Source: Psilocybe cubensis
Lineage: Eukaryota
Direction: 5' to 3'
Assembly (NCBI GenBank): GCA_017499595.2
Contig: CM039006.1
Location: 1,922,001 to 1,986,000 of the forward strand
Length of the DNA stretch: 64,000 nucleotides
Shown here: one piece after another, positions 1 to 64,000 of the stretch
How the letters are laid out: each line of letters opens with the position of its first letter
Position numbering within the stretch: position 1 is the stretch's first letter
Notes under the pieces: generated by a model
What the model saw: only the letters and a program-made list of their open reading frames with translations
The model's database searches: none
What the model was told of the DNA's origin: nothing
Program-made: the position numbers and the translations under genes

Positions 1-3000
1 TGGTGATGGTGGCTGTTCTATTTGTGGGGCCTCATGTGTGGAATCGTAAGGTGGTGTGGAAATATGACCATAATGGGCTGTCGCATTGAATTGAGAAGTT
101 CCCGAGTCATCTTGATACATTGAGTCATAATCGGAAGCGTAGAGACCGTGAGAGGAGTCCTGAGTCGAGTCATGTTCGCAGTTGGAGTCAGAGAAAGAGG
201 GTGCATCTTGTGAAGTGGATAAGTCCTCATTTGGGTTAGCAGATTCGTCCCGATTCAGAGATTGTTGCCTAGTAAGGATAGATAACTCGATCATGGAAGG
301 GGTAGGTGATGGATAGCGAAGGTCGTCCAATAATTCACCGGGTTCTAGATCTTCTTCAATTTCACCTTCTTCGGCATCCGGATTAGCTAAGGAGAGGTCG
401 TTGTGTGCTAACATTGTGTGGGGGGTCTTGTCGTAAATGGTATCCGTGAAGTAACGCCGGTCGTGCTGAGTATCAGGTGTCACAAGGAATTTCTGCTCAC
501 GTGTAGGATCTTTGACGTCATAGAAGGCAATGAAGGTCCCTTCGGGTCGTTCTAGAATGTCCACATAGTTGTCACGGGTCCATGGACGTCCCAAGAGTAT
601 ATCAAACTGGACTTTGTCGGATACATAGCAATGAGCACGCGTCCTGACTGTACCAATATCAAGTTGAACATTTCCAACGAATCCAAGCATGTGGGATTTG
701 CCGCCATGAATATCGACCATAACAATAGTATTCCGGCTGTCCATCGGCAACTTGACAATCTTCTTCCAAGCCTGTTCGCTTAGAATGTTCTGCGTAGATC
801 CACTGTCAATCAAGGCATTGAGTTCGTGACCATTACACATTAATGTGATTCGAAGAAGGGGCTCGTGAGCGCGAAGGGATTCGACTGAATTGGTCTCGTG
901 CATGTATTGAACAGGTACGTCCTTTTCGGCACTGCGAATGATGTCTAGAACTTCCTTATCGGAAAGCTTTAAGTTGCCGTTTGCCAATGAAGCTTTGAAT
1001 TCGTCGACAGTAAGGGTCTTGCCTTTGATGCTGTTGATAAGAAGGGTCCTAAGGTCCTTTGAAACTCCAAGTAGCTCGCCGAACGTCGCATTAACGGGTT
1101 GATTAAGGCATCGTCTGAGAATGGCCATAGTGTCGACAGTTTGGGATATGTCAGAGACACGTTTCTGAGGTGCTGCACGTGGCTTGGTAACTGATTTGCC
1201 TCGTTCTAGACTAGGAGTGACATCTTCCATGATTTGATCATCATCGGCCGGATCAAAAACCTCGTGTCGTTGGGCAGTCTCGGGATGTTCCGTTGGATTT
1301 GCCCTAATCGGGACATTGGGTTGAGCTTGTTTGACAGGAATTGATGGATTCATTTCGGCAGAAGGTTGATTAATTGACGGGATTGGGACAGGTTGAATGG
1401 AAGTGGAGCTAGGCACGTTGTTCGGCAATCCAGAGTTAGCCGGACGTTTAAGAATAGATGGGATCTGAGAAGAATCCTTAGCTTTACTCATTTCCGCTCG
1501 CTTCCCTTTCAGATACGCGGGTTCCGGAGGTACCACAGCGTCCATGACCTGTTTGCGTGCAGCACGTGTTCGCTTTTCAGTTGGGATTCGATTACCAGGA
1601 CCTGCCAGCGTAAACTCAAACTCGTCTTCTCCATCCCAGGTTCCAATGTCGTCCTCTTCTTCTTCTGCAACCATGGCTCTGTAGTTCTTGAACATCTGAC
1701 CATAATATGCTTCGGATACGGCTATGCTTGTGGTAGCAACTTGAGGAGGAGGAGGAGGAGGAGGCTGTTGTTGACGAAGGACTGCTTGTGCGATTGACTC
1801 TCCATTCTGGCGAATAATGCGGGATCCATCAGGGAAGACAACTCGATTGCTACTGTCTCTGGAGATGAGCTTGCGGTTTGTAAGATCAATGAGCGTCGGG
1901 CAGTTGTTGATTCCATGGCCTTGTTGGTGGCAACCATAGCAGATGATCTCGGATGTGGACTGACGTGGTGCTCGTGGTGCTGGAGGTGCTGACTGACTTG
2001 CGATTGGGACTGGCTGAGCTGGCTGTGCACTTGGATTCATAATGGCCGGAGCAATGAGCATGTTAGCAAGAGCGGGTTCCAACTTGATGGCGCGAAGATA
2101 ATAAATGGCGTACGAAGAATCATGGATGGTGAGCTTCGACATCTGCTTGATCAAGTTCTCCACTTCGTCGTCCTTGTGCGCTTGCTTCTCTTCCTTGTCT
2201 AGATCCTGAAAAATGCGCTTGGTCTCTTCCGGGGGATTGTATGGACGTTCACGGGCATCGCGTGTCTCAATGTTAGGAAACATCTCCTGTAAGTACTTCT
2301 TGATCTCGTCAAAGACTGATGAGCGCTCTGGATACGAATCCTTTGGAGGAATAAGAGACGTGAAGGGGCGTGCAGAAGGATTGTCAAAGATTCCAACGTC
2401 AAAGCGGTCTCGTTTAAAGATGATTTCAACTGCCTTGGTGACGTCTTCAATGGAAAAAGGTGAGGAGAGATCGATATGAGGATTAAAGACCATGATCTTG
2501 CTTTCGAGCGCAGGTCGGAGGGATTCATTGATTCCTAGCCAGAAGTATTGATTGTATTCCGTCTTGGATATCTTGTTGTTGTTGAGAAGCCAACCAGCGA
2601 TGCGAATGTATTGCTTCTGATACTCGCGGAAATCGTCGAGAGAGCGCATAGAAAGATTGGAGTGTTGGAAAGCATAAGCACGAAGAGTACTCAACGTGAA
2701 CTTCTGCGTCGTCCTAGCATGGTCAAAGATTTTGAGCATATCAGTCTTGAGTCGTTCCCATTGCTTGGCATGGTGGCTGGGTAAACCTTCAATGATTTCT
2801 CTGCTCTCTTGGTTGCAGCATTGAACCATGTATCGTACTTTGTCATTGTCGAGAGTGACATTGTACTGATCAAAAATGCGGTCGCAGTGATCCAAGAAGT
2901 TCTTGACGTCGACGTAAGATCCAGTGAATTTTGGAGCAGCACTAGATTTAGGAACAGGCATATCGACAGGAGTACGTTGGATGATGGTAGTAGCCATAGT

Positions 3001-3039
3001 GGGAGTAGAGGATGGAAGCGGATTGCCAGAATCAGTCAT
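1..3039 (-). CDS. gag: Gag-aspartic protease polyprotein of Gypsy copy A (partial, runs off the window)
   Basis: ATG at 3039 (MTDSGNPLPSS), same as ORF 29674..33558; CCHC knuckle CYGCHQQGHGINNC and protease motif ALIDSGS. Confidence 0.9.
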   Translation of the reverse strand, partial: MTDSGNPLPSSTPTMATTIIQRTPVDMPVPKSSAAPKFTGSYVDVKNFLDHCDRIFDQYNVTLDNDKVRYMVQCCNQESREIIEGLPSHHAKQWERLKTDMLKIFDHARTTQKFTLSTLRAYAFQHSNLSMRSLDDFREYQKQYIRIAGWLLNNNKISKTEYNQYFWLGINESLRPALESKIMVFNPHIDLSSPFSIEDVTKAVEIIFKRDRFDVGIFDNPSARPFTSLIPPKDSYPERSSVFDEIKKYLQEMFPNIETRDARERPYNPPEETKRIFQDLDKEEKQAHKDDEVENLIKQMSKLTIHDSSYAIYYLRAIKLEPALANMLIAPAIMNPSAQPAQPVPIASQSAPPAPRAPRQSTSEIICYGCHQQGHGINNCPTLIDLTNRKLISRDSSNRVVFPDGSRIIRQNGESIAQAVLRQQQPPPPPPPQVATTSIAVSEAYYGQMFKNYRAMVAEEEEDDIGTWDGEDEFEFTLAGPGNRIPTEKRTRAARKQVMDAVVPPEPAYLKGKRAEMSKAKDSSQIPSILKRPANSGLPNNVPSSTSIQPVPIPSINQPSAEMNPSIPVKQAQPNVPIRANPTEHPETAQRHEVFDPADDDQIMEDVTPSLERGKSVTKPRAAPQKRVSDISQTVDTMAILRRCLNQPVNATFGELLGVSKDLRTLLINSIKGKTLTVDEFKASLANGNLKLSDKEVLDIIRSAEKDVPVQYMHETNSVESLRAHEPLLRITLMCNGHELNALIDSGSTQNILSEQAWKKIVKLPMDSRNTIVMVDIHGGKSHMLGFVGNVQLDIGTVRTRAHCYVSDKVQFDILLGRPWTRDNYVDILERPEGTFIAFYDVKDPTREQKFLVTPDTQHDRRYFTDTIYDKTPHTMLAHNDLSLANPDAEEGEIEEDLEPGELLDDLRYPSPTPSMIELSILTRQQSLNRDESANPNEDLSTSQDAPSFSDSNCEHDSTQDSSHGLYASDYDSMYQDDSGTSQFNATAHYGHISTPPYDSTHEAPQIEQPPSP

Positions 3040-3214
3040 AGCGTAAACCAGTTACAGAGTCAGAAAGTGTTGCCTAGAATTGTTGCCTAGAGTTGCCTAG
3101 AGAATAGACCAGCGAAGCGAAGTAACCTGTAAAGAAAAAGAGTCGAAATGGATGGAATGGAAGTGATAAAGTGGTAGATTGCTGTGTTCCTAATACAAAA
3201 TCCTAATTAACCCT

Positions 3215-3232
3215 CCCTCGCGGTGGGCTCCA
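3215..3232 (-). other. Primer-binding site of Gypsy A
   Basis: TGGAGCCCACCGCGAG begins 2 nt inside the 5' LTR end (TGG complements tRNA CCA); the priming tRNA was not identified. Confidence 0.65.
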
Positions 3233-3234
3233 GA

Positions 3235-4863
3235 TGAAGATCGAAGTTTGTGATTGGTTATAAACTATATGTAATCCAACAAACACAAACCCCAGGGAAA
3301 GAGTGGTCCAGACTGGATAGGACGAAACCTTCTCCTAAGTTTCTTAAGGGAGGACGCTGCCTAGGATTTAAGTAGATTAGGATGGTGTGGATTGTGAAGG
3401 GTAACGAAAGCGAAATAGTAAGATGAGGATAACCGGGTCGTCTGGGTACGATAGTAAATAAGCCTTCCGAAAATGGGATGGAACCGTGGAATTGGATGGC
3501 GGGTGTATATGGAAAGCGTGAAGAAGATGCGTAGAATGCGTATGAGAAATCAATAAATGTGAATCTTAGAGGGGTTGTCTGAAGTGAGTGGGGAACGTTC
3601 CGAGGGGAGATAAGAAGATGACTAGGAGTCGGAATGTCGTTAACGGGCTGAATCTTGAAGAATGGTGAAAGTGTCTTTAAATTGACAATCTTTCTGAAGC
3701 TTGGAATGAAGCTATACATCGCAGGAGTATTGACTGAATCGAGGATGAAAGACTAAGTCTGTCTCGAATGAAATCGCTCCAGATGAGTTGACGGAGGGAA
3801 AGGATGTCTTGAATACACTCCTAACGGCGATGGTTGGAAGGTGTAGAAAGAGTAGGAGCGGTGACGGAGTGAATGGAGGAGAGGAAGTAGGGAAGTACTG
3901 GAGGTCTGGATAGAAGTTGGATATTCAACGCTGAGAAGAAGAGGCGTTGGATGAGGAGGATGACTGGTCTTGGATGAAATCCTCTCTTAATGGAAAGCGA
4001 GATGACTTCGGATGAATGGAAGTAAACTTGGTCTCGACGGAGGGTGGAACTGATGACTGAATTGGACTTGGGTTTGGGCTTGGCTTGAACTTGAGCTTGG
4101 AATTGAAATGAATCGATGTGGATTGACTTGAAATTGACTTGACTTGGATGAAAATTGACTTGCTTTGAAGAAAGTGGGGACTGGGTGTAACTTTCCTGTC
4201 ATTTCGTGTAATTCTACTACAGCTTTTATACTAAAAGCTACGTGAACGAAATACCAATCTAAGCTACTGAAAACCGAGTCATATACTGTACAAAGTGTCA
4301 AGAATGAGGCTACGCAAGTGTAACAATAAGCAAGAACAATAAGACATGTCAATATCGACACGACGACAGATAAGAAATGAATAGGATGAGTAAGAAAGAA
4401 GTGTATGACGAAGGTGAATGGTAATACAGATTAGATAAAAGAAGCAAGGATGAGTCAGAAAGCATAGAAGATTGGTAAGACAAAGACAATAAAAGCGCAA
4501 CAGACAATAGAAAAGATATAAATAAACACAAAAGGATGAGTAAGACAAACCAAAAATAAGTTGGAATGAGTAATCCGCAGCCTGACGCTGAGTAAGACCA
4601 TTGAATTGATAAAAATAGAGTTGACAGTCCGGCTGTGCAAGGCAGTGTAGAAAGCTATGCAGTTTGATGGTTGACTGATCCGTCGCATAGCCTTGATGAT
4701 CTGATGAAGTGACATGATCCGGAATAACGTGGCTCCCATGTGACAAGTGTTGATAAGATAAGATGTGTGGATGACTTATGGAAAGAATGACTGCTTGGGT
4801 TGAGGGCGTCGTGTGTAGATCCAAAATGAACATCTCATCTCCAATCAGGATTGGGGTATGATA
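3235..4863 (-). repeat. 5' LTR of Gypsy copy A (1629 bp)
   Basis: Nearly identical to 23901-25529 and 33754-35382; + strand ends TGAAGA...GTATGATA; TATAAAAG on the minus strand at 4230-4223. Confidence 0.95.
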
Positions 4864-4882
4864 ACGTCCTCTGCCCCCTCAT

Positions 4883-7800
4883 ATGGCGAGGCCTCCGGTC
4901 GTACCTGTTATCACTCATCGCTCTCCCACCATTTCCCCTACTACCCGTTTTCACCAACCTTCTTCCCCGGCTTTGACACACTTGTCTGCTATTACACCTG
5001 GAGCTGCTGCTCAACAATTGCGGAACCCTGTTGCTATACCATTGCCCCCTAGTACCACATCACACAGCCAATCTACCGGATCGCGTCCGAGGGAGACTCC
5101 CCGACAGGCACCAGGACATGGAGGTGTGCCACCCACAGACCTTTCCCCCCCTCAATACTCCTCTCCGCCTTCTAGTAGTTCTCGATCTGGTGTATCTAGT
5201 GATCCTAGCTCTGGCGGTTCTTCTACCCTCTTTTCTTCGGACTACTTATTCTTAGAAAACCAATCTTCTTCGCGTTCTAGTACACATTCTGTTTCAAATT
5301 CACATGCCCGTATGCCTTCTACACCTGTTAACCATACAGGCTCTTTTTCTCTTTCTTCACCTTTCTCTCTTCTTTCTCGTCCCTCGCGGGATAATGCGCA
5401 TTCGATCCGGGAACCCACTCCTATCCGCTCTGTTACAAAGACTCAACCTGCGATACACAACTCTGCCACTCGACCACCAATTACTCCGCGCGTCCCTTCT
5501 CATGTCCATTTCCCTGGCGGTTACGCACCCTCGGCAAGACTATACCACGTCCCTGTTCACCAAAATCCTGTCTCGGTTTCTGCGTTACCTCCGTCCACGA
5601 AAGAAATTCCTGTCCTGACTGGTCGTGAGAATTGGACTGCCTGGAATAACGGTGTTACGTTGCTCATCACTTCATTGGGTTTATACGGTCACATTGCGGA
5701 CGATTGGCAAACTCACCCCAATGCGTTAACCGACCCTCTCCTGCTGCCCTCGTACCCGCCAGACCTGCTCCCCAACTACACAGACCAGGACCTTGCTTTG
5801 CACACTCGCTGGTGGGCACAAGACAACCAAGTCCTTTGGGTTCTAACGTCTCGTTTGTCAACAACAGTCTTAAGCAGCATCCCTACTGCTCTTCCTACAG
5901 CTGGACAACGTCGCTCTTCACGAGAGATCTATACCCATCTCCGGTCACTTTATAGCATTGGTGATTACCACTCTGCCATGTTGGTTGAGCAGAAACTGCG
6001 TTCTCTGCGGGTCCGTGTGGCTGGTACCTCTGGGGGTGTATCTTTGTCGGAATACATATCGACGTGGCGTGCATCTTACATCCAACTCTACGAAGCCGGC
6101 TATCCTCTGCCGCATCGTCAAGTCCTTCAGCTCCTGGTATGTGGCCTGCCTACGAACTCACTGGCTTTCATGCAAGTCCGGACATCGGTTTTCCTACAAC
6201 TTCGCAATTCTGACGACAACGCACTGCCCTCTTTTGATGAGATACTGGACACTATCCGCATTGTCGGCGATGCGCAGCATATGTCAACCACACTGCATCG
6301 TCCTGTTCCAAAATCCCCTTCTACCCGCAGTCGTCACCACTCGACCAACCCAGCACCACCACCTACAGGATCAGCAACATCTGTTCGACCTACATGTACT
6401 ACCTGTCAAGGATCTCATTTGACAGAAAACTGCTTCCAGCCCGGGGGTGCAATGGAAGGCCGGAAAGACAAGGTTTTGGCCAATCGGCGTTCACGCACTC
6501 CTGTTATGGCTCACGTCGCGGAGGTGGATACTGGTCCGGGGTTAAGTGATGAGATAGATACATTTGAAGTGGAACAGCAATCACCTGTAGTACAACAATT
6601 CGCCGCACTGTCCCTAGCTAGGCCCACATCCGCGCAATCCATTGAATTTTCTTCGTATTTCCCCTGCCCGATGCCAAATATCGCGTTAGCCGCACCTCTT
6701 GACTGGGTCCTCCTTGCTCTGTCAATATCCAACTACAATACCGCTCTTGATTCGGGATGTTCTATTCACCTGATTAAGGATCGCAGTCTATTCTGGACGT
6801 ACAACGAGCAAGAGCGTGTAATGGTGGGTACTGCAAACTGTGGAGTGATGGCTACCTGTGCCCGCGGCAGCGTCCGTATTCGGCTCCCTCTCACTGGAAA
6901 CGATGGGCGGACAATACATATTACTTGGATTCTGAAGGATTGTTTGCATGCACCGGAAGTACCATTCAACCTCATCTCCGTGGGTCAAATAGTTGAAGCC
7001 GGTGTTGCCTGTCGATTCGAACCAGGCGATGGTACGCCATATACTCGTGTCTGTTTCCCAGATAAGGGCCAGCTTGGTGGTCGACATATTGATGCCATGA
7101 TCAAACACCGCATCTCTTTCCTCCACCTCAACTTTCTCCCACCACCTACGAGTTCATCACCATCGCATATCGCTTGCCCAGCTTTGCCTATATCAAACCT
7201 GACACCAGAACTGTGGCATCGTTGTTTAGGTCACCCAGGTCATGACACAACACGAACCGTCTTAACTAAACACCTACAAAAAGGAACTGACTGGGCGGGT
7301 GACTCTCAATTACAATTCTGCGTTGCTTGTATCCTTGGGAAGGCACCACAAACCCCTTATGTGACCAATAAACATCGTGCCGCCCTCCCATGTGAGCTCA
7401 TCCACATGGACACCTGCGGTCCTTTTCCTGTTGTGACGTCGACTCAAGCCAAATATTATTTGGCCATTCTGGATGACTGTACCAACATGGGTGGGATCGG
7501 TTTGATGACGGCGAGGAATAATGCTTCTGCGATATGGCGTCGTACCACGGCAAAATGGGAGACGGCAACGGACACTAAGATTAAGGCAATCCGTATGGAT
7601 GGTGCTGCGGAGTTTGTTGGCGGGGATCTGCGTAAACTCCTGGAAGAACGCGGTATCGCTATTCAGCAGACTGCGCCATATGCCCATCAACAAAATGGCA
7701 AGATTGAACGTTATATACGTACCATTTCTGACACCGCCGCTGCTCTGATGGCCGACGCTGGTCTTCCTCCTTCATTCTGGGGGTGGGCGGTCCTAGCTGC

Positions 7801-10174
7801 GGTCTACCTGAGGAACAGGATACCCACTAAGACTTTGCCAGCTGGTACAAGCCCATACGAGCAGATGCAACGCGTCAAACCTGACCTTACCCTGTTGCGT
7901 GTATGGGGGTGTCGTTGTTTTGCATACCTGCCGGACGAACTACGAGGCAAAGGTAGCCCACTTCGATATGAAGGGATCTTTGTTGGTTACGAAGAAGACT
8001 GCTTAGGCTGGAATGTCATGGACCTTCAGGGTAAGGTGCGTTTCACACAAGATGTTATCTTCGTTGAAGATGAGCGTGGACACCTTACTTCCCCACGTAA
8101 CCGTAAACCATCCACCCCTGCACCCAAGGCATCTACCACAAACGCCCCTCTTCACATTCCCTCATCCCGCGTTCTGCGATCTCAAGCTAAGACTACCCCT
8201 GTTGTGCACACTTCACTCGTTACTCATAGACCCGACCCTACTGCTCCTATCGCCCCCTTGTCTTGCCTCTCAGAAGTTGTCCGTAACGTACATAATCTTT
8301 CTCACACTTTTATTCATCCTTTACAGACATTTGATTCACTTTCTCTTTTTGCTGACTTGAACAATATTGATTCTTTTGTAAATACATGCAAATCGGACAA
8401 CGTAGTACATGATGTTTTCTCACTTTCTGATTTCATTCCCGACGATAACCTCCCTTCTCTACACCATTCCTTTCTTTCTCACTCCCAATTCCCCTACCGC
8501 TTCTGCATTGCCGACTACAACCCCGACAAGCCACCCAAATCTTACCAGGAAGCCATGGCTCGCCCTGACCGGGACATCTGGAAGGCGGCAATGCAACGCG
8601 AATACGACAGCCTGCATAAACGTGGTGCATTTGAGCGTACGACACCTATTCCCCACGGATACAAGGCTATTGGAGTAGTATGGCGATTCTCATTCAAGTA
8701 CCATCCTGACAGTTCGATTCGTCGTGGGGAAGAAAAGGCACGTTTAGTTGCTCAAGGCTTTCACCAGCGGTATGGCATCAATTATATCCACACATACGCA
8801 CCTGTCTGCAAACCGTCCAGTGCCAAACTAATTCTTGCCCATGCAGCCCATAACGACCTCGAGATAATGAGCTTCGATGTCAAAACAGCATTCCTACATG
8901 CAAAGCTGTCATACTCCATCTACGTCAAGCAGATTCCTGGCTTCCCTGAGGCTGACTCCAACACGGTGTTAAGACTTCTGGTCGCGCTCTACGGCCTTAG
9001 GCAATCCGCACATGAGTTCTATCAATACTTCATGAAGCTACTCCTGCGCATTGGCCTTTCCCGCTGTGAGGTCGATCAATCGGTCTTTGTTGGTTACTGG
9101 AACAGCCCACCACATCCATCTATACCTGCTTTACCTAACAGCTCCCGACTCTTCCTGATCATACCGATACATGTCGATGACGGCCTGGTTGTGACCAATT
9201 CGATCCCTCTCTACAATTGGTTCATTCAACAACTGTTGCCTGACCTTGAAGTCATCGATATGGGACCTGTATCCATGTACTTAGGCTGTCGTATTACCCG
9301 CGATCGACCCCGCCGGAAACTCTGGATGTCTCAGAAACCAATGATATATGACCTTCTACAGGCGTGGGATATGTTAGAATGCACACTGACCAAGGTTCCT
9401 TTGGCCTACCCGCTCCATAAACTCCTACCGGTGCCCCACAACTCATTATCCCATATCCCGGACGGCAATATTAAAACTGATTTCCAGCGGATCGTGGGTA
9501 GCCTCATATATATCGCTATTTCCACTAGACCCGACATTGCCTACGCCGCAATGGCCCTTGGACAATACAACGCGAATCCAACGCGGGCGCACTTGCTGGC
9601 GGCGAAGGGTGTTATGCGGTATTTGGCCGGTACGATGGATTGGGGCCTGGAGTATGCGGTTGATGAGGCAGTTACTCCCAACTCGGTTGTCCCATACATT
9701 CAGGGATGCGTCTTATCTGATGCTGATTGGGCCTCCGATGAATCCAACCGTAAGAGTATATCAGGGTACTGTTTTTTCTATCAGGGTTGTCTGGTCTCCT
9801 GGTCTGCGTCTAAACAGCGTATTGTGGCGTCTTCCTCAACGGAGGCAGAATACTACTCACTTTCCCATGCACTTCGTGAAGCGATTTGGCTCCGCCTCTT
9901 CCTGACGTCGCTTTCGCTACCAGTTCCTACACCTTTTCCTATGCTTGGGGACAACAGAAGCACCCTCTGTATCGCCAACTCTGACGGCATATCAAATAGG
10001 ACCAAGCATATCGATGTGCGCTATCACCTCATTCGGGAAAAGATTGCTGACGGGACTTTCGAAACGCAATGGGTACCAACGGGCGATATGACGGCTGACA
10101 TTTTCACCAAACCACTTCCTTTTCCGATATTCTCAAAACATCGCTCATCCTTAGGTGTCATTCGTATTCCTTGA
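4883..10174 (+). CDS. Copia Gag-Pol polyprotein, 1763 aa
   Basis: Zn knuckle CTTCQGSHLTENC; PR LDSGCSIH; pre-integrase LWHRCLGH; integrase IHMDTCGP/RMDGAAEF/QNGKIER; RT KARLVAQGF, FDVKTAFL, LYGLRQ, HVDDGL; RNase H SDADWA, TEAEY, KHIDVRYH. Confidence 0.95.
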   Translation: MARPPVVPVITHRSPTISPTTRFHQPSSPALTHLSAITPGAAAQQLRNPVAIPLPPSTTSHSQSTGSRPRETPRQAPGHGGVPPTDLSPPQYSSPPSSSSRSGVSSDPSSGGSSTLFSSDYLFLENQSSSRSSTHSVSNSHARMPSTPVNHTGSFSLSSPFSLLSRPSRDNAHSIREPTPIRSVTKTQPAIHNSATRPPITPRVPSHVHFPGGYAPSARLYHVPVHQNPVSVSALPPSTKEIPVLTGRENWTAWNNGVTLLITSLGLYGHIADDWQTHPNALTDPLLLPSYPPDLLPNYTDQDLALHTRWWAQDNQVLWVLTSRLSTTVLSSIPTALPTAGQRRSSREIYTHLRSLYSIGDYHSAMLVEQKLRSLRVRVAGTSGGVSLSEYISTWRASYIQLYEAGYPLPHRQVLQLLVCGLPTNSLAFMQVRTSVFLQLRNSDDNALPSFDEILDTIRIVGDAQHMSTTLHRPVPKSPSTRSRHHSTNPAPPPTGSATSVRPTCTTCQGSHLTENCFQPGGAMEGRKDKVLANRRSRTPVMAHVAEVDTGPGLSDEIDTFEVEQQSPVVQQFAALSLARPTSAQSIEFSSYFPCPMPNIALAAPLDWVLLALSISNYNTALDSGCSIHLIKDRSLFWTYNEQERVMVGTANCGVMATCARGSVRIRLPLTGNDGRTIHITWILKDCLHAPEVPFNLISVGQIVEAGVACRFEPGDGTPYTRVCFPDKGQLGGRHIDAMIKHRISFLHLNFLPPPTSSSPSHIACPALPISNLTPELWHRCLGHPGHDTTRTVLTKHLQKGTDWAGDSQLQFCVACILGKAPQTPYVTNKHRAALPCELIHMDTCGPFPVVTSTQAKYYLAILDDCTNMGGIGLMTARNNASAIWRRTTAKWETATDTKIKAIRMDGAAEFVGGDLRKLLEERGIAIQQTAPYAHQQNGKIERYIRTISDTAAALMADAGLPPSFWGWAVLAAVYLRNRIPTKTLPAGTSPYEQMQRVKPDLTLLRVWGCRCFAYLPDELRGKGSPLRYEGIFVGYEEDCLGWNVMDLQGKVRFTQDVIFVEDERGHLTSPRNRKPSTPAPKASTTNAPLHIPSSRVLRSQAKTTPVVHTSLVTHRPDPTAPIAPLSCLSEVVRNVHNLSHTFIHPLQTFDSLSLFADLNNIDSFVNTCKSDNVVHDVFSLSDFIPDDNLPSLHHSFLSHSQFPYRFCIADYNPDKPPKSYQEAMARPDRDIWKAAMQREYDSLHKRGAFERTTPIPHGYKAIGVVWRFSFKYHPDSSIRRGEEKARLVAQGFHQRYGINYIHTYAPVCKPSSAKLILAHAAHNDLEIMSFDVKTAFLHAKLSYSIYVKQIPGFPEADSNTVLRLLVALYGLRQSAHEFYQYFMKLLLRIGLSRCEVDQSVFVGYWNSPPHPSIPALPNSSRLFLIIPIHVDDGLVVTNSIPLYNWFIQQLLPDLEVIDMGPVSMYLGCRITRDRPRRKLWMSQKPMIYDLLQAWDMLECTLTKVPLAYPLHKLLPVPHNSLSHIPDGNIKTDFQRIVGSLIYIAISTRPDIAYAAMALGQYNANPTRAHLLAAKGVMRYLAGTMDWGLEYAVDEAVTPNSVVPYIQGCVLSDADWASDESNRKSISGYCFFYQGCLVSWSASKQRIVASSSTEAEYYSLSHALREAIWLRLFLTSLSLPVPTPFPMLGDNRSTLCIANSDGISNRTKHIDVRYHLIREKIADGTFETQWVPTGDMTADIFTKPLPFPIFSKHRSSLGVIRIP

Positions 10175-10351
10175 CTTCCTTTTCTTATGTTCTTATTTCT
10201 ACTGCGGACACATATCTTCTTTTCATGGACACCCTTCTTCTTTTCATGGCTACACCTTTACCTCTTTCCTTTCTTCTTTATTTTATCCTTTTTCTTCTCT
10301 CTCTCTCTGTCTTCTTGCATGCATTCATTCGCTCTCATACATGTGGGGGTG

Positions 10352-10596
10352 TGTTAGACTCCTCATGACCTACCCTTAGACACGTGACTCACTAGTATAC
10401 ATTTGGTTTCTTTCCTTTCTCTCCCTTTCCTCAGTCGTTCATCCAAGATGTTCACTGAGGTGAGATTTAACCTACTTATGACCTACCAGCTACTTACATA
10501 GAACCTATGTAGCTTCGTGTCATTGCATAGGTACCAATCCCATAGTCGTTCATCCAAGATGTTCACTGAGCTTCGTGTCATTGCATAGGTCTGACA
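10352..10596 (+). repeat. Copia 3' LTR (245 bp) with an internal intron-containing/spliced duplication
   Basis: Follows the PPT; TG...CA ends with a 7/8 terminal inverted match; internal direct repeats 10433-10459/10544-10570 and 10513-10530/10571-10588. Confidence 0.85.
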
Positions 10597-12307
10597 ATTT
10601 ATAGCAGCCATTTCCCAATAATCACACACTTTGGAAATACTAACACAATAAAATTTGATTGACTACAATGGAGGGTACATAGAAACGAGTACAGATGACG
10701 ATAATGGTCAACCAGACCCTGGGAGACTCCGTGTGACCAGGTCACAATAACTCGTGTGATTTGAGATCTGGATCTGGATGTGTCACAGTGAGTCATGGTA
10801 AGCAAAATGCAAAATGTATGCGCATTTGATGCGCATATACTCACAATTAATTCAACATGCATGTCCGTAAGACTGTAATCTATACTTGATGGAAAGATGT
10901 ATCAAAGTCGAAGGAGGAGCAAAGACATAAAAGAAATTGTCAGTTGGGTTGCACTGGCAGTTGGGGATAATTGATTTACCTTGTGAGTTTAACTTTCAGG
11001 CCTATGTCATGTGCATGGGACACCAGAAGATTGTGTTGTCAGAACCAGGAGACATGAGAGTGAGGAAAGAAAGGAATTCGGGGCATGTCTCGAGTTATTA
11101 TACACATAACATTGATTCAATCTCCGACTTAATTTGTAATCAGACCTGGGAGGCTCTTTGTCGATGGCTAGACAGAAACGGTGGACTTTGCCTTAAATTG
11201 ACATTGTGCGATGATACTGTGAATAAATTTTTACATTGAAAAATCATTTTTTGCGCACTCTAAGGCCGGTAATCATTTGAGTGTATGTCAAGTTGAACTC
11301 AAGCTTTTCTTTTTCTTTTTATTTATGATCAATCATTCACTCTAAGTTCTATGGCAAACCAATAATTGAGAAATAAGTGTAAGTATGTGAAATATTTAGT
11401 AATAACTTTTGGGCTCTACAAATGTTTTTGGAGCCTCCAAATGCCTTCTAAATGTTTTGGGTGCCTCCAAATTTTACCCAAATGTTTTGTGTGACATAAT
11501 TATGTCACATGAATCATTGGCCTTCCTTAAAAGGCAGCAAAGGCATTTTGGGACTTGGTCACTTTTGCCGATGTCCATGGGAGTCGAAAGGTCATTAATC
11601 GCCATGATACTCACACGCCAAAGACATAGCAAGTCATTGGCCGCTTATACAGTATAACAACGCAGAATGTGAACATCTTTGCGCGGGTAACTCTCTAAAA
11701 GAATTGGAGTAGGGGGGTCAACTTTCATCAAATCACCCCACATGATACTAATACTGTTAATCCAGCATTAGAGCCTCGAATACATGAGATGTGTACAACA
11801 TCTGGCTTCCAAAACTTAGTCGTGTAAATACCGCAGATTACCGCAAACATGATGGGTCTGTCAACTTATACGACTCCATATAATCTAAACATTGGATACG
11901 TTACATGATGTCATTTCTGGCTATAATCGCAACCTTGTCGAGTATCCCCGGCGCCTAACGGTCGGCGTCTCAATGTGTGCTAAATATAGGCACAGGAGGT
12001 GCTATTAATATTCAAGCTTCAAGCCTCACTAGTATACAACGTTAGAGAGCACTGTAGAACCGAATATTGAAATGAGAACAGAGAATAGTACGCCTTCCGA
12101 TGTTCGTTGAATGAATATCAGGATTCTAAGATCCCTCTTTTAAAAGTTTTGTTTGGCTGCATCTAATCTATTATCTAATCAGACGTTGATCGCAACGAGT
12201 CATATTTGTCAGCCATCCCCTATTTGGCTTTGCTTTGGTTGCTCAAGTTCAGCGACACACTATCCTTCTTTTTCTTTTCCTTTCATCCTGCACACTCAGG
12301 CCGCCAT

Positions 12308-12868
12308 ATGATAACGCCTCCAGCGACTCCAGTAAAACATTTTAAAACTTCCGGACCTCAACTTCATGAACGTCGTTGATTTGTTGACTCAGAGAAAATC
12401 AAAGAATATGAAGGCCTTTTAAAGGAGCATACTAACGGCAAGCAAGCTGTCCTTCATAACGAAGCCAAACCCGAAGGATATACACCGATAAACAGAGTAC
12501 ACTTGGAGGGTGACTCTATATGGGATGAGTCAAAGTGGGGGCGGTCGTACTTATCACAGTTTGTAAGACTCATTCTATTCTTTGGAATTGCAGATGTTGA
12601 GCTATTTAATCTGTGCAGGCACAAATAAGGAAGAATAAAGCACAAACTTGTTACTTCGTAGGTCTTTCATGGTTAAATTTTGAGTTTCTATAATTATTGA
12701 AAGAAATCCTCTGCCCCTTCAGCTCACTGCTTTCGAACTGGAGGACCTCTGTTGGGTGCAAGGGATACATTTCAATGCCGACAAGGGATGGAATCCTCCA
12801 CATCTTTATCTGGAGAGGCAGGTTGAACGCCGTGCATGGGAGAAGTACGGTGGGCCTGCAGGTTACAA
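12308..12868 (+). pseudogene. XPA-C-like small-protein gene X1, 5' part, disrupted by the KDZ insertion and an early TGA
   Basis: Encodes SIWDESKW...LEDLCW...YLERQVERRAWEKYGGPAGY, matching paralogs at 41840 and 43453; in-frame TGA at 12377-12379. Confidence 0.75.
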
Positions 12869-13186
12869 CACATAAGACAGTTTATTTATAACGTACATTA
12901 CCTAAGATTTAATAATAAGGATATTACGTGAGACACGGTGGATTTACTTCCGCTACCTAATTAGGAGATTAGCATGATGTACGTGTGATTTAGCCTGGCA
13001 AATCATAGCGTACATGACGTGCCATTTAGCGCTAAATGGAGCCGCCGGGTGGCCTGCGGGATCCGCGCGTCTACCTACACGGAAGAAACACGGGCCGGAA
13101 ATGAGCCGGACGGGTCCATTTGCATCCCGTGTATTGCAAGCAGACGGATCCGCTTGACCCGTGTTGTGCTGTCAGACGGACCCATT
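12869..13186 (+). repeat. Left terminal inverted repeat (318 bp, starts CACATAAGAC)
   Basis: Reverse complement of 39713-40030 except 12974 A versus G. Confidence 0.95.
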
Positions 13187-13264
13187 TGACCCGTATCTTC
13201 CCAGAGAGGGAGGGATATTTGAGAGGTATTGCGAATCAATGAGCACAAGGGCTCCAAAAATAAT

Positions 13265-14733
13265 TTATTCATCTCTACCGGTATACAAATGCTTTTCCAA
13301 ACTCGATTCAATCCCTGCCAGCCCAGCGTCAATTTCCTCCAGCGCATTATAAGTCAGAATTTCTGACTGCAGCTGATGCAGGCGGAGGTTCTTAAACGTT
13401 GTGACCTTGCTGTCATAACTATTGTCGCCGACGGAACTGTCAATTATTTGGTCGTATGTTGCCCGTAGCTGCTGCTCGGTATAATTCTAAAATAGTTGTC
13501 AGTATCTAGTGCTTGGTAATATCTAAGTGCATACATATAGAAAAGGAGGGTTAAAATATGCCGTCTGATCTGTCACATCCTCGAACTCAATGTCAGACTG
13601 GGTGGGAGGCGAACCGGGGTAGCCGCCCATGGGATCAAACCTGCCGTAGGTTCGAAAATAAGGGTTTTGAAGGAGCAGGTGGCATGCTTCAGGGGGTGGA
13701 GAATAGCGACCTTGCTTCCTCTCAGAGGAAATAGCTGGACGAGAGTCCATAATGATTTTGTCGACGACAGACGTGTATGAAACATGTGCTGCCATCAACG
13801 GCAGAGCCACATCATCCCGGATGACAGGCATAGGTGGAGGATCCAGGGTATCTGGAATAACAGGCATAGGGGGAGGAGCCAGGGTAGGTGGAATGACAGG
13901 CATAGGGGGAGGAGCTAGGTTATCTGGAATGATTGGCATTGGCGGCGGAGCCGTGTCGTTCCGGATGACAGGCATTGGCGGCGGAGCCGTGTCGTTCCGG
14001 ATGACAGGCATTGGCGGCGGAGCCGTGTCGTTCCGGATGACAGGCATTGGCGGCGGAGCCGTGTCATTCCGGATGACTGGCATAGGGGGTGGAGCCAGGT
14101 TAGCTGGAATGACAGGCATAGGGGGTGGAGCCAGGTTAGCTGGAATGACAGGCATAGGGGGTGGAGCCAGGTTAGCTGGAATGACAGGCATAGGGGGTGG
14201 AGCCAGGTTAGCTGGAATTACTGGCATTGGCGGCGGAGCCAGGTTAGCTGGAATTACTGGCATTGGCGGCGGAGCCAGGTCTTTCCGGATGACTGGCATA
14301 GGGGGCGGAGCCAGGTTAGATGAAATGACTGGCATAGGGGGAGGAGCCAGGTTATCTGGAATAACAGGCATAGGGGGTGGAGCCAGGTTATCTGGAATGA
14401 CTGGCATTGGCGGCGGAGCCAGGTCATCCGTCCTTGCTGTGCGTTTGCTTTCCTTAGAGTTGCTAATATTTGAAGACATTGCTGATGCTCAGAAATCAAT
14501 TAAAATTTACTTGAATTAATGCCATTAGTCTTACATTTTATAGGTTTTACGGGAGGAGGTTCCTTCAGTTTTTCAAGAAGCCTGGTAAGATTGTTGAGAC
14601 TGGTGTAGTCAATGGGGGAATTTTTGCTAGAGGTGGGAATAAAGTTGTAGGAGGACATACAGTCCAGAAAGTGCAACTGGGTGGGCTTGTTTATATATCT
14701 CACGGAATACAATACTATCCGAGGATTCTCCAT
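13265..14733 (-). CDS. KDZ cargo: proline-rich tandem-repeat protein of unknown function (multi-exon; start uncertain)
   Basis: ORFs 14500..14733 and 13523..14479 plus a last exon ...LEKHLYTGRDE* ending at 13265; 17 x 12-aa xxxAPPPMPVIx units. Confidence 0.6.
13817..14428 (-). repeat. Coding minisatellite, 17 x 36 bp
   Basis: Head-to-tail 36-nt units with blocks of sub-variants (ANL x5, NDT x4). Confidence 0.95.
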
Positions 14734-14962
14734 GACACGGAAATAGATTCACCCGTGTATCGAACTTAGCAACTTTTGCACAAACTGGATCTGGTGAAGA
14801 AATCACATGACTCAGATTGTACATGTTTGTGTATGGTTTTGTTTTGCGGGACCGCTTTTTTTTAGACTTTTTTTAGACTAACTCCAACCACGATCACCAC
14901 CCCACGTTCTACCGTGCCTCACCCATTAACGCGTCTTCCCCCCCAAAAAAAACGCTTTCCCA

Positions 14963-17534
14963 ATGGCCTCTTCATCTTCCACCACCGCCACCTTCGCCCA
15001 ACGCCTTGCTGACTGGGAAAAAACCTTTACAGAGTGCTACCGCAATGGCGAAAGCGCGTTCAACGCTCAGTTGGAGCAGCTCTACAGGGACTTGGTGAGT
15101 AATCAATATCCCTTGAGCATAAGACTTACTGAACAAAAAAAATTCATCCAAATAGGTTCCACTGTGTCAAGAACACGTCAGGGACGCGGCCAACTTCCGC
15201 CTCGTGGATTATGTCGCAAGCCCTGTCGTGTATTCATACAAGACCAGCCAGGGCAAGGACGGCAAGCAGGTAGCAAGGTTCGAGGTCGACTGGGCAAATT
15301 TGCATCATCAAGTCGCAAATTTCAAGGCATACCAGCAAGGCCAGGAGGCACAGAGGAAGAGGAGGGAGGAGGAAGAGCAAGAGAAGAGGAGGGAGAAGGA
15401 GGAGCAAGAGGAGGAGGAGAGGCAGAGGGTGGAGGAGAGGAGGAAGAGGGAGGTGAGGAGGAAGAGGGAGGAGAAGAAGAAGAGGGAGGAGGAAGAGGAG
15501 AGGCAGAGGGAGGAGGAGGAGGAGAGGCAGAGGGAGGAGGAAAGGAGGAAGAGGGAGGAAGAGAAGCAGAAGGTGGAGGAGAGGAGAAAGGATGAGAGGA
15601 GGAAGAGGGAGCAGGAGAGGAGGACCAGGGAGCAGGAGAAGCAGAAGGCGGAGGAGAGGAGGAAGAGGGAGCAGGAGCAGGAGCAGGAGCAGGAGACAGA
15701 CGAGGAGAGGAACAAGGAGGAGACGGAGAAGAGACGGGCCGAGAAGGGCAAGGGCAAGGCAGTCGAACCCCCGGTGGAAGACGGACCCGTGACAGACGCC
15801 CACAAAGACAAGGGCAAACGGAAAGCGGCGGACCCCGTGGAGTCCATTCAGTTGGCTCCAGCGGATTACAGGGGCCCACGGACAAAGAAGGGGGAAATTA
15901 TTCCCCACATTACCGCCTCCAACATGCCCGGTCACCCAGCGTACAGGGAGAAGCTGGAAAGATTGGCAAAGTCCAAGCAGGGGAAATTCAGGAGCAAGGC
16001 GATCATAGGAAGCCACACGAACGAAGACGCGGACGCGGACGTCGACGAGGACGACGAAGGCGATAACAAAGGGGCACCGCCTACCACCCCCACTGCCACC
16101 CCCACCCGGAAGATGCGCACGCGTTCCGTAAAGAAGGACACCGAGGACGATGTCCCCCCCATCAGGAAGGCGCGGTTGAGATCCCAGAAAGTGCGCCAGG
16201 TGCCAGAGGGGATGGTGGACATGGTGGAAAGGTGCACGGCATGCATCAAATTCAAGGTGCCATGCTATGTCAAGGGGGAGACAGGCACTGAGCCTCTCGT
16301 CCCCGTGAAGCACCAATCTTGCGAGTCTTGCAAGTCTCGCAAGATCCACTGCAGCTTCTACCCGGGGCGCAACACCTTCGTGGGTCAATTTTTGACGACG
16401 CCACTGGGAAGCTATGGGGAGGCGTTGAAGTTGGAGGAGGGAGAAGATGTTCCGGCGAAGGGGAAGGCCGGGGAAGGGTCGTTCCCCGAGGATGTGGGAG
16501 AACTGCTTGTGCAGCTCTTTGAGCGCCAAGGCAGAATCATGGAACGGCTGGACGGGTTATCCGCGTCCATGACGGCGATTAATGCACGGATTGCGACGTT
16601 TGCCGAGACAAACTTGGCGGTGGAGAACAGGATGAAGAGCATCGAGGACGGCATCCAAGAGGTGAAGGCCGAATGGACCATGGCCAAAGAACAAGTGGCA
16701 GGAAGCACCTCGCTTTCCGTCACGATGTTCAACGACATCACCAAGAGGATCAACCACGTCCGAGATGTGGTCGACGATTTGCTGGAGCAGGATGAACAAA
16801 GGAATCCCGCCCCCAAACAGGCAGCAGGACCCTCCAAGATGGAGGTCAAACAAGAATTGGGTCCGTCGCGGACCCGTGAACCCACCTCTGTGCCACAATC
16901 CCCAAGCGCACCACCACCGCCAGCACCCCTCCCTTCCCCACCTCCACCTCCAGCAGCACCCATTCTTCCTTCCCCTCCTCCACCACCGCCAGCACCTGTC
17001 CTCCCTTCCCCTCCCCCACCTCCACCCGCACCCGTCCTCCCTGCCGTGTCTGCGCCACCAACAGCGCTATTCTTGCCCGGTTCGACTCCGGAAGCGCCTT
17101 CGCCCCCCCCAGCTGGCCGACCCTCGCTCCCACCGGTACCGCCCATCCTTTCCCTGTCTCCACCACCCCCTCTCCCAGCTCCACGTCCTCGAAGTTTGAC
17201 GTCAAAGGCCGCACCGTTGTCAAAGGGTGCACCATCGTCAAAGGCCGCGCCATCGTCAAAGGCCGGCCCATCCTCAAAGGCTAAGCCATTGTCAAAGGCT
17301 AAGCCATCCTCCAAGGCTGGGCCATCCGGGAATGGACACTCATCGGAGTTGTCTGATCCCTCGGACAGCGACGAGGTTGAAATTGTGGAGGAGGAGGATG
17401 TTGAGATCGTGGCGTCCACGCTGCCCGCGTCGAACATAGCCACAAAGACAAGGGCTGGACGAAAGCGAAAGGCGGAAACGACTCTGGCTGAAGCATCGCG
17501 CTCGCCCAAAAAATCCAAGGCCCAAAAAAAGTAG
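14963..17534 (+). CDS. KDZ cargo: Zn(II)2Cys6-like protein with an E/R/K charged helix, coiled coil and Pro-rich tail (about 836 aa, 2 exons)
   Basis: Exon 14963-15094, GT-AG intron 15095-15155, exon 15156-17534 in frame; CTAC-x6-C-x18-CESC-x6-C; basic C-terminal NLS-like RKRK. Confidence 0.8.
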
Positions 17535-17812
17535 TGTATTTCAATTCTTTGTAACTTTTTTTTGGTCTCCTTTTTTGCCTGTCATATATTACATTGCTCA
17601 CATCCCTATACAATTTTTTCATCATTTGGACTGTATATAGTTTTTACTCTCATGTGCTCATCTGTTTTATACCTCTCCCAAAAAGTAGCACTTGATGATT
17701 TTTAATGAACCCCGCTTTCTGTTTTGATTTTGTGTGAAAACATGTTTGAGAAACATCAAGATAAGAATAAAAAGCATCACATTCAATAGGTATCATGAAT
17801 CTACTTCAACAG

Positions 17813-20123
17813 CTAGGCTTTCAAAGTCTTTTTTCTTTGTCTTTTACCTGCTACAGCAAGCAGACTTGCTTCCTGAAGTGCTAAGGCATCCGAAGTCACA
17901 TTCCTGCGGGCCCGTGTTTCATCCGTATCTGGACTTGTTACTGTCTCCACAAAGGCATCACAAGTCACGTCCCTGCCGGCCCGTGTATTATCCGTGTCTT
18001 GGGTTGTTCCTGTTTGGACTCCATCTTCTTCCACTGTGTCAAGTGGATCTGAGTAGGGCTTTGTTCTTTTCCTAGGTTGAATCCTTCTAGTTGGTTTTGG
18101 CTTAACTGGGGGGGGTACAGAACTCTCTTCATCGGGTCCGTCCATTTCCGCCGTTCCGACATATGGCTTTGTTCTTTTTCTTGGCATAATCTTTCTAGCT
18201 GGCTTGGGAGGCGCCTCCTCAACCTCTGGAGTTGGGCTGGATGATGGATTGACAATTGTTGGGCTGGATCTACTTGGTAGAGAGGGTGGCTCGCTAGATC
18301 TTGAAGGTGCGTCGGTAGGAGTCTCATCCGTCTCTGGCGTGACTTCAAATCTGGCAGTAGTGCGTGGCATCGCGGATGCCGGACTGCCCCGTCCATTATC
18401 AAACTCTGACAGATTGGATGATTCAGAGTCGCTTGAAGATTGGGTTTGAAGTCGTATAGCTTTTTGCCTCAGCCGACGTTTGGTTATGGCTGCAGGAGGT
18501 GGAGGTATCGGGTGGGCTTCTAGGCCGTCAAACAAGTTGGACGGATAGAGAGGTTCCATAATGTCATAGCCATTTCCAAAAACCTTTGAGAATTTAAAGG
18601 GGATGTCTCCTTGCGCTTGACGGTCCCTCCATAGCTTGAGAATTGCAGAAGTTGACTCCAGGCGGAGCCGGCTCGGATCCGTCACGGGGATTGAACTTGG
18701 CCAATACTCTGGATCAATCATTTCTGCAGAACGCCTTTCAAGAGCATCCCAAGGAACACTTGAACCAGGCCTATCCTTGGCTAAAGCTGTATACATAGTT
18801 AGCAAGTTTGTTGAGGACATAGACAAATTACACACCATAAACCTTGTTCATGTAAATTCTAATAATTGACTTTTGCGCATAAGCGACTTCTCTCCCAGTT
18901 GAGCCATAGATAGGACTAGGTATTATTGGAAATCCATTGCTGCTAAACTTGAGGGATTTTTCATGAAACGATGCATCTGGCAGTGCTGGATTGGCCACAC
19001 CCTTCTCTATTTCTGAAATGTGGACGAGGTATTGAACAAACGCTCTGCGAAAAGCGGCCAACTCGGATGGAAAGAGTTGCCCAAAGGAAGGAATTCTGAC
19101 ATCGTCGAGTGCTAGATCGCTTGTCTGGGTCCTTCAATGCCCATCAGTCAACATTAATACGGGCCAAATTATTCCGCCGTGAATGCTTACGGCGGAAACT
19201 TTATCCGCCGTAGGGTGTTTACGGCGGATAAAGTTTCCGCCGTAAGCATTCACGGCGGAACTTGTTCATGCCGTGTTTAACACTTACATTGAGTATTCGA
19301 TTTTACCCTCAATATCATAATGCCCCTCAAAGGTAATGGACCTCATACCCATTCTCTGCCACTTAAGTTTCTCCATTTGTCGAAGTATTTTTCTGCCTTG
19401 CCTGGCAGCAGTCCTGCAGATGTCAGATTGACGGCGGAAACAAGTTCCACCGACTCACTTTGCCTTCATTGATTTTGAAACACCTTTCTTATTCCATTCC
19501 TCGAGGATCTCCATGAACCTGTCCCGCTCCTCCTGAGTCAATCTGGCCTCAACCTGCTTACGTCCTTGTTGATAAAACTTCATCCAATCTTTACTTCCAC
19601 GAGCAGCATTCCCTGATAGAAGCGCAACCTCGGAGTCAATCTCTGCCGACTTCTCCTCACGGAATACCGTCTGAAAGGTTATACGGGAGTTCAATCCTTC
19701 CAATTTTACACCAATTCGATTTGACGCATGGTTTCTAAACCAATTAAAAATTCGCTATTGTGATGGTTTATGTGTGTAACAAAATTTTCAAAGAAACAAC
19801 GAGCTCACATGCTTCTTCACCTTCCATTCTTTGTGTAGTTGCTTATCTTCCTTCCTAGCACGTCTAGAGTATCTGTGATCCCATGTAGCTTGCAGCTCAG
19901 GTATGACAGTGTTCTGTATGTAGTCTGCTTTGGATGACTTTGATGTATCTTTGTAGGGCTGTACATGCTTTTTCAACACGCGCATTTCCTTTGTGGTCCA
20001 TATATTTGATTCTTCCGGCGGAAAGTCACCCTCCGCCGTCTGTCCGCTTCTGGGTCCGTTGTGGGTTGTGGCATTTGCGGTGGAAGGAAGCGGATCCGCG
20101 TCGGGGGATGCATTGGTGGGCAT
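17813..20123 (-). CDS. KDZ cargo: multi-exon HMG-box-like/helical DNA-binding protein
   Basis: Successive minus-strand ORFs 19788..20123, 19455..19703, 18828..19061, 17813..18838 joined by short introns; RIFNWFRN helix, LTQEERDRFMEILEEWNKKG HMG-like helix, VPW...IDPEYWP...DPSRL block. The domain call is inference. Confidence 0.6.
19172..19260. repeat. Perfect 41-bp inverted repeat with a 7-nt loop inside a predicted intron
   Basis: Arms 19172-19212 and 19220-19260 are exact reverse complements. Confidence 0.95.
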
Positions 20124-21002
20124 AATTGCAGCGATGTAACAAGTAGCTTATCGATGAGTATCTGTGTGATCTAGTCAAATCTCACGTCATACGGAGATAA
20201 AATAAGCTTCCGATCATACTAAATGAATGATGTGATGTCATATTTTTCCCAATCAGGTAATCCTGCTTCATCGTCGGCCACGATGATCAAAGCATGCTGG
20301 TCGCTGTCACATACATTGACCTCATGATTTTGCAATAGTTCCCTCTGCACTCAATCAATAAACATGAAATTTTGTAAACATTTAGCGCTTTATATAAAGA
20401 TAATCTTACAAGGTTTTAAATTCTTGTTAGATGGCTGTAAAGATACAGAAACACAAAATTCAAATTCACGTCTTCTCACCCAAAACTTGTGAAACCCAAA
20501 ACGGCAGTCATCTCAGAGACCATGAGAGGTATTCAAATGCATAATTTTTTTCAAAAAATATAATGATCCCAGTGAGCTCATTTTGACACATTTTCTAGTA
20601 TATTGAGAATATCTCCTTAAATACGAGGATTCACATTCTACAAAAAATGTCATTCGGTAGCTATTAAAAATATCTTTCATATGATATACGCCGGAGGAAT
20701 GAGGGGCCAGCCAGTGAAAAGATATTTCAAAAACACTCCAAAGTGTGGTTCTGAAAGGGTCGTTCTGCATCATATTGTACATTTATGATGGGATCACGTC
20801 CATTTTGTGCATCTCTGGATTAAGTTTTGTTCATAACATTTCACTCACTCATCCAAATATGCTGCAAGATAGATCATATGAAAGCTATTTTTCTCCTCTT
20901 TAAAACGGCATAATTGAGGGAAATTTATCTACAGAAATAAACATGTTATACTACATTTAGATCTGCGCTCACAGGCTGTCAGACTCTTTGTTTCCAACAT
21001 CC

Positions 21003-23900
21003 ATGGGCTTCAAGAAAGTACCTGATAGGGGATCGGATGAGGAGTTTCCCAATGTTCGGGAGGCCTCCTGGTCTAGTGGGGCCAAGAAACGAAAGAGAGG
21101 GCGGCCGAGGATCCACAAACTTCCTGCAGAATCATCATCAACAAACCTCCCTCAAACAACGACTTACTCTTTCCAAAACCATGAACACAACATTCTGGAA
21201 GAAGAAATACCTCATTATCCGGGAGATCTAACTGATCAGCAGGTACTTGATAACCTGAGACAGCTAGATGACGACAGAACGGGAGGAAAGGTATGTTTTA
21301 ACATGTTTTCAGTAGAATGATCAGGATGACTTTACCTATCCAGTCTCAAAATGATTACCTGAGGGAATGGCTCCCGAAACGAGAGGTGTATCTTGGAACA
21401 ATGATTGGAGGAGAAGCCCCAGATCCGGATCTGAATGGACGGTGTCAGCAATGTCAAGGAATGTCTGGAGTGTGGAGATGTTGCCAATGCTTTGGCTCTA
21501 GAATTTTGTGTTCTGAATGCCTGCGAAGAAACCATCAATTTACACCTTTCCACCGCGTTGAGAAGTGGACGGGTCTATATTTCCGTCCGGGAGCTCTGTG
21601 GGAAGTGGGTGTCAAGTTGTATTTGGGTCATAATGGGAAGCGGTGTCCTTATCCCACGGATCCGAGCCATCTAGGATGCGACGGCGGAAACAATTCATCC
21701 GGGAGTCATGGGCACGGCGGAAACAATTCGCCCATCTTTGAGGATGAACACGGATTGGACCTGGATCCGCTTCCTGCGAGCAATGACCAAGAATCCTTTA
21801 CGGCTCAGCTTCTGGCGGACCCGGAGGTACCCCATTTGGTTGAGCTGGACGATGGAGACGATGAAGACGATGATCTATTCGAGGAAGTCGATACAACCTA
21901 TCTGGACCAACCTCGTCCAAAGGCAGCAGACAACAATGGAATTCCTTTCAAGGCAATTGTGCACACCTCCGGAGTCCATTATCTGCCCGTGCGAACATGC
22001 ACATGCCGGTCCGTCCGCCTTCCGTCTATCGATTTACAGTATCTGGAGATGGGATTATTTGCAGCCAGCTTTGAAAACGTTCAAACTGTGTTCACAGTTG
22101 AGGTCCTTGAGGACTTTCGGATGGACAACCTCGAGTGCAAAACGTCGGCTTATCAGTATTACCAAAAGTTGCGAAGACTGACTTCGCCAGCGTTTCCAAA
22201 AAAGGTGCTGAACCGCTATCGTGAATTGAGAAGGCTTAGTAGAGAATACAGGGACCTTGTCCTGAGACGACAATACGGAGAAGGGCATACAAGAGAAGCG
22301 GTGGTCCCTTACTATCATCATTGCCATGATTCATCACCAGAGAGGATGGGTATTAATGTATCTGATCCAATTGACGGCGGATCTGATAGTCCGTCTCAAG
22401 AAGTCGGAACGTCAACGGACCCGTCTCTGGGACACGGCGGATTAGATGGTCCGCCTGCACCACAAATGACGCGGACCGAGGATCATCCCAAAGTTGAAGA
22501 TAGGAGAGGGAAGTTGGCCTTATTCTGCCCCGCCTGTCCACAGCCTGGAATAAACCTACCTGATACCTGGATTGATGATGCTGACAGGCAAGTTTTAGTT
22601 ATTCTTCAAGGGTGACTGCAATTAACAGCAAATAGCAATCTGTACATACGTAGTTATGTTGCAGATGGTAATTTCAAAGCAGATCACCTCAATCAGAAAA
22701 ACGAGGGAGACGATGTTTGGTTGAGCGTTGGAGAAGGATACATGACTGCTCCGGGCCCATACAAGGAGCACATCAAGGAAGCAATTTCTCTTGCTCCACG
22801 TTATAAACGGGTGCGTTATCTACCATGATTTATCTTTCACGGCGGATGCTTACGTTCCGTGTCACAATCTTCCACGGTGGATGCTTCCCTTCCGTGTCAA
22901 AAAAATCTTCCACGGCGGATGGCTTATCCTCCGTGTAAAAAAATATCAGGAACAAACATGTCATAACTACCACGCCCAGAAAGCTGAAAACAGAGTCAGC
23001 CCGGGTAAGAGAGTACGTGGAATTGGGGAACACGCTTGCGCTAGGCACGGATGCTTCTGTCCATCCAGCGTTGTCGATTTTGACAAAGGCGAAAAGCAGA
23101 TGCACATGGATTGGTCTTTGACTCAGGCCAGGGAAACTACCAACACACAGGGAATCACAAAACATTTGGAAATCTACGATATAAACTGTCAATATTGCGT
23201 TAACTTGGCAAGGCGTCTCTCAGAGTCCACAAAAATGCATTGGCCACCTTCTGTTAAAATGATTTTTGCAATTGGTTTATTTCACGTCCACGGGCACAAG
23301 ACGGAATGTCTTTACAACTACGCATCCACCTATGTCCCGGGTGTGGGAATCATTGACGGAGAAATCCTGGAGCCGTTGTGGTCCGTGTTAAATGACACAT
23401 CCCGGAGTACACGTTCCGCTACCACTGCCCATCGAGCAGAGGTTTTGGACGACCACATGGGGGATTCCAACTGGAAGAAGACCATTAATATGGCTGCAAC
23501 AATTGCTGCAAAGTTCAAACGGGCACGGGAACAGTCCGGAATCACAGACCGATTTTATAGGGGTATCACGGATCAACAAGATTCCGGGCTCATCAACACT
23601 TGGGAAGATGAAATTTCAAAAGCAGAAGCGGACCGAGAACAAGGTGTGGCCGACGCTGTTGGCAAGGTAATGGCAAGCAAAGTGAAAACGGCTGCTGGAC
23701 GCCAAGAAATTGAATTGCATCTTTCAAATATGGAACTTACATCTAATGGTGCTACTGGAAAGGCAGCATGGATATCATCCGGCTTAAAACTGGAGCAAGC
23801 GCAGTACGATTATTTCAATTGCATCCTACAGAATTTAACATGCTTTTAGATTGGAGCTCAGGGACCATGTCAGAAAGCTCGGAAAGCATCCTTCCACCGC
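21003..23900 (+). CDS. KDZ transposase, 5' part (AT-hook, CxC2-like cysteine cluster, catalytic domain); interrupted by Gypsy B
   Basis: KRKRGRPR; CQQC...CCQC...CSEC...HQFTPFHRVEKW; FCPACPQPGINL; ADGNF; CARHG; DFDKGE; YDINC; FHVHGH; DGEILE; DDHMGDSNWKK. Introns 21291-21343, 22588-22635 (GC-AG), 22811-22949, 23804-23849. Confidence 0.92.
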
Positions 23901-25529
23901 TGAAGATCGAAGTTTGTGATTGGTTATAAACTATATGTAATCCAACAAACACAAACCCCAGGGAAAGAGTGGTCCAGACTGGATAGGACGAAACCTTCTC
24001 CTAAGTTTCTTAAGGGAGGACGCTGCCTAGGATTTAAGTAGATTAGGATGGTGTGGATTGTGAAGGGTAACGAAAGCGAAATAGTAAGATGAGGATAACC
24101 GGGTCGTCTGGGTACGATAGTAAATAAGCCTTCCGAAAATGGGATGGAACCGTGGAATTGGATGGCGGGTGTATATAGAAAGCGTGAAGAAGATGCGTAG
24201 AATGCATATGAGAAATCAATAAATGTGAATCTTAGAGGGGTTGTCTGAAGTGAGTGGGGAACGTTCCGAGGGGAGATAAGAAGATGAATAGGAGTCGGAA
24301 TGTCGTTAACGGGCTGAATCTTGAAGAATGGTGAAAGTGTCTTTAAATTGACAATCTTTCTGAAGCTTGGAATGAAGCTATACGTCGCAGGAGTATTGAC
24401 TGAATCGAGGATGAAAGACTAAGTCTGTCTCGAATGAAATCGCTCCAGATGAGTTGACGGAGGGAAAGGATGTCTTGAATACACTCCTAACGGCGATGGT
24501 TGGAAGGTGTAGAAAGAGTAGGAGCGGTAACGGAGTGAATGGAGGAGAGGAAGTAGGGAAGTACTGGAGGTCTGGATAGAAGTTGGATATTCAACGCTGA
24601 GAAGAAGAGGCGTTGGATGAGGAGGATGACTGGTCTTGGATGAAATCCTCTCTTAATGGAAAGCGAGATGACTTCGGATGAATGGAAGTAAACTTGGTCT
24701 CGACGGAGGGTGGAACTGATGACTGAATTGGACTTGAGTTTGGGCTTGGCTTGAACTTGAGCTTGGAATTGAAATGAATCGATGTGGATTGACTTGAAAT
24801 TGACTTGACTTGGATGAAAATTGACTTGCTTTGAAGAAAGTGGGGACTGGGTGTAACTTTCCTGTCATTTCGTGTAATTCTACTACAGCTTTTATACTAA
24901 AAGCTACGTGAACGAAATACCAATCTAAGCTACTGAAAACCGAGTCATATACTGTACAAAGTGTCAAGAATAAGGCTACGCAAGTGTAACAATAAGCAAG
25001 AACAATAAGACATGTCAATATCGACACGACGACAGATAAGAAATGAATAGGATGAGTAAGAAAGAAGTGTATGACGAAGGTGAATGGTAATACAGATTAG
25101 ATAAAAGAAGCAAGGATGAGTCAGAAAGCATAGAAGATTGGTAAGACAAAGACAATAAAAGCGCAACAGACAATAGAAAAGATATAAATAAACACAAAAG
25201 GATGAGTAAGACAAACCAAAAATAAGTTGGAATGAGTAATCCGCAGCCTGACGCTGAGTAAGACCATTGAATTGATAAAAATAGAGTTGACAGTCCGGCT
25301 GTGCAAGGCAGTGTAGAAAGCTATGCAGTTTGATGGTTGACTGATCCGTCGCATAGCCTTGATGATCTGATGAAGTGACATGATCCGGAATAACGTGGCT
25401 CCCATGTGACAAGTGTTGATAAAATAAGATGTGTGGATGACTTATGGAAAGAATGACTGCTTGGGTTGAGGGCGTCGTGTGTAGATCCAAAATGAACATC
25501 TCATCTCCAATCAGGATTGGGGTATGATA
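23901..25529 (-). repeat. 3' LTR of Gypsy B
   Basis: Matches 33754-35382 with 9 substitutions seen; preceded on the minus strand by the purine-rich GGGACGGA (PPT-like). Confidence 0.95.
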
Positions 25530-25587
25530 TCCGTCCCAAACTTGAGAAATCAACCGTCCCCGGTTGCGGAAGGAAGGGGGGGATAGA

Positions 25588-28500
25588 TTAGAAATCGTCC
25601 ATATCGTCGCTCCATGTGTCTTTATCTTCCTCACTCTCGTGTCCAAGTTCTCTGATCATCCGGTCTAGCTGAGGTCGAGGAATGACTGAACCGTCTCGTG
25701 GAAAATAGCGAAGAAGTCGGAAAGCAGCTACGCCTTGAGCCAGTTGCGTACCATTAAGTTCTCTAAGCACATATGATCCTCCTCGTGTCTGTCGTACAAC
25801 TTTATAAGGTCCAAGGTATCGTGGCTTGTGCTTGCAATTCATCTCCTTCTCGACTTGACTGTTCCTAACGAGGACTAGATCACCAAACTTGAAGCTTTCT
25901 TGTCGAAGACGTCGAGCAAATCGTCGTTCAAAAGTAGCTTTGGATTGAAGTCGTGATTGTTTCAGAACGTCGGCTATGTTGGCTAAGTCTTCATCTTGTT
26001 TCATGAGTTGTCGAACACGGAGAGCTAGGAGATCTTCGGAACTCATTCCTTGTCGGAATCCATCAACTAGAAATGTGGCTTCAAGGAGATCGAATGGAAG
26101 AACAGGATGAACACCATGCATGACGTAGAAAGGGGAATGTCCAGTAGAGCGTCGAGTAATGCATTTGTCGGAGAAGAGTGTGTGATGAACGTACTGTGGC
26201 CAGTCTAGAGGTCGGTCGCCGCAAGCTTTGAGAATGGATTCACGGAAGTCAATGTGACCACGTTCAATAGATCCATTGGCTTTAGAGTTGTAAGGAGAAA
26301 TGCGAACTTGAGGAATGCCGTACTTTTCCATCAAAAGACTGAAAGCGCCAGAGACTTCTACTCCATTGTCCGTGCGTACAATAGCAATAGCACCATATCG
26401 GCATATGACTTCTTCCCAAAAGAAAGTGGCCAGCTCTTCGGAACGTAAAGACTTGAGGGCACGTCCTTCAGGTGCACGTGATAAGTCGTCTCGGGCTAGG
26501 ACTACGTATCGGAAGCGTCCAGACTTGGGCATGTACATGACGTCGACATTGATGATAGTGAAGATAGTTGGGGTAGCTGTGATAGTGATAGGAACTTCGC
26601 TTTTCTTGGTGGATCTGATCTGACATTCATGGCAAGTAGCGAGATGATGCTTGATATCCTGAAAAAGAAATGGCCAGAAAAACCGAATGCGAATAACTCC
26701 AAACACACCGTATACTCCTCGATGTCCGAGTTCTTCATGAGCTTGAGTAAGAATGAGACGTCGCTTGTCTGGATCTAGAATAACCAAGAGTGGAGGTCTT
26801 CCTTGTCGTCGTCGATAGAGTTGATCATCTTTGAGATAGTACTGAGTAGCGCGAGCAAGGAATCGTCGTCGGGACTGCAAATTGGGAAAAGGGGGTATAG
26901 TTTGGTCTGTAAGAAATTGAAGAATTTGTCGAAGTGTCCGTTCTTGAGAAGAAGAAGAAGCAATAAAAGAAGGAAGCGAGATAGAGTCATATGATGGCAT
27001 AGAAGAGGGAGTAAAAAGAAAAGTAGGGAAAAATTTGACCGTATTAAGAAGAGCAATATCGTCGAGCCAGTCATCGTCTTCTTGAGGTTCTTCTAACTCT
27101 TCAGAAGTTGGTTGTCGCCTTGAAAGTCCATCAGGTCCACGATGATTACCGGCCTTTACATGGATGAGCTTGAAGTCAAAGAGAAGAATGCCTTGTATCC
27201 ATTGATTCATACTAGCACTAGGCTGCAAGTCAGGCTGATTGAGCATGCCTTTGATGTACTTGGCGTCGACTTCAACGTAGAGGTTCTTGACTCCAATAAG
27301 ATAGAGGCGGAATTCTCGAAGAGCACGGAAAAGACCATATAACTCAAGCTTGGGCTGACTGTATCGTGCTTCTCGTGGATTAAGTGAGATAGAACCATAG
27401 CGGACAGGTCGTCGGATGCCTTCTTTGTCAAGCTGATAGAGAATAATACCAATAGCAATGTGAGAAGTGTCCACGGCAAGAATAACTGGGCGATCGGATG
27501 AATAGTCAATAGAAGTGAGAACAGGAGGATTGGAAATGATTTCTTTGAGAGTTTGGAAAGAGTCTTCTCGTTGTTGAGTCCAGACAAAGGGTTCGTCCTT
27601 ACGATAGAGTTCTGTGAGTGGTCGGACAAGGGCTGAGTAATTTCTGATCCAAACACGCATTGTTCCGCATAGACCTAGAAAGGATCGGATGTCGTGAACA
27701 GACTTTGGTCGTGGCCAATCAGTGACTTTCTGTATCTTGCTCTGATCGGGTAGTCGTCCATCCGGAGTGCATAACTGTCCAAGGATAAGAACTTTAGGCT
27801 GAGCGAGCTGAGTCTTTGGTCCAGAAAATGTAGCACCAGCACATCCCATGCGGTGCATAACTCGATGAACATCTTGAGCGTGTTCCCAGACAAATCGTCG
27901 TATTCCTGGATTTTCTGGAAGTGTTTCTGGATTGCCGTCCTCGTCTAAGTACTGTGTTGGAGGGCCTTTGATAGGAACATCGTCGATAAAGACATTGGCT
28001 ACGTGAGGGATCTCGTCACGAAGGATGAAGGTTGTACAGGCTTGAAATTCCGCTACTGCATTCGTATATCCCATAGGCATTGAAGTAAGTCGAAGAGGTC
28101 CAATAGGCGACTGGAATGTGGTAAGATCTCGGCTCATAGGATGGATTTTGCGTGCGTCATATCCCCAATATAAGTCAAAGACCGTGTAAATAGAATGACC
28201 AGCAAAGGGAACCACAAAGTCGTCAAGAACTGGAGGAACTCCTGCGTCGCGATAGGAAATAGAGTTAAGAATCTGCAGATCATGAACTAGACGGATAGCA
28301 CCAGATGTCTTCTTCTTGACCCAGAAAATTGGAGAGCGATACGGAGCTTGGCTTGGTTCGTATACTCCAGCGTCTATCTTTTCACGTAAGAGACTGATAA
28401 CTTGATCCTTGATGCCGGGTGGAATAGGAATATTTCGGACTACCCAGGGCTCGTGATCCTCAACAGGAAAGATGTATGGAGAGAAGTATTCTTCAGAAAA

Positions 28501-29658
28501 TGTTCCACGTTCGGACTGATGAAAAGCGAGTGAGCGTTCATTGAGTTTAAGAATATGAAGGAAAAGCTTTTCTTCTTCCGGCCATAGGAATTTGTTGGCG
28601 TTAATGTTCATTGATTGTATGTGATCAAGAGTGAGTCTGGTTGTTGGCGTAAAGGCAGGGGGATGGAGTGGGAGAGGTGGGAGAGATAATAAGGGATCAA
28701 CAGGAATTCGTCGTATAACTTTGGCCGATTCTGGAGTAACCCGATTTATAGGTCTAACTTTCCGATCGACTCGTTTATAGGCTGTATTGGCAGAAGAGGG
28801 GGAAAGAATAGGTGATATGAATTGATTCATGGAGGCTCGGAAGGTTGATAGTGTCAATCCTGACGCGGCAGTGAATACAAAACCAATTGTAGGATAGCTT
28901 GACGACCTTGCCGAATTAGTTCGGTTGACGGTGGGTTTAGCAGTAATATCTGAATTGAGTGACCATGATCTCGCATAAATGCTTTGATCTATCCGAAATT
29001 TCTGTAGGTCTTGACCCATCAGAGGTAATGGAGTGGTCGTCCTTCTTATCTTGTCCGTAAGCTTGATTTTTCGCTCTTTGTGGATAAGATGAAGCCCTTC
29101 CCGATTCTGTAGGAGTTCGAGGTGTATTGGAGGCGTGATGGTGGTGTATATTGGAGATAGAGATTCCGTATAGCATTCCTTTGGGAGGTTGCGCGTGTTT
29201 CTCCAAGAACTCTGCAATAGGTGACCTGAGGATTTGTTTGCTGACTGAAGTGGTGAAGCGGGGGTGGAACAAATAAATAAAAGAGAGGAATAAATAAAGG
29301 TTAGTTTAACGACTTTTCGGTCGACGTACATACAAATGGATAAAGTGGAAAGAAAATGAAAATAAAAGGTAAAGGAAAAGGTTGTATGGCTTGGAGTTGC
29401 CATTGAGAGTGTGAATGTGAGGAAAAGGTGCATAAAAGAAAAGTGGAGGCGTTCAAGAACTCGTTGCACAAATGAAAAATCTACATAAGTGTCCGTGAAA
29501 TAGAAAAGAGAAACGCAAAATGTGGAAATAAAATGGGAGGTGGAATAAAGGCATAACGATGAGGAAGAAGAAACACCAGCAACAGCAAAGGTGACAAAGA
29601 AAAATTGAGGGGATCGGAGAACAAAGAGAGGGCGTTGAGGAAGCAAGCTGATGTCCAT
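25588..29658 (-). CDS. pol: Gypsy Pol: reverse transcriptase, RNase H, integrase (no chromodomain evident)
   Basis: IRLVHDLQILN, MPMGYTNA, VFIDDV (RT); LAVDTS, KLELYG (RH); AHEELGH...CHEC, VRTDNG, NGSIER (IN); PRYLGPYKV. Confidence 0.95.
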   Translation of the reverse strand: MDISLLPQRPLFVLRSPQFFFVTFAVAGVSSSSSLCLYSTSHFISTFCVSLFYFTDTYVDFSFVQRVLERLHFSFMHLFLTFTLSMATPSHTTFSFTFYFHFLSTLSICMYVDRKVVKLTFIYSSLLFICSTPASPLQSANKSSGHLLQSSWRNTRNLPKECYTESLSPIYTTITPPIHLELLQNREGLHLIHKERKIKLTDKIRRTTTPLPLMGQDLQKFRIDQSIYARSWSLNSDITAKPTVNRTNSARSSSYPTIGFVFTAASGLTLSTFRASMNQFISPILSPSSANTAYKRVDRKVRPINRVTPESAKVIRRIPVDPLLSLPPLPLHPPAFTPTTRLTLDHIQSMNINANKFLWPEEEKLFLHILKLNERSLAFHQSERGTFSEEYFSPYIFPVEDHEPWVVRNIPIPPGIKDQVISLLREKIDAGVYEPSQAPYRSPIFWVKKKTSGAIRLVHDLQILNSISYRDAGVPPVLDDFVVPFAGHSIYTVFDLYWGYDARKIHPMSRDLTTFQSPIGPLRLTSMPMGYTNAVAEFQACTTFILRDEIPHVANVFIDDVPIKGPPTQYLDEDGNPETLPENPGIRRFVWEHAQDVHRVMHRMGCAGATFSGPKTQLAQPKVLILGQLCTPDGRLPDQSKIQKVTDWPRPKSVHDIRSFLGLCGTMRVWIRNYSALVRPLTELYRKDEPFVWTQQREDSFQTLKEIISNPPVLTSIDYSSDRPVILAVDTSHIAIGIILYQLDKEGIRRPVRYGSISLNPREARYSQPKLELYGLFRALREFRLYLIGVKNLYVEVDAKYIKGMLNQPDLQPSASMNQWIQGILLFDFKLIHVKAGNHRGPDGLSRRQPTSEELEEPQEDDDWLDDIALLNTVKFFPTFLFTPSSMPSYDSISLPSFIASSSSQERTLRQILQFLTDQTIPPFPNLQSRRRFLARATQYYLKDDQLYRRRQGRPPLLVILDPDKRRLILTQAHEELGHRGVYGVFGVIRIRFFWPFLFQDIKHHLATCHECQIRSTKKSEVPITITATPTIFTIINVDVMYMPKSGRFRYVVLARDDLSRAPEGRALKSLRSEELATFFWEEVICRYGAIAIVRTDNGVEVSGAFSLLMEKYGIPQVRISPYNSKANGSIERGHIDFRESILKACGDRPLDWPQYVHHTLFSDKCITRRSTGHSPFYVMHGVHPVLPFDLLEATFLVDGFRQGMSSEDLLALRVRQLMKQDEDLANIADVLKQSRLQSKATFERRFARRLRQESFKFGDLVLVRNSQVEKEMNCKHKPRYLGPYKVVRQTRGGSYVLRELNGTQLAQGVAAFRLLRYFPRDGSVIPRPQLDRMIRELGHESEEDKDTWSDDMDDF

Positions 29659-29673
29659 GCACCGTCCAGATAG

Positions 29674-32600
29674 TCAGTACAATGTGTTGGCGTCCAAGGG
29701 ATGTTCTTCCGTGTTGTTGATACCAAAGGGACTTTCTTCTCCATACTGATAGTACCATTCGTTTCCATCATCCATATTTGAAGCTCGCGATTCGTGCATT
29801 GTGCTGGTTATGGGAAGAGGTAAAAGGGAAGAATTGTGGTCGACCTCTTTGCCATTTTGGGCGATTAGTAGCTCTTCTTCATCCTCGTTTAATGGCTCCT
29901 TCGGACTGTCGTGGGCTACCCGCAGAGGATGTACCAAAGCTTTCGGGCCTCGATGATGCTCGTCTACATTTGCGGTGACCGTCGATGATACATGTGTTTC
30001 TTGGTGAATCATAATCGAAAGAGGCGTCTCTGGAAGAGCAGAACTTCGGGAATGAGGTTGGGGAATAGAAGAAGCGTTTTGAGAGCGAATGGATTGGGGA
30101 ATAAAATGAGTCCAGGATGCTGAGTGACATTGGCCCATTGGATAAGCACTGACTGAAGCAGAGTGGTTAGATTGAGACGAGATACCAGTGCGACTGAAGT
30201 GTAGAATAGTTGGAGTCGTCGTCAAGTTTATATGGCTGTCTCTCTGCGGATAAACATAATGGACAAAGGCCGTTCCTGTTCGGTCAGAAACAACACGAGT
30301 AGGAGAAGAATAAGTGGCGTCGTATAGAATCCAGTCTTCAAAGCGCAAGTGGGGGTTGAGCATTCCCATAGCCGTAAGGTGAGTATTGTCAGAAGAGAAT
30401 TGAATAGCTTCTACTTCGGGTGAGCTCAATTGTTCCATTTCTGGATCGTCGTCAGCTGGTTCTTCTTCATGTGGGTCGTTATTGTCTGAAGTGTGGGATT
30501 TGATGGACGGATTGACAGATGGTGATGGTGGCTGTTCTATTTGTGGGGCCTCATGTGTGGAATCGTAAGGTGGTGTGGAAATATGACCATAATGGGCTGT
30601 CGCATTGAATTGAGAAGTTCCCGAGTCATCTTGATACATTGAGTCATAATCGGAAGCGTAGAGACCGTGAGAGGAGTCCTGAGTCGAGTCATGTTCGCAG
30701 TTGGAGTCAGAGAAAGAGGGTGCATCTTGTGAAGTGGATAAGTCCTCATTTGGGTTAGCAGATTCGTCCCGATTCAGAGATTGTTGCCTAGTAAGGATAG
30801 ATAACTCGATCATGGAAGGGGTAGGTGATGGATAGCGAAGGTCGTCCAATAATTCACCGGGTTCTAGATCTTCTTCAATTTCACCTTCTTCGGCATCCGG
30901 ATTAGCTAAGGAGAGGTCGTTGTGTGCTAACATTGTGTGGGGGGTCTTGTCGTAAATGGTATCCGTGAAGTAACGCCGGTCGTGCTGAGTATCAGGTGTC
31001 ACAAGGAATTTCTGCTCACGTGTAGGATCTTTGACGTCATAGAAGGCAATGAAGGTCCCTTCGGGTCGTTCTAGAATGTCCACATAGTTGTCACGGGTCC
31101 ATGGACGTCCCAAGAGTATATCAAACTGGACTTTGTCGGATACATAGCAATGAGCACGCGTCCTGACTGTACCAATATCAAGTTGAACATTTCCAACGAA
31201 TCCAAGCATGTGGGATTTGCCGCCATGAATATCGACCATAACAATAGTATTCCGGCTGTCCATCGGCAACTTGACAATCTTCTTCCAAGCCTGTTCGCTT
31301 AGAATGTTCTGCGTAGATCCACTGTCAATCAAGGCATTGAGTTCGTGACCATTACACATTAATGTGATTCGAAGAAGGGGCTCGTGAGCGCGAAGGGATT
31401 CGACTGAATTGGTCTCGTGCATGTATTGAACAGGTACGTCCTTTTCGGCACTGCGAATGATGTCTAGAACTTCCTTATCGGAAAGCTTTAAGTTGCCGTT
31501 TGCCAATGAAGCTTTGAATTCGTCGACAGTAAGGGTCTTGCCTTTGATGCTGTTGATAAGAAGGGTCCTAAGGTCCTTTGAAACTCCAAGTAGCTCGCCG
31601 AACGTCGCATTAACGGGTTGATTAAGGCATCGTCTGAGAATGGCCATAGTGTCGACAGTTTGGGATATGTCAGAGACACGTTTCTGAGGTGCTGCACGTG
31701 GCTTGGTAACTGATTTGCCTCGTTCTAGACTAGGAGTGACATCTTCCATGATTTGATCATCATCGGCCGGATCAAAAACCTCGTGTCGTTGGGCAGTCTC
31801 GGGATGTTCCGTTGGATTTGCCCTAATCGGGACATTGGGTTGAGCTTGTTTGACAGGAATTGATGGATTCATTTCGGCAGAAGGTTGATTAATTGACGGG
31901 ATTGGGACAGGTTGAATGGAAGTGGAGCTAGGCACGTTGTTCGGCAATCCAGAGTTAGCCGGACGTTTAAGAATAGATGGGATCTGAGAAGAATCCTTAG
32001 CTTTACTCATTTCCGCTCGCTTCCCTTTCAGATACGCGGGTTCCGGAGGTACCACAGCGTCCATGACCTGTTTGCGTGCAGCACGTGTTCGCTTTTCAGT
32101 TGGGATTTGATTACCAGGACCTGCCAGCGTAAACTCAAACTCGTCTTCTCCATCCCAGGTTCCAATGTCGTCCTCTTCTTCTTCTGCAACCATGGCTCTG
32201 TAGTTCTTGAACATCTGACCATAATATGCTTCGGATACGGCTATGCTTGTGGTAGCAACTTGAGGAGGAGGAGGAGGAGGAGGCTGTTGTTGACGAAGGA
32301 CTGCTTGTGCGATTGACTCTCCATTCTGGCGAATAATGCGGGATCCATCAGGGAAGACAACTCGATTGCTACTGTCTCTGGAGATGAGCTTGCGGTTTGT
32401 AAGATCAATGAGCGTCGGGCAGTTGTTGATTCCATGGCCTTGTTGGTGGCAACCATAGCAGATGATCTCGGATGTGGACTGACGTGGTGCTCGTGGTGCT
32501 GGAGGTGCTGACTGACTTGCGATTGGGACTGGCTGAGCTGGCTGTGCACTTGGATTCATAATGGCCGGAGCAATGAGCATGTTAGCAAGAGCGGGTTCCA

Positions 32601-33558
32601 ACTTGATGGCGCGAAGATAATAAATGGCGTACGAAGAATCATGAATGGTGAGCTTCGACATCTGCTTGATCAAGTTCTCCACTTCGTCGTCCTTGTGCGC
32701 TTGCTTCTCTTCCTTGTCTAGATCCTGAAAAATGCGCTTGGTCTCTTCCGGGGGATTGTATGGACGTTCACGGGCATCGCGTGTCTCAATGTTAGGAAAC
32801 ATCTCCTGTAAGTACTTCTTGATCTCGTCAAAGACTGATGAGCGCTCTGGATACGAATCCTTTGGAGGAATAAGAGACGTGAAGGGGCGTGCAGAAGGAT
32901 TGTCAAAGATTCCAACGTCAAAGCGGTCTCGTTTAAAGATGATTTCAACTGCCTTGGTGACGTCTTCAATGGAAAAAGGTGAGGAGAGATCGATATGAGG
33001 ATTAAAGACCATGATCTTGCTTTCGAGCGCAGGTCGGAGGGATTCATTGATTCCTAGCCAGAAGTATTGATTGTATTCCGTCTTGGATATCTTGTTGTTG
33101 TTGAGAAGCCAACCAGCAATGCGAATGTATTGCTTCTGATACTCGCGGAAATCGTCGAGAGAGCGCATAGAAAGATTGGAGTGTTGGAAAGCATAAGCAC
33201 GAAGAGTACTCAACGTGAACTTCTGCGTCGTCCTAGCATGGTCAAAGATTTTGAGCATATCAGTCTTGAGTCGTTCCCATTGCTTGGCATGGTGGCTGGG
33301 TAAACCTTCAATGATTTCTCTGCTCTCTTGGTTGCAGCATTGAACCATGTATCGTACTTTGTCATTGTCGAGAGTGACATTGTACTGATCAAAAATGCGG
33401 TCGCAGTGATCCAAGAAGTTCTTGACGTCGACGTAAGATCCAGTGAATTTTGGAGCAGCACTAGATTTAGGAACAGGCATATCGACAGGAGTACGTTGGA
33501 TGATGGTAGTAGCCATAGTGGGAGTAGAGGATGGAAGCGGATTGCCAGAATCAGTCAT
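29674..33558 (-). CDS. gag: Gypsy Gag-protease, 1294 aa
   Basis: APKFTG gag start, CCHC knuckle, ALIDSGS and ILLGRPW protease motifs; long Ser/Pro/acidic tail. Confidence 0.93.
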   Translation of the reverse strand: MTDSGNPLPSSTPTMATTIIQRTPVDMPVPKSSAAPKFTGSYVDVKNFLDHCDRIFDQYNVTLDNDKVRYMVQCCNQESREIIEGLPSHHAKQWERLKTDMLKIFDHARTTQKFTLSTLRAYAFQHSNLSMRSLDDFREYQKQYIRIAGWLLNNNKISKTEYNQYFWLGINESLRPALESKIMVFNPHIDLSSPFSIEDVTKAVEIIFKRDRFDVGIFDNPSARPFTSLIPPKDSYPERSSVFDEIKKYLQEMFPNIETRDARERPYNPPEETKRIFQDLDKEEKQAHKDDEVENLIKQMSKLTIHDSSYAIYYLRAIKLEPALANMLIAPAIMNPSAQPAQPVPIASQSAPPAPRAPRQSTSEIICYGCHQQGHGINNCPTLIDLTNRKLISRDSSNRVVFPDGSRIIRQNGESIAQAVLRQQQPPPPPPPQVATTSIAVSEAYYGQMFKNYRAMVAEEEEDDIGTWDGEDEFEFTLAGPGNQIPTEKRTRAARKQVMDAVVPPEPAYLKGKRAEMSKAKDSSQIPSILKRPANSGLPNNVPSSTSIQPVPIPSINQPSAEMNPSIPVKQAQPNVPIRANPTEHPETAQRHEVFDPADDDQIMEDVTPSLERGKSVTKPRAAPQKRVSDISQTVDTMAILRRCLNQPVNATFGELLGVSKDLRTLLINSIKGKTLTVDEFKASLANGNLKLSDKEVLDIIRSAEKDVPVQYMHETNSVESLRAHEPLLRITLMCNGHELNALIDSGSTQNILSEQAWKKIVKLPMDSRNTIVMVDIHGGKSHMLGFVGNVQLDIGTVRTRAHCYVSDKVQFDILLGRPWTRDNYVDILERPEGTFIAFYDVKDPTREQKFLVTPDTQHDRRYFTDTIYDKTPHTMLAHNDLSLANPDAEEGEIEEDLEPGELLDDLRYPSPTPSMIELSILTRQQSLNRDESANPNEDLSTSQDAPSFSDSNCEHDSTQDSSHGLYASDYDSMYQDDSGTSQFNATAHYGHISTPPYDSTHEAPQIEQPPSPSVNPSIKSHTSDNNDPHEEEPADDDPEMEQLSSPEVEAIQFSSDNTHLTAMGMLNPHLRFEDWILYDATYSSPTRVVSDRTGTAFVHYVYPQRDSHINLTTTPTILHFSRTGISSQSNHSASVSAYPMGQCHSASWTHFIPQSIRSQNASSIPQPHSRSSALPETPLSIMIHQETHVSSTVTANVDEHHRGPKALVHPLRVAHDSPKEPLNEDEEELLIAQNGKEVDHNSSLLPLPITSTMHESRASNMDDGNEWYYQYGEESPFGINNTEEHPLDANTLY

Positions 33559-33733
33559 AGCGTAAACCAGTTACAGAGTCAGAAAGTGTTGCCTAGAATT
33601 GTTGCCTAGAGTTGCCTAGAAAATAGACCAGCGAAGCGAAGTAACCTGTAAAGAAAAAGAGTCGAAATGGATGGAATGGAAGTGATAAAGTGGTAGATTG
33701 CTGTGTTCCTAATACAAAATCCTAATTAACCCT

Positions 33734-33751
33734 CCCTCGCGGTGGGCTCCA
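33734..33751 (-). other. Primer-binding site of Gypsy B
   Basis: TGGAGCCCACCGCGAG 2 nt downstream of the 5' LTR. Confidence 0.65.
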
Positions 33752-33753
33752 GA

Positions 33754-35382
33754 TGAAGATCGAAGTTTGTGATTGGTTATAAACTATATGTAATCCAACA
33801 AACACAAACCCCAGGGAAAGAGTGGTCCAGACTGGATAGGACGAAACCTTCTCCTAAGTTTCTTAAGGGAGGACGCTGCCTAGGATTTAAGTAGATTAGG
33901 ATGGTGTGGATTGTGAAGGGTAACGAAAGCGAAATAGTAAGATGAGGATAACCGGGTCGTCTGGGTACGATAGTAAATAAGCCTTCCGAAAATGGGATGG
34001 AACCGTGGAATTGGATGGCGGGTGTATATGGAAAGCGTGAAGAAGATGCGTAGAATGCGTATGAGAAATCAATAAATGTGAATCTTAGAGGGGTTGTCTG
34101 AAGTGAGTGGGGAACGTTCCGAGGGGAGATAAGAAGATGACTAGGAGTCGGAATGTCGTTAACGGGCTGAATCTTGAAGAATGGTGAAAGTGTCTTTAAA
34201 TTGACAATCTTTCTGAAGCTTGGAATGAAGCTATACATCGCAGGAGTATTGACTGAATCGAGGATGAAAGACTAAGTCTGTCTCGAATGAAATCGCTCCA
34301 GATGAGTTGACGGAGGGAAAGGATGTCTTGAATACACTCCTAACGGCGATGGTTGGAAGGTGTAGAAAGAGTAGGAGCGGTGACGGAGTGAATGGAGGAG
34401 AGGAAGTAGGGAAGTACTGGAGGTCTGGATAGAAGTTGGATATTCAACGCTGAGAAGAAGAGGCGTTGGATGAGGAGGATGACTGGTCTTGGATGAAATC
34501 CTCTCTTAATGGAAAGCGAGATGACTTCGGATGAATGGAAGTAAACTTGGTCTCGACGGAGGGTGGAACTGATGACTGAATTGGACTTGGGTTTGGGCTT
34601 GGCTTGAACTTGAGCTTGGAATTGAAATGAATCGATGTGGATTGACTTGAAATTGACTTGACTTGGATGAAAATTGACTTGCTTTGAAGAAAGTGGGGAC
34701 TGGGTGTAACTTTCCTGTCATTTTGTGTAATTCTACTACAGCTTTTATACTAAAAGCTACGTGAACGAAATACCAATCTAAGCTACTGAAAACCGAGTCA
34801 TATACTGTACAAAGTGTCAAGAATGAGGCTACGCAAGTGTAACAATAAGCAAGAACAATAAGACATGTCAATATCGACACGACGACAGATAAGAAATGAA
34901 TAGGATGAGTAAGAAAGAAGTGTATGACGAAGGTGAATGGTAATACAGATTAGATAAAAGAAGCAAGGATGAGTCAGAAAGCATAGAAGATTGGTAAGAC
35001 AAAGACAATAAAAGCGCAACAGACAATAGAAAAGATATAAATAAACACAAAAGGATGAGTAAGACAAACCAAAAATAAGTTGGAATGAGTAATCCGCAGC
35101 CTGACGCTGAGTAAGACCATTGAATTGATAAAAATAGAGTTGACAGTCCGGCTGTGCAAGGCAGTGTAGAAAGCTATGCAGTTTGATGGTTGACTGATCC
35201 GTCGCATAGCCTTGATGATCTGATGAAGTGACATGATCCGGAATAACGTGGCTCCCATGTGACAAGTGTTGATAAGATAAGATGTGTGGATGACTTATGG
35301 AAAGAATGACTGCTTGGGTTGAGGGCGTCGTGTGTAGATCCAAAATGAACATCTCATCTCCAATCAGGATTGGGGTATGATA
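33754..35382 (-). repeat. 5' LTR of Gypsy B
   Basis: 1629 bp; differs from the copy A LTR at 1 position seen (34724). Confidence 0.95.
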
Positions 35383-35386
35383 CCGC

Positions 35387-36411
35387 GCAGAAACTTGACT
35401 TGGTCAATAAACGTCGCTCCATGCGGACCCGCGTTGAAGCCTTCTGTCGATCCGCTATGACCTTCATGGGCGAAGATGTCTTGGAGGATATTCAAGGGGA
35501 CATCGCTCCCATACTTGACTATGAAGTCAGTGACAACGACGATCCTGATCTTGGAAATGTCAACATTACCCGCGCGGATCCGGAACGACAGCCGCTTCCG
35601 TTTCCCTCCGCCGTCAAACAAGATTTCTTTGACGGCCTTGACGCGGGAACAAACCTCATTTTAAAAGGGCTTCGCAAACTTGAACTTCAAATAAGACATG
35701 GCCACGCAGAGGACTGTCTGGAAGCGGTCCGGTCAGCCTTGATCCAGCTTTCTTGGCAGTATAAATATCAGGTTCGGACCGCCGACTCCGTCTATATGGG
35801 GACTCGTGCTTGGGATGGCGTCAAGCTTTTGAATGCTTCCTGGAAATTGCACCGGCGACTCTACAACACAAACCGTCAGAAGATGATCTATTTATCTGCT
35901 GGCGTGCGAGACGAGGATAATATTCGGAAACAATATCCCATTCTGCAAGTCCATGATTGCAAGCATAGTAATGCCGTGTCGGATCCGAACATTCACGGAG
36001 GAAGCTCGGACCGTCTAAGTTGGATTTGGAGATCCCGTCAGGGCCTGGACAATGATAATCAATTATACGTTAATGAGTGTGAGTACTGCTATTTGTATTT
36101 CTAATTTTTTTCTCAAGGGCTTCTTAGTCTTTAGGCTAAACTGGCTCCGCGCGCGAGCTCAGAGGAATAGATGGCAAGAGGAGCTGGCCTTGACAAAAAA
36201 GGAAATGGAATGGACTGTCAGATTTTATGTGTATATGGCAAAGACATGGCGTGCACGGCATGATTTTGTTCCTGACAGGTTAGTTGGTCACAGGGCAAAT
36301 GCTCAAAAGCAGATTGCCATGTGGAATGATCTGGGGCGGGCCGCGGATAAGGTCTTCCGTCAAATTAACCCGGAGTATCCGTCCGTGTGGAGATTTATAA
36401 TTACAGATTAA
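35387..36411 (+). CDS. KDZ transposase, 3' part
   Basis: Removing Gypsy B restores GKHPST-A-QKLDLVNKRR in frame; C-terminal LSWIWR and WLRARAQRNRWQEE...EM motifs typical of this family. Confidence 0.88.
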
Positions 36412-36455
36412 CCAGTTCTTTGAACATTCTTGTTGTATCCCATCTCGTTGAATTC

Positions 36456-38080
36456 ATGCACTTACCGCGGCTTTTTAAACCTCCTGTCGAGGACGAACAT
36501 CATCTCCTTACCTATGATGAGCGACGTGCTCTGGCCAAAGTTCATGTCCATATTTGTGGTGCACGGATCCGTGCCGGATACCGTTTGTTCATTGCAAACG
36601 GAGACTCTGTTTCCTCCGTGCGTCGCCAAAAATGGATGTATTTGCTCGACCTGGAGGTGGTAAGACAGTAATTTTGAACGATTATATCTTGTATTGAGAA
36701 CTGGTCGTCAGGCTATACTGCTGAGAGTACTCGGATACTGCTATGTCAATGGATTCCAAGTCGATATTCCATTTTTTATATCAGAAATTCTCAATCAGAG
36801 CGTACATGCCGTTTTGAACCGAACTCCCCACCATCGAGCTGTTCTATTTGAATCTCTAAATCAAAGCTGGTCAGCATGGGAAGATGATGAAATTTTAAAT
36901 CAGACCAAGAGCTGGGGATATTGGTGGAGGGACGGATTTGCTGAAGGCGATGAGTGGCAAGTTGCCTTTGTTACCGTTGAATCGCAAGCAAGAGAATTTT
37001 GGAACAAGGTATGTTTTTTTATTGCTGTGGATTATATCTGATTTGCGTCCTTCCCACCAGGTGGTTCTGCCTGAATACCAACAAGAGGTACTCCGGCTAA
37101 ATAATCAGAGGAAAGAAGCTAAGGAGGGCGCAAGTTCATCTACCTCTGGGCCTCCAAGAAATCAGGAAAACAATCCCAAGGGCAAGGGAAAGGCGGCTGA
37201 ACGGACATCCGTCCCCACCTCGGGGAAGCACGGATCCGCGTTGACGGGAAAGCACGGCTCCGCGTTTTCACCGCCCACGGGGAAACCCAATCCGCCGACC
37301 CGTGTTGCAAACACGCGGGATGAAACATCCCCAATTGCAATTTCTGACCACAGACCGCCCTACTGTCCCCGCTGCGGTCAGCCTATCCTAACGGGCGTAA
37401 TGAGGGAGTTGGCTCACCTGCGCCGGAATGTGGCGGACAAAATGAAAAATGCCCATAAAGCAGTGACTACTTCTTCGGCCGCCTTGGGCAGATATTCTGT
37501 ATTGGAGAAGATGTGGATTGACTCTAAGGAGCACCCGTTCTCTAACGGCAAGGGGCTTTCAGCCAAATACAAATTTCAGCATCCCGTTCACCCTTCTCCT
37601 GACAGTTGGGGCGCTATAACGGCTCAAGCCTGGTCCTTCGAGGTCTCAAAGCTCAAAGTCGCTTTATTTTACATCAACGACATTTTTTATTCTTTTATTG
37701 CCGTCAAGGAACTACCTTTTCATCCACTCTGGTATCATTCGCCACCCTCCAACACTGCAAATATTCATCTCCCAACAGATACTCTGCCTACTCCCGGTTC
37801 CGTCAGCCCTCCGTCAAATGCACACACCAACAATGCCTTCCTTTTTAACGCAAGGTCAAGACCTGTTTTCCCGGGAGAAGAGGATGATATTGATAGTACG
37901 TCCGATACCACTGAATCCTCTACACCAGCTACGTTTTTAGAGCATCTCGCACAGGACTTTGAAGAGGAGGCGGATGAGGAGTCTTCCGCCGGTGATACGA
38001 CGGAGGAGTCAGATGCTTCCGGTAACTCGGAAGAGCTTAGCGAGGACGTGTCGGAAACACCCTGGGATGAGGAATCTTAG
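36456..38080 (+). CDS. KDZ cargo: multi-exon protein of unknown function with a CPRC motif and acidic tail (start uncertain)
   Basis: Consecutive + strand ORFs 36387..36671, 36694..37041, 36938..38080 separated by GT-AG intron-like gaps. Confidence 0.55.
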
Positions 38081-38225
38081 TTGCCCACCTCTCGCACAGG
38101 ACATCGAAGAGGAGGCGGATGATGCCTTTTCCGCCGGTAATACGACGGCGGAGTCCGATGATTCCGGTAACCTTGGAAGAGCTCAGCGCGGGCGCGTCGG
38201 AAACACCCTGGGACAGAGAATTCTG
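37945..38225 (+). repeat. Diverged tandem duplication, period 145 bp
   Basis: TCTCGCACAGGAC...GGAAACACCCTGGGA at 37945 and 38090. Confidence 0.85.
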
Positions 38226-38307
38226 GTTGTTCTGTAGCTTTCGTACCGTTTTGTTTTGGAAATATAAAAAAATCTTCCCCAAACCCAACTTCCAAGTCAA
38301 AAACTGA

Positions 38308-39587
38308 TCATATTTCAAAATCAAAAGTGTTGGTGGCCGGTAAATTTGCAAAAAGATCGTACGTAGTAGACCATCCCGCCTCTTGGACTCCCAGCTCTTT
38401 AAATACATTCCTACGCATGTAATAGACTATGACTGCCCTATCTCCCTCGCACACCGCGCCGTGTTGAAGCAACCTGCCGGTAATTGCAACAAGGGTCATG
38501 GGATCATACTTGTACCGAAGTCCAAGGCCAGGAAGCTCAAGCCGTCCGTGTTCACCCTTCCCAAGTGGCATCAAAAAATCGTACCATGAGTAGCATGACC
38601 CATTATCCCGATGGTACGGTGTATCTCGGTTGCTGATGGCGGTCATGACTCCAAAGGGCGAACTCCATATTGTGAGAATTTGCTTCAATATTTCGGCCTT
38701 ATGGACGAACTCCGGTTCCGCAGCAAGCCGTTGAAGAAATTTTATTCCCGCCCGGTACTGCTCGGGGTGTATAATGCTCAAGATGGCTCCCAGCAAAGCC
38801 GAAGATGTCATCATGTCTCGTATAAACTCCTGTCCAATAGGATTACACAAGTCCAAGAAGACCTCAAGCGGGTTGGACGTCTGAGGAAAATATGAGGCAG
38901 TATAATACTTAGCAAACAAGTTTCTCACCTCATGGCCTTGCTGAAACCATGCCGGGGAAAAGTTAAGATTTCCAGGTTGAAGCCAACCTGGCTCATGTCG
39001 AAAGTAACTGTCATTGACCCTCCAGCTTGTGGCCAAAGGTGCCGCCTTGTGAATCATTGTTTCAATATCCCGTAATGAATTCCACACACTCTCCTGTTAC
39101 TCTTTAGAACGCATAATATAGGAATTAATCGGTCCGTTTCTAAAACTCACCACCCTTGTCTCTGACAAAATACCTGGCAGGTACCACACCAATATGTTGC
39201 CTGCACTATCGATTACAGTTCCGGGCAGGGTTTGGTACTGTAACGTGGAATGCACCGGAGGAAACTGGTCTTTCAGGCGAGCCTCAACGGCAGAATTCTG
39301 ACCCGTGCAACGTGCGCTGAGATGGGTCAAATATTCTTCTGCATCCCACGTCGTATATTCTGCCATTCACACATTATTTAATCTCAATTTTCAAAGCTTA
39401 TTGATTGCATACCTTGATTTTCAAATGCCTGCAAAATCACCTCCACAGCTAGATTGCACTCAAACATGGTCTCAGCACTGAAGTTTTCCCGGATTTGATT
39501 AGGCAGTTCTGCATGCCAAAGACGACTAGCTATCTTTGCCTTCATGTAGTTTGAGAGGGATTGGGTTAGCTCAAAGGCATAATCCAT
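38308..39587 (-). CDS. TET/JBP family 2-oxoglutarate/Fe(II) dioxygenase (4 predicted exons)
   Basis: D..GNILVWYLPG, SPAWFQQGH, IIHPEQY, SNRDTPYHRD (HxD), LELPGLG, LLQHG (distal His), GDRAVIVYYMR (2OG-binding Arg): the pattern of basidiomycete TET/JBP proteins. Confidence 0.92.
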
Positions 39588-39712
39588 ACTATCAGGGTAT
39601 GTGGAAAGGAATTTGCTGCCAGTATAATCTATACACCTTATTACATATATTAACGGTCATCCAATGTACGATTCAAGGCGGATATTTGTCGGAATACAGA
39701 AGCGGATGGATG

Positions 39713-40030
39713 AATGGGTCCGTCTGACAGCACAACACGGGTCAAGCGGATCCGTCTGCTTGCAATACACGGGATGCAAATGGACCCGTCCGGCTCATTT
39801 CCGGCCCGTGTTTCTTCCGTGTAGGTAGACGCGCGGATCCCGCAGGCCACCCGGCGGCTCCATTTAGCGCTAAATGGCACGTCATGTACGCTATGATTTG
39901 CCAGGCTAAATCACACGTACATCACGCTAATCTCCTAATTAGGTAGCGGAAGTAAATCCACCGTGTCTCACGTAATATCCTTATTATTAAATCTTAGGTA
40001 ATGTACGTTATAAATAAACTGTCTTATGTG
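39713..40030 (-). repeat. Right terminal inverted repeat (318 bp)
   Basis: Reverse complement of 12869-13186; followed by TSD GTTACAA. Confidence 0.95.
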
Positions 40031-40798
40031 GTTACAAATCCTACAAAAGCCTGTAAGTCGCCTTTCAATGTGTCAATTTTTATTTTTATTTTAATATCAT
40101 CCCACAAAATGCAGAACAGATAAACAGAGAGAGGATTTAAAGGCTCATTGGCGCTTTCGGCAGCCAGACCTTGATGCTATGATTGTACGCACGCGCGGCT
40201 TCTTCTTGACTCTGACAGAGCATATGCTCATTGTCTTTTTTTATAGAACGCTTTACTTTCCTCTTCAACCTCACGAAATGGTAATCAAGGCACCTCGACG
40301 CCAACAAAGAAGGAGGCTTCGAGGGAGCTTCTATTCATTAAGGCCTCCGATAGTGAGGATGACAGCGATGACAGATTGGGCCACGAGCTCCGTCCCACCT
40401 CACCCATCGAGTCTCCCCGTTGCCTTGCCCTATTTCTCACGTCACCAACCAAACCTCGAGACTCGACGCGGTCTGCACCTAGGACGCCATCGGTTGCAGG
40501 ACCATCCACCCCTGTCAGAACTCCCAGATCCTCTTCGCATCGCAAAGCACCCTACAAATCACCTATAAAGCGACCTCAGGCCAAAAGAGAGCCCAGCAGT
40601 CAACCCAAGGCCGAACCTCAGTCGGGTCGGAACTTAATCATTGGACCAGAAATCATCGACTTAACCGTAGAATCGGAAGACGATGTCTTTTACAACCGTA
40701 CTCCATCACGCAAAGCTTCTACGAGAGCCCGAATTCCCAACAAGTCTTCGCAAATCATTGATATGAATAAAGGCGAAATCGTGGACATCTCAGACTAA
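40031..40798 (+). pseudogene. 3' part of the disrupted XPA-C-like gene X1
   Basis: Continues GY-KSYKSL then a GTAAGT donor, at the same position as the paralog's GF-AAAKKL|GTAAGT (near 44037); downstream S/P/R-rich ORF ends at 40798. Exon linkage beyond the first intron is uncertain. Confidence 0.6.
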
Positions 40799-41839
40799 CC
40801 CCAATAACCCTCCTTTCTTGCCAACATCTTGATCTCTATTCTTTTAACTTGCAACTTGGAATTATTTTTTGAAGATCTTGTGTATGTACTCTATTTTGAA
40901 GTTCCCCTTCTTGCTACAACTGTATCAATCATGTACTTATATGCTAACTCAACCACAGCCTCAACATATCCTCCTATATTTGCCACACCTGCCAGTTTTG
41001 TTATTTAGCTGTCTGTTTTCTTGTCCCATGATGTCCATATTCACCAACTTCTAACGATGTATAATACTTTGTTCTTTGTGTAAATCCTACGTTCGAGCCT
41101 TTGTACACTGGACAGCCCGAATGGGTACCTGAGTCCTATTTTTAGCCCATGAATCGATTTCTGCGGTGGGAGAGCAAAATGGTCCCTCGCCTTGCAGGCA
41201 TGTGAGTTAAAAGGTGAGTTGGATAGTTATCTTGATCCTACTTTTCAAATATACTGCAATCCGGTGTTTCTTCGCGGAAGGGACTTGTTACTCTTTAGAT
41301 ATGACGCATAGCATGACTTCGGAAATGCGAGCAGAAAGATGTTTTGACTATTAAAGTACTGTCATAAATCTGTCGTTCTTTCTTCTTTCTTTTTCCCTCA
41401 TATATACAGCAAATGTAGCTTATCACTCGGCGATGGACGGTGATGGCTGAACGGATGATGGAACGCATGCAACGAAAGGATGCATTTGGATTTGATTCTA
41501 TTTTAAGTCTTGTAATTTTCTGTCTTAGGCGCCTGACGCACAGAACAAGGGGTCATATTGCAACGGATCTAGCCAACATAGCCTAAAGGGGTGCAATCAA
41601 TATTCACCGCGGTCTCACTTCCCATAAGTGAACTACCAAAGAAGTACAAAATGGGATGTACACATTTGGATATCTCGGTAGACAGTATTGTCATTCTCAA
41701 TGAAGAATTATAGGATGGTCTTATTATTTACACATGTAAGCCACTGGGGCTAACTCTTCCCAGCATTTGCATAACTGACTCCAGTCTCCAGACATCTTTA
41801 GTCGCTCTACCTATCACCTAAAGTTTCCGACGGCTTGTC

Positions 41840-42731
41840 ATGTATCCAAATGACCCATACAATGATCCACGATACGGGCGTTGGAGTCCTGCATCAGACG
41901 TCAATATTTTTACGCCTGAGCCTCGACTGTCCGGTCAAGCAGAGAACTACCTTGATTCGGTTGGGGAAGGTGAAAAGGTTCTCATTGAATGGAACAATCC
42001 TGACGATGGCGGCATAACCTTCCCCCCAATCCGGAGAAGACAGAACCCTGAGTCAAATTGGAACCAGGATTTGTGGCCAGAAAACCTGGTGCATGGAAAG
42101 GTATTTCTTTATTGTTGGTATGGTATAATATCTAATGTCATCCTTTTGAACGCCGTCAGGATCAATGGAGCAAGAGTCATGTCAAAAGCTTCTATCTGGT
42201 GAGACCGTGGACTCGTACCACAGATTGAGATAGCCTTCAAGTTGCTCACTATAACAATACCATATAGCTAAATGAGGACGATTTGCAAGACCTCTGCTAC
42301 ATTAAAATATACAGAGGTCCAGACTGGAAGTCTCGAGGAACATCTGAGTTCGAATACAGATATCTTGTCGAAGAAGTCGAGTGACGAGCGTGGGAGGTAT
42401 TCGGAGGCCCTCAAGGTTTGGCTGCGGCACAACGAAGGTGAGCTTCAATTGTCACAGGCTAAAGTAATATAGCAACTCACCTTCTAAAAGAGCCAGTACG
42501 TCATTAGCAGAAAGAAGGCGAAACAATTATGAGAAAGAGGTGTGTTCTTGTCATGCATGTTTGATGCTCGTGTGGATGGACACTTATCGAATTTTAAAGC
42601 AACTGCGTCGGAAAATTGAAGAGACCAAGAAACGTGTTTCTAAATCCAAGAAGTCCAAGAAAGCTCAAATAAAGAAGAAGAAAAGGGCCACTCAGAAATC
42701 TAAGAATCAAGCTACAAGTAATGCAAGGTGA
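41840..42731 (+). pseudogene. XPA-C-like paralog X2 with a premature stop
   Basis: SNWNQDLW...LNEDDLQDLCY...YLVEEVE*RAWEVFGGPQG; TGA at 42382-42384 where the paralogs have Arg. Confidence 0.75.
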
Positions 42732-43452
42732 ATTAATATTCAAAGAATCTGTTTGAGTAAGATCTAAGTTTCGGTCACCTATCTTTGTAGTCGATTTGAC
42801 GACCAAGATACAGACTTGGATGCTCTTAATCTTAGTCTGCGCAAGCTATCCGGAAATATGGCAGCATTGTGCGTCTTGTGGGATGTATTTGAAAGAGATC
42901 TATATTCTACTAGATTCTAGCTATCACGAATTGTTTTGATGTACACTTCAAACTGCTGCATAGGTTCATATTTGAAGCAACCCCGAAGTCAACCAATCTA
43001 AGAAAATATTATTGGTATATGCTGAAACAGCCATGGAATAAGGCCTAAATCCGTATCGGAGATATTTGTCCCCAAAATCGATGATTTCTGTAAATGTCTA
43101 GTCTGAGGAACACGCTTACAGTGGTGGGCGCTACAGAATTACCCTTTCGGGCGTCGTGTGTTAGCGTGCTTCGAAGCCATCATCTTCTGACCCGATCATT
43201 GCTGAGGGTTCTCCCGCCAACCTATGCCTTTAGTGACTTGTGTTTGTCTGCTTATCACTCGCAGACAAATTCCTTGTACTACATTTTTTCAGGGGAAAGT
43301 CTAAGACACCCCTACTCTAGGACCTTTATATTTAAAACGAGAAATGGGATTCATCACCTCCAGATATCATCATCCCACCCGTCCACGCACACTCTCAAGG
43401 AAAATTCTCTGCACGCTTGAACGCGCATTGCCCACTCATTTTACACCTTGCC

Positions 43453-44200
43453 ATGGTTTTGCCTGAACAAGCTCGAAGCACTGTCTTCGTCCCCAAGCCA
43501 CGCATCCCCAATCCAGAAAATTATCGGGAGTACTTCTTCAGGGACATCGACAGTGACGACGAAGGAGGGTGTGCATCGGCCGAGTTCTTCTCCAGCAGGG
43601 TCAGATGGAACAAGCCCAAGGGCGGGGCATTGGAATTCCCACCCATTAAGACGAAACCCAACGAGCAGTCTAATTGGGACGAAAGCGAGTGGAAGCGCAC
43701 CTCCCGAGGCCCAAAGGTATTTTTCACGATGTACAAAGATATCAGGTCAGACATTAACGAACATTGTTCAGAACGAATTTTATAACAAGAAGAAATGTCA
43801 GAAGCTCTTCTTGGTGAGTCAAGTCAGTGCCTATAGTATTTTGGAATTGCTAATCATATTTGTTTTCAATACTGACAGTTAAATGACGACGATATGGCAG
43901 ACCTTTGCTACACGAAGGAGCCTATCCCGGGGAGGCCGATAACTCACTGCGAGCATAGCTATCTCACAGAGGAAGTCGAAAGAAGGGCATGGGAAAAATA
44001 TGGAGGACCTCAGGGGTTTGCAGCAGCCAAGAAGCTGTAAGTATCTTCAATATTAAAACTTACCGTTTGATTCTAATGTGAATTTTCGATATTGTAGAGC
44101 TGCTGAGAAGCAGAAGGCAAAGCGCATAAATGGCGGGACACCCAGTCCGAAGAAACATGCGGGTACTGCCCATGCCCATGCCAATTCAATTAATTCCTAA
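43453..44200 (+). CDS. XPA-C-like paralog X3 (apparently intact, 4 exons)
   Basis: SNWDESEW...KKCQKLFL|LNDDDMADLCY...YLTEEVERRAWEKYGGPQGF; resemblance to the XPA C-terminal DNA-binding subdomain is inference. Confidence 0.7.
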
Positions 44201-44503
44201 AGACATGCTCATAGTGAGATAATTATCTGAACATCTGCAATGCGTTTAGGAACTTTGCAGTATTCAAGTTACGATGATTGCGCAACGAAAATTGCTTTGA
44301 TATTTATTTCTTAAGTGCGTACCCGAGGCATAAAGCCATTGATAACTTCACAAAAATGAGAACAATAAAGGTATAAATAATACAAGCCATCTCGGTCTGA
44401 TAACTACTATACACGGAACACTTGATGCAGCCATATGGACATTCGAACCTTAAAACTAACCTTCATTACCCCTCCTTCAACACCGCAACTTAGTCTTGTT
44501 ATT

Positions 44504-46107
44504 TCAAGGCTTGATGGCGATCTTGAGTGCCCCACGACTGTTCATCTTGTCCAGAGCAGCTTGGTAGTCATCAAGCTTAAACACGTCCGTCACCATCCCC
44601 TTCAAATTAATCTTTCCTCCGTCAAGATAGGCCACGGCCCGGGGGAAGCAGAAGGTCTGGGAGAAGGATCCGATAATCTAGGAATATTGGGGTTGGATTA
44701 GGGTGAAATCCAAGCAAGGATTCAAAGGAAACTTACTCTGATTTCATCTCCAAAGATCTGCGATAGTATATCATAATGAGTAACTCAAAGTTCAAACGAA
44801 AAGTAAATGTTAATATGGAAACTGACCTTGGCAGGAGGCCAGTGAACGAGGGCTTTGTCCTCATAGACGCCATAAATCATCAAAGTTCCACCTCGACGAA
44901 CATAATTGATGCTCTCGTTTGCAAGCTTCTCTACTCCAGTGGCTTCAACAACCACATCAAATCCATACGGATTGTCGGCTTTTAACTTTTGCCACTGGGC
45001 TTCAGGGGCCTGCCTGTCCAGTTCGATGTACTCGTCTGCTGCGTTGAGTTTCTTTGCGATGTCCATTTTAATCCCTTTGTTGGCTGCGATAACAACGCGA
45101 GAAGCACCGTTTTGCTTAAGTAGTTGAGCCAGAATGAGGCCCGTCGGTCCAGCACCCATCAGAAGGACCTCGATGCCCACTCCAGGGTTGAGCTTATCAA
45201 GACCATGAATGGCACACGCCGCTGGTTCTAGTAAAGTGGACTCCTCGTCCGTGAGGTTGTGGATCTTATAGAGTTTCTTCTGCTGGCTATTCATTGGAAA
45301 TTCGGCGTTGGTTGATGAGGGAAGCCATAGTCAGGTGCCCTAATGGACTCACTATTTGATGTACTCCGCGAATCCTCCATCTTGCGTTACACCACAGGCG
45401 TGAAAGTCTTCGCACAGAAGTGATTGACCTCGACGGCAATAGAAGCAGTTTTCGCACTTTCCAATCCAAGGAATCAATTAATCGGGCGATCAGAAATGAA
45501 TGTCAAGAGAAATATATTGAGTGGCTGTGCGAGTAAGGATCAATGAGAAGAACTCACGGTGATGCCGACATCCGCAACGCAGCGGTCGCCAATGGAGAAT
45601 CCTTTCACGTTCTTTCCCATTTCAACAATGGTCCCAATCGCCTCGTGTCCGGGTATCAACTATCGTCAAATTATCAGCTACCAAGGCGTCATGACGTCAT
45701 GACGAGGTGCATACAGGGAACTGGGAAATGAATTCTCCCTAAGCGTGATGCAAAATGAGCGACTCCCAAGCTATCAATGAAAGGCGGGTAGAATACACAC
45801 CTCATCTATATGTCCGTCGGTTCCACAAACTCCTAAAAAGGTAGATCAAAGTCAGTGCTGTAGGACAAGCCTGTCCTGTTTGCTACATACCGCATAGGCT
45901 GACTGAAAAAAAGCTTAAGTTTGAATGGTGCCAGATTACAGTAGAGATGCTCGCCTTTTAGCAGTACCTCGTCGTCATTAATTTGGGGTATAGGAACTTG
46001 CTTTATGACGAAATCTTTGGGCTATTTAGAATCAGTACGTGACGTTGGCGAAAGTACAGGAGTATGCATACTGCATTGTACCATAACGCTTTCATCATTC
46101 CTTTCAT
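44504..46107 (-). CDS. Zn-dependent medium-chain polyol dehydrogenase (D-arabinitol/mannitol dehydrogenase-like), multi-exon
   Basis: [30 protein letters not shown] structural Zn site, GAGPTG Rossmann motif, ends ALKIAIKP*. Confidence 0.88.
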
Positions 46108-47460
46108 GTTGACGACGTGAGGGTGGTTGAGGTATAGGAGAATATGTTTTGCAGATGTTGTGGGACGAAGAAAGAGTGAGCAAATATTAGGATCGCGCCT
46201 AGGATTTTATACCACAGCATCCCGTTGGGTAGGAGATCTTCACGTGCTCTTATGACGATGCTAGAAGATGTATTTCAAGAGCGAGTAGACGGGGATGTTC
46301 TCTCAGCTTTGCTATACGTATCAAGCACGCTGACCCCATTCGCTTGAACGTATACGCTGGGCGAGATACAATGTCCATTATAGAACAGGTACCATGACCA
46401 GCATGGTTTCTTTTGGCCTGGGGAGTCAAAGTTATGGGCCTCATGAACGCATTTGGCAATAAAATAGGTACAGATCTCAACGGTCGAGTCGGAGGATACG
46501 TTGATTATCAGCTCCACTTCAGCCCCACTTCCATGTTTTCGCTGATTCGAAGAACCGCACTTGTTTCCCATGGACTCGAAGGCTACTTCTTGGGAAGCGA
46601 AATACGTGGCTGCCAGAGATTATATACATTGTATTTCCTTAGACTTTGAGTTCATAAGTGAGTCTCATACAACACTTGATAGTCAGTGTCCGACCGCTGG
46701 TTTTCACAGACGTGTTTGCACAGACAGGAAGGATAATGGGCATTTCCGCATGTGGGAGGCTTGGCTTGTGAAGGCCGCTATGACGTAGTATGTTAGCCAG
46801 CGCAGATCTTGCCGAACTCCCTATTAGGAAAGAAGTTCCCGAACATCGCCGTCGTATGTTTATCGACGGCTTAGAGTTGGCTTATAGCATCATGCAAAAA
46901 AAGATTTACTGAGCACATGGTGTAGCTCAGGTGCTTGGATCAAGATAAGTAAGTTGATGCACATGGAATGGAACAGTTGTTGCCCGATAGTAGTTGTGAT
47001 ATTGAAGAGTCCATTGTAGGAGAGCGCTCTTTAATATACAGTCAGTCGTATTTGTGTACTGTTGTCTATTTCAAACCCCGGAGTAATCCCTGTTTACTCC
47101 CAGCTTAGGACACGTTAAACGATGATTGAACAGTCCTGAGGTGTAAAAAGTCATATTATGGAAGATAGGCTGCCGTTATAACCTTGACAAATTGGTGCAG
47201 ATTTTCGTTCGCACGTAGGTTTTGGACAATCAAGCGGCGCAGTCAAATTACATTACTCTGCCAAATTAATACAGAAGAGAACAACGAACCGACATGCGTG
47301 ACAATTGCCTTTCTCGCTCATGCTCTCGAAATTAAGACTGTGAACTTGTAAAAAGAGAAGGAGAGAAAGGTAAGAATTGCCGTAGGTGTACATTTCGAGA
47401 TGTTGGTGCTAAGTACTAGGTACTGACTACTAGTAGGTAGTGGTATGGTTCAAGTGTGGT

Positions 47461-48336
47461 TAGTGCTGCCGCCACAGTGCAGTGCAGTGACAGTGCAGCG
47501 TATTTTTAGCAGTGTGACACGCTTCACAGTTATCACAGTGTGCTGTGAAGTGCTGTGAAGTGTCCAATGACGTCACACATAATCACGCAGTTCCTCGCCC
47601 ACATACCTAGCGCTTGTTACAGAAGATGGATATGTCCGATACTATTGTCTGATATTTTGTTACCTACAATTCAGAATTTATTTCTGAACATCATATACCC
47701 TTGTTAGACGGTGAACGACCCATAAATGTAGGAGAAAAACTGTTATCATGCAATGGATCCGACAAGATCATGAGATTCTGGTAGAAAGGGTGATAAGATT
47801 AGATACACTCTGCAGATAAGATCAGATACGAAAACCAGTGTTTGCACTTATAAATAAAACCACGTTTCGTAACACCTAAGCAACACTCTCAGGTCTCATT
47901 GTGAAAGTGTAGACACATCGCTACATGTTTTTATTCAGTTTAAGTATAATATTGCATTCTCGCCACCCAGATTGAGATGTTTCTTTCCAATTGCAGGAAG
48001 TTTTATCGAAATTGCACATTGTTGAGGGAAAAAAATCTATTTAAGCTTGTATCAAGCTTGTGTAGGTCACTTAAAAAGTAATCTAGAAGAGAATGTTTGT
48101 TTCCAATTGTAATATTCCTTCATTCTAAGGTCATACAAAGGCATAATGTTGAACAGAAAGGGCGGGAATTGCATAAATGTCCTCGCAACCATGGCTTGAC
48201 GAAATAACATAAATTTACGGCACACTGTGCACAGTCTTCACAGTGACTGTGGTACGCTGTGCAGTGTGTCGGAGTGTGAAAAATCACAGTGCAGTCACAG
48301 TCACTGCACAGTGGCTGCGCTGTGGCGGCAGCACTA
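47461..48336. mobile_element. Non-autonomous hAT-like element (MITE), 876 bp
   Basis: 17-bp perfect TIR TAGTGCTGCCGCCACAG; 8-bp TSD AGTGTGGT at 47453-47460 and 48337-48344; subterminal CACAG/CAGTG repeats; AT-rich non-coding interior. Confidence 0.88.
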
Positions 48337-49247
48337 AGTGTGGTTAGAACACTTCATCGGTACAGCTTGGCAAACAGAGACAAGCAAATGTGTTTATGTC
48401 GGCAATCACGGACATATCGGCAATCACCGATATCTTTGGACTTGATCTCTAAACTGGAATGCGAGACCACTGATTAGTGATCAAGCTTCAATAAAATAAA
48501 CTGAGGGAAGGGGAAGATTTAGATCATAGGGAAAGTGATTTGTGTCTGTATACGTTTTCCAGCTTTTTCCTAAGTCTACAGATAACTTTGCAATGGAAGA
48601 AAATTGTGAGGGTCAAGGACATGGGCCAAGAAACCTCGTGGGTGCCCTTGCGCATACTAGCGTTGAATGGCACAGAGCTTGAAGGGCGCATTATGTATTT
48701 TTTGGTTCCATTTATAATTATTGCAGGAGCTAAACAAGCTCTCCGTCAAATGCTTTGCTATCAAATCTCACTGAGAGTTCACTGCTCCAAAGTCGTCCGA
48801 GCTAGACTGGCTAGACTGGACATTGATTCTGATAAATTGGTCTGGGTTCGTAGTGTTATCTCTAGCTGCTCTAAACAAAGATAGAACAGTTTAGATTACA
48901 TCTTTTGGCTACTGTATTTATCCCTAAAAATTCTAAAACCCAGACGACAGTGATTAGTCTTCGACTAAGCATACACCTCACCAGTTCTCCACACGAATTC
49001 GCATTGATGCAGTCTATATAGCAATACCCAAGCAGCTTAAATTCTTCTTTGTGATTTCTAGAGGCATCAAAGATGCATTTATCCGAACATCTATATCTGC
49101 TACATGATCTAATACGCTGCCACAGCACAAGACATTTTTCCTTTATATAGAAAGGGATTTGGACTTTCCAGGTTATATAAGGCCAATATAAACCGAATAT
49201 ACTGACACCAAAATCATCCTCTGGATTCTTGACCAAGCCTCGAGGAA

Positions 49248-50710
49248 ATGGCAGAGCCAACATGTCTCGTTCCAGGAAACTATGTGATATTTGTGGCGGA
49301 CCCCACAGACTCAACAACAGTCACCGTTGGGAGATCCAACTATGCAGTAACATGTCCGTTGTCCGGTGGAGGTGCTTTTAGCATCACAACACTTAGGCAG
49401 TCTGCCGACGCAAGTCCGACCCAAATTGTACGTGTTGTCTTGACTACTTTAAAACTCGGGAAAGACTCAAGCCAGCGTTTTAGTTCCTGGTGACTGGAGA
49501 CGGAATGATGCTTTCAAAGACCTCATCCAATGGCTCACTCGCTCAAACCCCGACATTCTATGCAAGTTTCTCTCTCAACTCACCAAACATCGTCACTAAA
49601 AGGGCTCCTGCGGCGGCGGGACCGGATACCAAGTTTGTGATTCAGGTCAATATGTATACAGCTTAACGTTTCTGGATTCCAGGAAGTGTAGAGCTGACCG
49701 CATGGTTTTACAGGTCCGGCCCTTCAACCCACGGTGACGATATCTGCTATCTCGCAACTGTTATGACAGGGGATCTCACTGACCAATTCTGGACGGTCGA
49801 TCGTTCGGTACTGTACTTCGGTTATTCTTCTTCATTTTGACTCAACGAGCACATACCATCACTCTTCGATGATAGGTGAATAACGAATACGTACGTCGTA
49901 CCGTAGCGAGGACAAAAAAATCCGGAACTAAAAGAGCTTCGACAGGTAAAGGCAGCTTCGAGGTTTCACTCCAGTTCTTGGGTTTTTGTTCCCTTACGTC
50001 CATATCCTGGTCTTCCGAGCTTCGGCAAGGTGTTCCCCAGTATTTCAAGCCTTATTGCGGGAAACTATGTCATCTTTGCTGAGAGTCCCTCCGACACAAA
50101 CCAAGATACGAATGGACGATCCAACTATGCTGTGACATGCCCACTGTCCAATGGAGCGGCCATCACCATCAACAGGCTTCTAGCAGCTTCCAGCGCAAGG
50201 CCCACACAGGTCGTAAGTCGGTTTAGTTGAGGTCGTGTCAAATTTGGTAATGCTTCATTTTGCATAGTGGCTTATCACTGGAGACGGCATGATGCTGTCG
50301 AGGACGTCCTCCACCGGCTCCATGGCTCAAACTCCAACTTTCTACGCCAGCTACACGGGTAATTCACCCAACATAGTGACAACGCTTGCTCCCGCTGTAC
50401 CTGCACCACACACCAAATTCGTGATCCAAATTGCACAGTGCGTGAAAACTCAGTCAAAGGAAAGGTTTCGTTGTGGCATCGCTGACAGACGACGACAAAA
50501 TATCTACTTAAAATAGGACTGCAGAGTCTGATCACGGTGACGATTTGAGCTACCTTGGGACTGTCATGACAGCCGATCTCACTGACCAATTTTGGACCGT
50601 CGATGACTTGGTATTTTCTCCAACTTATTGTGCTGTGTATGAATATAAATAGCTGATAATATGTCATGAATTGCAGAGAAACAACGACGAGGTATGAGGA
50701 CATGCATTAA
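49248..50710 (+). CDS. Two tandem homologous small domains (two genes or one two-domain gene), beta-trefoil/ricin-B-like
   Basis: GNYVIF...GRSNYAVTCPLS...PTQ(I/V)...TGDGMMLS...TKFVIQ...HGDD...DLTDQFWTVD occurs twice with matching intron positions; the fold call rests only on QxW-like motifs. Confidence 0.6.
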
Positions 50711-50923
50711 CCCTTGTGTATCGGGGTTAAAGAAGAACCTTACATCTCAGGTTAAGGCAGACACTTTCCACGGCGCCAAGAATTGGGTCTTTGTACCCAT
50801 ATAACGAAAGTAACGTTCGGGCGGTAGTAACTCTGCTATATCTTGCGAAACAAATACAATTTTTCCGTTACGCGTTTACAAAGATTCTCACAGAGAAGTA
50901 AAATAGCACCCACAAAGTCATTG

Positions 50924-50995
50924 TCTCTGCTAGTATATCGGTTAGTACACGCGCCTGTCACGCGCGAAAGCTGGGTTCGACTCCCAGGCGGAGAG
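50924..50995 (+). tRNA. tRNA-Asp(GTC)
   Basis: Cloverleaf with TCTCTGC/GCGGAGA acceptor, CGCGC-CTGTCAC-GCGCG anticodon arm, GGTTCGACT T-loop, T-run downstream. Confidence 0.95.
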
Positions 50996-51813
50996 ATTGT
51001 TTTTGCACATTATTCCGGGCTAAAGAACAACGATAGATGATAGAACATCTCTGTAATTTTTACGGAATTTCGCCACGAAAAATATCAAAAGGAGCCAATC
51101 CAAGTAGTAAAGCAAGCAGGCGAATTTTCTATATTTTATTGTTTGCATCAGCGTGCTGTTCTGATCGCATCGACATCTCGGATCCATGAGAAAGGAATGT
51201 AGATTCCGAAAGCCTTGACAAAAGAACGCAAGTCAAGGTGGATCCGTTATTTATACGAATCTTTAATTTAATAACAAGTATACCAAATTATTTGTTGTCA
51301 TCTTCTTCGCTCACCAACGATGCCGGATGATACATATAAGCCTGTACATGTACAGCCATAGCGAAGAGACAAGCCGTCGAAAGCAGAGTTTACTTTGGTT
51401 CTGCATACCCCTCGGTGTTGATCGCTATCTAGACTCTTAGTCATGTATGTCAGGACTGTCCTATTTTACTGGGATGATGTCGTCTCTGGTGGATGTATAG
51501 AAAATGGTCGCACAATTAATAGATATACCTATTTTCTTCGATTCGAGCCATGGTCCATAGGCTGTACATGTCTAAAGGCTGGACCCTGTCAATTTATAGA
51601 CTTTTCTTACCATTTTCGGAAACCAAAATTTCCTAGGCCGATCGGCAAATTATGACATTGCAGGCCGGCAGACTGTTCTCGTCTAGTTCTCGTCCTCTGT
51701 CCTTTAACGTTACCGCCATGGCCCTACTAAACACTTGATTCCTTCCTTCTTTTCGCGTATCTGACACAAGGTTTAGAAATCATACAATCATCTATTGAGG
51801 ACGCGGCGAACGA

Positions 51814-53285
51814 ATGGGGAGTACAGTGGCAACAGGCGGAGAGGTAGCCTCTACTATCCGAACTGTCGACCATGTTGGACCCGCACTACCAGACGACGAT
51901 GGCATTATGACCGCCAAGAAAGCTGCGAAGGATATAATGTTCGGAAGCGTGAGTCTACTTTTCTTCCATTTGGCTCCTACAACTCATAGGTGGTGGACTC
52001 GGAGTGTAGATCGCAGGAATGGTCGCAGAAGTATTTGAATACCCATTCGATCTGGCAAAGGTCCGCCTGCAAGCGCAGGTTTTAACCCCATCTTCCTCGA
52101 ATGTCGCGAGATTTGAAGGGCCCATGCATTGTCTAATGCAGACGTGGAAGGAAGAGGGTGTGCGGGGCCTGTATCGAGTGCGTGGCGTTGGAGCATTTGC
52201 TGTTATTTCTAGCTCATGATGTTGTCGATTCGAATTTTGCCAGGGATTACCAGCCCCGATAGTTGGATCGATGGCGGAGACGGCGTCTCTATTTCTTGCC
52301 TATACAGCATTCCAAAATGCCATCCGATCATATTATTCCACAACCTCGCCATCAACACCACTTTCAATACCACAACTTTCTCTAGCAGCTGGCGGAGCGG
52401 GATTCCTCACAAGTTTTGTCCTGTATGTTTTGATTTCATGAGAAATGCTGCAGATTCTAATATTCAGGTATAAGGACACCTATAGAACTTATAAAATGCA
52501 AAATGCAGGTTCAAATGCTGAACTTCCATCCTCCACCCGCCGCTCCTGGTCGAATACCCAGACGACCCGATCCAACATTCGCCACCGCTCTCTCACTATC
52601 TAACGCATCCCACAATTCTCACTCAGCGTCCACATCTGCAACATGTCCCCAAGCGACAACTACCGGCAGAAAGCCAATGCACGATCTCGCGTGCAAATCC
52701 ACATCACTGACAACTCAAACACTGCGGCCACCAGGGCCCATCGCACTCATCCGGTCCATCGTAGACAAGTATGGCGTCCGTGGACTCTGGCTAGGCCACA
52801 CCGGGACACTCTTCCGCGAAACAGGCGGCACCGCATCCTGGTTCGTCGCCAAAGAGTACTTTGCGCGCAAACTCGTCGACTACCGCATCCGCCAATCCCC
52901 CTACGTCACCGTCGCCGTCGCCACCACCACCCCGGGCGGGAACGCGGGCACCGTGCGTGTGCCGCGTACACACGCCAATACAGAGCTGTTGGCCTGGGAG
53001 TCGGCGCTGTCAGGCGCACTCGCGGGTGCGGTGGGCGCGCTTTTGTTTTACCCCGCCGACACGGTGAAGAGTTATATTCAAACTGAGGAAGAGATGCGTC
53101 CTAAGGGCGCAACCCCGAGTACCCCACGGACACAGAGTACATTTTTAGGGACATTTAGGAAGATGTGGGTGAGGCATGGGCTTAAAGGACTCTATGCCGG
53201 TTGTGGGATGACGGTTGCGCGAGCGGTCCCCAGTAGTGGTATTATTTTTGTGGTGTATGACGGATTGACGGCCTATTTTGCTTAA
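51814..53285 (+). CDS. Mitochondrial carrier (SLC25), ornithine/amino-acid carrier-like
   Basis: Three PX(D/E)XX(K/R) motifs: YPFDLAKVRLQ, TPIELIKCKMQ, YPADTVKS; GLYRG, GLWLG and GLYAG. Confidence 0.9.
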
Positions 53286-53541
53286 GGCATATGTACATTC
53301 AAACATTTTCTAGACATGCAGCTAGAAGTATATAGTTTACACCACCTACTTTCCCCATAATCATTAATAATTGTAACCAGTATACAGTCTCCTTCCTCCG
53401 CTCTTTAGATACTGCCGTTCAGAAATGCTCAAAGCATAGGAAGAACTAAATCTTAAAAATTTGGAAAATAGGTCAGACAGTACGACAGCCAAATATTTTT
53501 CTTTGCAGATGAAGGTCAGCAAAATAGAAAAATTAAAGCGT

Positions 53542-53613
53542 CTCTCCGCCTGGGAGTCGAACCCAGCTTTCGCGCGTGACAGGCGCGTGTACTAACCGAT
53601 ATACTAGCAGAGA
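53542..53613 (-). tRNA. tRNA-Asp(GTC), identical to 50924-50995
   Basis: Exact reverse complement of the first copy; A-run at 53527-53532 gives a minus-strand terminator. Confidence 0.95.
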
Positions 53614-54540
53614 CGATGTGTTCGATTATTCCTATGACTTCACAAGGATACACGCTCTTAGCCTTTCAGTTTTCATTTGAGGTCTGACTAGGAACGTACT
53701 AGGAACGTCCAGCATAGTAAGTAGAGCATTACGACTGTCATTCAGGCGGAAAAGAATGCGCGCCGCAGACGCGCCCAGCCGCGGGCCCAGAATCTTCAAC
53801 GATAAAAACATATGCCCACTTATCTACGGAGAAAATAAGAGAAAAAAATCAAGTTGGTTTTATAAGTTATGATATAAGATAGACAATGACTTCCATCTGA
53901 CCTTTGCGAAGTTTGCATCCCGAAGCTTACACGAAGACTTCGAAGGGCGGCAATTGGGCGGCAATCTCCTCCAACTCAAAATTCAAAATCAGGGGCTACC
54001 CCGAGCTCTACCCTTTTTTACTGAGCTTTTACACTTCAGATAGATTTTAAACTTCTCACCACGTTTTCACCTCCACCAAATCACTATTTCCCGAAGCATG
54101 CCCGACGCGTCTTTATAATCGCGTTCCATTCTAGTGACAGTCACGTGACCACAAAGATTCGTACCACCGGGCCAGCGAATTATTCGTGCACCTCACTCAC
54201 CAACTCCTCAAACAAGTTCCACCAACTTTTCACACTTGTCAAATCTTCTTGTCCGATGGTATCCATCTTTAACAAATTTCTAGCCCCACGAAACAGACTT
54301 ATCGGGGAATGTGCATGACCTCATGACCACAGGGGCCCGCAGCATATGCAGGGTACTTATGCTAACTGCGCCGTGGGCAAGACCAACCACCAGCACATGC
54401 TCAATCACGTCGTTCAACTCATAAATGGGATATTCACACGCGACAGTTTCTTTCCTATATAAAATGGGTCTTCTTGACCGTTATCCATCGTTAGAACGAG
54501 CCAGCGTGTATCCTTCAAATCACCACCTACTACATTCGCA

Positions 54541-56832
54541 ATGGGATCAACAACGTCAGCGCCCGAGCCCACTGCCGAATCTCCAGATTCGCAGACGAAG
54601 ATCACTCCTCAAGATATAGCTTCATCTGACGGTATCTCCGAGCTCAAACTGTCGAGAGATGGCTCTCGCGTGGTGTATACTGTCGCTCCGTTGTACAAAG
54701 CAGGCGACAACAAGGTGTCTGCGTTGTGGCTGGCTGATACCTTTGCAGATGAGAGCGCACGTCAGATTACACTGGGTGGCCATCGCAATTTCTCGCCTGC
54801 TTTTCACCCTACGTCACCTTCCCAGGTGTATTTCCTGTCCGATCGTGACGAAGCTGGAGGAGTGGCGCATCTCTATACCATCACTGTCACCGACAGAGAT
54901 AGCCTCGACACGAAGAAGATTGATGAGACGGCCACTCCCGTTGTAGAACTGGGTGATCGACAGGGAGTTTCGTTTTACTCTATCTCCCCTGACGGTCGCT
55001 TTCTTGCGTTTATTCTGGATACCAAGACGTCAAAAAAGGGAGAGAAAGAGAAGATTGAAGTGTGGAGGGAAAATGTAAACTTCAAGACGCTCAACTTGAT
55101 TGATTTGACCGATAAATCAAAGAGGTATGTTTCCTGTCTTATCCTTTTACATGTTGCCTGATGTCGATTGAGCTTCCGGAACCTGTTATCCAATCAAACC
55201 TCGCATGTCGACACGTTTTCTTGGAGTCCAGATAGCTCCTCCATTCTTTACCGTACCATCAGTCATAACGACATTGAAGCCCAAGCCGAACCCACAGAGG
55301 AATATGTGGTATCGATCAGTACCGGCGAAGTGCGCAAAGTGTTTCAATATCCTCAGCAGCCAAGGGGAGCTACAATCTGGCGAGAGAATGGAAAAATTGC
55401 CATGCTACAGGCGGCCAGCCCATCCGAGCTTATTTCTGCTACTTGTCTCTGGTCTAGGCAGTCCGTGCAGGGTGTGGGATCAGAGCGCACTGCTTATGGG
55501 GAATCGAACGACGTCAATCGCATTGGCGACCTAGGTGTGAAATCACAGTTCGCTGTGGAGGTGCACGACGGGTTGATAACCAAGCTGGATGTCTACGATG
55601 AGAATGACCAAGCGTTCACGGTCTTCCAGACATCTGTGGACTACGCCATTACTTTATGGGACATGGTTTTGACTGACGACGGGAAGTATGTGCTGGTGGT
55701 AACAAAAAGTTCGACCGTCTCAGGTGAAATAGAGAATGTATGGTCGGGAGTTGGTGAACCCGGCAAGGATTGCGTTCTTTCGAAAAAATTATCATCGCAC
55801 AATGCTTGGTTCGACACAAAGACGCCTCCTGATGGAGACGCTTTCTACTGGACAGCATCCGATGGAGAAAAGATGGAGGGCGTGATCAACTATCCCAAAG
55901 GTGTCGAGCTCAAAAACTTACCGACAATAATTGTTGCGCATGGTGGTCCAAGCTCGTGAATTATTCCTTTTCAAACATCTACCGTCTGAATGTTTGCTCA
56001 CAATCTTCACAGGCGCGATACTCTGGGGTTGGGCTTCAGTGAGTTCGCTCAACCTATCTCCTTTCTTGTCGTCCAATACTTCTCCCTCTAGCATGTTCAA
56101 GGTGGCGTCCATACCTGGCTTCCCATGGCTATCTTGTACTTTCTCCAAACTACCGCGGCAGTGAGTCGTTTAATATGACTTCGCTTTTCACCACCCACAA
56201 TTCCAAAAACAGGTACTGGGCGTGGAGACAAGTTCACCATGGCCGCAAATGGTGGCGTCGGTGGGATAGAATGGACAGACATCGAAGAAATGATTCAAGA
56301 AGGAATATCGCGAGGGATAGTCGACCCTAATCGCATTGGAATCGCTGGATACAGCCAAGGCGGGTTCCTCAGTGCATGGGGAGTCACAAGGCCGAACAAT
56401 AATTTCAAGGCGGGCGTAATTGGCGCCGGAGTGACCGAGTGGGGTATGCTGGCTGCGACGTCTGATATGCCGGACGTTGAGGTATGTCTGCACTATCCCT
56501 AGTGGTCGGACGAAGCTTAACCACTTCTTTAGGCTGCACTTGGAGGCTCTGGACCTTGGACTCCTGGAAAGCCGACTTATCTAAAAGGAAGCCCGCTGAA
56601 AGACGCACAATATGCCAAGGCTCCTATCTTATTTTTGCATGGAAAGAACGACGCTAGGGTTCCCCTCACGCAAGCTATTGGGCTTCTACGTGGTATTGAG
56701 AGGGAAGGGAAAACAACAATACCTCCACAGCTCGTAGTGTATCCGCGGGAAGACCATGGGTTTGAGGAGCGCGGAAACGCGGAGGACATATTGAAAAGGG
56801 TTCTTGATTTTCTCGACAAATACGTCAAGTAA
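54541..56832 (+). CDS. S9 family serine peptidase (dipeptidyl/acylaminoacyl peptidase; beta-propeller plus alpha/beta hydrolase)
   Basis: SPDG-type propeller repeats, HGGP, PNYRGS, GYSQGG nucleophile, HGKNDARV (Asp), REDHGF (His). Confidence 0.9.
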
Positions 56833-56976
56833 ACACGTGAAGCTTCGTCAGTACAGTATATATCTCGAAAAAACAAACAACCCGTATCTCTCTGATATTT
56901 TCAACCTGCATTTTCGAAGCGAAAAGAGTCTTTGGAAGAGACCTCTTGGCTTTTTTTTCTTTCACCCCGCGCCGAA

Positions 56977-59900
56977 TTAGTGGCGTTCCGCCAGCCATTT
57001 CTTCAGATCTTCCGTGGATCTCTATTCGTCAACATAAGAGTCAGTACAGCTGTGGGATGACTATAATATTTTATTTCTCTTGCCTCAACGTATACTGCTC
57101 TGGCGTGGATATTGTCGAGTGCCTGCGCGAGTGCCTGATTATACTTGGAAGTATCCTTGTCCTGTAGTGAAGTGTTGAATACCCCCAAAACAACAGCTTA
57201 ATGATCAAACGTTACTTTGTAGAAGGCTTTGATCTTGGCGAAATCCTCCTTGGTAGAGTAAAAAGACGTGACACGCTGGGTTTATACGTTGTGCCTTTGA
57301 ACAGAAGTTTCTCGCGAGAAAATGCTGAGCCCACTCACAGGAATCAAATAACTGAGCATGAAGTTCCCTTCGAATCGTTTATACATCTACAGACCAAGTC
57401 AGGTACTTCTACCCTCAGTGTGGAATAAAAGGGCTTACCGCATCATAATTATCCTCCCAGAACTTGGTTAGAGGTCTACGAGCATTGAAATTTGACGCCA
57501 GAGCAGAGAAAAATGTCCCAACATCTTGATCTCTCGCTTTATTCACAATGAAGTCGAAAGTCGCATTGATCAAAGATTCTTCCTTAACACTGCACATGGC
57601 ATGGCTATCGATCTATGATAAACATTTGACAAAATGACAATGAAATTTAAGGACTTACATAGCAGATTGCTGCTCGCTCGGTGTTTTTGGTTTTTCGTAG
57701 ATCCTGGCCATAACGTCATAGACCTCTCTTCCTCCGTATCGGCAAGCCTTATTAAATTTGTTCGGTTAATGCGAATTAACATGATCATAAAGTAATCTTA
57801 CTGCCAAATACACAACACCCTCTAGATCTGCCGGTATAGAGTTGTCTCCAGTGTCTTGATAGCGTTTGAACAGTCCTTGAAGTCGCTCAGTGACACTTCA
57901 ATAAATGTCACTGTCTCATCATAAGTCAGGTACCAAACTACAACGTACCTTTGGTCTTCTGCATGGAAGGCTTGTTCGATAGCCAGAGTTCTTAACAACG
58001 AGTCATCGATTGGTTCTCCCACGGGATAGTCATATCCTAATCGATCCACTATGGGGACAAAAAGAGACTAACAAAAGAAATGCGCCCAATTTAAGTTTAA
58101 ACCACAGCTAAACCCAGAAATTTGTCAACTTACGCGACAGAACGCATCAAATTTGCCTGAAATATCAGGATACTCCCACCAGACACTCCGGATATCAGTA
58201 AGACTTCCGGCGCTTGCCTGCCACACAAGGTCTATTTTGGATGGTAAGAGCTGATAAAATTGTCACAAGTATAGAAAGACTTACATTCCGTTTCGTTTCT
58301 CAGCTGTTCTACCAATGACAACGAACTGCTGATGTTAGCGAAGCCAGCTCTGGACAAAGCCATCGTGTCATAGACTAATCCAATTCTATCTTCCAAAGAA
58401 AATATCGTATCGCGTTTTGCAGCCTCGGCGCCAATCAGCTTCAGACGCTCTGGGGTATAGAAGACTCGATCTATGTGTATCGAAGCAAGACACCATCAGC
58501 AAAATCGTACGCTGTTCGGAGCAACGTTGACTCACAAACACCGTTGGTACCTGCATTTAGTTTGAAAGGTTTGGTGGTATCCAATGGGAAGTGTTGTTCA
58601 CGTTTGCGTAACACTGGTTCATTGTCGACAATTGCTTTCCCATCCTTGATCGATAAGATATTCAAGGGTATGTTCCTATGGTCAGACCAGATTAACCAAA
58701 ATTAAAGGCATTCCTAGTATTATAATTACCATATGGTTTGATTCTGCTTTTCGGATGGATTACCTGTTTCTAAAAAGCGATCCTGACGCACATTGATACC
58801 TTCTGCGTTCTCAGTCACAGTTAATACAGGAAAGCCAATCTTGGTGATCCAATTTTCCATCAAGTCGGCAATGTCGAGTCCAGTCGCTTGGCTGATTCCA
58901 TCCCACAAGTCACGGGTGACACTGTTTTGAAAGAGCTTCTTTTTGAGGTAAATAGACACTCCTTTCAGGAATTTCTCCTCCCCGACGTAGTGAGCAAGCA
59001 TTCGAAGCACTGGCGTTGATTCTCAGTTGTGTGCAGGCTTGAAAAACCGAAGATTTCTCACCAGAGCCAGCCTTGGAGTATGAAAGGTCATCGAAGATCT
59101 GTCGCGCACAGAGTCAGACTCTACAGAGTACGGAAGCCAAGTCTATGAGGTCAAGTACCTGATTGATATTATTAGCATCCGGACAGTCAACTTCGACTGG
59201 GTGGGAGGAGATCTTTGAGTCCAACTTGAGTGCTTGATTTAGATGGTCGGTTATGAATTCGGAGTTAACGCGCCATTCAGGATATACTCTGTAATCCGAT
59301 TTGTAAGTTATTCATCCTTGAATTGACTAAACTGATTACCTGTCTGGAATGATCACTTCACCCATCTGAAAGGGGATTAGCGAGGTTACAACAATCCTGC
59401 GATGAACCCTAGCCCCGGAAGACGCTCACCAAAGTGGCAACTGAATCGAGTTATCAGCTGACCGTTGTAACAAAACTGAAGAAGGCGACATACCCTCGTT
59501 GAGATAAAGATTATTCCACCATTCCATCGTTGTGATGTTCCCGAACCTGTGATATTGAGAATTATGTAAAAATGGTTCGAAAGGGCTTTGTTGTGAACTT
59601 ACCACATGTGAGATACCTCATGGCTTTGCATAGCCACCACTCCCTTCTTCGTTCTGATATCTGGTCGTTCAGGATCGAGCAAGAGTCCACTTGTTCGTCC
59701 AGTAATCAGCCCCCAGTTTTCCATAGCGCCAGCGTCAAAATCGCTGACCTGATGATTATTCACAATAAGCATATCAGCTGCGATGAACTTTGGGAAAGAC
59801 CACGCACCACAAGAGTATCGAGTTTGGGGAGCGGATACTTGACATCAAATATCTTCTCGTAGAGGGGCAGAACAGCCGCCTTTACATCGAGCGCATACTG

Positions 59901-60926
59901 TGCTTGGTGAACAATGTCAGGGGTAGCTAAATTTCACTTGGATCAATGAGCTGGACGATATACGATGCCAATTCGTTCACCATAAACACGTAGAGGAATG
60001 GTCTTCCCGCTGACGGGCATAACGACTGAGGTCTCTAAGAACTTGAATGGGCCATTTGCCATTGCCACAATATACGTCGACATCGGTGGTGAAGTCTCGA
60101 ATTTGGTTATCTTCCAATTTTCGTTTCGAATGGGCCCAAGGATAAAGTTGGATATGTCAGACGACTCGGACATGATGGTACTCTCACTGATCGGCTCTTC
60201 AAAAACCACGGACATGTTGCTCAGGTTTACTGTATCTGCCCGTGATATCATTGTGATGGAATATGTTGCTTTTAGGAGGGGTTCGTCCCAGCACGGAAAA
60301 GCGCGACGAGCCGCCGTGGGCTTCAAAGAAAAACAGATCATTGATCCAAAGATAGAGTACGAGTTTTCGAAAAAGTTCGCACCTCAAATTGAGTGAGAGC
60401 ATAGTACTCAGTTTTTCCCTCATTTTGCCATGACGATCGATAATACCCTGCCATGTTCCCGGTAAGCTTGCCGGCAAAGTAAATCCTCAGTTCGACTTGA
60501 GACCCTGCCAAAAGCTTGTCTGGTGGGCTGAACGTTGCACGTTCCTTTGTTTTATCCACTGAGATAGTAGCATTCTGGAGTTTCTTTGATCCATCAAAGT
60601 AGATGAACCTTGTAGTAAAAAGGTAGTTGATCAATAGGCTATAGACCCGGCATGTTCAAAGGAGATGACTTACGCCTTCCTGAGATCCAGATCTTCAGAT
60701 GCGTTCAGAACAATGGCAAAAGTTTCGTTTTTGACTTCCAAGCTGCGCATGCATATCAATAAGGTAGAAGTTTTTGGCAGGAAAAACACTTGACATGCCT
60801 GATCTTAACATAACCCTCGAACGTGAGTTCCTTCAGATCAGTCTTGACAGTGATATCGTAGTGATTGGGCTTGACGTTAGTAGGCAAGCGGTACTCATCG
60901 TCATCTACGGAACCATAGAGAGTCAT
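56977..60926 (-). CDS. M1 family zinc aminopeptidase (puromycin-sensitive/Ape2-like), multi-exon
   Basis: YRLPTNVKPNHYD start, TQFEPTAARRAFPCWDEP, GAMENWG, HEVSH, YSKAG, ERAP1-like C-terminus ending KKWLAERH*. Confidence 0.9.
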
Positions 60927-61597
60927 CGTAAAATCGCTTGAATGAGTTGAGCGTTATCGATTTGGATGATTTGAAGGAAGGCGAAAGGCATGTTATATAT
61001 ACTTACGGCGAAAGCCATCATAACCCCCCATGTGCTGGTTTCGCAACCTTGCAAATAGTACACGCTATCTTTTTTTGTTGGAAGGATGACGTAGAAAATT
61101 CGGCACCGAGACGAACTCATGTTGCAGACTGTAAAACGTTCCAAGTCCTTAAAAGTTTATTTGAACTGCAGCGTACAGAAAGACATGAACCAGTGGCAGT
61201 CAGGTCCGGGTACAAACGAGATTACTAAGCATCGGCACAGATTGACTGCCGTGTCGGACCCCGAAATCAACTTTCAACTTGAGAAACGCTGCTCTGGCCC
61301 AGGCTGCCCAGCCCGCAAAACGTGGGAATTATGAAAGTCGTTAGACCGCGGTGACTCAGAATTTGCAGTGACTCGTCTGGCTAGCACAGGAAAAGCTCAA
61401 GTTTATGTTGCGCCACATTTTACCACTGGATGTGAGTCAAACTTGACACATTTAATATTATTATAGCGCGTTTCGCGCTGTAGATATAACCATATACATG
61501 CCGACGTCGATACAGAAATCACAAAATTAGTTTTTTGGTTTATAAAATAATAAGTTTCCATGATAATTCATACTATGCTGACTCGTTGAAGTCAAAT

Positions 61598-63893
61598 TTA
61601 CAATGCCCTGCGAGGAGTGGCAACAACGGGAAGCGGGCCTTTAACAGTGATAAAGAAGTCCTGCAAGTCATCTATCCACTTCGTCGGATTGTAACCTTCT
61701 GCGAATTTGAGTTCGGTTCGTTGTATCATCAGGCAAACCACCATGCGCATTTCCTGGTACGCCAAATTCTTTCCGGCACAGTTCGCGGGGCCCATCGAAA
61801 AGGGTATGAACATGTTGGCGTTGTGAATATATTCTGCCGAGTCGTTGAAAATTTGAGGCTCAAGCTCCTTTCGCACGTTCTCGGGCATCCAACGTTCCGG
61901 AATGAATGCATCAGGGGCGGGAGAGAAGTTACGGGGGTCACGGTGTAGAGTGTATATTGGAACAATAGCGGTGGTTCCCTCTGGAGCGAAGCTAAGAAAG
62001 TTAAAGAGAGTTGAGCATGGAAGTGCATTATCAAAAAAGAAAAAATCCTACTGAGGCCCGAGCATCCTCCCGCTTGTATCTCTACGGTTAGATCCTGTAA
62101 GAACTGGTGGGAATAATCGTAATGATTCATTTCTTCCGATATCAAAGCTATCAGGAAATGAAAACTTGACTTTATATGAAAAGCAAACTCACATAACAGC
62201 ATTGAGGTAAGGTAAATGCGCTTGCTTGCTAGAGTCCATTATGTCATTTCCAAGCCCGTCCACTTCAGCTTGTAGACGTTTATAGATGGTAGGATTGCAT
62301 ATCAGGAAGTAGAATATGTGCGCAAGGGCAGTAGCAGTGGTGTCGGAGCCTGCAATAATTGCCAAACCACCTGTAATACAAAGCTGAATAAAGAGAACAT
62401 CGAAAAGCAGATTAAAAATTCTGACCATCGCTCACAATCTCAGCTACAGTTGGACGTTCCGAAGCTACACCGTCCTCATCAATCTGTGTGCAGTTAGACC
62501 CGGAAGCATTACGATATTGCGAACGGGAAATGGACTTACCAAATGGTGGAAGATATCTTTATGAGTTGAGCCTTGGGTTCTTCTCATTGCAGCTTTTCTT
62601 CTGGCATAGTTTCGGAATTCTTTAAGATCGCCCAACCCAAAAGGGAGTCTAAACAAAATGCCGGCTAGCCAAGGTACGTGACTCATGAATGTTGCGCTTC
62701 TATAACAATAAATAAGTTTTGAACGATGATATGAACAAAAGAGTGAAGCTCACTGCTGAGATGCTTCAATCATATGCCAAAGATTTTGTTCATCTGCTTG
62801 TGCTTTCATCATCTCTGATCCTCCACCAAACCTGCGGAGGTTATTAGCGCCAAAATAGGGTTGATTGAATAAGGTATCCTCTTACGCCAAATCACTCATA
62901 ATGTCATATCTATAACAAAGAGTTAGGCTGATGTGTAGGTGCAAGAACATAAACAAGCGCTCACGCAAAATAAGAAGTAAAATCAGTAAAATTCCCAGCA
63001 CCCTTCTGTGACAAAACCAAGTCAACGAGCTGACTGGACCTTTTGATGACGGTCTCTTCATATCCTTTGAGGGCGTTTGTGCTGAAGGCCCTTGTCCAAG
63101 GTCGTCGGCGCCTAGCGTGTTCCTGCTTATCGTTGATGGCGATTAACGGCTTCACAGGTTGATTAGGGGGTACTCGTCCATCCCAAACTAAACAAAAGAA
63201 CAGGCTAAATATTTTGTCACGAATAATCCCCGTTTTTAATTCAACTTACATGGTCCTTTGGCGAGTCCCGTTGCTCCTAATGTCGGCTGTACAGAGTGCG
63301 GATCAATGATCGACAACTCATTTGGGCCTAAAATCTGGCATCAACATTTTCGCTCGAGTGTTGAAGAGAAATTGCAACGCGAACGAACCGACTCTCACGA
63401 CATCACCGTACTGTGCGTGAAGCTTGGAATATAACGTATACTGTTTTCCCGAGGTTGACATAAAGGCACCGTATAATTTGGTTACTCGGCAAAGGAGTGG
63501 CCCTGGATATTTGGCCAGAGGATGCCAGGGAGAAAGTCGATAAGCTACAAGCGAAGCCAGAATACTTCCCCAGAAAAGGGGGAAAATCGTAAGCACCGCC
63601 GTCCAGAGCGTGCTTGCGTGAGGTAGGTAAAGGGAGGTAAGGCCCGAAGGGACTCCCAGAAGTAGGGTGAACACTACAAGTGGCTCGTAGGATTCATACT
63701 TCTTGAAAGTGAGATGCACAGCCTGAAAAATGGTCAAATGGTTGACAATGATGATGCTGGAGTCGAAAGATGTGCGACTTACAATGCCTATACCAACCGC
63801 CGCTAAAAGAGCGTCTGTGCGGGACAGTTGGGCCTTGGTAGCAAGGTTCTGCGGTATCTCGTAGAACGAATGATCAGTGATGTTCGACATCAT
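61598..63893 (-). CDS. Cytochrome P450 monooxygenase, multi-exon
   Basis: N-terminal TM segments, HPLAKYPGP, AGSDTT, ESLR, PERW, heme motif PFSMGPANCAG. Confidence 0.93.
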
Positions 63894-64000
63894 GAAACAG
63901 AGGCCTGATGGTGGAACGGCACAAACTTAGTGCTTTAAAAGAATGTCGGCTCCAGTGTGTCCAAAATTATTATCCCAAAGTTGTCCCAAGTTGCTTCTTC

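Follow-up and report, generated by a model that had tools for sequence, protein, structure and literature searches.

Organization of the locus

The left part of the analysed window, a 64-kb stretch of Psilocybe cubensis DNA, is occupied by two LTR retrotransposons, one of which has inserted into the other (Table 1). The intact gag-pol ORF of the outer, Ty1/Copia element encodes the Pfam domains Pol_BBD, gag_pre-integrs, rve, SH3_retrovirus and RVT_2; in the 1763-aa product gag_pre-integrs is found at residues 761-820, rve at 836-933 and RVT_2 at 1256-1507, i.e. the integrase precedes a reverse transcriptase of the RVT_2 type, which is the order found in Copia. The LTR, which is the 3' one of the element, begins 178 nt past the gag-pol stop codon, and its ends are nearly inverted copies of each other (TGTTAGAC at the start and GTCTGACA at the end, matching at 7 of 8 positions, with TG...CA termini). 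The domain order, the run of G residues directly before the repeat and the TG...CA ends together bear out the label of "Copia LTR" given to this repeat in an earlier note based on the sequence alone.

A search of 5.8 billion proteins retrieved the nearest relatives of the gag-pol protein at 53% identity (1775-1785 aa), and all seven matches with a named organism come from Agaricales: Lyophyllum, Hypsizygus (two matches), Armillaria, Candolleomyces (two matches) and Gymnopilus. The C-terminus of pol gave one weak match among metagenome contigs (47% over 44 residues; L001) and none among viral contigs, whether used as a single query or as a 13-protein alignment, while a 21-nt piece of the leader segment E1 (Table 1) had no exact match in the metagenome contigs.

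The Copia element is interrupted 20 nt upstream of its ATG by a nested Ty3/Gypsy copy, so that its leader and 5' LTR lie beyond the start of the window. A Copia contig from independent data (X7, record 8) extends 420 nt beyond 4864 with sequence unlike that of the window. A complete copy of the Ty3/Gypsy element is present on the minus strand at 23901-35382; it is 11.5 kb long, has LTRs of 1.63 kb and a CCGC target-site duplication, carries two long ORFs (protease/DUF4100 and RNase H/integrase), and is 99.9% identical to the nested copy. In raw 151-nt genomic reads from another study (X11) the end of the Ty3/Gypsy LTR is covered to a depth of about 1090, against about 50 for single-copy sequence, and we therefore regard the family as high-copy and recently active.

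On the other side of the Copia element, a host gene lies tail-to-tail with it on the minus strand, and is represented at 10669-11000 in two possible RNA runs (X13 and X14). Further into the window there are imperfect tandem arrays at 13727-14518 and 15325-15753, one with a 36-nt period and the other with periods of 9, 18 and 21 nt, which probably belong to the coding parts of host genes. Two other repeat pairs were noted: inverted copies of a 318-nt sequence (12869-13186 and 39713-40030) that are 99.7% identical and 26.5 kb apart, and a 78-nt repeat (98.7% identical) that encloses the only tRNA genes of the window, namely a pair of oppositely oriented tRNA-Asp(GTC) genes separated by 2.5 kb (50924-50995 on the plus strand and 53542-53613 on the minus strand).

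Table 1. Retroelement features discussed in the text (positions are those of the window)
Feature	Position	Length	Strand	Remarks
Nested Ty3/Gypsy copy	1-4863		-	its 1.63-kb LTR is 3235-4863
Intact Ty1/Copia gag-pol ORF	4883-10174	1763 aa	+	ORF listing and Pfam
Polypurine-tract-like GTGGGGG	10343-10349		+	putative role, from its position directly before the LTR
Copia LTR	10352-10596	245 nt	+	direct reading of the window
Presumed core promoter, end of U3	10395-10432		+	function predicted from sequence
TATA-like GTATACAT	10395-10402		+	CT-rich tract from here to 10432
E1, first leader exon (putative)	10433-10459	27 nt	+	contains ATG at 10448-10450
Intron-like segment	10460-10512	53 nt	+	GTGAGA...TGTAG
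E2, second leader exon (putative)	10513-10530	18 nt	+	last bases TAG, then GT
Spacer	10531-10543	13 nt	+	between E2 and joined E1E2
Joined E1E2, intron-less	10544-10588	45 nt	+	45/45 identical to E1+E2
LTR terminus GTCTGACA	10589-10596		+	direct reading

Structure of the Copia LTR

The LTR contains two short segments, E1 and E2, which are separated by a 53-nt intron-like sequence and which recur, after a 13-nt spacer, fused to each other without a base lost or gained. This succession of segments, the TATA-like box with its CT-rich tract and the exact joined copy had all been described in the earlier note, and its coordinates proved correct to the base. In a mismatch-tolerant pattern search of the window, E1 and E2 were each found twice and the joined 45-mer once, in all cases with 0 mismatches; the same searches returned no match at all in any of 100 shuffled sequences. 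We also scanned both strands of the window for the general architecture in which a sequence A is followed, after a gap of 30-300 nt, by a sequence B, with the joined AB nearby. The LTR is the sole case outside tandem arrays; the scan additionally flags the two coding-type arrays at 13.8-14.4 kb and 15.3-15.7 kb. A chance repeat is ruled out by the shuffles together with this window-wide scan.

Since AG is shared, three registers are possible for the border between the exons and the 53-nt insert, and GT..AG ends result in one of them. E1 directly adjoins the CT tract and begins 31 nt past the TATA-like box, which fits a transcript start near 10433. No second copy of the LTR is present within the 64-kb window, and the 13-nt spacer has no meaningful match there either (three matches at up to 2 mismatches, a number equalled by 23 of the 100 shuffles).

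Several smaller features of the LTR deserve mention. A CACGTG palindrome of the E-box type is located in U3 at 10381-10386, 10 nt upstream of the TATA-like box. By eye, the spliced leader would encode a 9-codon uORF (MFTELRVIA; 10448-10459 joined to 10513-10530), which is repeated uninterrupted at 10559-10588 and whose stop codon is formed by the last three bases of E2; the 53-nt segment is positioned in phase 0 of this uORF, and the unspliced version runs into a stop codon inside the segment.

The 53-nt segment as a candidate intron

The segment at 10460-10512 starts with a GTGAGA donor with G at +5, ends with TAG, and contains a CTTAC motif whose A is located 16 nt before the 3' end. For comparison with introns of the host we used two RNA-backed introns of the neighboring minus-strand gene: 10774-10844 (71 nt), which reads GTGAGT...CAG and also contains CTTAC, and 10880-10979, which reads GTAAAT...TAG and has G at +5. 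The RNA backing comes from X13 and X14, runs that are only guessed to be RNA, with one contig each, confined to 10669-11000; of the 14 runs listed, none is recorded as RNA for the LTR. Upstream of the 71-nt intron the two runs show alternative removals, 10880-10979 in X14 and 10925-10977 in X13. Other plausible host introns, which were picked by eye since profiles of ORF junctions (639, then 28) consisted mostly of false ones, are 45-55 nt long and have G at +5.

The proposal that the 53-nt segment resembles an intron agrees with what is seen locally: its donor matches those of nearby introns, its length would fit the introns picked by eye, and E1E2 is its exact spliced form. By our own reasoning, a random 53-nt indel would combine GT..AG ends with R-A-G at +3 to +5 in fewer than about 1 in 2,000 cases. 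We consider the interpretation of this part of the LTR as an intron accompanied by its spliced copy to be well supported at the level of sequence.

The inner part of the segment, 10471-10486, resembles the start of U3 at 10359-10374 (14 of 16 positions, a likeness that 0.25% of 2000 shuffles reach). A regulatory motif present twice, or the remnant of an older duplication, could account for it.

Independent sequence data

The arrangement is present in data obtained independently of the window. An X7 contig of 246 nt (record 10) covers exactly 10352-10596 with one other letter, and the internal X7 contig that adjoins the LTR ends 30 nt inside it, at 10381. The depth of the LTR contig is 35.7, compared with 21.6-23.3 for the internal contigs, and assembly breaks exactly at both LTR borders; both observations are as expected for at least two collinear LTR copies in different contexts, which they suggest to exist. 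The X11 reads span 10397-10607 at about 56x (the single-copy flank is at about 50x), and no joint or indel is listed for them inside 10424-10596 at the 5% threshold. The independent contig and the reads rule out an assembly artefact. The X11 LTR may be the same insertion as that of the window, because it adjoins the same flank; for X7, no contig on the LTR flank is among those listed, which proves nothing.

Both datasets also contain variants of the LTR. At least two X7 contigs have loose ends before 10429, with a different U3, and are alignable from there on, and seven X11 reads form a joint from 10359 to 10424, at which U3 likewise differs and the match resumes just before E1. These variants fit chimeric LTRs with an R that would begin at the first E1. 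Rapid evolution of the CT tract could produce the same picture. One further X7 contig, with a depth of 45.4 (two-copy), aligns to E1 plus GT, i.e. up to 10461, and then again from 10544. Either a divergent member of the family with both copies of E1 or a form with an 82-nt deletion may lie behind this.

The X7 sequences diverge from the Copia element of the window by about 1.9% (104 mismatches over 5349 aligned nt), and since 0 differences in 45 nt are unremarkable at such divergence, the perfect identity of the two E1E2 copies is uninformative. In the region 4911-8075 the differences between X11 and the window are dominated by transitions in one direction (C>T 114, G>A 76, T>C 32, A>G 18), while the skew is weaker between X7 and the window (C>T 32, G>A 24, T>C 25, A>G 14). 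The Copia copy of X11 looks as if it had undergone cytosine-to-thymine mutation, as in methylation-driven deamination or a RIP-like process. On 8287-10185 there are no X11 reads at 90% likeness.

Possible origin of the spliced copy

We favor, tentatively and at slightly less than even confidence, the reading in which the LTR arrangement is the inherited product of an aberrant strand transfer. The LTR, belonging to an Agaricales-type Copia family, would be transcribed from about 10433, and its leader would carry a genuine 53-nt spliceosomal intron. The stretch 10544-10596, i.e. E1E2 followed by GTCTGACA, would be the spliced leader in DNA form, starting at the leader's 5' end and reaching the LTR terminus, as expected of minus-strand strong-stop DNA templated by spliced RNA. 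At some time in the past, during a single round of reverse transcription, such strong-stop DNA would have missed the homologous E1 near the template's 3' end, pairing with which would have erased the intron, and would have landed instead 13 nt downstream of the unspliced E2. The product, U3-E1-intron-E2-spacer-E1E2-U5, would have been inherited since. Because the copy starts at the predicted transcription start and reaches the LTR terminus, it is better seen as a product of reverse transcription than as a DNA duplication.

An ordinary replication cycle on unspliced RNA, with the first E1 as the beginning of R, would be consistent with this arrangement. As such a cycle would suffice, the spliced copy could be regarded as a fossil of the start and the splice, not as a required device. 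That unspliced RNA would be the default template is suggested by the BARE paper, according to which the replication of spliced RNA is something that retrotransposons have to avoid (PMC3735527). Several points weigh against the fossil interpretation: the landing site requires a non-homologous transfer, no source of the 13-nt spacer was identified in the window, and a poly(A) remnant is absent between the spacer and the E1E2 copy. The X7 copies are no proof of a later successful cycle, because the accident would mark both LTRs of one insertion.

The earlier note had gone further and proposed that the introns are regenerated in every cycle. In this design the transcript would start at the first E1, two GT..AG segments (10460-10512 and 10531-10588) would be spliced from the 5' leader, and the strong-stop DNA, consisting of E1E2-U5, would pair with the pre-spliced E1E2, the true R, in an unspliced 3' LTR, so that an intron-bearing LTR would be rebuilt each time. 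The claim about the second segment holds in part: it does have GT...AG ends, and removal of both segments does yield E1E2-GTCTGACA, identical to 10544-10596; its donor, GTACCA, has C at +5, unlike the local introns. Its GT..AG ends are moreover automatic: in either copy (the 22-nt repeat D7) AG forms the end of E2 and GT comes next, so that the poor donor of the supposed second intron is accompanied by ends that the duplication itself has supplied. Gene expression in Agaricomycetes, including mRNA accumulation, is reported to depend on introns. The Penelope study shows that a leader intron can be needed for retroelement expression (PMC2377424). The design would also provide the strong-stop DNA with a full-length homologous landing site, the 45-nt R, and the module from E1 to the LTR end is retained in the X7 and X11 sequences in which U3 differs; the X7 contig aligned to 10461 and again from 10544 could be a diverged member with both E1 copies. 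The identity of the E1E2 copies at 45 of 45 positions is equally what the design predicts. Nevertheless, the 3' LTR contains the identical, self-contained intron of 53 nt, no feature of the sequence exempts it from splicing, and if spliced it would be lost from the progeny; U5 would be only 8 nt long; and no special device would be required for unspliced RNA to carry this LTR through an ordinary cycle. We therefore hold the self-regenerating design to be possible but unlikely, and less economical than an inherited accident of strand transfer. Similarly unlikely is the proposal that the duplication is functional in the sense that, in a fungus whose mRNA levels are raised by introns, the pre-spliced E1E2 serves as R for the first strand transfer, with the spliced, well-expressed leader RNA as template and with the U3 side of the 3' LTR providing the intron anew.

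There are three further explanations. Transcription might start at or near the second copy (10544), in which case R would be E1E2 and the upstream E1-intron-E2-spacer a silent U3 relic of an older leader. Start sites in fungi can lie well downstream of the TATA box, a spacing that would accommodate such a start, and the layout of the LTR would be standard, needing no splicing and explaining the stable inheritance. Yet the TATA-like box and CT tract directly precede the first E1, with nothing comparable 30-40 nt before 10544, and X11 keeps 10424-10543 as well as 10544-10596 while U3 further upstream is unalignable, which makes a start at the second copy improbable in our view. Alternatively, after a 58-nt tandem duplication, the first copy might have received an unrelated insertion of 53 nt that only resembles an intron, or a 111-nt duplication might have been followed by deletions. 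Duplications and indels are common in LTRs, there is AG microhomology at the junction, and the likeness of the inner part of the 53-nt segment to the start of U3 (14/16; 0.25% of 2000 shuffles) means that it could be duplicated U3; against this, GT..AG ends, the GTGAG donor, a length usual for introns and a CTTAC close to the 3' end would all have to coincide, and the position of the copy's left border at the predicted start site would be left unexplained. We judge events at the DNA level alone to be very improbable. Least credible of all is a capture from the host, in which E1-intron-E2 and its spliced form would derive from a host gene and its mRNA, not from the leader of the element: retroelements occasionally transduce host sequences and E1E2 does contain a tiny ORF, but the 64-kb window holds no further copy of E1 or E2, and both occupy a leader position after the promoter-like tract.

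Comparison with known systems

LTR retrotransposons are expected to lose introns that are spliced from their genomic RNA, and to our knowledge introns inside LTRs are hardly documented. Among the papers returned by a full-text literature search, none describes in its title or abstract an LTR that contains an intron together with its own spliced copy. In retroviruses of the HTLV-1/BLV type the major splice donor is located inside R and the replicated genome is the unspliced RNA. These viruses resemble the P. cubensis LTR in that the end of an exon and the start of an intron fall within the transcribed part of the LTR, but their intron ends far outside it, and the LTR is not known to include a complete intron or a processed copy. 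Intron-less DNA made through spliced RNA is well known from processed retrocopies, from intron loss mediated by reverse transcriptase and from the loss of marker introns in Ty1 transposition. The exact intron-less copy described here would be of the same kind; it differs in being 45-53 nt long, only 13 nt away from its intron-bearing source, and part of the terminal repeat of a mobile element.

Two further systems are comparable. BARE1 and Drosophila copia are, like our element, members of the Copia superfamily, and their transcripts are spliced, as is predicted for the leader here: according to the part of the BARE paper considered here, they produce a spliced sub-genomic RNA and have separate RNA pools for translation and replication, and spliced DNA copies of BARE1 are absent from the barley genome (PMC3735527). 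Their intron is however in the coding region, at the gag/pol border, as far as that part of the paper describes it, while in the P. cubensis element the LTR itself contains DNA of the spliced form. Penelope of Drosophila virilis, in the portion of its description used here, has a 75-bp leader intron 46 bp past the transcription start, in the terminal-repeat/promoter region, and deletion of this intron abolishes reporter expression without removing the RNA (PMC2377424). Penelope thus resembles the P. cubensis LTR, with its putative leader intron, in being a retroelement whose leader retains a short spliceosomal intron; it does not belong to the LTR retrotransposons and has no strong-stop transfers, and a spliced copy beside the intron is not reported in that portion of the paper (PMC2377424).

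Implications

The LTR of this Copia element holds what appears to be a complete leader intron together with a DNA record of its splicing and reverse transcription, and from DNA alone the spliced copy marks both the likely start of the transcript and the likely splice junction. It thereby provides a concrete case for studying how retroelements reconcile expression that depends on introns with replication that erases them. If the copy is functional, it would represent a new replication trick, by which a retroelement could retain an intron in a manner not described before; if it is not, it would be a rare and instructive by-product of strand transfer.

Follow-up and report, generated by a model that had tools for sequence, protein, structure and literature searches.

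Which mobile element carries the TET/JBP dioxygenase gene found in a 64,000-nt stretch of Psilocybe cubensis DNA (the window, analysed here at its full length), and can that element still move by itself? A preliminary description proposed a fully delimited six-gene KDZ-TET transposon that had moved recently. We find that the interval is very probably a single copy of a cut-and-paste transposon of the Kyakuja type (KDZ superfamily), with about 15.7 kb of DNA of its own, 318-nt inverted repeats, a 7-bp target duplication, a TET cargo gene and a transposase gene split by a retroelement (Table 1).

Table 1. Features of the element and of its nested retrotransposon, in window coordinates.
Feature	Position	Strand	Basis or remark
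Left target-site duplication, GTTACAA	12862-12868	.	identical to 40031-40037
Left terminal inverted repeat, 318 nt	12869-13186	+	5' start CACATAAGACAGT
Pro-rich repeat ORF (putative gene)	13523-14488	-	321 aa stop to stop
Gene 2, ~838 aa	14963-17534	+	model from paralogues P0070-P0072; intron at about 15098-15155
Gene 3, ~5 exons	17813-20123	-	HMG-box-like and GTF2I-like domains
GTF2I-like C-terminal domain of gene 3	about 18500-18790		
HMG-box-like region of gene 3	exon 19455-19751		
KDZ transposase, 5' part	21003-23900	+	CxC2 and KDZ RNase-H-like core; Pfam, tblastn with P0001
Nested Ty3/gypsy LTR retrotransposon	23901-35382	-	LTRs, Pfam domains
LTRs of nested retrotransposon	23901-25529 and 33754-35382		
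pol ORF of nested retrotransposon	25588-29673		
gag-protease ORF of nested retrotransposon	29674-33570		
KDZ transposase, 3' part	35383-36408	+	conserved C-terminal region; P0001, phmmer
ORF region downstream of transposase	36664-38080	+	CPxC motif, acidic tail
TET/JBP dioxygenase gene, AG type	38308-39587	-	Pfam, model from P0182; exons open, directed inward from right end
Right terminal inverted repeat, 318 nt	39713-40030	-	
Right target-site duplication, GTTACAA	40031-40037	.	

The ends of the element are sharply defined. The two arms of the inverted repeat differ at 1 of 318 nt (repeat position 106; 12974 A versus 39925), and the repeat contains three GACGG..CCGT motifs (repeat positions 241, 275 and 307). 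The termini read 5'-CACATAAGACAG...CTGTCTTATGTG-3', which fits the 5'-CA..TG-3' ends of Kyakuja elements, and two 7-bp flanks at fixed positions would match by chance with a probability of 4^-7. Public reads from other copies of the family extend this picture. Reads from left ends of the family leave the right repeat at 39713 and continue as the reverse complement of 13187-13216 (agreement 0.96 over 302 reads and 0.95 over 304). Furthermore, a self-nested copy at 39491-39497 gives a second 7-bp duplication, GGATTTG, recovered in two read sets through joints from 40030 to 39491 (14 and 10 reads) and between 39497 and 40030 on opposite strands (9 and 10 reads). The repeats with their single mismatch and the 7-bp duplication, both claimed in the preliminary description, are borne out.

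The transposase gene encodes a CxC2 domain (Pfam, E 1.4e-21) and the KDZ RNase-H-like core (PF18758, E 6.5e-37, 127.8 bits against a cut-off of 26.6). Its close homologues are all agaricomycete CxC2-KDZ proteins, including those of Coprinopsis cinerea and Ephemerocybe (Coprinellus) angulata, and the proteins closest to those of the element are from Psilocybe cubensis. In one of these, the 99% identical paralogue P0001, the transposase is uninterrupted: residues 1-874 map to the 5' part and residues 872-1103 to 35382-36077 (tblastn). The frame (...KLGKHPST/AQKLDLVNKRR) runs on over the junction 23900/35387. By phmmer, most of the 69 KDZ homologues align through their C-terminal region with an ORF at 35349-36101, and positions 36130-36408 are 51-66% identical to three metagenome loci. 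The retroelement insertion interrupts a transposase exon. Because the gene is split, the window copy is unable to make the enzyme for itself and would be mobile only with transposase from sister copies.

The inserted retrotransposon takes up 11.5 kb, or 42% of the interval. Its Pfam matches follow the Ty3/gypsy order Asp_protease, RT_RNaseH, Integrase_H2C2 and rve; RVT_1 was absent from the matches at E<=0.01. A single in-frame TGA parts the gag-protease ORF from the pol ORF, and the insertion is flanked by a 4-5 bp target duplication, (A)CCGC. The LTRs (~1629 nt) are about 99.2-99.4% identical, with ~10 differing positions plus indels. A second copy of the retrotransposon lies at window positions 1-4863, with 5 mismatches in 4863.

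Most copies of the family lack the retroelement and have an uninterrupted transposase. Indeed, 345 and 324 reads pass the insertion site without a break, and their consensus equals window positions 23866-23895 with an agreement of 0.99. Read depth over the element (bins 35502-39509) was 511 in read set X13 and 457 in X14, compared with 35.5 and 41.4 in the flank (bins 41514-44500), giving ratios of ~14 and ~11. The family thus comprises roughly 11-14 copies, a rough number given that the ratios take in only reads at least 95% alike and that depth is already about threefold in the flank next to the element (40178-41179). One family copy is without part of TET.

As first described, the TET gene points inward, and 126 nt separate its start codon (39587, minus strand) from the right repeat; the same start is annotated in a paralogue. 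The ORF matches Tet_JBP (PF12851, E 2.9e-18) and aligns with residues 200-418 of the Coprinopsis cinerea enzyme CcTET (PDB 7vpn, E 8.4e-27; further structures 7w5p and 8jkk), with which it has in common the catalytic His-x-Asp (HRD), the distal His and the Arg. Position 337 is Asp as in CcTET, whereas Ser takes the place of Gly331. The HxD...H motif and the relation to CcTET identify the predicted product as an AG-type TET/JBP dioxygenase. The gene lies within a repeat-bounded KDZ unit (Pfam CxC2, KDZ and Tet_JBP), and to this extent the earlier claim that TET moves inside the element stands. Its direct demonstration is not new, however, as Kojima (2025, PMC12730594) has already described complete Kyakuja elements that carry TET, make 7-bp duplications and end in 5'-CA..TG-3'.

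Several characters join the Psilocybe element to the published families. The 7-bp duplication and CA..TG termini are common to Kyakuja-1_LB, Kyakuja-1_AuPo, Kyakuja-1_SuBr and others, as are G+C-rich subterminal repeats and an AG-type TET with HxD, Asp at CcTET position 337 and Ser/Gly at 331 (PMC12730594). When 5' starts are compared, the Kyakuja consensus sequences in Table S1 of that paper (CACATAATGCAGT, CACATATGACAGT and CACATAATTCAGT) begin CACATA(A/T)..CAGT, like the element. Consensus lengths are 9-23 kb, compared with ~15.7 kb for the element's own DNA. Two differences stand beside these likenesses. The Laccaria families Kyakuja-1_LB and -2_LB are stated to lack inverted repeats, in contrast to the 318 nt here, but the character is not given as clade-defining in the available text (PMC12730594) and does not exclude the element; and the window copy carries a nested retroelement. 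The terminal 12 nt, CACATAAGACAG, recur in two soil-metagenome contigs (L013 and L015), where similarity starts exactly at this motif, 632 and ~660 nt upstream of the start of a TET gene. All three loci that extend 3.5 kb or more past TET (L009, L012 and L013) have a convergent KDZ transposase. The probable placement in the Kyakuja clade draws on shared characters, namely duplication length, terminal motif, CxC2 and TET type, with the agaricomycete CxC2-KDZ identity of all close transposase homologues as indirect evidence. Table S1 of PMC12730594 has no entry from Psilocybe, Hymenogastraceae or Strophariaceae, and the TET peptide of the element is absent from it. Because the duplication and the ends are as in Kojima (2025), and Psilocybe cubensis is missing from its table, the element is best regarded as a new family within an already described type of transposon.

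The Cryptococcus elements KDZ1, KDZ2 and KDZ3 (Dileera clade), whose mobility was shown by experiment, resemble the element in being giant multi-gene units of 9-11 kb, in their long inverted repeats of 139-241 bp and in extra ORFs without known function, but they make 8-bp (4-8 bp) duplications, have CxC1 and carry no TET, in contrast to the 7 bp, CxC2 and TET found here (PMC11588098, PMC12810828). Zisupton elements of fish and fungi also combine a KDZ-superfamily transposase with inverted repeats and target duplications, but the duplication is 8 bp and the Figure 6 legend and text of PMC12730594 place their transposases in a separate clade. Zisupton, which the preliminary description used for comparison, was therefore the wrong reference, the 7-bp TET-carrying Kyakuja elements having been published already.

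Three alternative accounts of the element's ends and history have to be weighed. Base 12861 and base 40030 are both G, so the window copy by itself permits an 8-bp duplication, GGTTACAA, with the right end one base inward at 40029. This would be a Zisupton/Dileera-like KDZ element, both groups being known for 8-bp duplications (Kojima 2025, PMC12730594; Cryptococcus KDZ1, PMC11588098). We give this reading almost no credence, because reads (586 and 584, agreement 0.35) pass from the family's copies to diverse flanks at 40030, not 40029, and the metagenome relatives L013 and L015 start exactly at the terminal motif. Moreover, the nested-copy joints yield 7 bp, the three published Kyakuja consensus sequences also begin at the C of CACATA, and the CxC domain of the element is CxC2, whereas the Dileera elements of Cryptococcus have CxC1. 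The earlier statement that the duplication does not extend to 8 bp holds by the family data but did not follow from the window copy. In a second account, which builds on the preliminary description, the six genes form a complete and autonomous unit, and the near-identical inverted repeats mark very recent movement. In its favour, the exons examined in TET, the transposase and genes 2 and 3 are open, and other strains' contigs appear to lack the insertion. Such a history is nonetheless very unlikely. The 11.5-kb retroelement, missed in the count of six genes and the "full cargo list", refutes autonomy, and the ~10 differences plus indels between its LTRs indicate that the nested insertion is not brand new. 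Transposition, furthermore, does not make inverted repeats identical as it does LTR pairs, so a single mismatch does not date the movement. Contigs from two other strains are a better argument for the relative youth of the insertion, as they appear to cross the insertion point without the element: in X12 (record 8) the match begins at 40030 and is followed leftward by 995 unlike letters, and X5 (record 15) shows the same pattern. This match edge points to an empty site in both. As to the order of events, the Ty3/gypsy retrotransposon would have entered the transposase exon after, or possibly before, the element's arrival at the site. Insertion first in a copy elsewhere, with the whole 27-kb composite then mobilised in trans to its present position, is feasible in principle, as neither inverted repeat is damaged and the transposase is uninterrupted in sister copies. 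We consider it improbable. The read counts fit a single retroelement-bearing copy, in that ~345 uninterrupted crossings fit ~13 copies at an estimated ~26 usable reads per copy, and no second composite copy was seen in reads on the right-hand part. Longer cut-and-paste elements, in addition, generally transpose less efficiently.

A further alternative concerns the Kyakuja copy's remaining cargo: genes 1-3 and the ORF region downstream of the transposase (the "unknown" gene of the preliminary description) could be accidental passengers or annotation noise around a functional core of transposase and TET. The window copies of four ORFs have no Pfam match, and the available text of Kojima (2025, PMC12730594) mentions no further Kyakuja proteins. 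The Pro-rich repeat ORF overlies a minisatellite (a 36-nt x 16.9 tandem array, 13821-14428), its Pfam search was without match, and it is doubtful as a gene. Gene 2 is predicted to encode a lineage-specific Cys-cluster protein, in which a charged coiled region and a tail rich in Pro accompany the cluster, C-x2-C-x6-C-x18-C-x2-C-x6-C at 16233; its relatives (3 clusters) were found in Psilocybe cubensis only. Its designation as a Zn-cluster gene was not upheld: the match to Zn_clus (PF00172) reaches 18.4 bits, under the cut-off of 21, and covers profile positions 1-14 only, the six-Cys spacing contains an 18-residue loop, and the Atlas score of 0.82 is a lead only. Gene 3, on the other hand, is a putative conserved accessory gene, with Agrocybe homologues that align over ~400 aa (E 1e-37 and 1e-39). 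For four of 10 genome-derived homologues, from three genera, a listed KDZ transposase is present on the same contig (Agrocybe, 19,805 nt; Ephemerocybe, 78,496 and 472,891 nt; Psilocybe, adjacent locus tags). The Pfam search with the window copy of gene 3 gave neither an HMG box nor GTF2I, but HMG_box_2 was matched in 2 of 90 relatives and GTF2I (PF02946) in 11 of 90 at E<=0.01 (best 3.3e-6). For the HMG-box-like region (predicted model, pLDDT 77.9), Foldseek returned nothing at E<=0.001, whereas the top six matches of a wide VIA-align search were all HMG boxes (rmsd 2.3-3.0 over 59-63 residues; Z 4.8-5.4, under the tool's caution level of Z 8), which lends the "HMG-like" label modest support. 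The top six Foldseek matches of the GTF2I-like domain (pLDDT 86) were all GTF2I domains, though weak (E 0.25-1.5). An 89-nt perfect palindrome lies in a gene 3 intron (19172-19260; 41-nt arms, 7-nt gap, TTCCGCCGT / ACGGCGGAA units). The ORF region downstream of the transposase had no match in Pfam or Atlas and, among the 69 KDZ homologues, matches only P0001, a gene model that fuses it to the transposase. It has a positional counterpart in L013 (a 394-aa ORF with a CPNC motif and acidic tail) and weak tblastn matches in L012, likewise in position (E 1.9e-4), and L011. The region is either a gene in its own right or an extension of the transposase C-terminus that is specific to this lineage, and it may form one transcription unit with the transposase. 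Gene 3 and these counterparts argue against mere passengers, an explanation that we regard as possible but unlikely for the cargo as a whole.

For the Kyakuja family in Psilocybe, these features suggest how movement could proceed. The DDE-type KDZ transposase would bind the inverted repeats, with the three subterminal GACGG..CCGT motifs as its probable sites, excise the element and integrate it by a 7-bp staggered cut. The HMG/GTF2I-like protein may serve as a DNA-binding or DNA-bending cofactor, and TET, as proposed in the literature, could oxidise 5-methylcytosine on or near the element and counter methylation-based silencing. Long inverted repeats and a conserved HMG-box-like/GTF2I-like accessory gene, both apparently absent from the available text of Kojima (2025, PMC12730594), are what the Psilocybe family would add to the known Kyakuja elements.

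The element is real and cleanly bounded, and it is very probably a Kyakuja-type transposon of the KDZ superfamily. Its 318-nt inverted repeats differ from each other at a single site (repeat position 106; A at 12974 versus position 39925), its termini read 5'-CACATAAGACAGT...ACTGTCTTATGTG-3', and GTTACAA lies immediately outside both arms, at 12862–12868 and 40031–40037. A regular-expression search also located the motif GACGG..CCGT three times in each repeat, at repeat positions 241, 275, and 307. The boundaries recur in public sequencing data, which we analyzed for the window stretch 34500–44500 in two raw-read runs labelled as the same species (X13 and X14) and in contigs of two older runs that came from separate studies (X12 and X5). 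At the outer end (40030), 586 reads of X13 and 584 of X14 pass into sequences unrelated to one another (agreement 0.35). At the inner edge of the right repeat (39713), the sequence that follows in 302 and 304 reads is the reverse complement of 13187–13216. The repeat has an identical inner edge across the family.

The family data also settle the length of the target duplication. The preliminary description held that the duplication is 7 bp and does not extend to 8 bp. In the window copy both lengths fit, as G occupies both 12861 and 40030 and an 8-bp duplication (GGTTACAA) results if the right end is placed at 40029. The exclusion of 8 bp from this single copy therefore did not stand. Because family reads leave at 40030, the family end is at 40030. 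Another 126 and 126 reads exit at 40031, approximately the share expected from flanks that start with G. Furthermore, we identified joints from 40030 to 39491 (14 and 10 reads) and between 39497 and 40030 on opposite strands (9 and 10 reads). In combination, the two joints mark a copy nested in another copy, inserted inside a TET first exon, with 39491–39497 (GGATTTG) duplicated. This second 7-bp duplication, present in both read sets, confirms the length of 7 bp. The element is more informative than most single copies.

Features of the element and its surroundings (window coordinates)
Feature	Position	Strand	Remarks
Left inverted repeat	12869–13186		318 nt
Right inverted repeat	39713–40030		318 nt
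Pro-repeat ORF			putative; over a 36-nt x 16.9 minisatellite
Gene 2 (Cys-cluster protein)	14963–17534		relatives only in Psilocybe cubensis (3 clusters)
Gene 3 (HMG-box-like/GTF2I-like protein)	20123–17813		about five exons
pol ORF	25588–29673	minus	RT-RNase H, integrase zinc domain, integrase core
gag-protease ORF	29674–33570	minus	aspartyl protease domain
'Unknown' ORF	about 36664–38080		fused to the transposase in gene model P0001
TET gene	39587–38308	minus	Pfam Tet_JBP, E 2.9e-18
tRNA-Asp(GTC) pair	50924–50995 and 53542–53613	opposite orientation	identical; flank a mitochondrial-carrier gene (52461–53282)

The element had been described as a six-gene unit with a complete list of cargo genes, a reading that overlooked a nested retrotransposon splitting the transposase. 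Self-comparison of the window revealed direct repeats of about 1.63 kb at 23901–25529 and 33754–35382, with about 10 differences plus indels. The repeats bound a Ty3/gypsy LTR retrotransposon (23901–35382) with a 4–5-bp duplication, (A)CCGC, that makes up 42% of the interval originally delimited. Its two ORFs share one frame and are parted by a single TGA (29674–29676, minus strand), which reflects a read-through arrangement or, alternatively, a nonsense mutation. The reading frame of the transposase, which carries the Pfam domains CxC2 (E 1.4e-21) and KDZ (E 6.5e-37), runs on across the insert from ...ELRDHVRKLGKHPST to AQKLDLVNKRRSMR.... The peptide spanning the insertion site is unbroken in P0001, a Psilocybe cubensis gene model of 1691 aa. 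At 99% identity to the KDZ ORF, P0001 is its closest database protein. In addition, the ORF to the right of the insert (35349–36101) matches the C-terminal region of most of 69 KDZ homologues. The insertion thus sits within a transposase exon, so the window copy cannot encode a full transposase; its own DNA amounts to 15,676 nt (11,032 + 4,644).

The Ty3/gypsy element is present once more at window positions 1–4863, where the window start cuts it off; this copy has 5 mismatches in 4863 nt against the nested one. Directly adjoining it is a Ty1/copia pol ORF (4865–10171, 1769 aa; RVT_2, rve, and gag_pre-integrs). The LTRs of the nested copy (about 10 differences) are less alike than its right LTR and the LTR of the separate copy at 3235–4863, which lies inside the stretch with 5 differences in 4863 nt. 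This pattern fits a simple LTR clock poorly; recombination or template switching may have produced it. A joint from 35382 to 39833 (5 and 14 reads), with 2 extra letters between, connects the LTR end to the inside of the inverted repeat and suggests that a sister Kyakuja copy has another gypsy copy in its terminal repeat.

Most members of the family escaped this interruption. At 35382, 345 reads (X13) and 324 reads (X14) pass leftwards into sequence whose consensus equals window 23866–23895 (agreement 0.99) and not into the LTR, indicating that the transposase is uninterrupted there in nearly all sister copies. Read depth in bins 35502–39509 versus the flank 41514–44500 was 511 versus 35.5 (X13) and 457 versus 41.4 (X14). 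At a likeness of at least 95%, this corresponds to about 14 and 11 copies, respectively, rough figures since the flank at 40178–41179 is itself at about threefold depth. One copy lacks 994 nt of the TET gene (joint 38687 to 39682; 27 and 9 reads). Between 34500 and 40030, the raw reads carry alternative letters at many positions, at a share of about 30%. Transitions prevail, and this variation points to at least two sub-families. The window copy also has private letters (e.g., at 35995, 37830, and 38858) where nearly all reads differ.

The contigs of the older runs carry the right flank of the insertion. Record 8 of X12 (8465 nt, depth 26) matches 40030–44500 from its letter 996, and record 15 of X5 (3283 nt) matches 40030–42000 and has 1312 further letters. 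Both matches begin at 40030, as an empty allele (...GCAG-GTTACAA-ATCC) would give. The preliminary description had reconstructed such an empty site; the contig boundaries agree with it, and we infer the emptiness itself in the X12 and X5 strains. The element is therefore likely polymorphic for presence or absence between strains. The approximately threefold depth of 40178–41179 in X13 and X14 raises the possibility that the insertion target is a low-copy repeat. The insertion falls near the end of an apparent exon (12380–12868 and 40038–40300; ...LYLERQVERRAWEKYGGPAGY/KSYKS, then GTAAGT), and this host ORF has no Pfam match. The left neighborhood is rich in transposable elements, and the right side contains ordinary genes. 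There, a 78-nt inverted repeat (50919/53541) was considered as a transposon and rejected, being two tRNA-Asp genes. We found no RIP-like signal worth claiming (CpG observed/expected of 0.75–0.93 in the element versus 0.64–0.93 in the flanks).

The TET protein aligns to residues 200–418 of CcTet (E 8.4e-27) with the His-Arg-Asp motif, the distal His, and the Arg in place, and its start codon is concordant with that of the annotated paralogue P0182. It has Asp and Ser at the positions of CcTET 337 and 331, respectively, in agreement with the AG type as described in the available part of Kojima (2025; PMC12730594). A search for TET homologues restricted to 'near' lengths yielded no protein from Agrocybe or Ephemerocybe. 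We also recovered 15 soil-metagenome loci with P0191, a metagenome TET relative. All three loci that extend 3.5 kb or more past TET (L009, L012, and L013) have a KDZ transposase convergent to TET, as in the window. In four loci, the sequence preceding the TET start is 450 nt or longer. Two of them, L013 and L015, contain CACATAAGACAG 632 and about 660 nt upstream of the start codon, respectively, and their similarity to the window begins in the alignment exactly at CACATAAGACAG, with unrelated flanks. When aligned to L015, L007 starts 17 nt inside the terminal point, and L014 has a different CAC-start candidate.

The metagenome loci also bear on the 'unknown' ORF, which matches P0001 only among the 69 KDZ homologues and has no usable Atlas match. 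L013 encodes a positionally equivalent 394-aa ORF that shares the CPxC motif and the acidic tail, and weak tblastn matches were obtained in L012 (E 1.9e-4) and L011 (E 0.006). These similarities indicate that the region is a conserved part of this sub-lineage, either as a separate gene or as part of the transposase.

Gene 3 has a wider distribution. Its last exon matched 103 representative proteins at E<=1e-3, Agrocybe proteins align with gene 3 across roughly 400 residues (E 1e-37 and 1e-39), and the alignment shows an architecture common to Psilocybe, Agrocybe, Ephemerocybe, and Dentipellis. Among 90 relatives, 11 match the GTF2I-like repeat (best E 3.3e-6) and two match HMG_box_2; the window's own copy matches neither. 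The model of the C-terminal domain (pLDDT 86) had GTF2I domains as its best six Foldseek matches (E 0.25–1.5). For the middle-exon model (pLDDT 77.9), the best six matches in a wide VIA-align search were all HMG boxes (Z 4.8–5.4, rmsd 2.3–3.0 over 59–63 residues), under the tool's caution level. Neither model had a Foldseek match against the PDB at E<=0.001. Four of 10 genome-derived homologues apparently share a contig with a KDZ homologue or have an adjacent locus tag: one in Agrocybe pediades (19,805 nt), two in Ephemerocybe angulata (contigs of 78,496 and 472,891 nt), and Psilocybe cubensis JR316_0009877, which adjoins JR316_0009878. These coincidences point indirectly to linkage of gene 3 with KDZ transposases. 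A metagenome locus search with the gene 3 protein P0076 returned no relative, and neither gene 2 nor gene 3 had a match in L001–L015, loci none of which extends past the transposase.

The Zn_clus match of gene 2 is sub-threshold (18.4 versus 21 bits), and its Atlas scores are only 0.82–0.85. A 9-mer, (T/A)TCCGCCGT, occurs 27 times in the window with at most 1 mismatch versus 9.5 expected from shuffles. The matches range from 17469 to 39295, with 24 of the 27 in the element's own 15.7 kb and none in the nested retroelement. All 8 exact matches are at 18146–21714; six matches make up an 89-nt palindrome (19172–19260), and two lie in a transposase intron, within a tandem array (35-nt x 3; 22832–22944). 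Speculatively, the 9-mers may be binding sites, for example possible CGG-type sites for the gene 2 Cys-cluster protein.

The KDZ clades are reportedly those named by Iyer in 2014. Among them, Cryptococcus KDZ1-3 belong to the Dileera clade and have a CxC1 domain, inverted repeats of 139–241 bp, 8-bp or 4–8-bp duplications, and experimentally demonstrated mobility, as far as the available text of the two reports goes (PMC11588098, PMC12810828). The main novelty claimed for the window copy, a TET gene that moves inside the element, had already been published in December 2025: in its available part, the article reconstructs complete TET-carrying transposons and gives Kyakuja 7-bp duplications and 5'-CA..TG-3' termini (Kojima, 2025; PMC12730594). 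The consensus starts seen in Table S1 are CACATAATGCAGT (Auricularia), CACATATGACAGT (Laccaria), and CACATAATTCAGT (Suillus), and its available portion has neither a Psilocybe entry nor this TET peptide (PMC12730594). For the two Laccaria Kyakuja families the article reports 'no TIRs', whereas the Psilocybe element has 318-nt repeats (PMC12730594). Our literature search retrieved no publication on Psilocybe KDZ transposons or joining Kyakuja with HMG, and a broader search gave only unrelated GTF2I and HMG papers. The element is thus a new family of a known kind of transposon.

The defined ends, the two 7-bp duplications, the multiple copies, the TET gene inside the unit, and the disrupted transposase of the window copy are direct observations that frame a possible mechanism. 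The KDZ transposase would act as a DDE-type cut-and-paste enzyme with a 7-bp stagger and may bind at the three GACGG..CCGT motifs; the window copy would be mobile only in trans. HMGB1 assists RAG and Sleeping Beauty. By analogy, the gene 3 protein may be a DNA-binding or DNA-bending helper, perhaps an architectural cofactor that acts at the long repeats and the subterminal motifs. The TET protein would oxidize 5-methylcytosine and shield the copies from silencing. Iyer is said to have put forward the same protection hypothesis. It is also the hypothesis of Kojima, in the available part of that article (2025; PMC12730594). A joint reading that we consider possible and, on balance, doubtful is that Kyakuja elements have at least three genes (transposase, TET, and gene 3), with gene 2 gained in the Psilocybe lineage; the 318-nt repeats would then set a sub-lineage apart from the repeat-less Laccaria families.

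These results add little for the class as a whole, as the available part of Kojima (2025; PMC12730594) already shows TET inside complete Kyakuja elements with 7-bp duplications. Their value is at the level of the family: a precisely bounded Psilocybe family whose inverted repeats are long and whose copies, about a dozen, mostly have an uninterrupted transposase. The family also offers a likely strain polymorphism, a self-nested copy, and a copy lacking part of TET. The conserved companion gene of HMG/GTF2I-like type offers a testable starting point for understanding how the ends of these giant elements are assembled. With its multiple copies, likely polymorphism, and partial-TET copy, the family is a good natural system in which to ask whether a TET carried by a transposon shields that transposon's own copies from methylation.

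Follow-up and report, generated by a model that had tools for sequence, protein, structure and literature searches.

Transposons carrying a TET/JBP gene are already known, and how the enzyme could favour its own family has been the open point. TET+ Kyakuja DNA transposons of Agaricomycetes were reportedly described by Iyer et al. 2014. In the main-text passages of Kojima 2025 (PMC12730594) on such elements, each TET is argued to serve its own family, and the oxi-mC maps of Coprinopsis and Laccaria discussed there include retrotransposons, which the author takes as a sign that AG-type TETs are not target-specific. The same passages describe no accessory Cys6 gene or internal motif, the main text mentions neither zinc, nor subterminal, nor Psilocybe, and the extra ORFs of KDZ transposons have so far been reported without predicted domains in the relevant part of another study (PMC11343200).

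Among systems that read their own DNA, VANC of VANDAL21 comes closest, as treated in the corresponding sections of Hosaka et al. 2017 (PMC5735166). Like the locus described here, VANDAL21 has a short motif that is concentrated in its own family and scarce outside it, and that lies in tandem repeats within introns and upstream of its own genes, with repeat numbers varying between copies; furthermore, motifs differ between related VANDAL families, and the accessory protein diverges more quickly than the transposase does. However, VANC belongs to another kingdom, superfamily and protein type, its DUF1985/DUF287 being replaced here by a Cys6 cluster (neither DUF was found by Pfam in any element ORF), and the VANDAL21 motif is a same-orientation YAGTATTAY, whereas ours is a CpG-rich inverted dyad. 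VANDALs are also without a TET enzyme, whereas the present element encodes its own, and for VANC both binding and hypomethylation were demonstrated, whereas the system here is a putative one. A second parallel is En/Spm TnpA (Sasaki et al. 2026, as far as it treats TnpA), an element-encoded DNA-binding regulator other than the transposase, which reads many short direct and inverted repeats of the element, whose methylation it counteracts; the analogue here, the product of a gene that we call gene B, is a predicted candidate, and the two proteins have no sequence relation.

The window, by which we mean the whole 64-kb stretch of Psilocybe cubensis DNA that was analysed, contains a transposon that runs from TIR to TIR at 12869-40030 (27,162 bp). 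A nested Gypsy-type LTR retrotransposon of 11,481 bp on the minus strand (23901-35381; LTRs of 1628 bp with 9 mismatches; 5-bp TSD ACCGC) interrupts a KDZ coding exon, and its subtraction leaves 15,676 bp, in agreement with the ~15.7 kb given in the original prediction. The TIRs form an inverted-repeat pair of 318 bp with 100% complementarity (left, 12869-13186, plus strand; right, 39713-40030, minus strand), the element ends being CACATAAG...CTTATGTG with CA..TG termini, and both sides are flanked by a 7-bp TSD, GTTACAA, read directly from the sequence (12862-12868 and 40031-40037). As had been noticed, the TIRs are rich in the word ACGG(A/G)(T/C)CC: each holds three copies, borne in the left TIR by three ~32-bp sub-repeats (a period-32 repeat was found at 13126-13194), while 14 more lie inside the element and 4 in the remaining 48 kb. 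This non-element DNA consists partly of other transposons.

Pfam matches to KDZ, CxC2 and Tet_JBP inside the TIRs bear out the expected KDZ transposon with a TET/JBP gene. The 5' part of the transposase gene (20961-23900, plus strand) encodes an N-terminal CxC cysteine cluster and matches CxC2 (PF18803, 77.1 bits) and KDZ (PF18758, 127.8 bits); its 3' part (to ~36411) and a set of ORFs termed gene E (36664-38080) make up the region 35387-38080 on the plus strand, delineated by ORFs and tblastn. The TET/JBP dioxygenase gene (38308-39587, minus strand, two exons in the P0008 model; Pfam, alignment and model mapping) matches PF12851 with 66.1 bits at 38308-39096, the alignment shows no variation in its H-x-D and distal His columns, and with these metal-binding residues kept it looks intact. 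Judged by its sequence, it is best classed as a KDZ transposon of the Kyakuja type with a TET/JBP gene, its assignment to Kyakuja rather than to Zisupton or Dileera resting on the 7-bp TSD, the Zisupton TSD being 8 bp according to Kojima 2025 (PMC12730594). With the TET+ Kyakuja elements in the passages of that work it has in common a CxC-bearing KDZ, an AG-type-like Tet_JBP, the 7-bp TSD and the 5'-CA..TG-3' ends; in contrast, Kyakuja-1/2_LB are given there as without TIRs. The proteins closest to the element's own are annotated in Psilocybe cubensis.

The word CGGCGGA (TCCGCCG on the other strand) has 29 exact matches in the window, all within 13943-38152, of which 22 are dispersed and 7 lie in a 36-bp array (13943-14417); every position listed in the original prediction was recovered, and those at 15826 and 37291 are additional. 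In 100 shuffles of the window the mean was 4.02 +/- 2.09 copies with a maximum of 10, and none attained 29. All 29 are in the element, none in the 36.8 kb of flanks, as had been claimed for the host genes, and none in the 11.5-kb retrotransposon, which is an internal control outside the system. The element's own Markov background predicts 1.45, 2.63 and 5.08 copies (orders 1, 2 and 3), and at all three orders CGGCGGA ranks first among 6189 7-mers. After collapsing of local tandem and palindromic duplicates, 14 independent sites are left versus 2.63 expected (P = 7.7e-7), a frequency that, as anticipated, exceeds the background; in four control stretches taken from the window, the strongest 7-mers reach only P = 3e-5 to 3e-4, and CGGCGGA, a motif picked after inspection, is ~40 to 400 times past them.

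CGGCGGA is one half of a dyad, CGGA-N7..12-TCCG, a form that suits the copies better than the inverted pairs 9-10 nt apart first proposed, which were roughly right. Dyads with spacers of 6-13 nt fall inside the element in 30 of the 32 cases in the window, and TCCG follows 7-10 nt downstream at 9 of the 14 independent sites (binomial P = 1.1e-11). The spacers all differ in sequence, which fits a protein-binding dyad and not a mobile unit; the flanks of the 14 sites are mutually unrelated, the dyads are CpG-rich (3-4 CpG apiece), and the spacer length varies from 7 to 10 nt, more than would suit a rigid dimer. The motif is thus real, element-specific within the window and dyad-shaped. Its half-site CGGA is common to the internal dyads and the TIR word CGGATCCG, so that a single reader, possibly the transposase, could serve both.

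CGGCGGA sites occupy 1.07-13.8 kb of the 15.7-kb element body, those nearest to the ends being 1,075 bp from the left and ~1,880 bp from the right, and an exact match search of the window found none in the TIRs. The 12-bp motifs of TnpA cluster in the subterminal few hundred bp, unlike those of this element, the first of which lies 1.07 kb in from the end and the others of which extend over the entire body. Close to the left end, a 36-bp repeat array (13727-14518, from the repeat search) comprises ~17-22 units with the core GGCGGAGCC and is open in several reading frames; seven units contain CGGCGGA, and six of these seven a full dyad. Gene B holds a single copy (15826). Gene C (17813-20123, minus strand; 668 aa in 5 exons, P0020 model mapped) has copies in exon 5 (18147), intron 3 (six), intron 2 (19432) and exon 1 (20016, 20032). 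The six belong to a perfect palindrome with 41-nt arms and a 7-nt loop, made of ~three 32-bp units (19172-19260), within the 156-nt intron 3, the other introns measuring 54, 45 and 49 nt; other copies carry palindrome variants that are 63 bp shorter (joints 19171>19235 and 19188>19252). Two copies, at 22840 and 22913, belong to a tandem repeat (22832-22944) situated between the two large KDZ ORFs, and those at 21682, 21715, 22375 and 22435 are in ORF segments missing from a diverged paralogue contig. Further copies lie at 35607, 37291 and 37985 in the region 35387-38080 and at 38130 and 38146 beyond it; a ~145-bp tandem duplication (37945-38229) carries three copies as dyads. The proposed concentration in two long introns holds in part: intron 3 has six copies, intron 2 one and the repeat at 22832-22944 two, and the other dispersed copies are within ORFs. 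The TET gene and the 1.9 kb around it contain no dyad and no CGGCGGA by exact match search.

Zn2Cys6 domains recognise CGG triplets, often as dimers at paired sites. The element encodes a protein that resembles this class, as the product of gene B (14963-17534, plus strand; ~830 aa with one small intron at 15098-15158; P0001 model, annotated with 838 aa in P. cubensis) consists of an N-terminal domain, an E/R/K-rich stretch, a Cys6 cluster, a long helix and a Pro-rich and Ser/Lys-rich tail. In the alignment, the cluster (16233-16352, plus strand) reads CX2CX6CX18CX2CX6C, Zn2Cys6-like with its halves swapped; all 7 sequences compared, namely those of the window, of three P. cubensis paralogues, of the Flammula homologue P0007 and of the metagenomic loci L043 and L044, keep the six Cys and one Lys unchanged, P0007 being 30% identical to the gene B protein. 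The zinc-cluster ORF of the original prediction thus proved real, with its six Cys conserved in Flammula, L043 and L044, although none of its Zn2Cys6 signals exceeds either a curated or a significance cutoff; the alternative of an HMG-like protein was not borne out by Pfam among the element ORFs.

With its 18-residue linker, gene B falls outside the Zn2Cys6 pattern CX2CX6CX5-12CX2CX6-8C. Pfam Zn_clus (PF00172) remains below the 21-bit gathering cutoff for the window fragment (15.1 bits) and P0001 (11.5 bits) and reaches 21.7 bits in P0007 at profile positions 1-15 only, the matches of window and P0007 each spanning just half the domain; the Cys6 ORF of L043 has no Pfam match. The best PDB sequence match of the gene B protein is the Zn2Cys6 protein LAC9, at a sub-threshold E = 0.055. 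A Foldseek search with the AF2 model of gene B (mean pLDDT 59.7) returned no match at E <= 0.001, and 18 of the 20 matches listed for this low-confidence model are Zn2Cys6 domains (E 0.25-8, TM 0.31-0.48). Every weak similarity of the Cys6 region, all of them below threshold, leads to Zn2Cys6 DNA-binding domains. AF2 (both models with mean pLDDT ~60) predicts that a short helix follows each CX2C and that residues 113-215 form a long one (pLDDT ~78). As in Gal4, LAC9, Put3, Ppr1, Hap1 and Leu3, the six Cys make up two CX2CX6C units, each CX2C has a predicted short helix behind it, the basic unit includes a conserved Lys, a downstream helix may dimerise, and paired CGG triplets are candidate targets. 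In contrast to those factors, the basic unit stands second instead of first, the linker has 18 residues in the window and 8 in L043/L044, and the gene is transposon-encoded, scores below the PF00172 cutoff and, by Pfam, lacks the fungal-specific transcription-factor middle domain.

For comparison, 53 metagenomic TET loci were used, of which 32 related loci of at least 3 kb were tabulated for motif counts. CGGCGGA does not exceed 2 copies in any of the 32 and totals 14 across all 53. L043 instead contains 32 copies of CGGCCGA, corresponding to 23 independent sites versus 4.1 expected (P = 1e-10); its motif, (T)CGGCCGA, is mostly the palindrome TCGGCCGA and is spread over 19.8 kb with unrelated flanks. 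L044, a relative of L043 (73.3-74% identical in aligned DNA), has 10 CGGCCGA copies, mostly in DNA not alignable with L043, both loci being without flanking host DNA. Both also encode a Cys6 gene laid out as gene B, with the canonical spacing CX2CX6CX8CX2CX7C, and in a six-frame search of the window and the 53 loci the Cys6 pattern was found in these three genes only, the other loci ending too early to reveal whether a B gene is present, so that the pairing of motif and gene B rests on n = 2 families. TET and a Cys6 gene occur together in two distant families, between which gene B has diverged beyond the reach of tblastn, while the transposases of the window and L043 share 40-58% identity. In the motif matrix each motif is high in its own family only. 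The expectation that every related KDZ family has its own motif was borne out for 2 of ~8 families, that of the window and that of L043/L044 with its (T)CGGCCGA and Cys6 gene; two more are marginal, while ~5 of 8 have no motif above control level within the sampled part. The top words of L041, L032, L006 and L053 stem from one tandem array or acidic coding repeat, motif-bearing tandem arrays lie upstream of TET in L037 and L038, and between L015 and L024 (85% identical) 9 of 13 CpG-containing word sites are kept versus ~4 by chance (an estimate, 0.85 to the seventh power).

A CGG motif together with an encoded zinc-cluster-like protein suggests that the element is able to recognise its own copies. 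The reading that we favour, if tentatively, is that the dyads may be binding sites of the element's own Cys6 dimer, forming a private recognition system that resembles those of VANC or TnpA. The dyad ACGGCGGA-N7-10-TCCG(CCG) would then be the private address label of one Kyakuja-type KDZ family, and its most likely reader would be the gene B product with its six-cysteine Zn2Cys6-like cluster and long helix; this helix could dimerise the protein, giving it a pair of CGG-reading heads to match the halves of a dyad. Sites have spread along the element body via local tandem and palindromic duplication, are located where change is tolerated (introns, ORF linker segments, the repeat array near one end), and are absent from the TIRs and from the TET gene. 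Through binding, every copy of the family and no other DNA would be marked, and the likely benefit would be that the family remains transcribed and unmethylated, by direct activation or via its own TET dioxygenase. We infer the binding of gene B to the dyad, its dimerisation and any link to TET or methylation.

The chief competitor, which we consider unlikely, is that the KDZ transposase itself binds the dyads through its CxC zinc clusters, using them as internal or subterminal assembly sites or for self-activation of the family. It does possess a CxC2 cysteine cluster, the CGGA/ACGG half-site recurs in the TIR words ACGGATCCG and ACGGACCC as well as in the internal dyads, arrays with the motif lie near the element end here (13727-14518) as well as upstream of TET in L037 and L038, and a 2026 preprint (10.64898/2026.08.24.746577) presents, in the part relevant here, a plant transposase as a sequence-specific transcriptional activator. 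But assembly sites agree poorly with the lack of CGGCGGA in the TIRs and in the 1.07 kb next to either end, and the TIRs bear their own distinct ~32-bp sub-repeat; moreover, a transposase that remains fairly conserved (40-58% identity between the window and L043) across families with different motifs is a poor fit to a change in specificity. Sites of the class bound by Gal4, Put3 and LAC9 resemble CGG-N9..12-CCG, and Zn2Cys6 factors are numerous in fungi; from this, a host factor might read dyads gathered as enhancers, for instance to link the element to host conditions, with gene B otherwise employed. This we regard as improbable, as the 48 kb outside the element, although partly other transposons, have no CGGCGGA and 2 of the 32 dyads, the sites run across the body in introns and ORFs rather than promoters, and the distant family of L043/L044 pairs another motif with another Cys6 gene.

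Equally improbable, to our mind, is an excess without function, left by local duplication of a few CG-rich seeds and by low-complexity coding repeats. Local duplication does account for 15 of the 29 copies (29 reduce to 14 clusters), several frames are open across the 36-bp array, and single arrays or acidic repeats explain the top words in four other loci; yet 14 sites with unrelated flanks are left after collapsing, and duplication is no explanation for the dyads, as a partner half-site stands at the proper distance in 9 of them, each time independently (P = 1.1e-11). The 23 sites of L043 likewise have unrelated flanks, and L015/L024 kept more sites than expected. A narrower form of the favoured reading, possible but rather doubtful, is the complete chain of the original prediction, in which the dyad-bound Cys6 protein would physically recruit the TET of the element and so bring about demethylation of the element's own family. 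It shares all the support of the dyad as a Cys6 dimer site; in addition, the TET gene has kept its H-x-D and distal His and looks intact, a Cys6 gene accompanies TET in two distant families, the dyads offer 3-4 CpG each, and a TET should serve its own family in the argument of Kojima 2025 (PMC12730594, main-text passages). The same passages, however, take the published oxi-mC maps as non-specific, and no dyad lies in the TET gene or in the 1.9 kb around it.

Returning to the Cys6 dimer as reader of the dyads, a family-specific CpG-rich dyad and a CGG-reader-like protein would together offer a concrete, testable targeting mechanism. Extended to the TET-carrying Kyakuja elements of mushrooms, a fast-evolving Zn2Cys6-like dimer on family-specific dyads would aim TET (or activation) at its own family, an address system that we put forward as speculative and, on balance, rather unlikely. 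If true, it would be the first case of active DNA demethylation that a transposon both encodes and targets by sequence, as well as an independently evolved counterpart, in fungi, to the VANC of plants, and it would provide a compact DNA-binding module and motif pair for targeted epigenome editing in fungi. If motif and binding alone hold, they would still give KDZ transposons a new class of accessory gene and a new cis-element.

The gene C product, in which a Pfam search found no known domain, has weak relatives in L040 and L043 by tblastn, and its atlas look-alikes are unnamed Basidiomycota clusters. Gene E ends in an acidic Ser-rich tail, a similarly composed ORF being present in L043, and the KDZ_c and KDZ_d segments match many metagenomic loci.

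The word CGGCGGA/TCCGCCG is confined to the TET-carrying, Kyakuja-type KDZ transposon at 12869-40030, which holds all 29 copies of the 64-kb window, a number reached in 0 of 100 window shuffles (4.0 ± 2.1 copies). Seven copies belong to a 36-bp array and 22 lie outside it, and both the nested retrotransposon and the 36.8 kb of flanks contain none. The empty flanks, part of the left one being Copia, agree with the original prediction, which had noticed no copies in the host genes; its list of positions correctly conveyed the enrichment inside the element and overlooked the copies at 15826 and 37291. Under the element's own Markov background, with 1.45, 2.63, and 5.08 copies expected at orders 1, 2, and 3, the word ranks first of 6189 7-mers at every order. 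However, some copies are not independent: seven are units of one array, six form one 89-bp perfect palindrome, and the remaining duplicated ones sit in duplicated segments 33, about 36, and 145 bp long. After merging copies with similar flanks or near neighbours into one site, 14 sites remained against 2.63 expected (P = 7.7e-7, for a word picked after inspection of the data), whereas the same merging, applied to three stretches of flank and to the retrotransposon, gave best words with P = 3e-5 to 3e-4 at most. Thus, the excess is real, yet less overwhelming than the raw count implies. RIP-like mutation was also considered and dropped, as the CpG observed/expected ratio of 0.81 in the element differs unremarkably from 0.87-0.92 elsewhere.

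The copies share a symmetric context, in which ACGGCGGA(A/T) is followed 7-10 nt on by TCCG, often as TCCGCCG. The spacing between CGGA and TCCG peaks at N7-N12, with 28 such pairs in the element versus one in the other 48 kb, and the partner half-site stands at N7-10 in 9 of the 14 independent sites, against a chance rate of 2.6% for each site (P = 1.1e-11). Written as CGG triplets, the dyads read CGG-N9..12-CCG. Their spacer sequences differ in every case, and a small palindromic mobile unit as the source of the motif was dropped for that reason; judged from its sequence, the pattern is the signature of a putative two-headed binding site and not of a duplicated unit.

The element itself is a single DNA transposon with perfect 318-bp TIRs (12869-13186 and 39713-40030, found by inverted-repeat detection), CA...TG termini, and the 7-bp TSD GTTACAA. 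Pfam recognises a CxC2 domain (21302-22615, plus strand, 77.1 bits), a KDZ domain (22746-23849, plus strand, 127.8 bits), and a Tet_JBP domain (38308-39096, minus strand, 66.1 bits), and beyond these has no family for gene C, a minus-strand gene of five exons, for gene E, the ORFs after KDZ at 36664-38080, or for the ORF of the 36-bp array. The nearest database proteins to the element's products (84-99% identity) are from P. cubensis and annotated as hypothetical. By its 7-bp TSD, CA...TG ends, KDZ, and TET, the element appears to match the TET+ Kyakuja transposons of Kojima 2025 (PMC12730594), although the Laccaria TET+ Kyakuja families in the main text of that paper lack TIRs. A Gypsy-type LTR retrotransposon (23901-35381; LTRs of 1628 bp with 9 differences between them; TSD ACCGC) is nested in a KDZ coding exon, since the frame continues through the empty site. 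It is young, with gag-pol divided between two long ORFs on the minus strand (29674-33570 and 25588-29673). Its removal leaves 15,676 bp, matching the 15.7 kb originally predicted, and copies lacking it exist: in a comparison of 11.3 kb of the element with four DNA contig runs, contigs of one run (X1) pass from the loose end 23900 into the sequence following 35387. Near-identical copies of the element also occur in three contig runs labelled as another organism. The left flank contains an ORF of 1769 aa (4865-10174, plus strand) for a polyprotein of the Copia type (RVT_2, gag_pre-integrs, Pol_BBD). This places the element in transposon-rich surroundings and means that the control DNA without motif copies consists partly of transposon sequence.

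With P. cubensis proteins mapped back to the window as gene models, the sites are distributed over coding and noncoding DNA alike. Seven copies fall in the 36-bp array (13727-14518), one in an exon of gene B (15826; gene at 14963-17534, plus strand), and ten in gene C (17813-20123, minus strand), namely in exon 5 (18147), intron 3 (six copies, 19173-19259), intron 2 (19432), and exon 1 (20016 and 20032). Intron 3 measures 156 nt, the remaining introns 54, 45, and 49 nt, and variants of it shorter by 63 bp are present in other element copies of the contig comparison. Four further copies lie in the KDZ ORFs on the plus strand (21682, 21715, 22375, and 22435), two in a tandem repeat separating the two large KDZ ORFs (22840 and 22913), two in the right part of the element (35607 and 37291), and three in a 145-bp duplication at 37945-38229 (37985, 38130, and 38146). 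The TET gene contains none. One diverged paralogue contig skips or replaces the segments holding the four sites in the KDZ ORFs. The 36-bp array may serve as binding sites, encode a protein, or do both. It is open in four frames, with ORFs at 13523-14488 (minus) and 13707-14519 (plus); the minus frame encodes a Pro-rich 12-residue repeat and runs about 200 nt past the array, and an exact database look-up of its product returned no record.

A candidate reader of the dyads is gene B, whose product of about 830 aa comprises an N-terminal domain, an E/R/K-rich stretch, a Cys6 cluster (CX2CX6CX18CX2CX6C, 16233-16352, plus strand), a long helix, and tails rich in Pro and in Ser/Lys. An exhaustive phmmer search with the Cys6-plus-helix fragment over 1.84 billion representatives yielded 5 relatives only, so that the alignment used for folding was thin (7 rows); one of them, a Flammula alnicola protein of 756 aa, has 30% identity and the same layout. 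Pfam Zn_clus gives gene B 15.1 bits and the Flammula protein 21.7 bits (cutoff 21), covering half of the profile each time, and the best of 177,635 PDB sequences for gene B is the Zn2Cys6 protein LAC9 (E = 0.055), with the halves aligned in swapped order. AF2 modelled the 70-aa cluster region with low confidence (pLDDT 59.7) and a short helix following each CX2C. Foldseek with this model gave nothing at E <= 0.001, and among its 20 listed matches 18 are Zn2Cys6 DNA-binding domains (Pho7, Put3, Hap1, LAC9, Leu3, Gal4, Ppr1, AlcR). A 247-aa fragment likewise gave a low-confidence model, its Cys part too poor for structure search, with long helices at residues 113-215 (pLDDT about 78). In Gal4 a dimerising element follows the zinc cluster, and the modelled helix would fit such an element. 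A look-up of gene B in a protein-cluster atlas found only unnamed Basidiomycota clusters, at a score (0.83) in the chance range. Each of these tests is weak and all point in one direction, and we therefore call gene B Zn2Cys6-like without counting it as a member. The zinc-cluster protein of the original prediction finds its counterpart in the Cys6 ORF of gene B, with a Pfam score of its own below the cutoff; for the HMG-like protein offered as an alternative, Pfam detects no HMG domain in any of the element's larger ORFs.

A metagenome scan with the TET alignment recovered 53 loci (272,787 bp), in many of which the KDZ gene is convergent with TET, as in the window. CGGCGGA is scarce among them, with at most two copies per locus in the 32 tabulated loci of at least 3 kb and 14 copies over all 53. 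Applied to every locus of at least 5 kb, the collapsed 7-mer test gave one clear outlier, L043, in which CGGCCGA occurs at 23 independent sites against 4.1 expected (P = 1e-10, counted within a contig that holds no flanking host DNA). Two further loci were marginal, L019 (CGGGCCA, 8 versus 0.77, P = 1.5e-6) and L024 (CCGACGG, 8 versus 0.98, P = 9e-6); in L053, CGTCGTC (6 versus 0.22, P = 1.2e-7) is trivial, reflecting an acidic repeat cluster of ACGACGA/CGTCGTC words inside about 500 bp. All other best words stayed inside the control range. The expectation that each related KDZ family would have a motif of its own is thus borne out in L043, marginally in L019 and L024, and not in the sampled parts of the others. 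The L043 word is mostly the palindrome TCGGCCGA, has unrelated flanks, and is scattered across the whole 19.8 kb; in L037 and L038 it forms tandem arrays upstream of TET. The 10 CGGCCGA copies of L044, a relative of L043, lie mostly in DNA not alignable to L043, which argues that the word was retained during turnover of the surrounding sequence.

Although a tblastn search with gene B matched none of the 53 loci, ORF reading combined with a Cys-pattern search revealed Cys6 genes in L043 and in its relative L044 (73.3-74% identity over aligned DNA). Both share the gene B layout of an N-terminal domain, an acidic stretch, a Cys6 cluster, and a coiled coil, their Cys6 spacing is canonical (CX2CX6CX8CX2CX7C), and all six Cys as well as one Lys coincide with gene B residues in the alignment. 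The two clusters are about 71% identical (22/31 residues), the whole proteins 51%. In six-frame translations of the window and all 53 loci, the Cys6 pattern occurred only in these three genes; the other loci stop short of the expected position, and their lack of a B gene is therefore uninformative.

CGG triplets are the targets of Zn2Cys6 proteins, whose dimers read paired triplets in an orientation and at a spacing that depend on the factor. In each of two distant Kyakuja families (n = 2 for the pairing of motif and gene B), a TET gene occurs together with a Cys6-plus-helix protein that evolves fast and with a dispersed, symmetric word of the family's own that contains CGG. The simplest reading of the combined data, which we hold tentatively, is that the gene B product would bind the dyads as a dimer and thereby recognise its own family. 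Such binding could then activate the element's genes, afford protection from methylation, or recruit the element's TET. With regard to the last, the main text of Kojima 2025 (PMC12730594) takes published oxi-mC maps to argue against target specificity of AG-type TETs.

The dyads might instead be read by the transposase, which we regard as unlikely; the word occurs neither in the TIRs nor within 1.07 kb of either end, and the three ~32-bp sub-repeats with ACGG(A/G)(T/C)CC (three per TIR) and GACCCGT that end each TIR would, unlike the internal word, be a more ordinary candidate for transposase end-binding. Dyads with N6-13 fall inside the element in 30 of 32 cases in the window, and a host factor as their reader seems to us improbable. 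We give just as little credence to dyads devoid of function: L015 and L024, 85% identical, retain 9 of the 13 sites of their two words.

Self-recognition through gene B would belong to a kind already known, namely sequence-specific self-recognition by transposons; TET-carrying Kyakuja elements are likewise known. Its layout parallels that of En/Spm TnpA. Further likenesses concern the VANC/VANDAL system of Arabidopsis as described in the text of Hosaka et al. 2017 (PMC5735166), where the motif is dense in its own family only and sits in dynamic tandem repeats, both intronic and upstream, where motifs differ between related families, and where divergence is faster in the accessory protein than in the transposase. 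Unlike both systems, the window element may carry the effector enzyme itself, TET. The literature covered, from which supplements and subscription papers including Iyer et al. 2014 fell outside, contains no link of KDZ/Kyakuja to Zn2Cys6, a Cys6 accessory gene, internal dyads, or long TIRs.

Gene C, of 668 aa and without known domain, may belong to the core set of accessory genes in Kyakuja elements. Weak relatives adjoin KDZ genes in two metagenomic families (L040, 9110-9361; L043, 430-1557), and its look-alikes in the protein-cluster atlas are only unnamed clusters from Basidiomycota, the largest with 264 members. Its string RIFNWFRNH resembles a homeodomain by eye, a candidate we dropped as Pfam gives no homeodomain or HMG box.

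The L043 contig probably consists of parts of two elements. An internal duplication (10739-11482 / 12421-13050; 13648-13932 / 12013-12297) spans the last KDZ block together with an ORF that is acidic and rich in Ser, and at the far end lies another coiled-coil ORF like that of gene B, in diverged form (19205-19591). Furthermore, long tandem arrays are found in the TET loci L041 (11211-11824, with short palindromic cores TGCTAGCA and AACGCGTT), L038 (about 840-2970, upstream of TET), L006 (19-889), and L042 (7826-8742, with ACTACAA in both orientations); they may correspond to the 36-bp array of the window.
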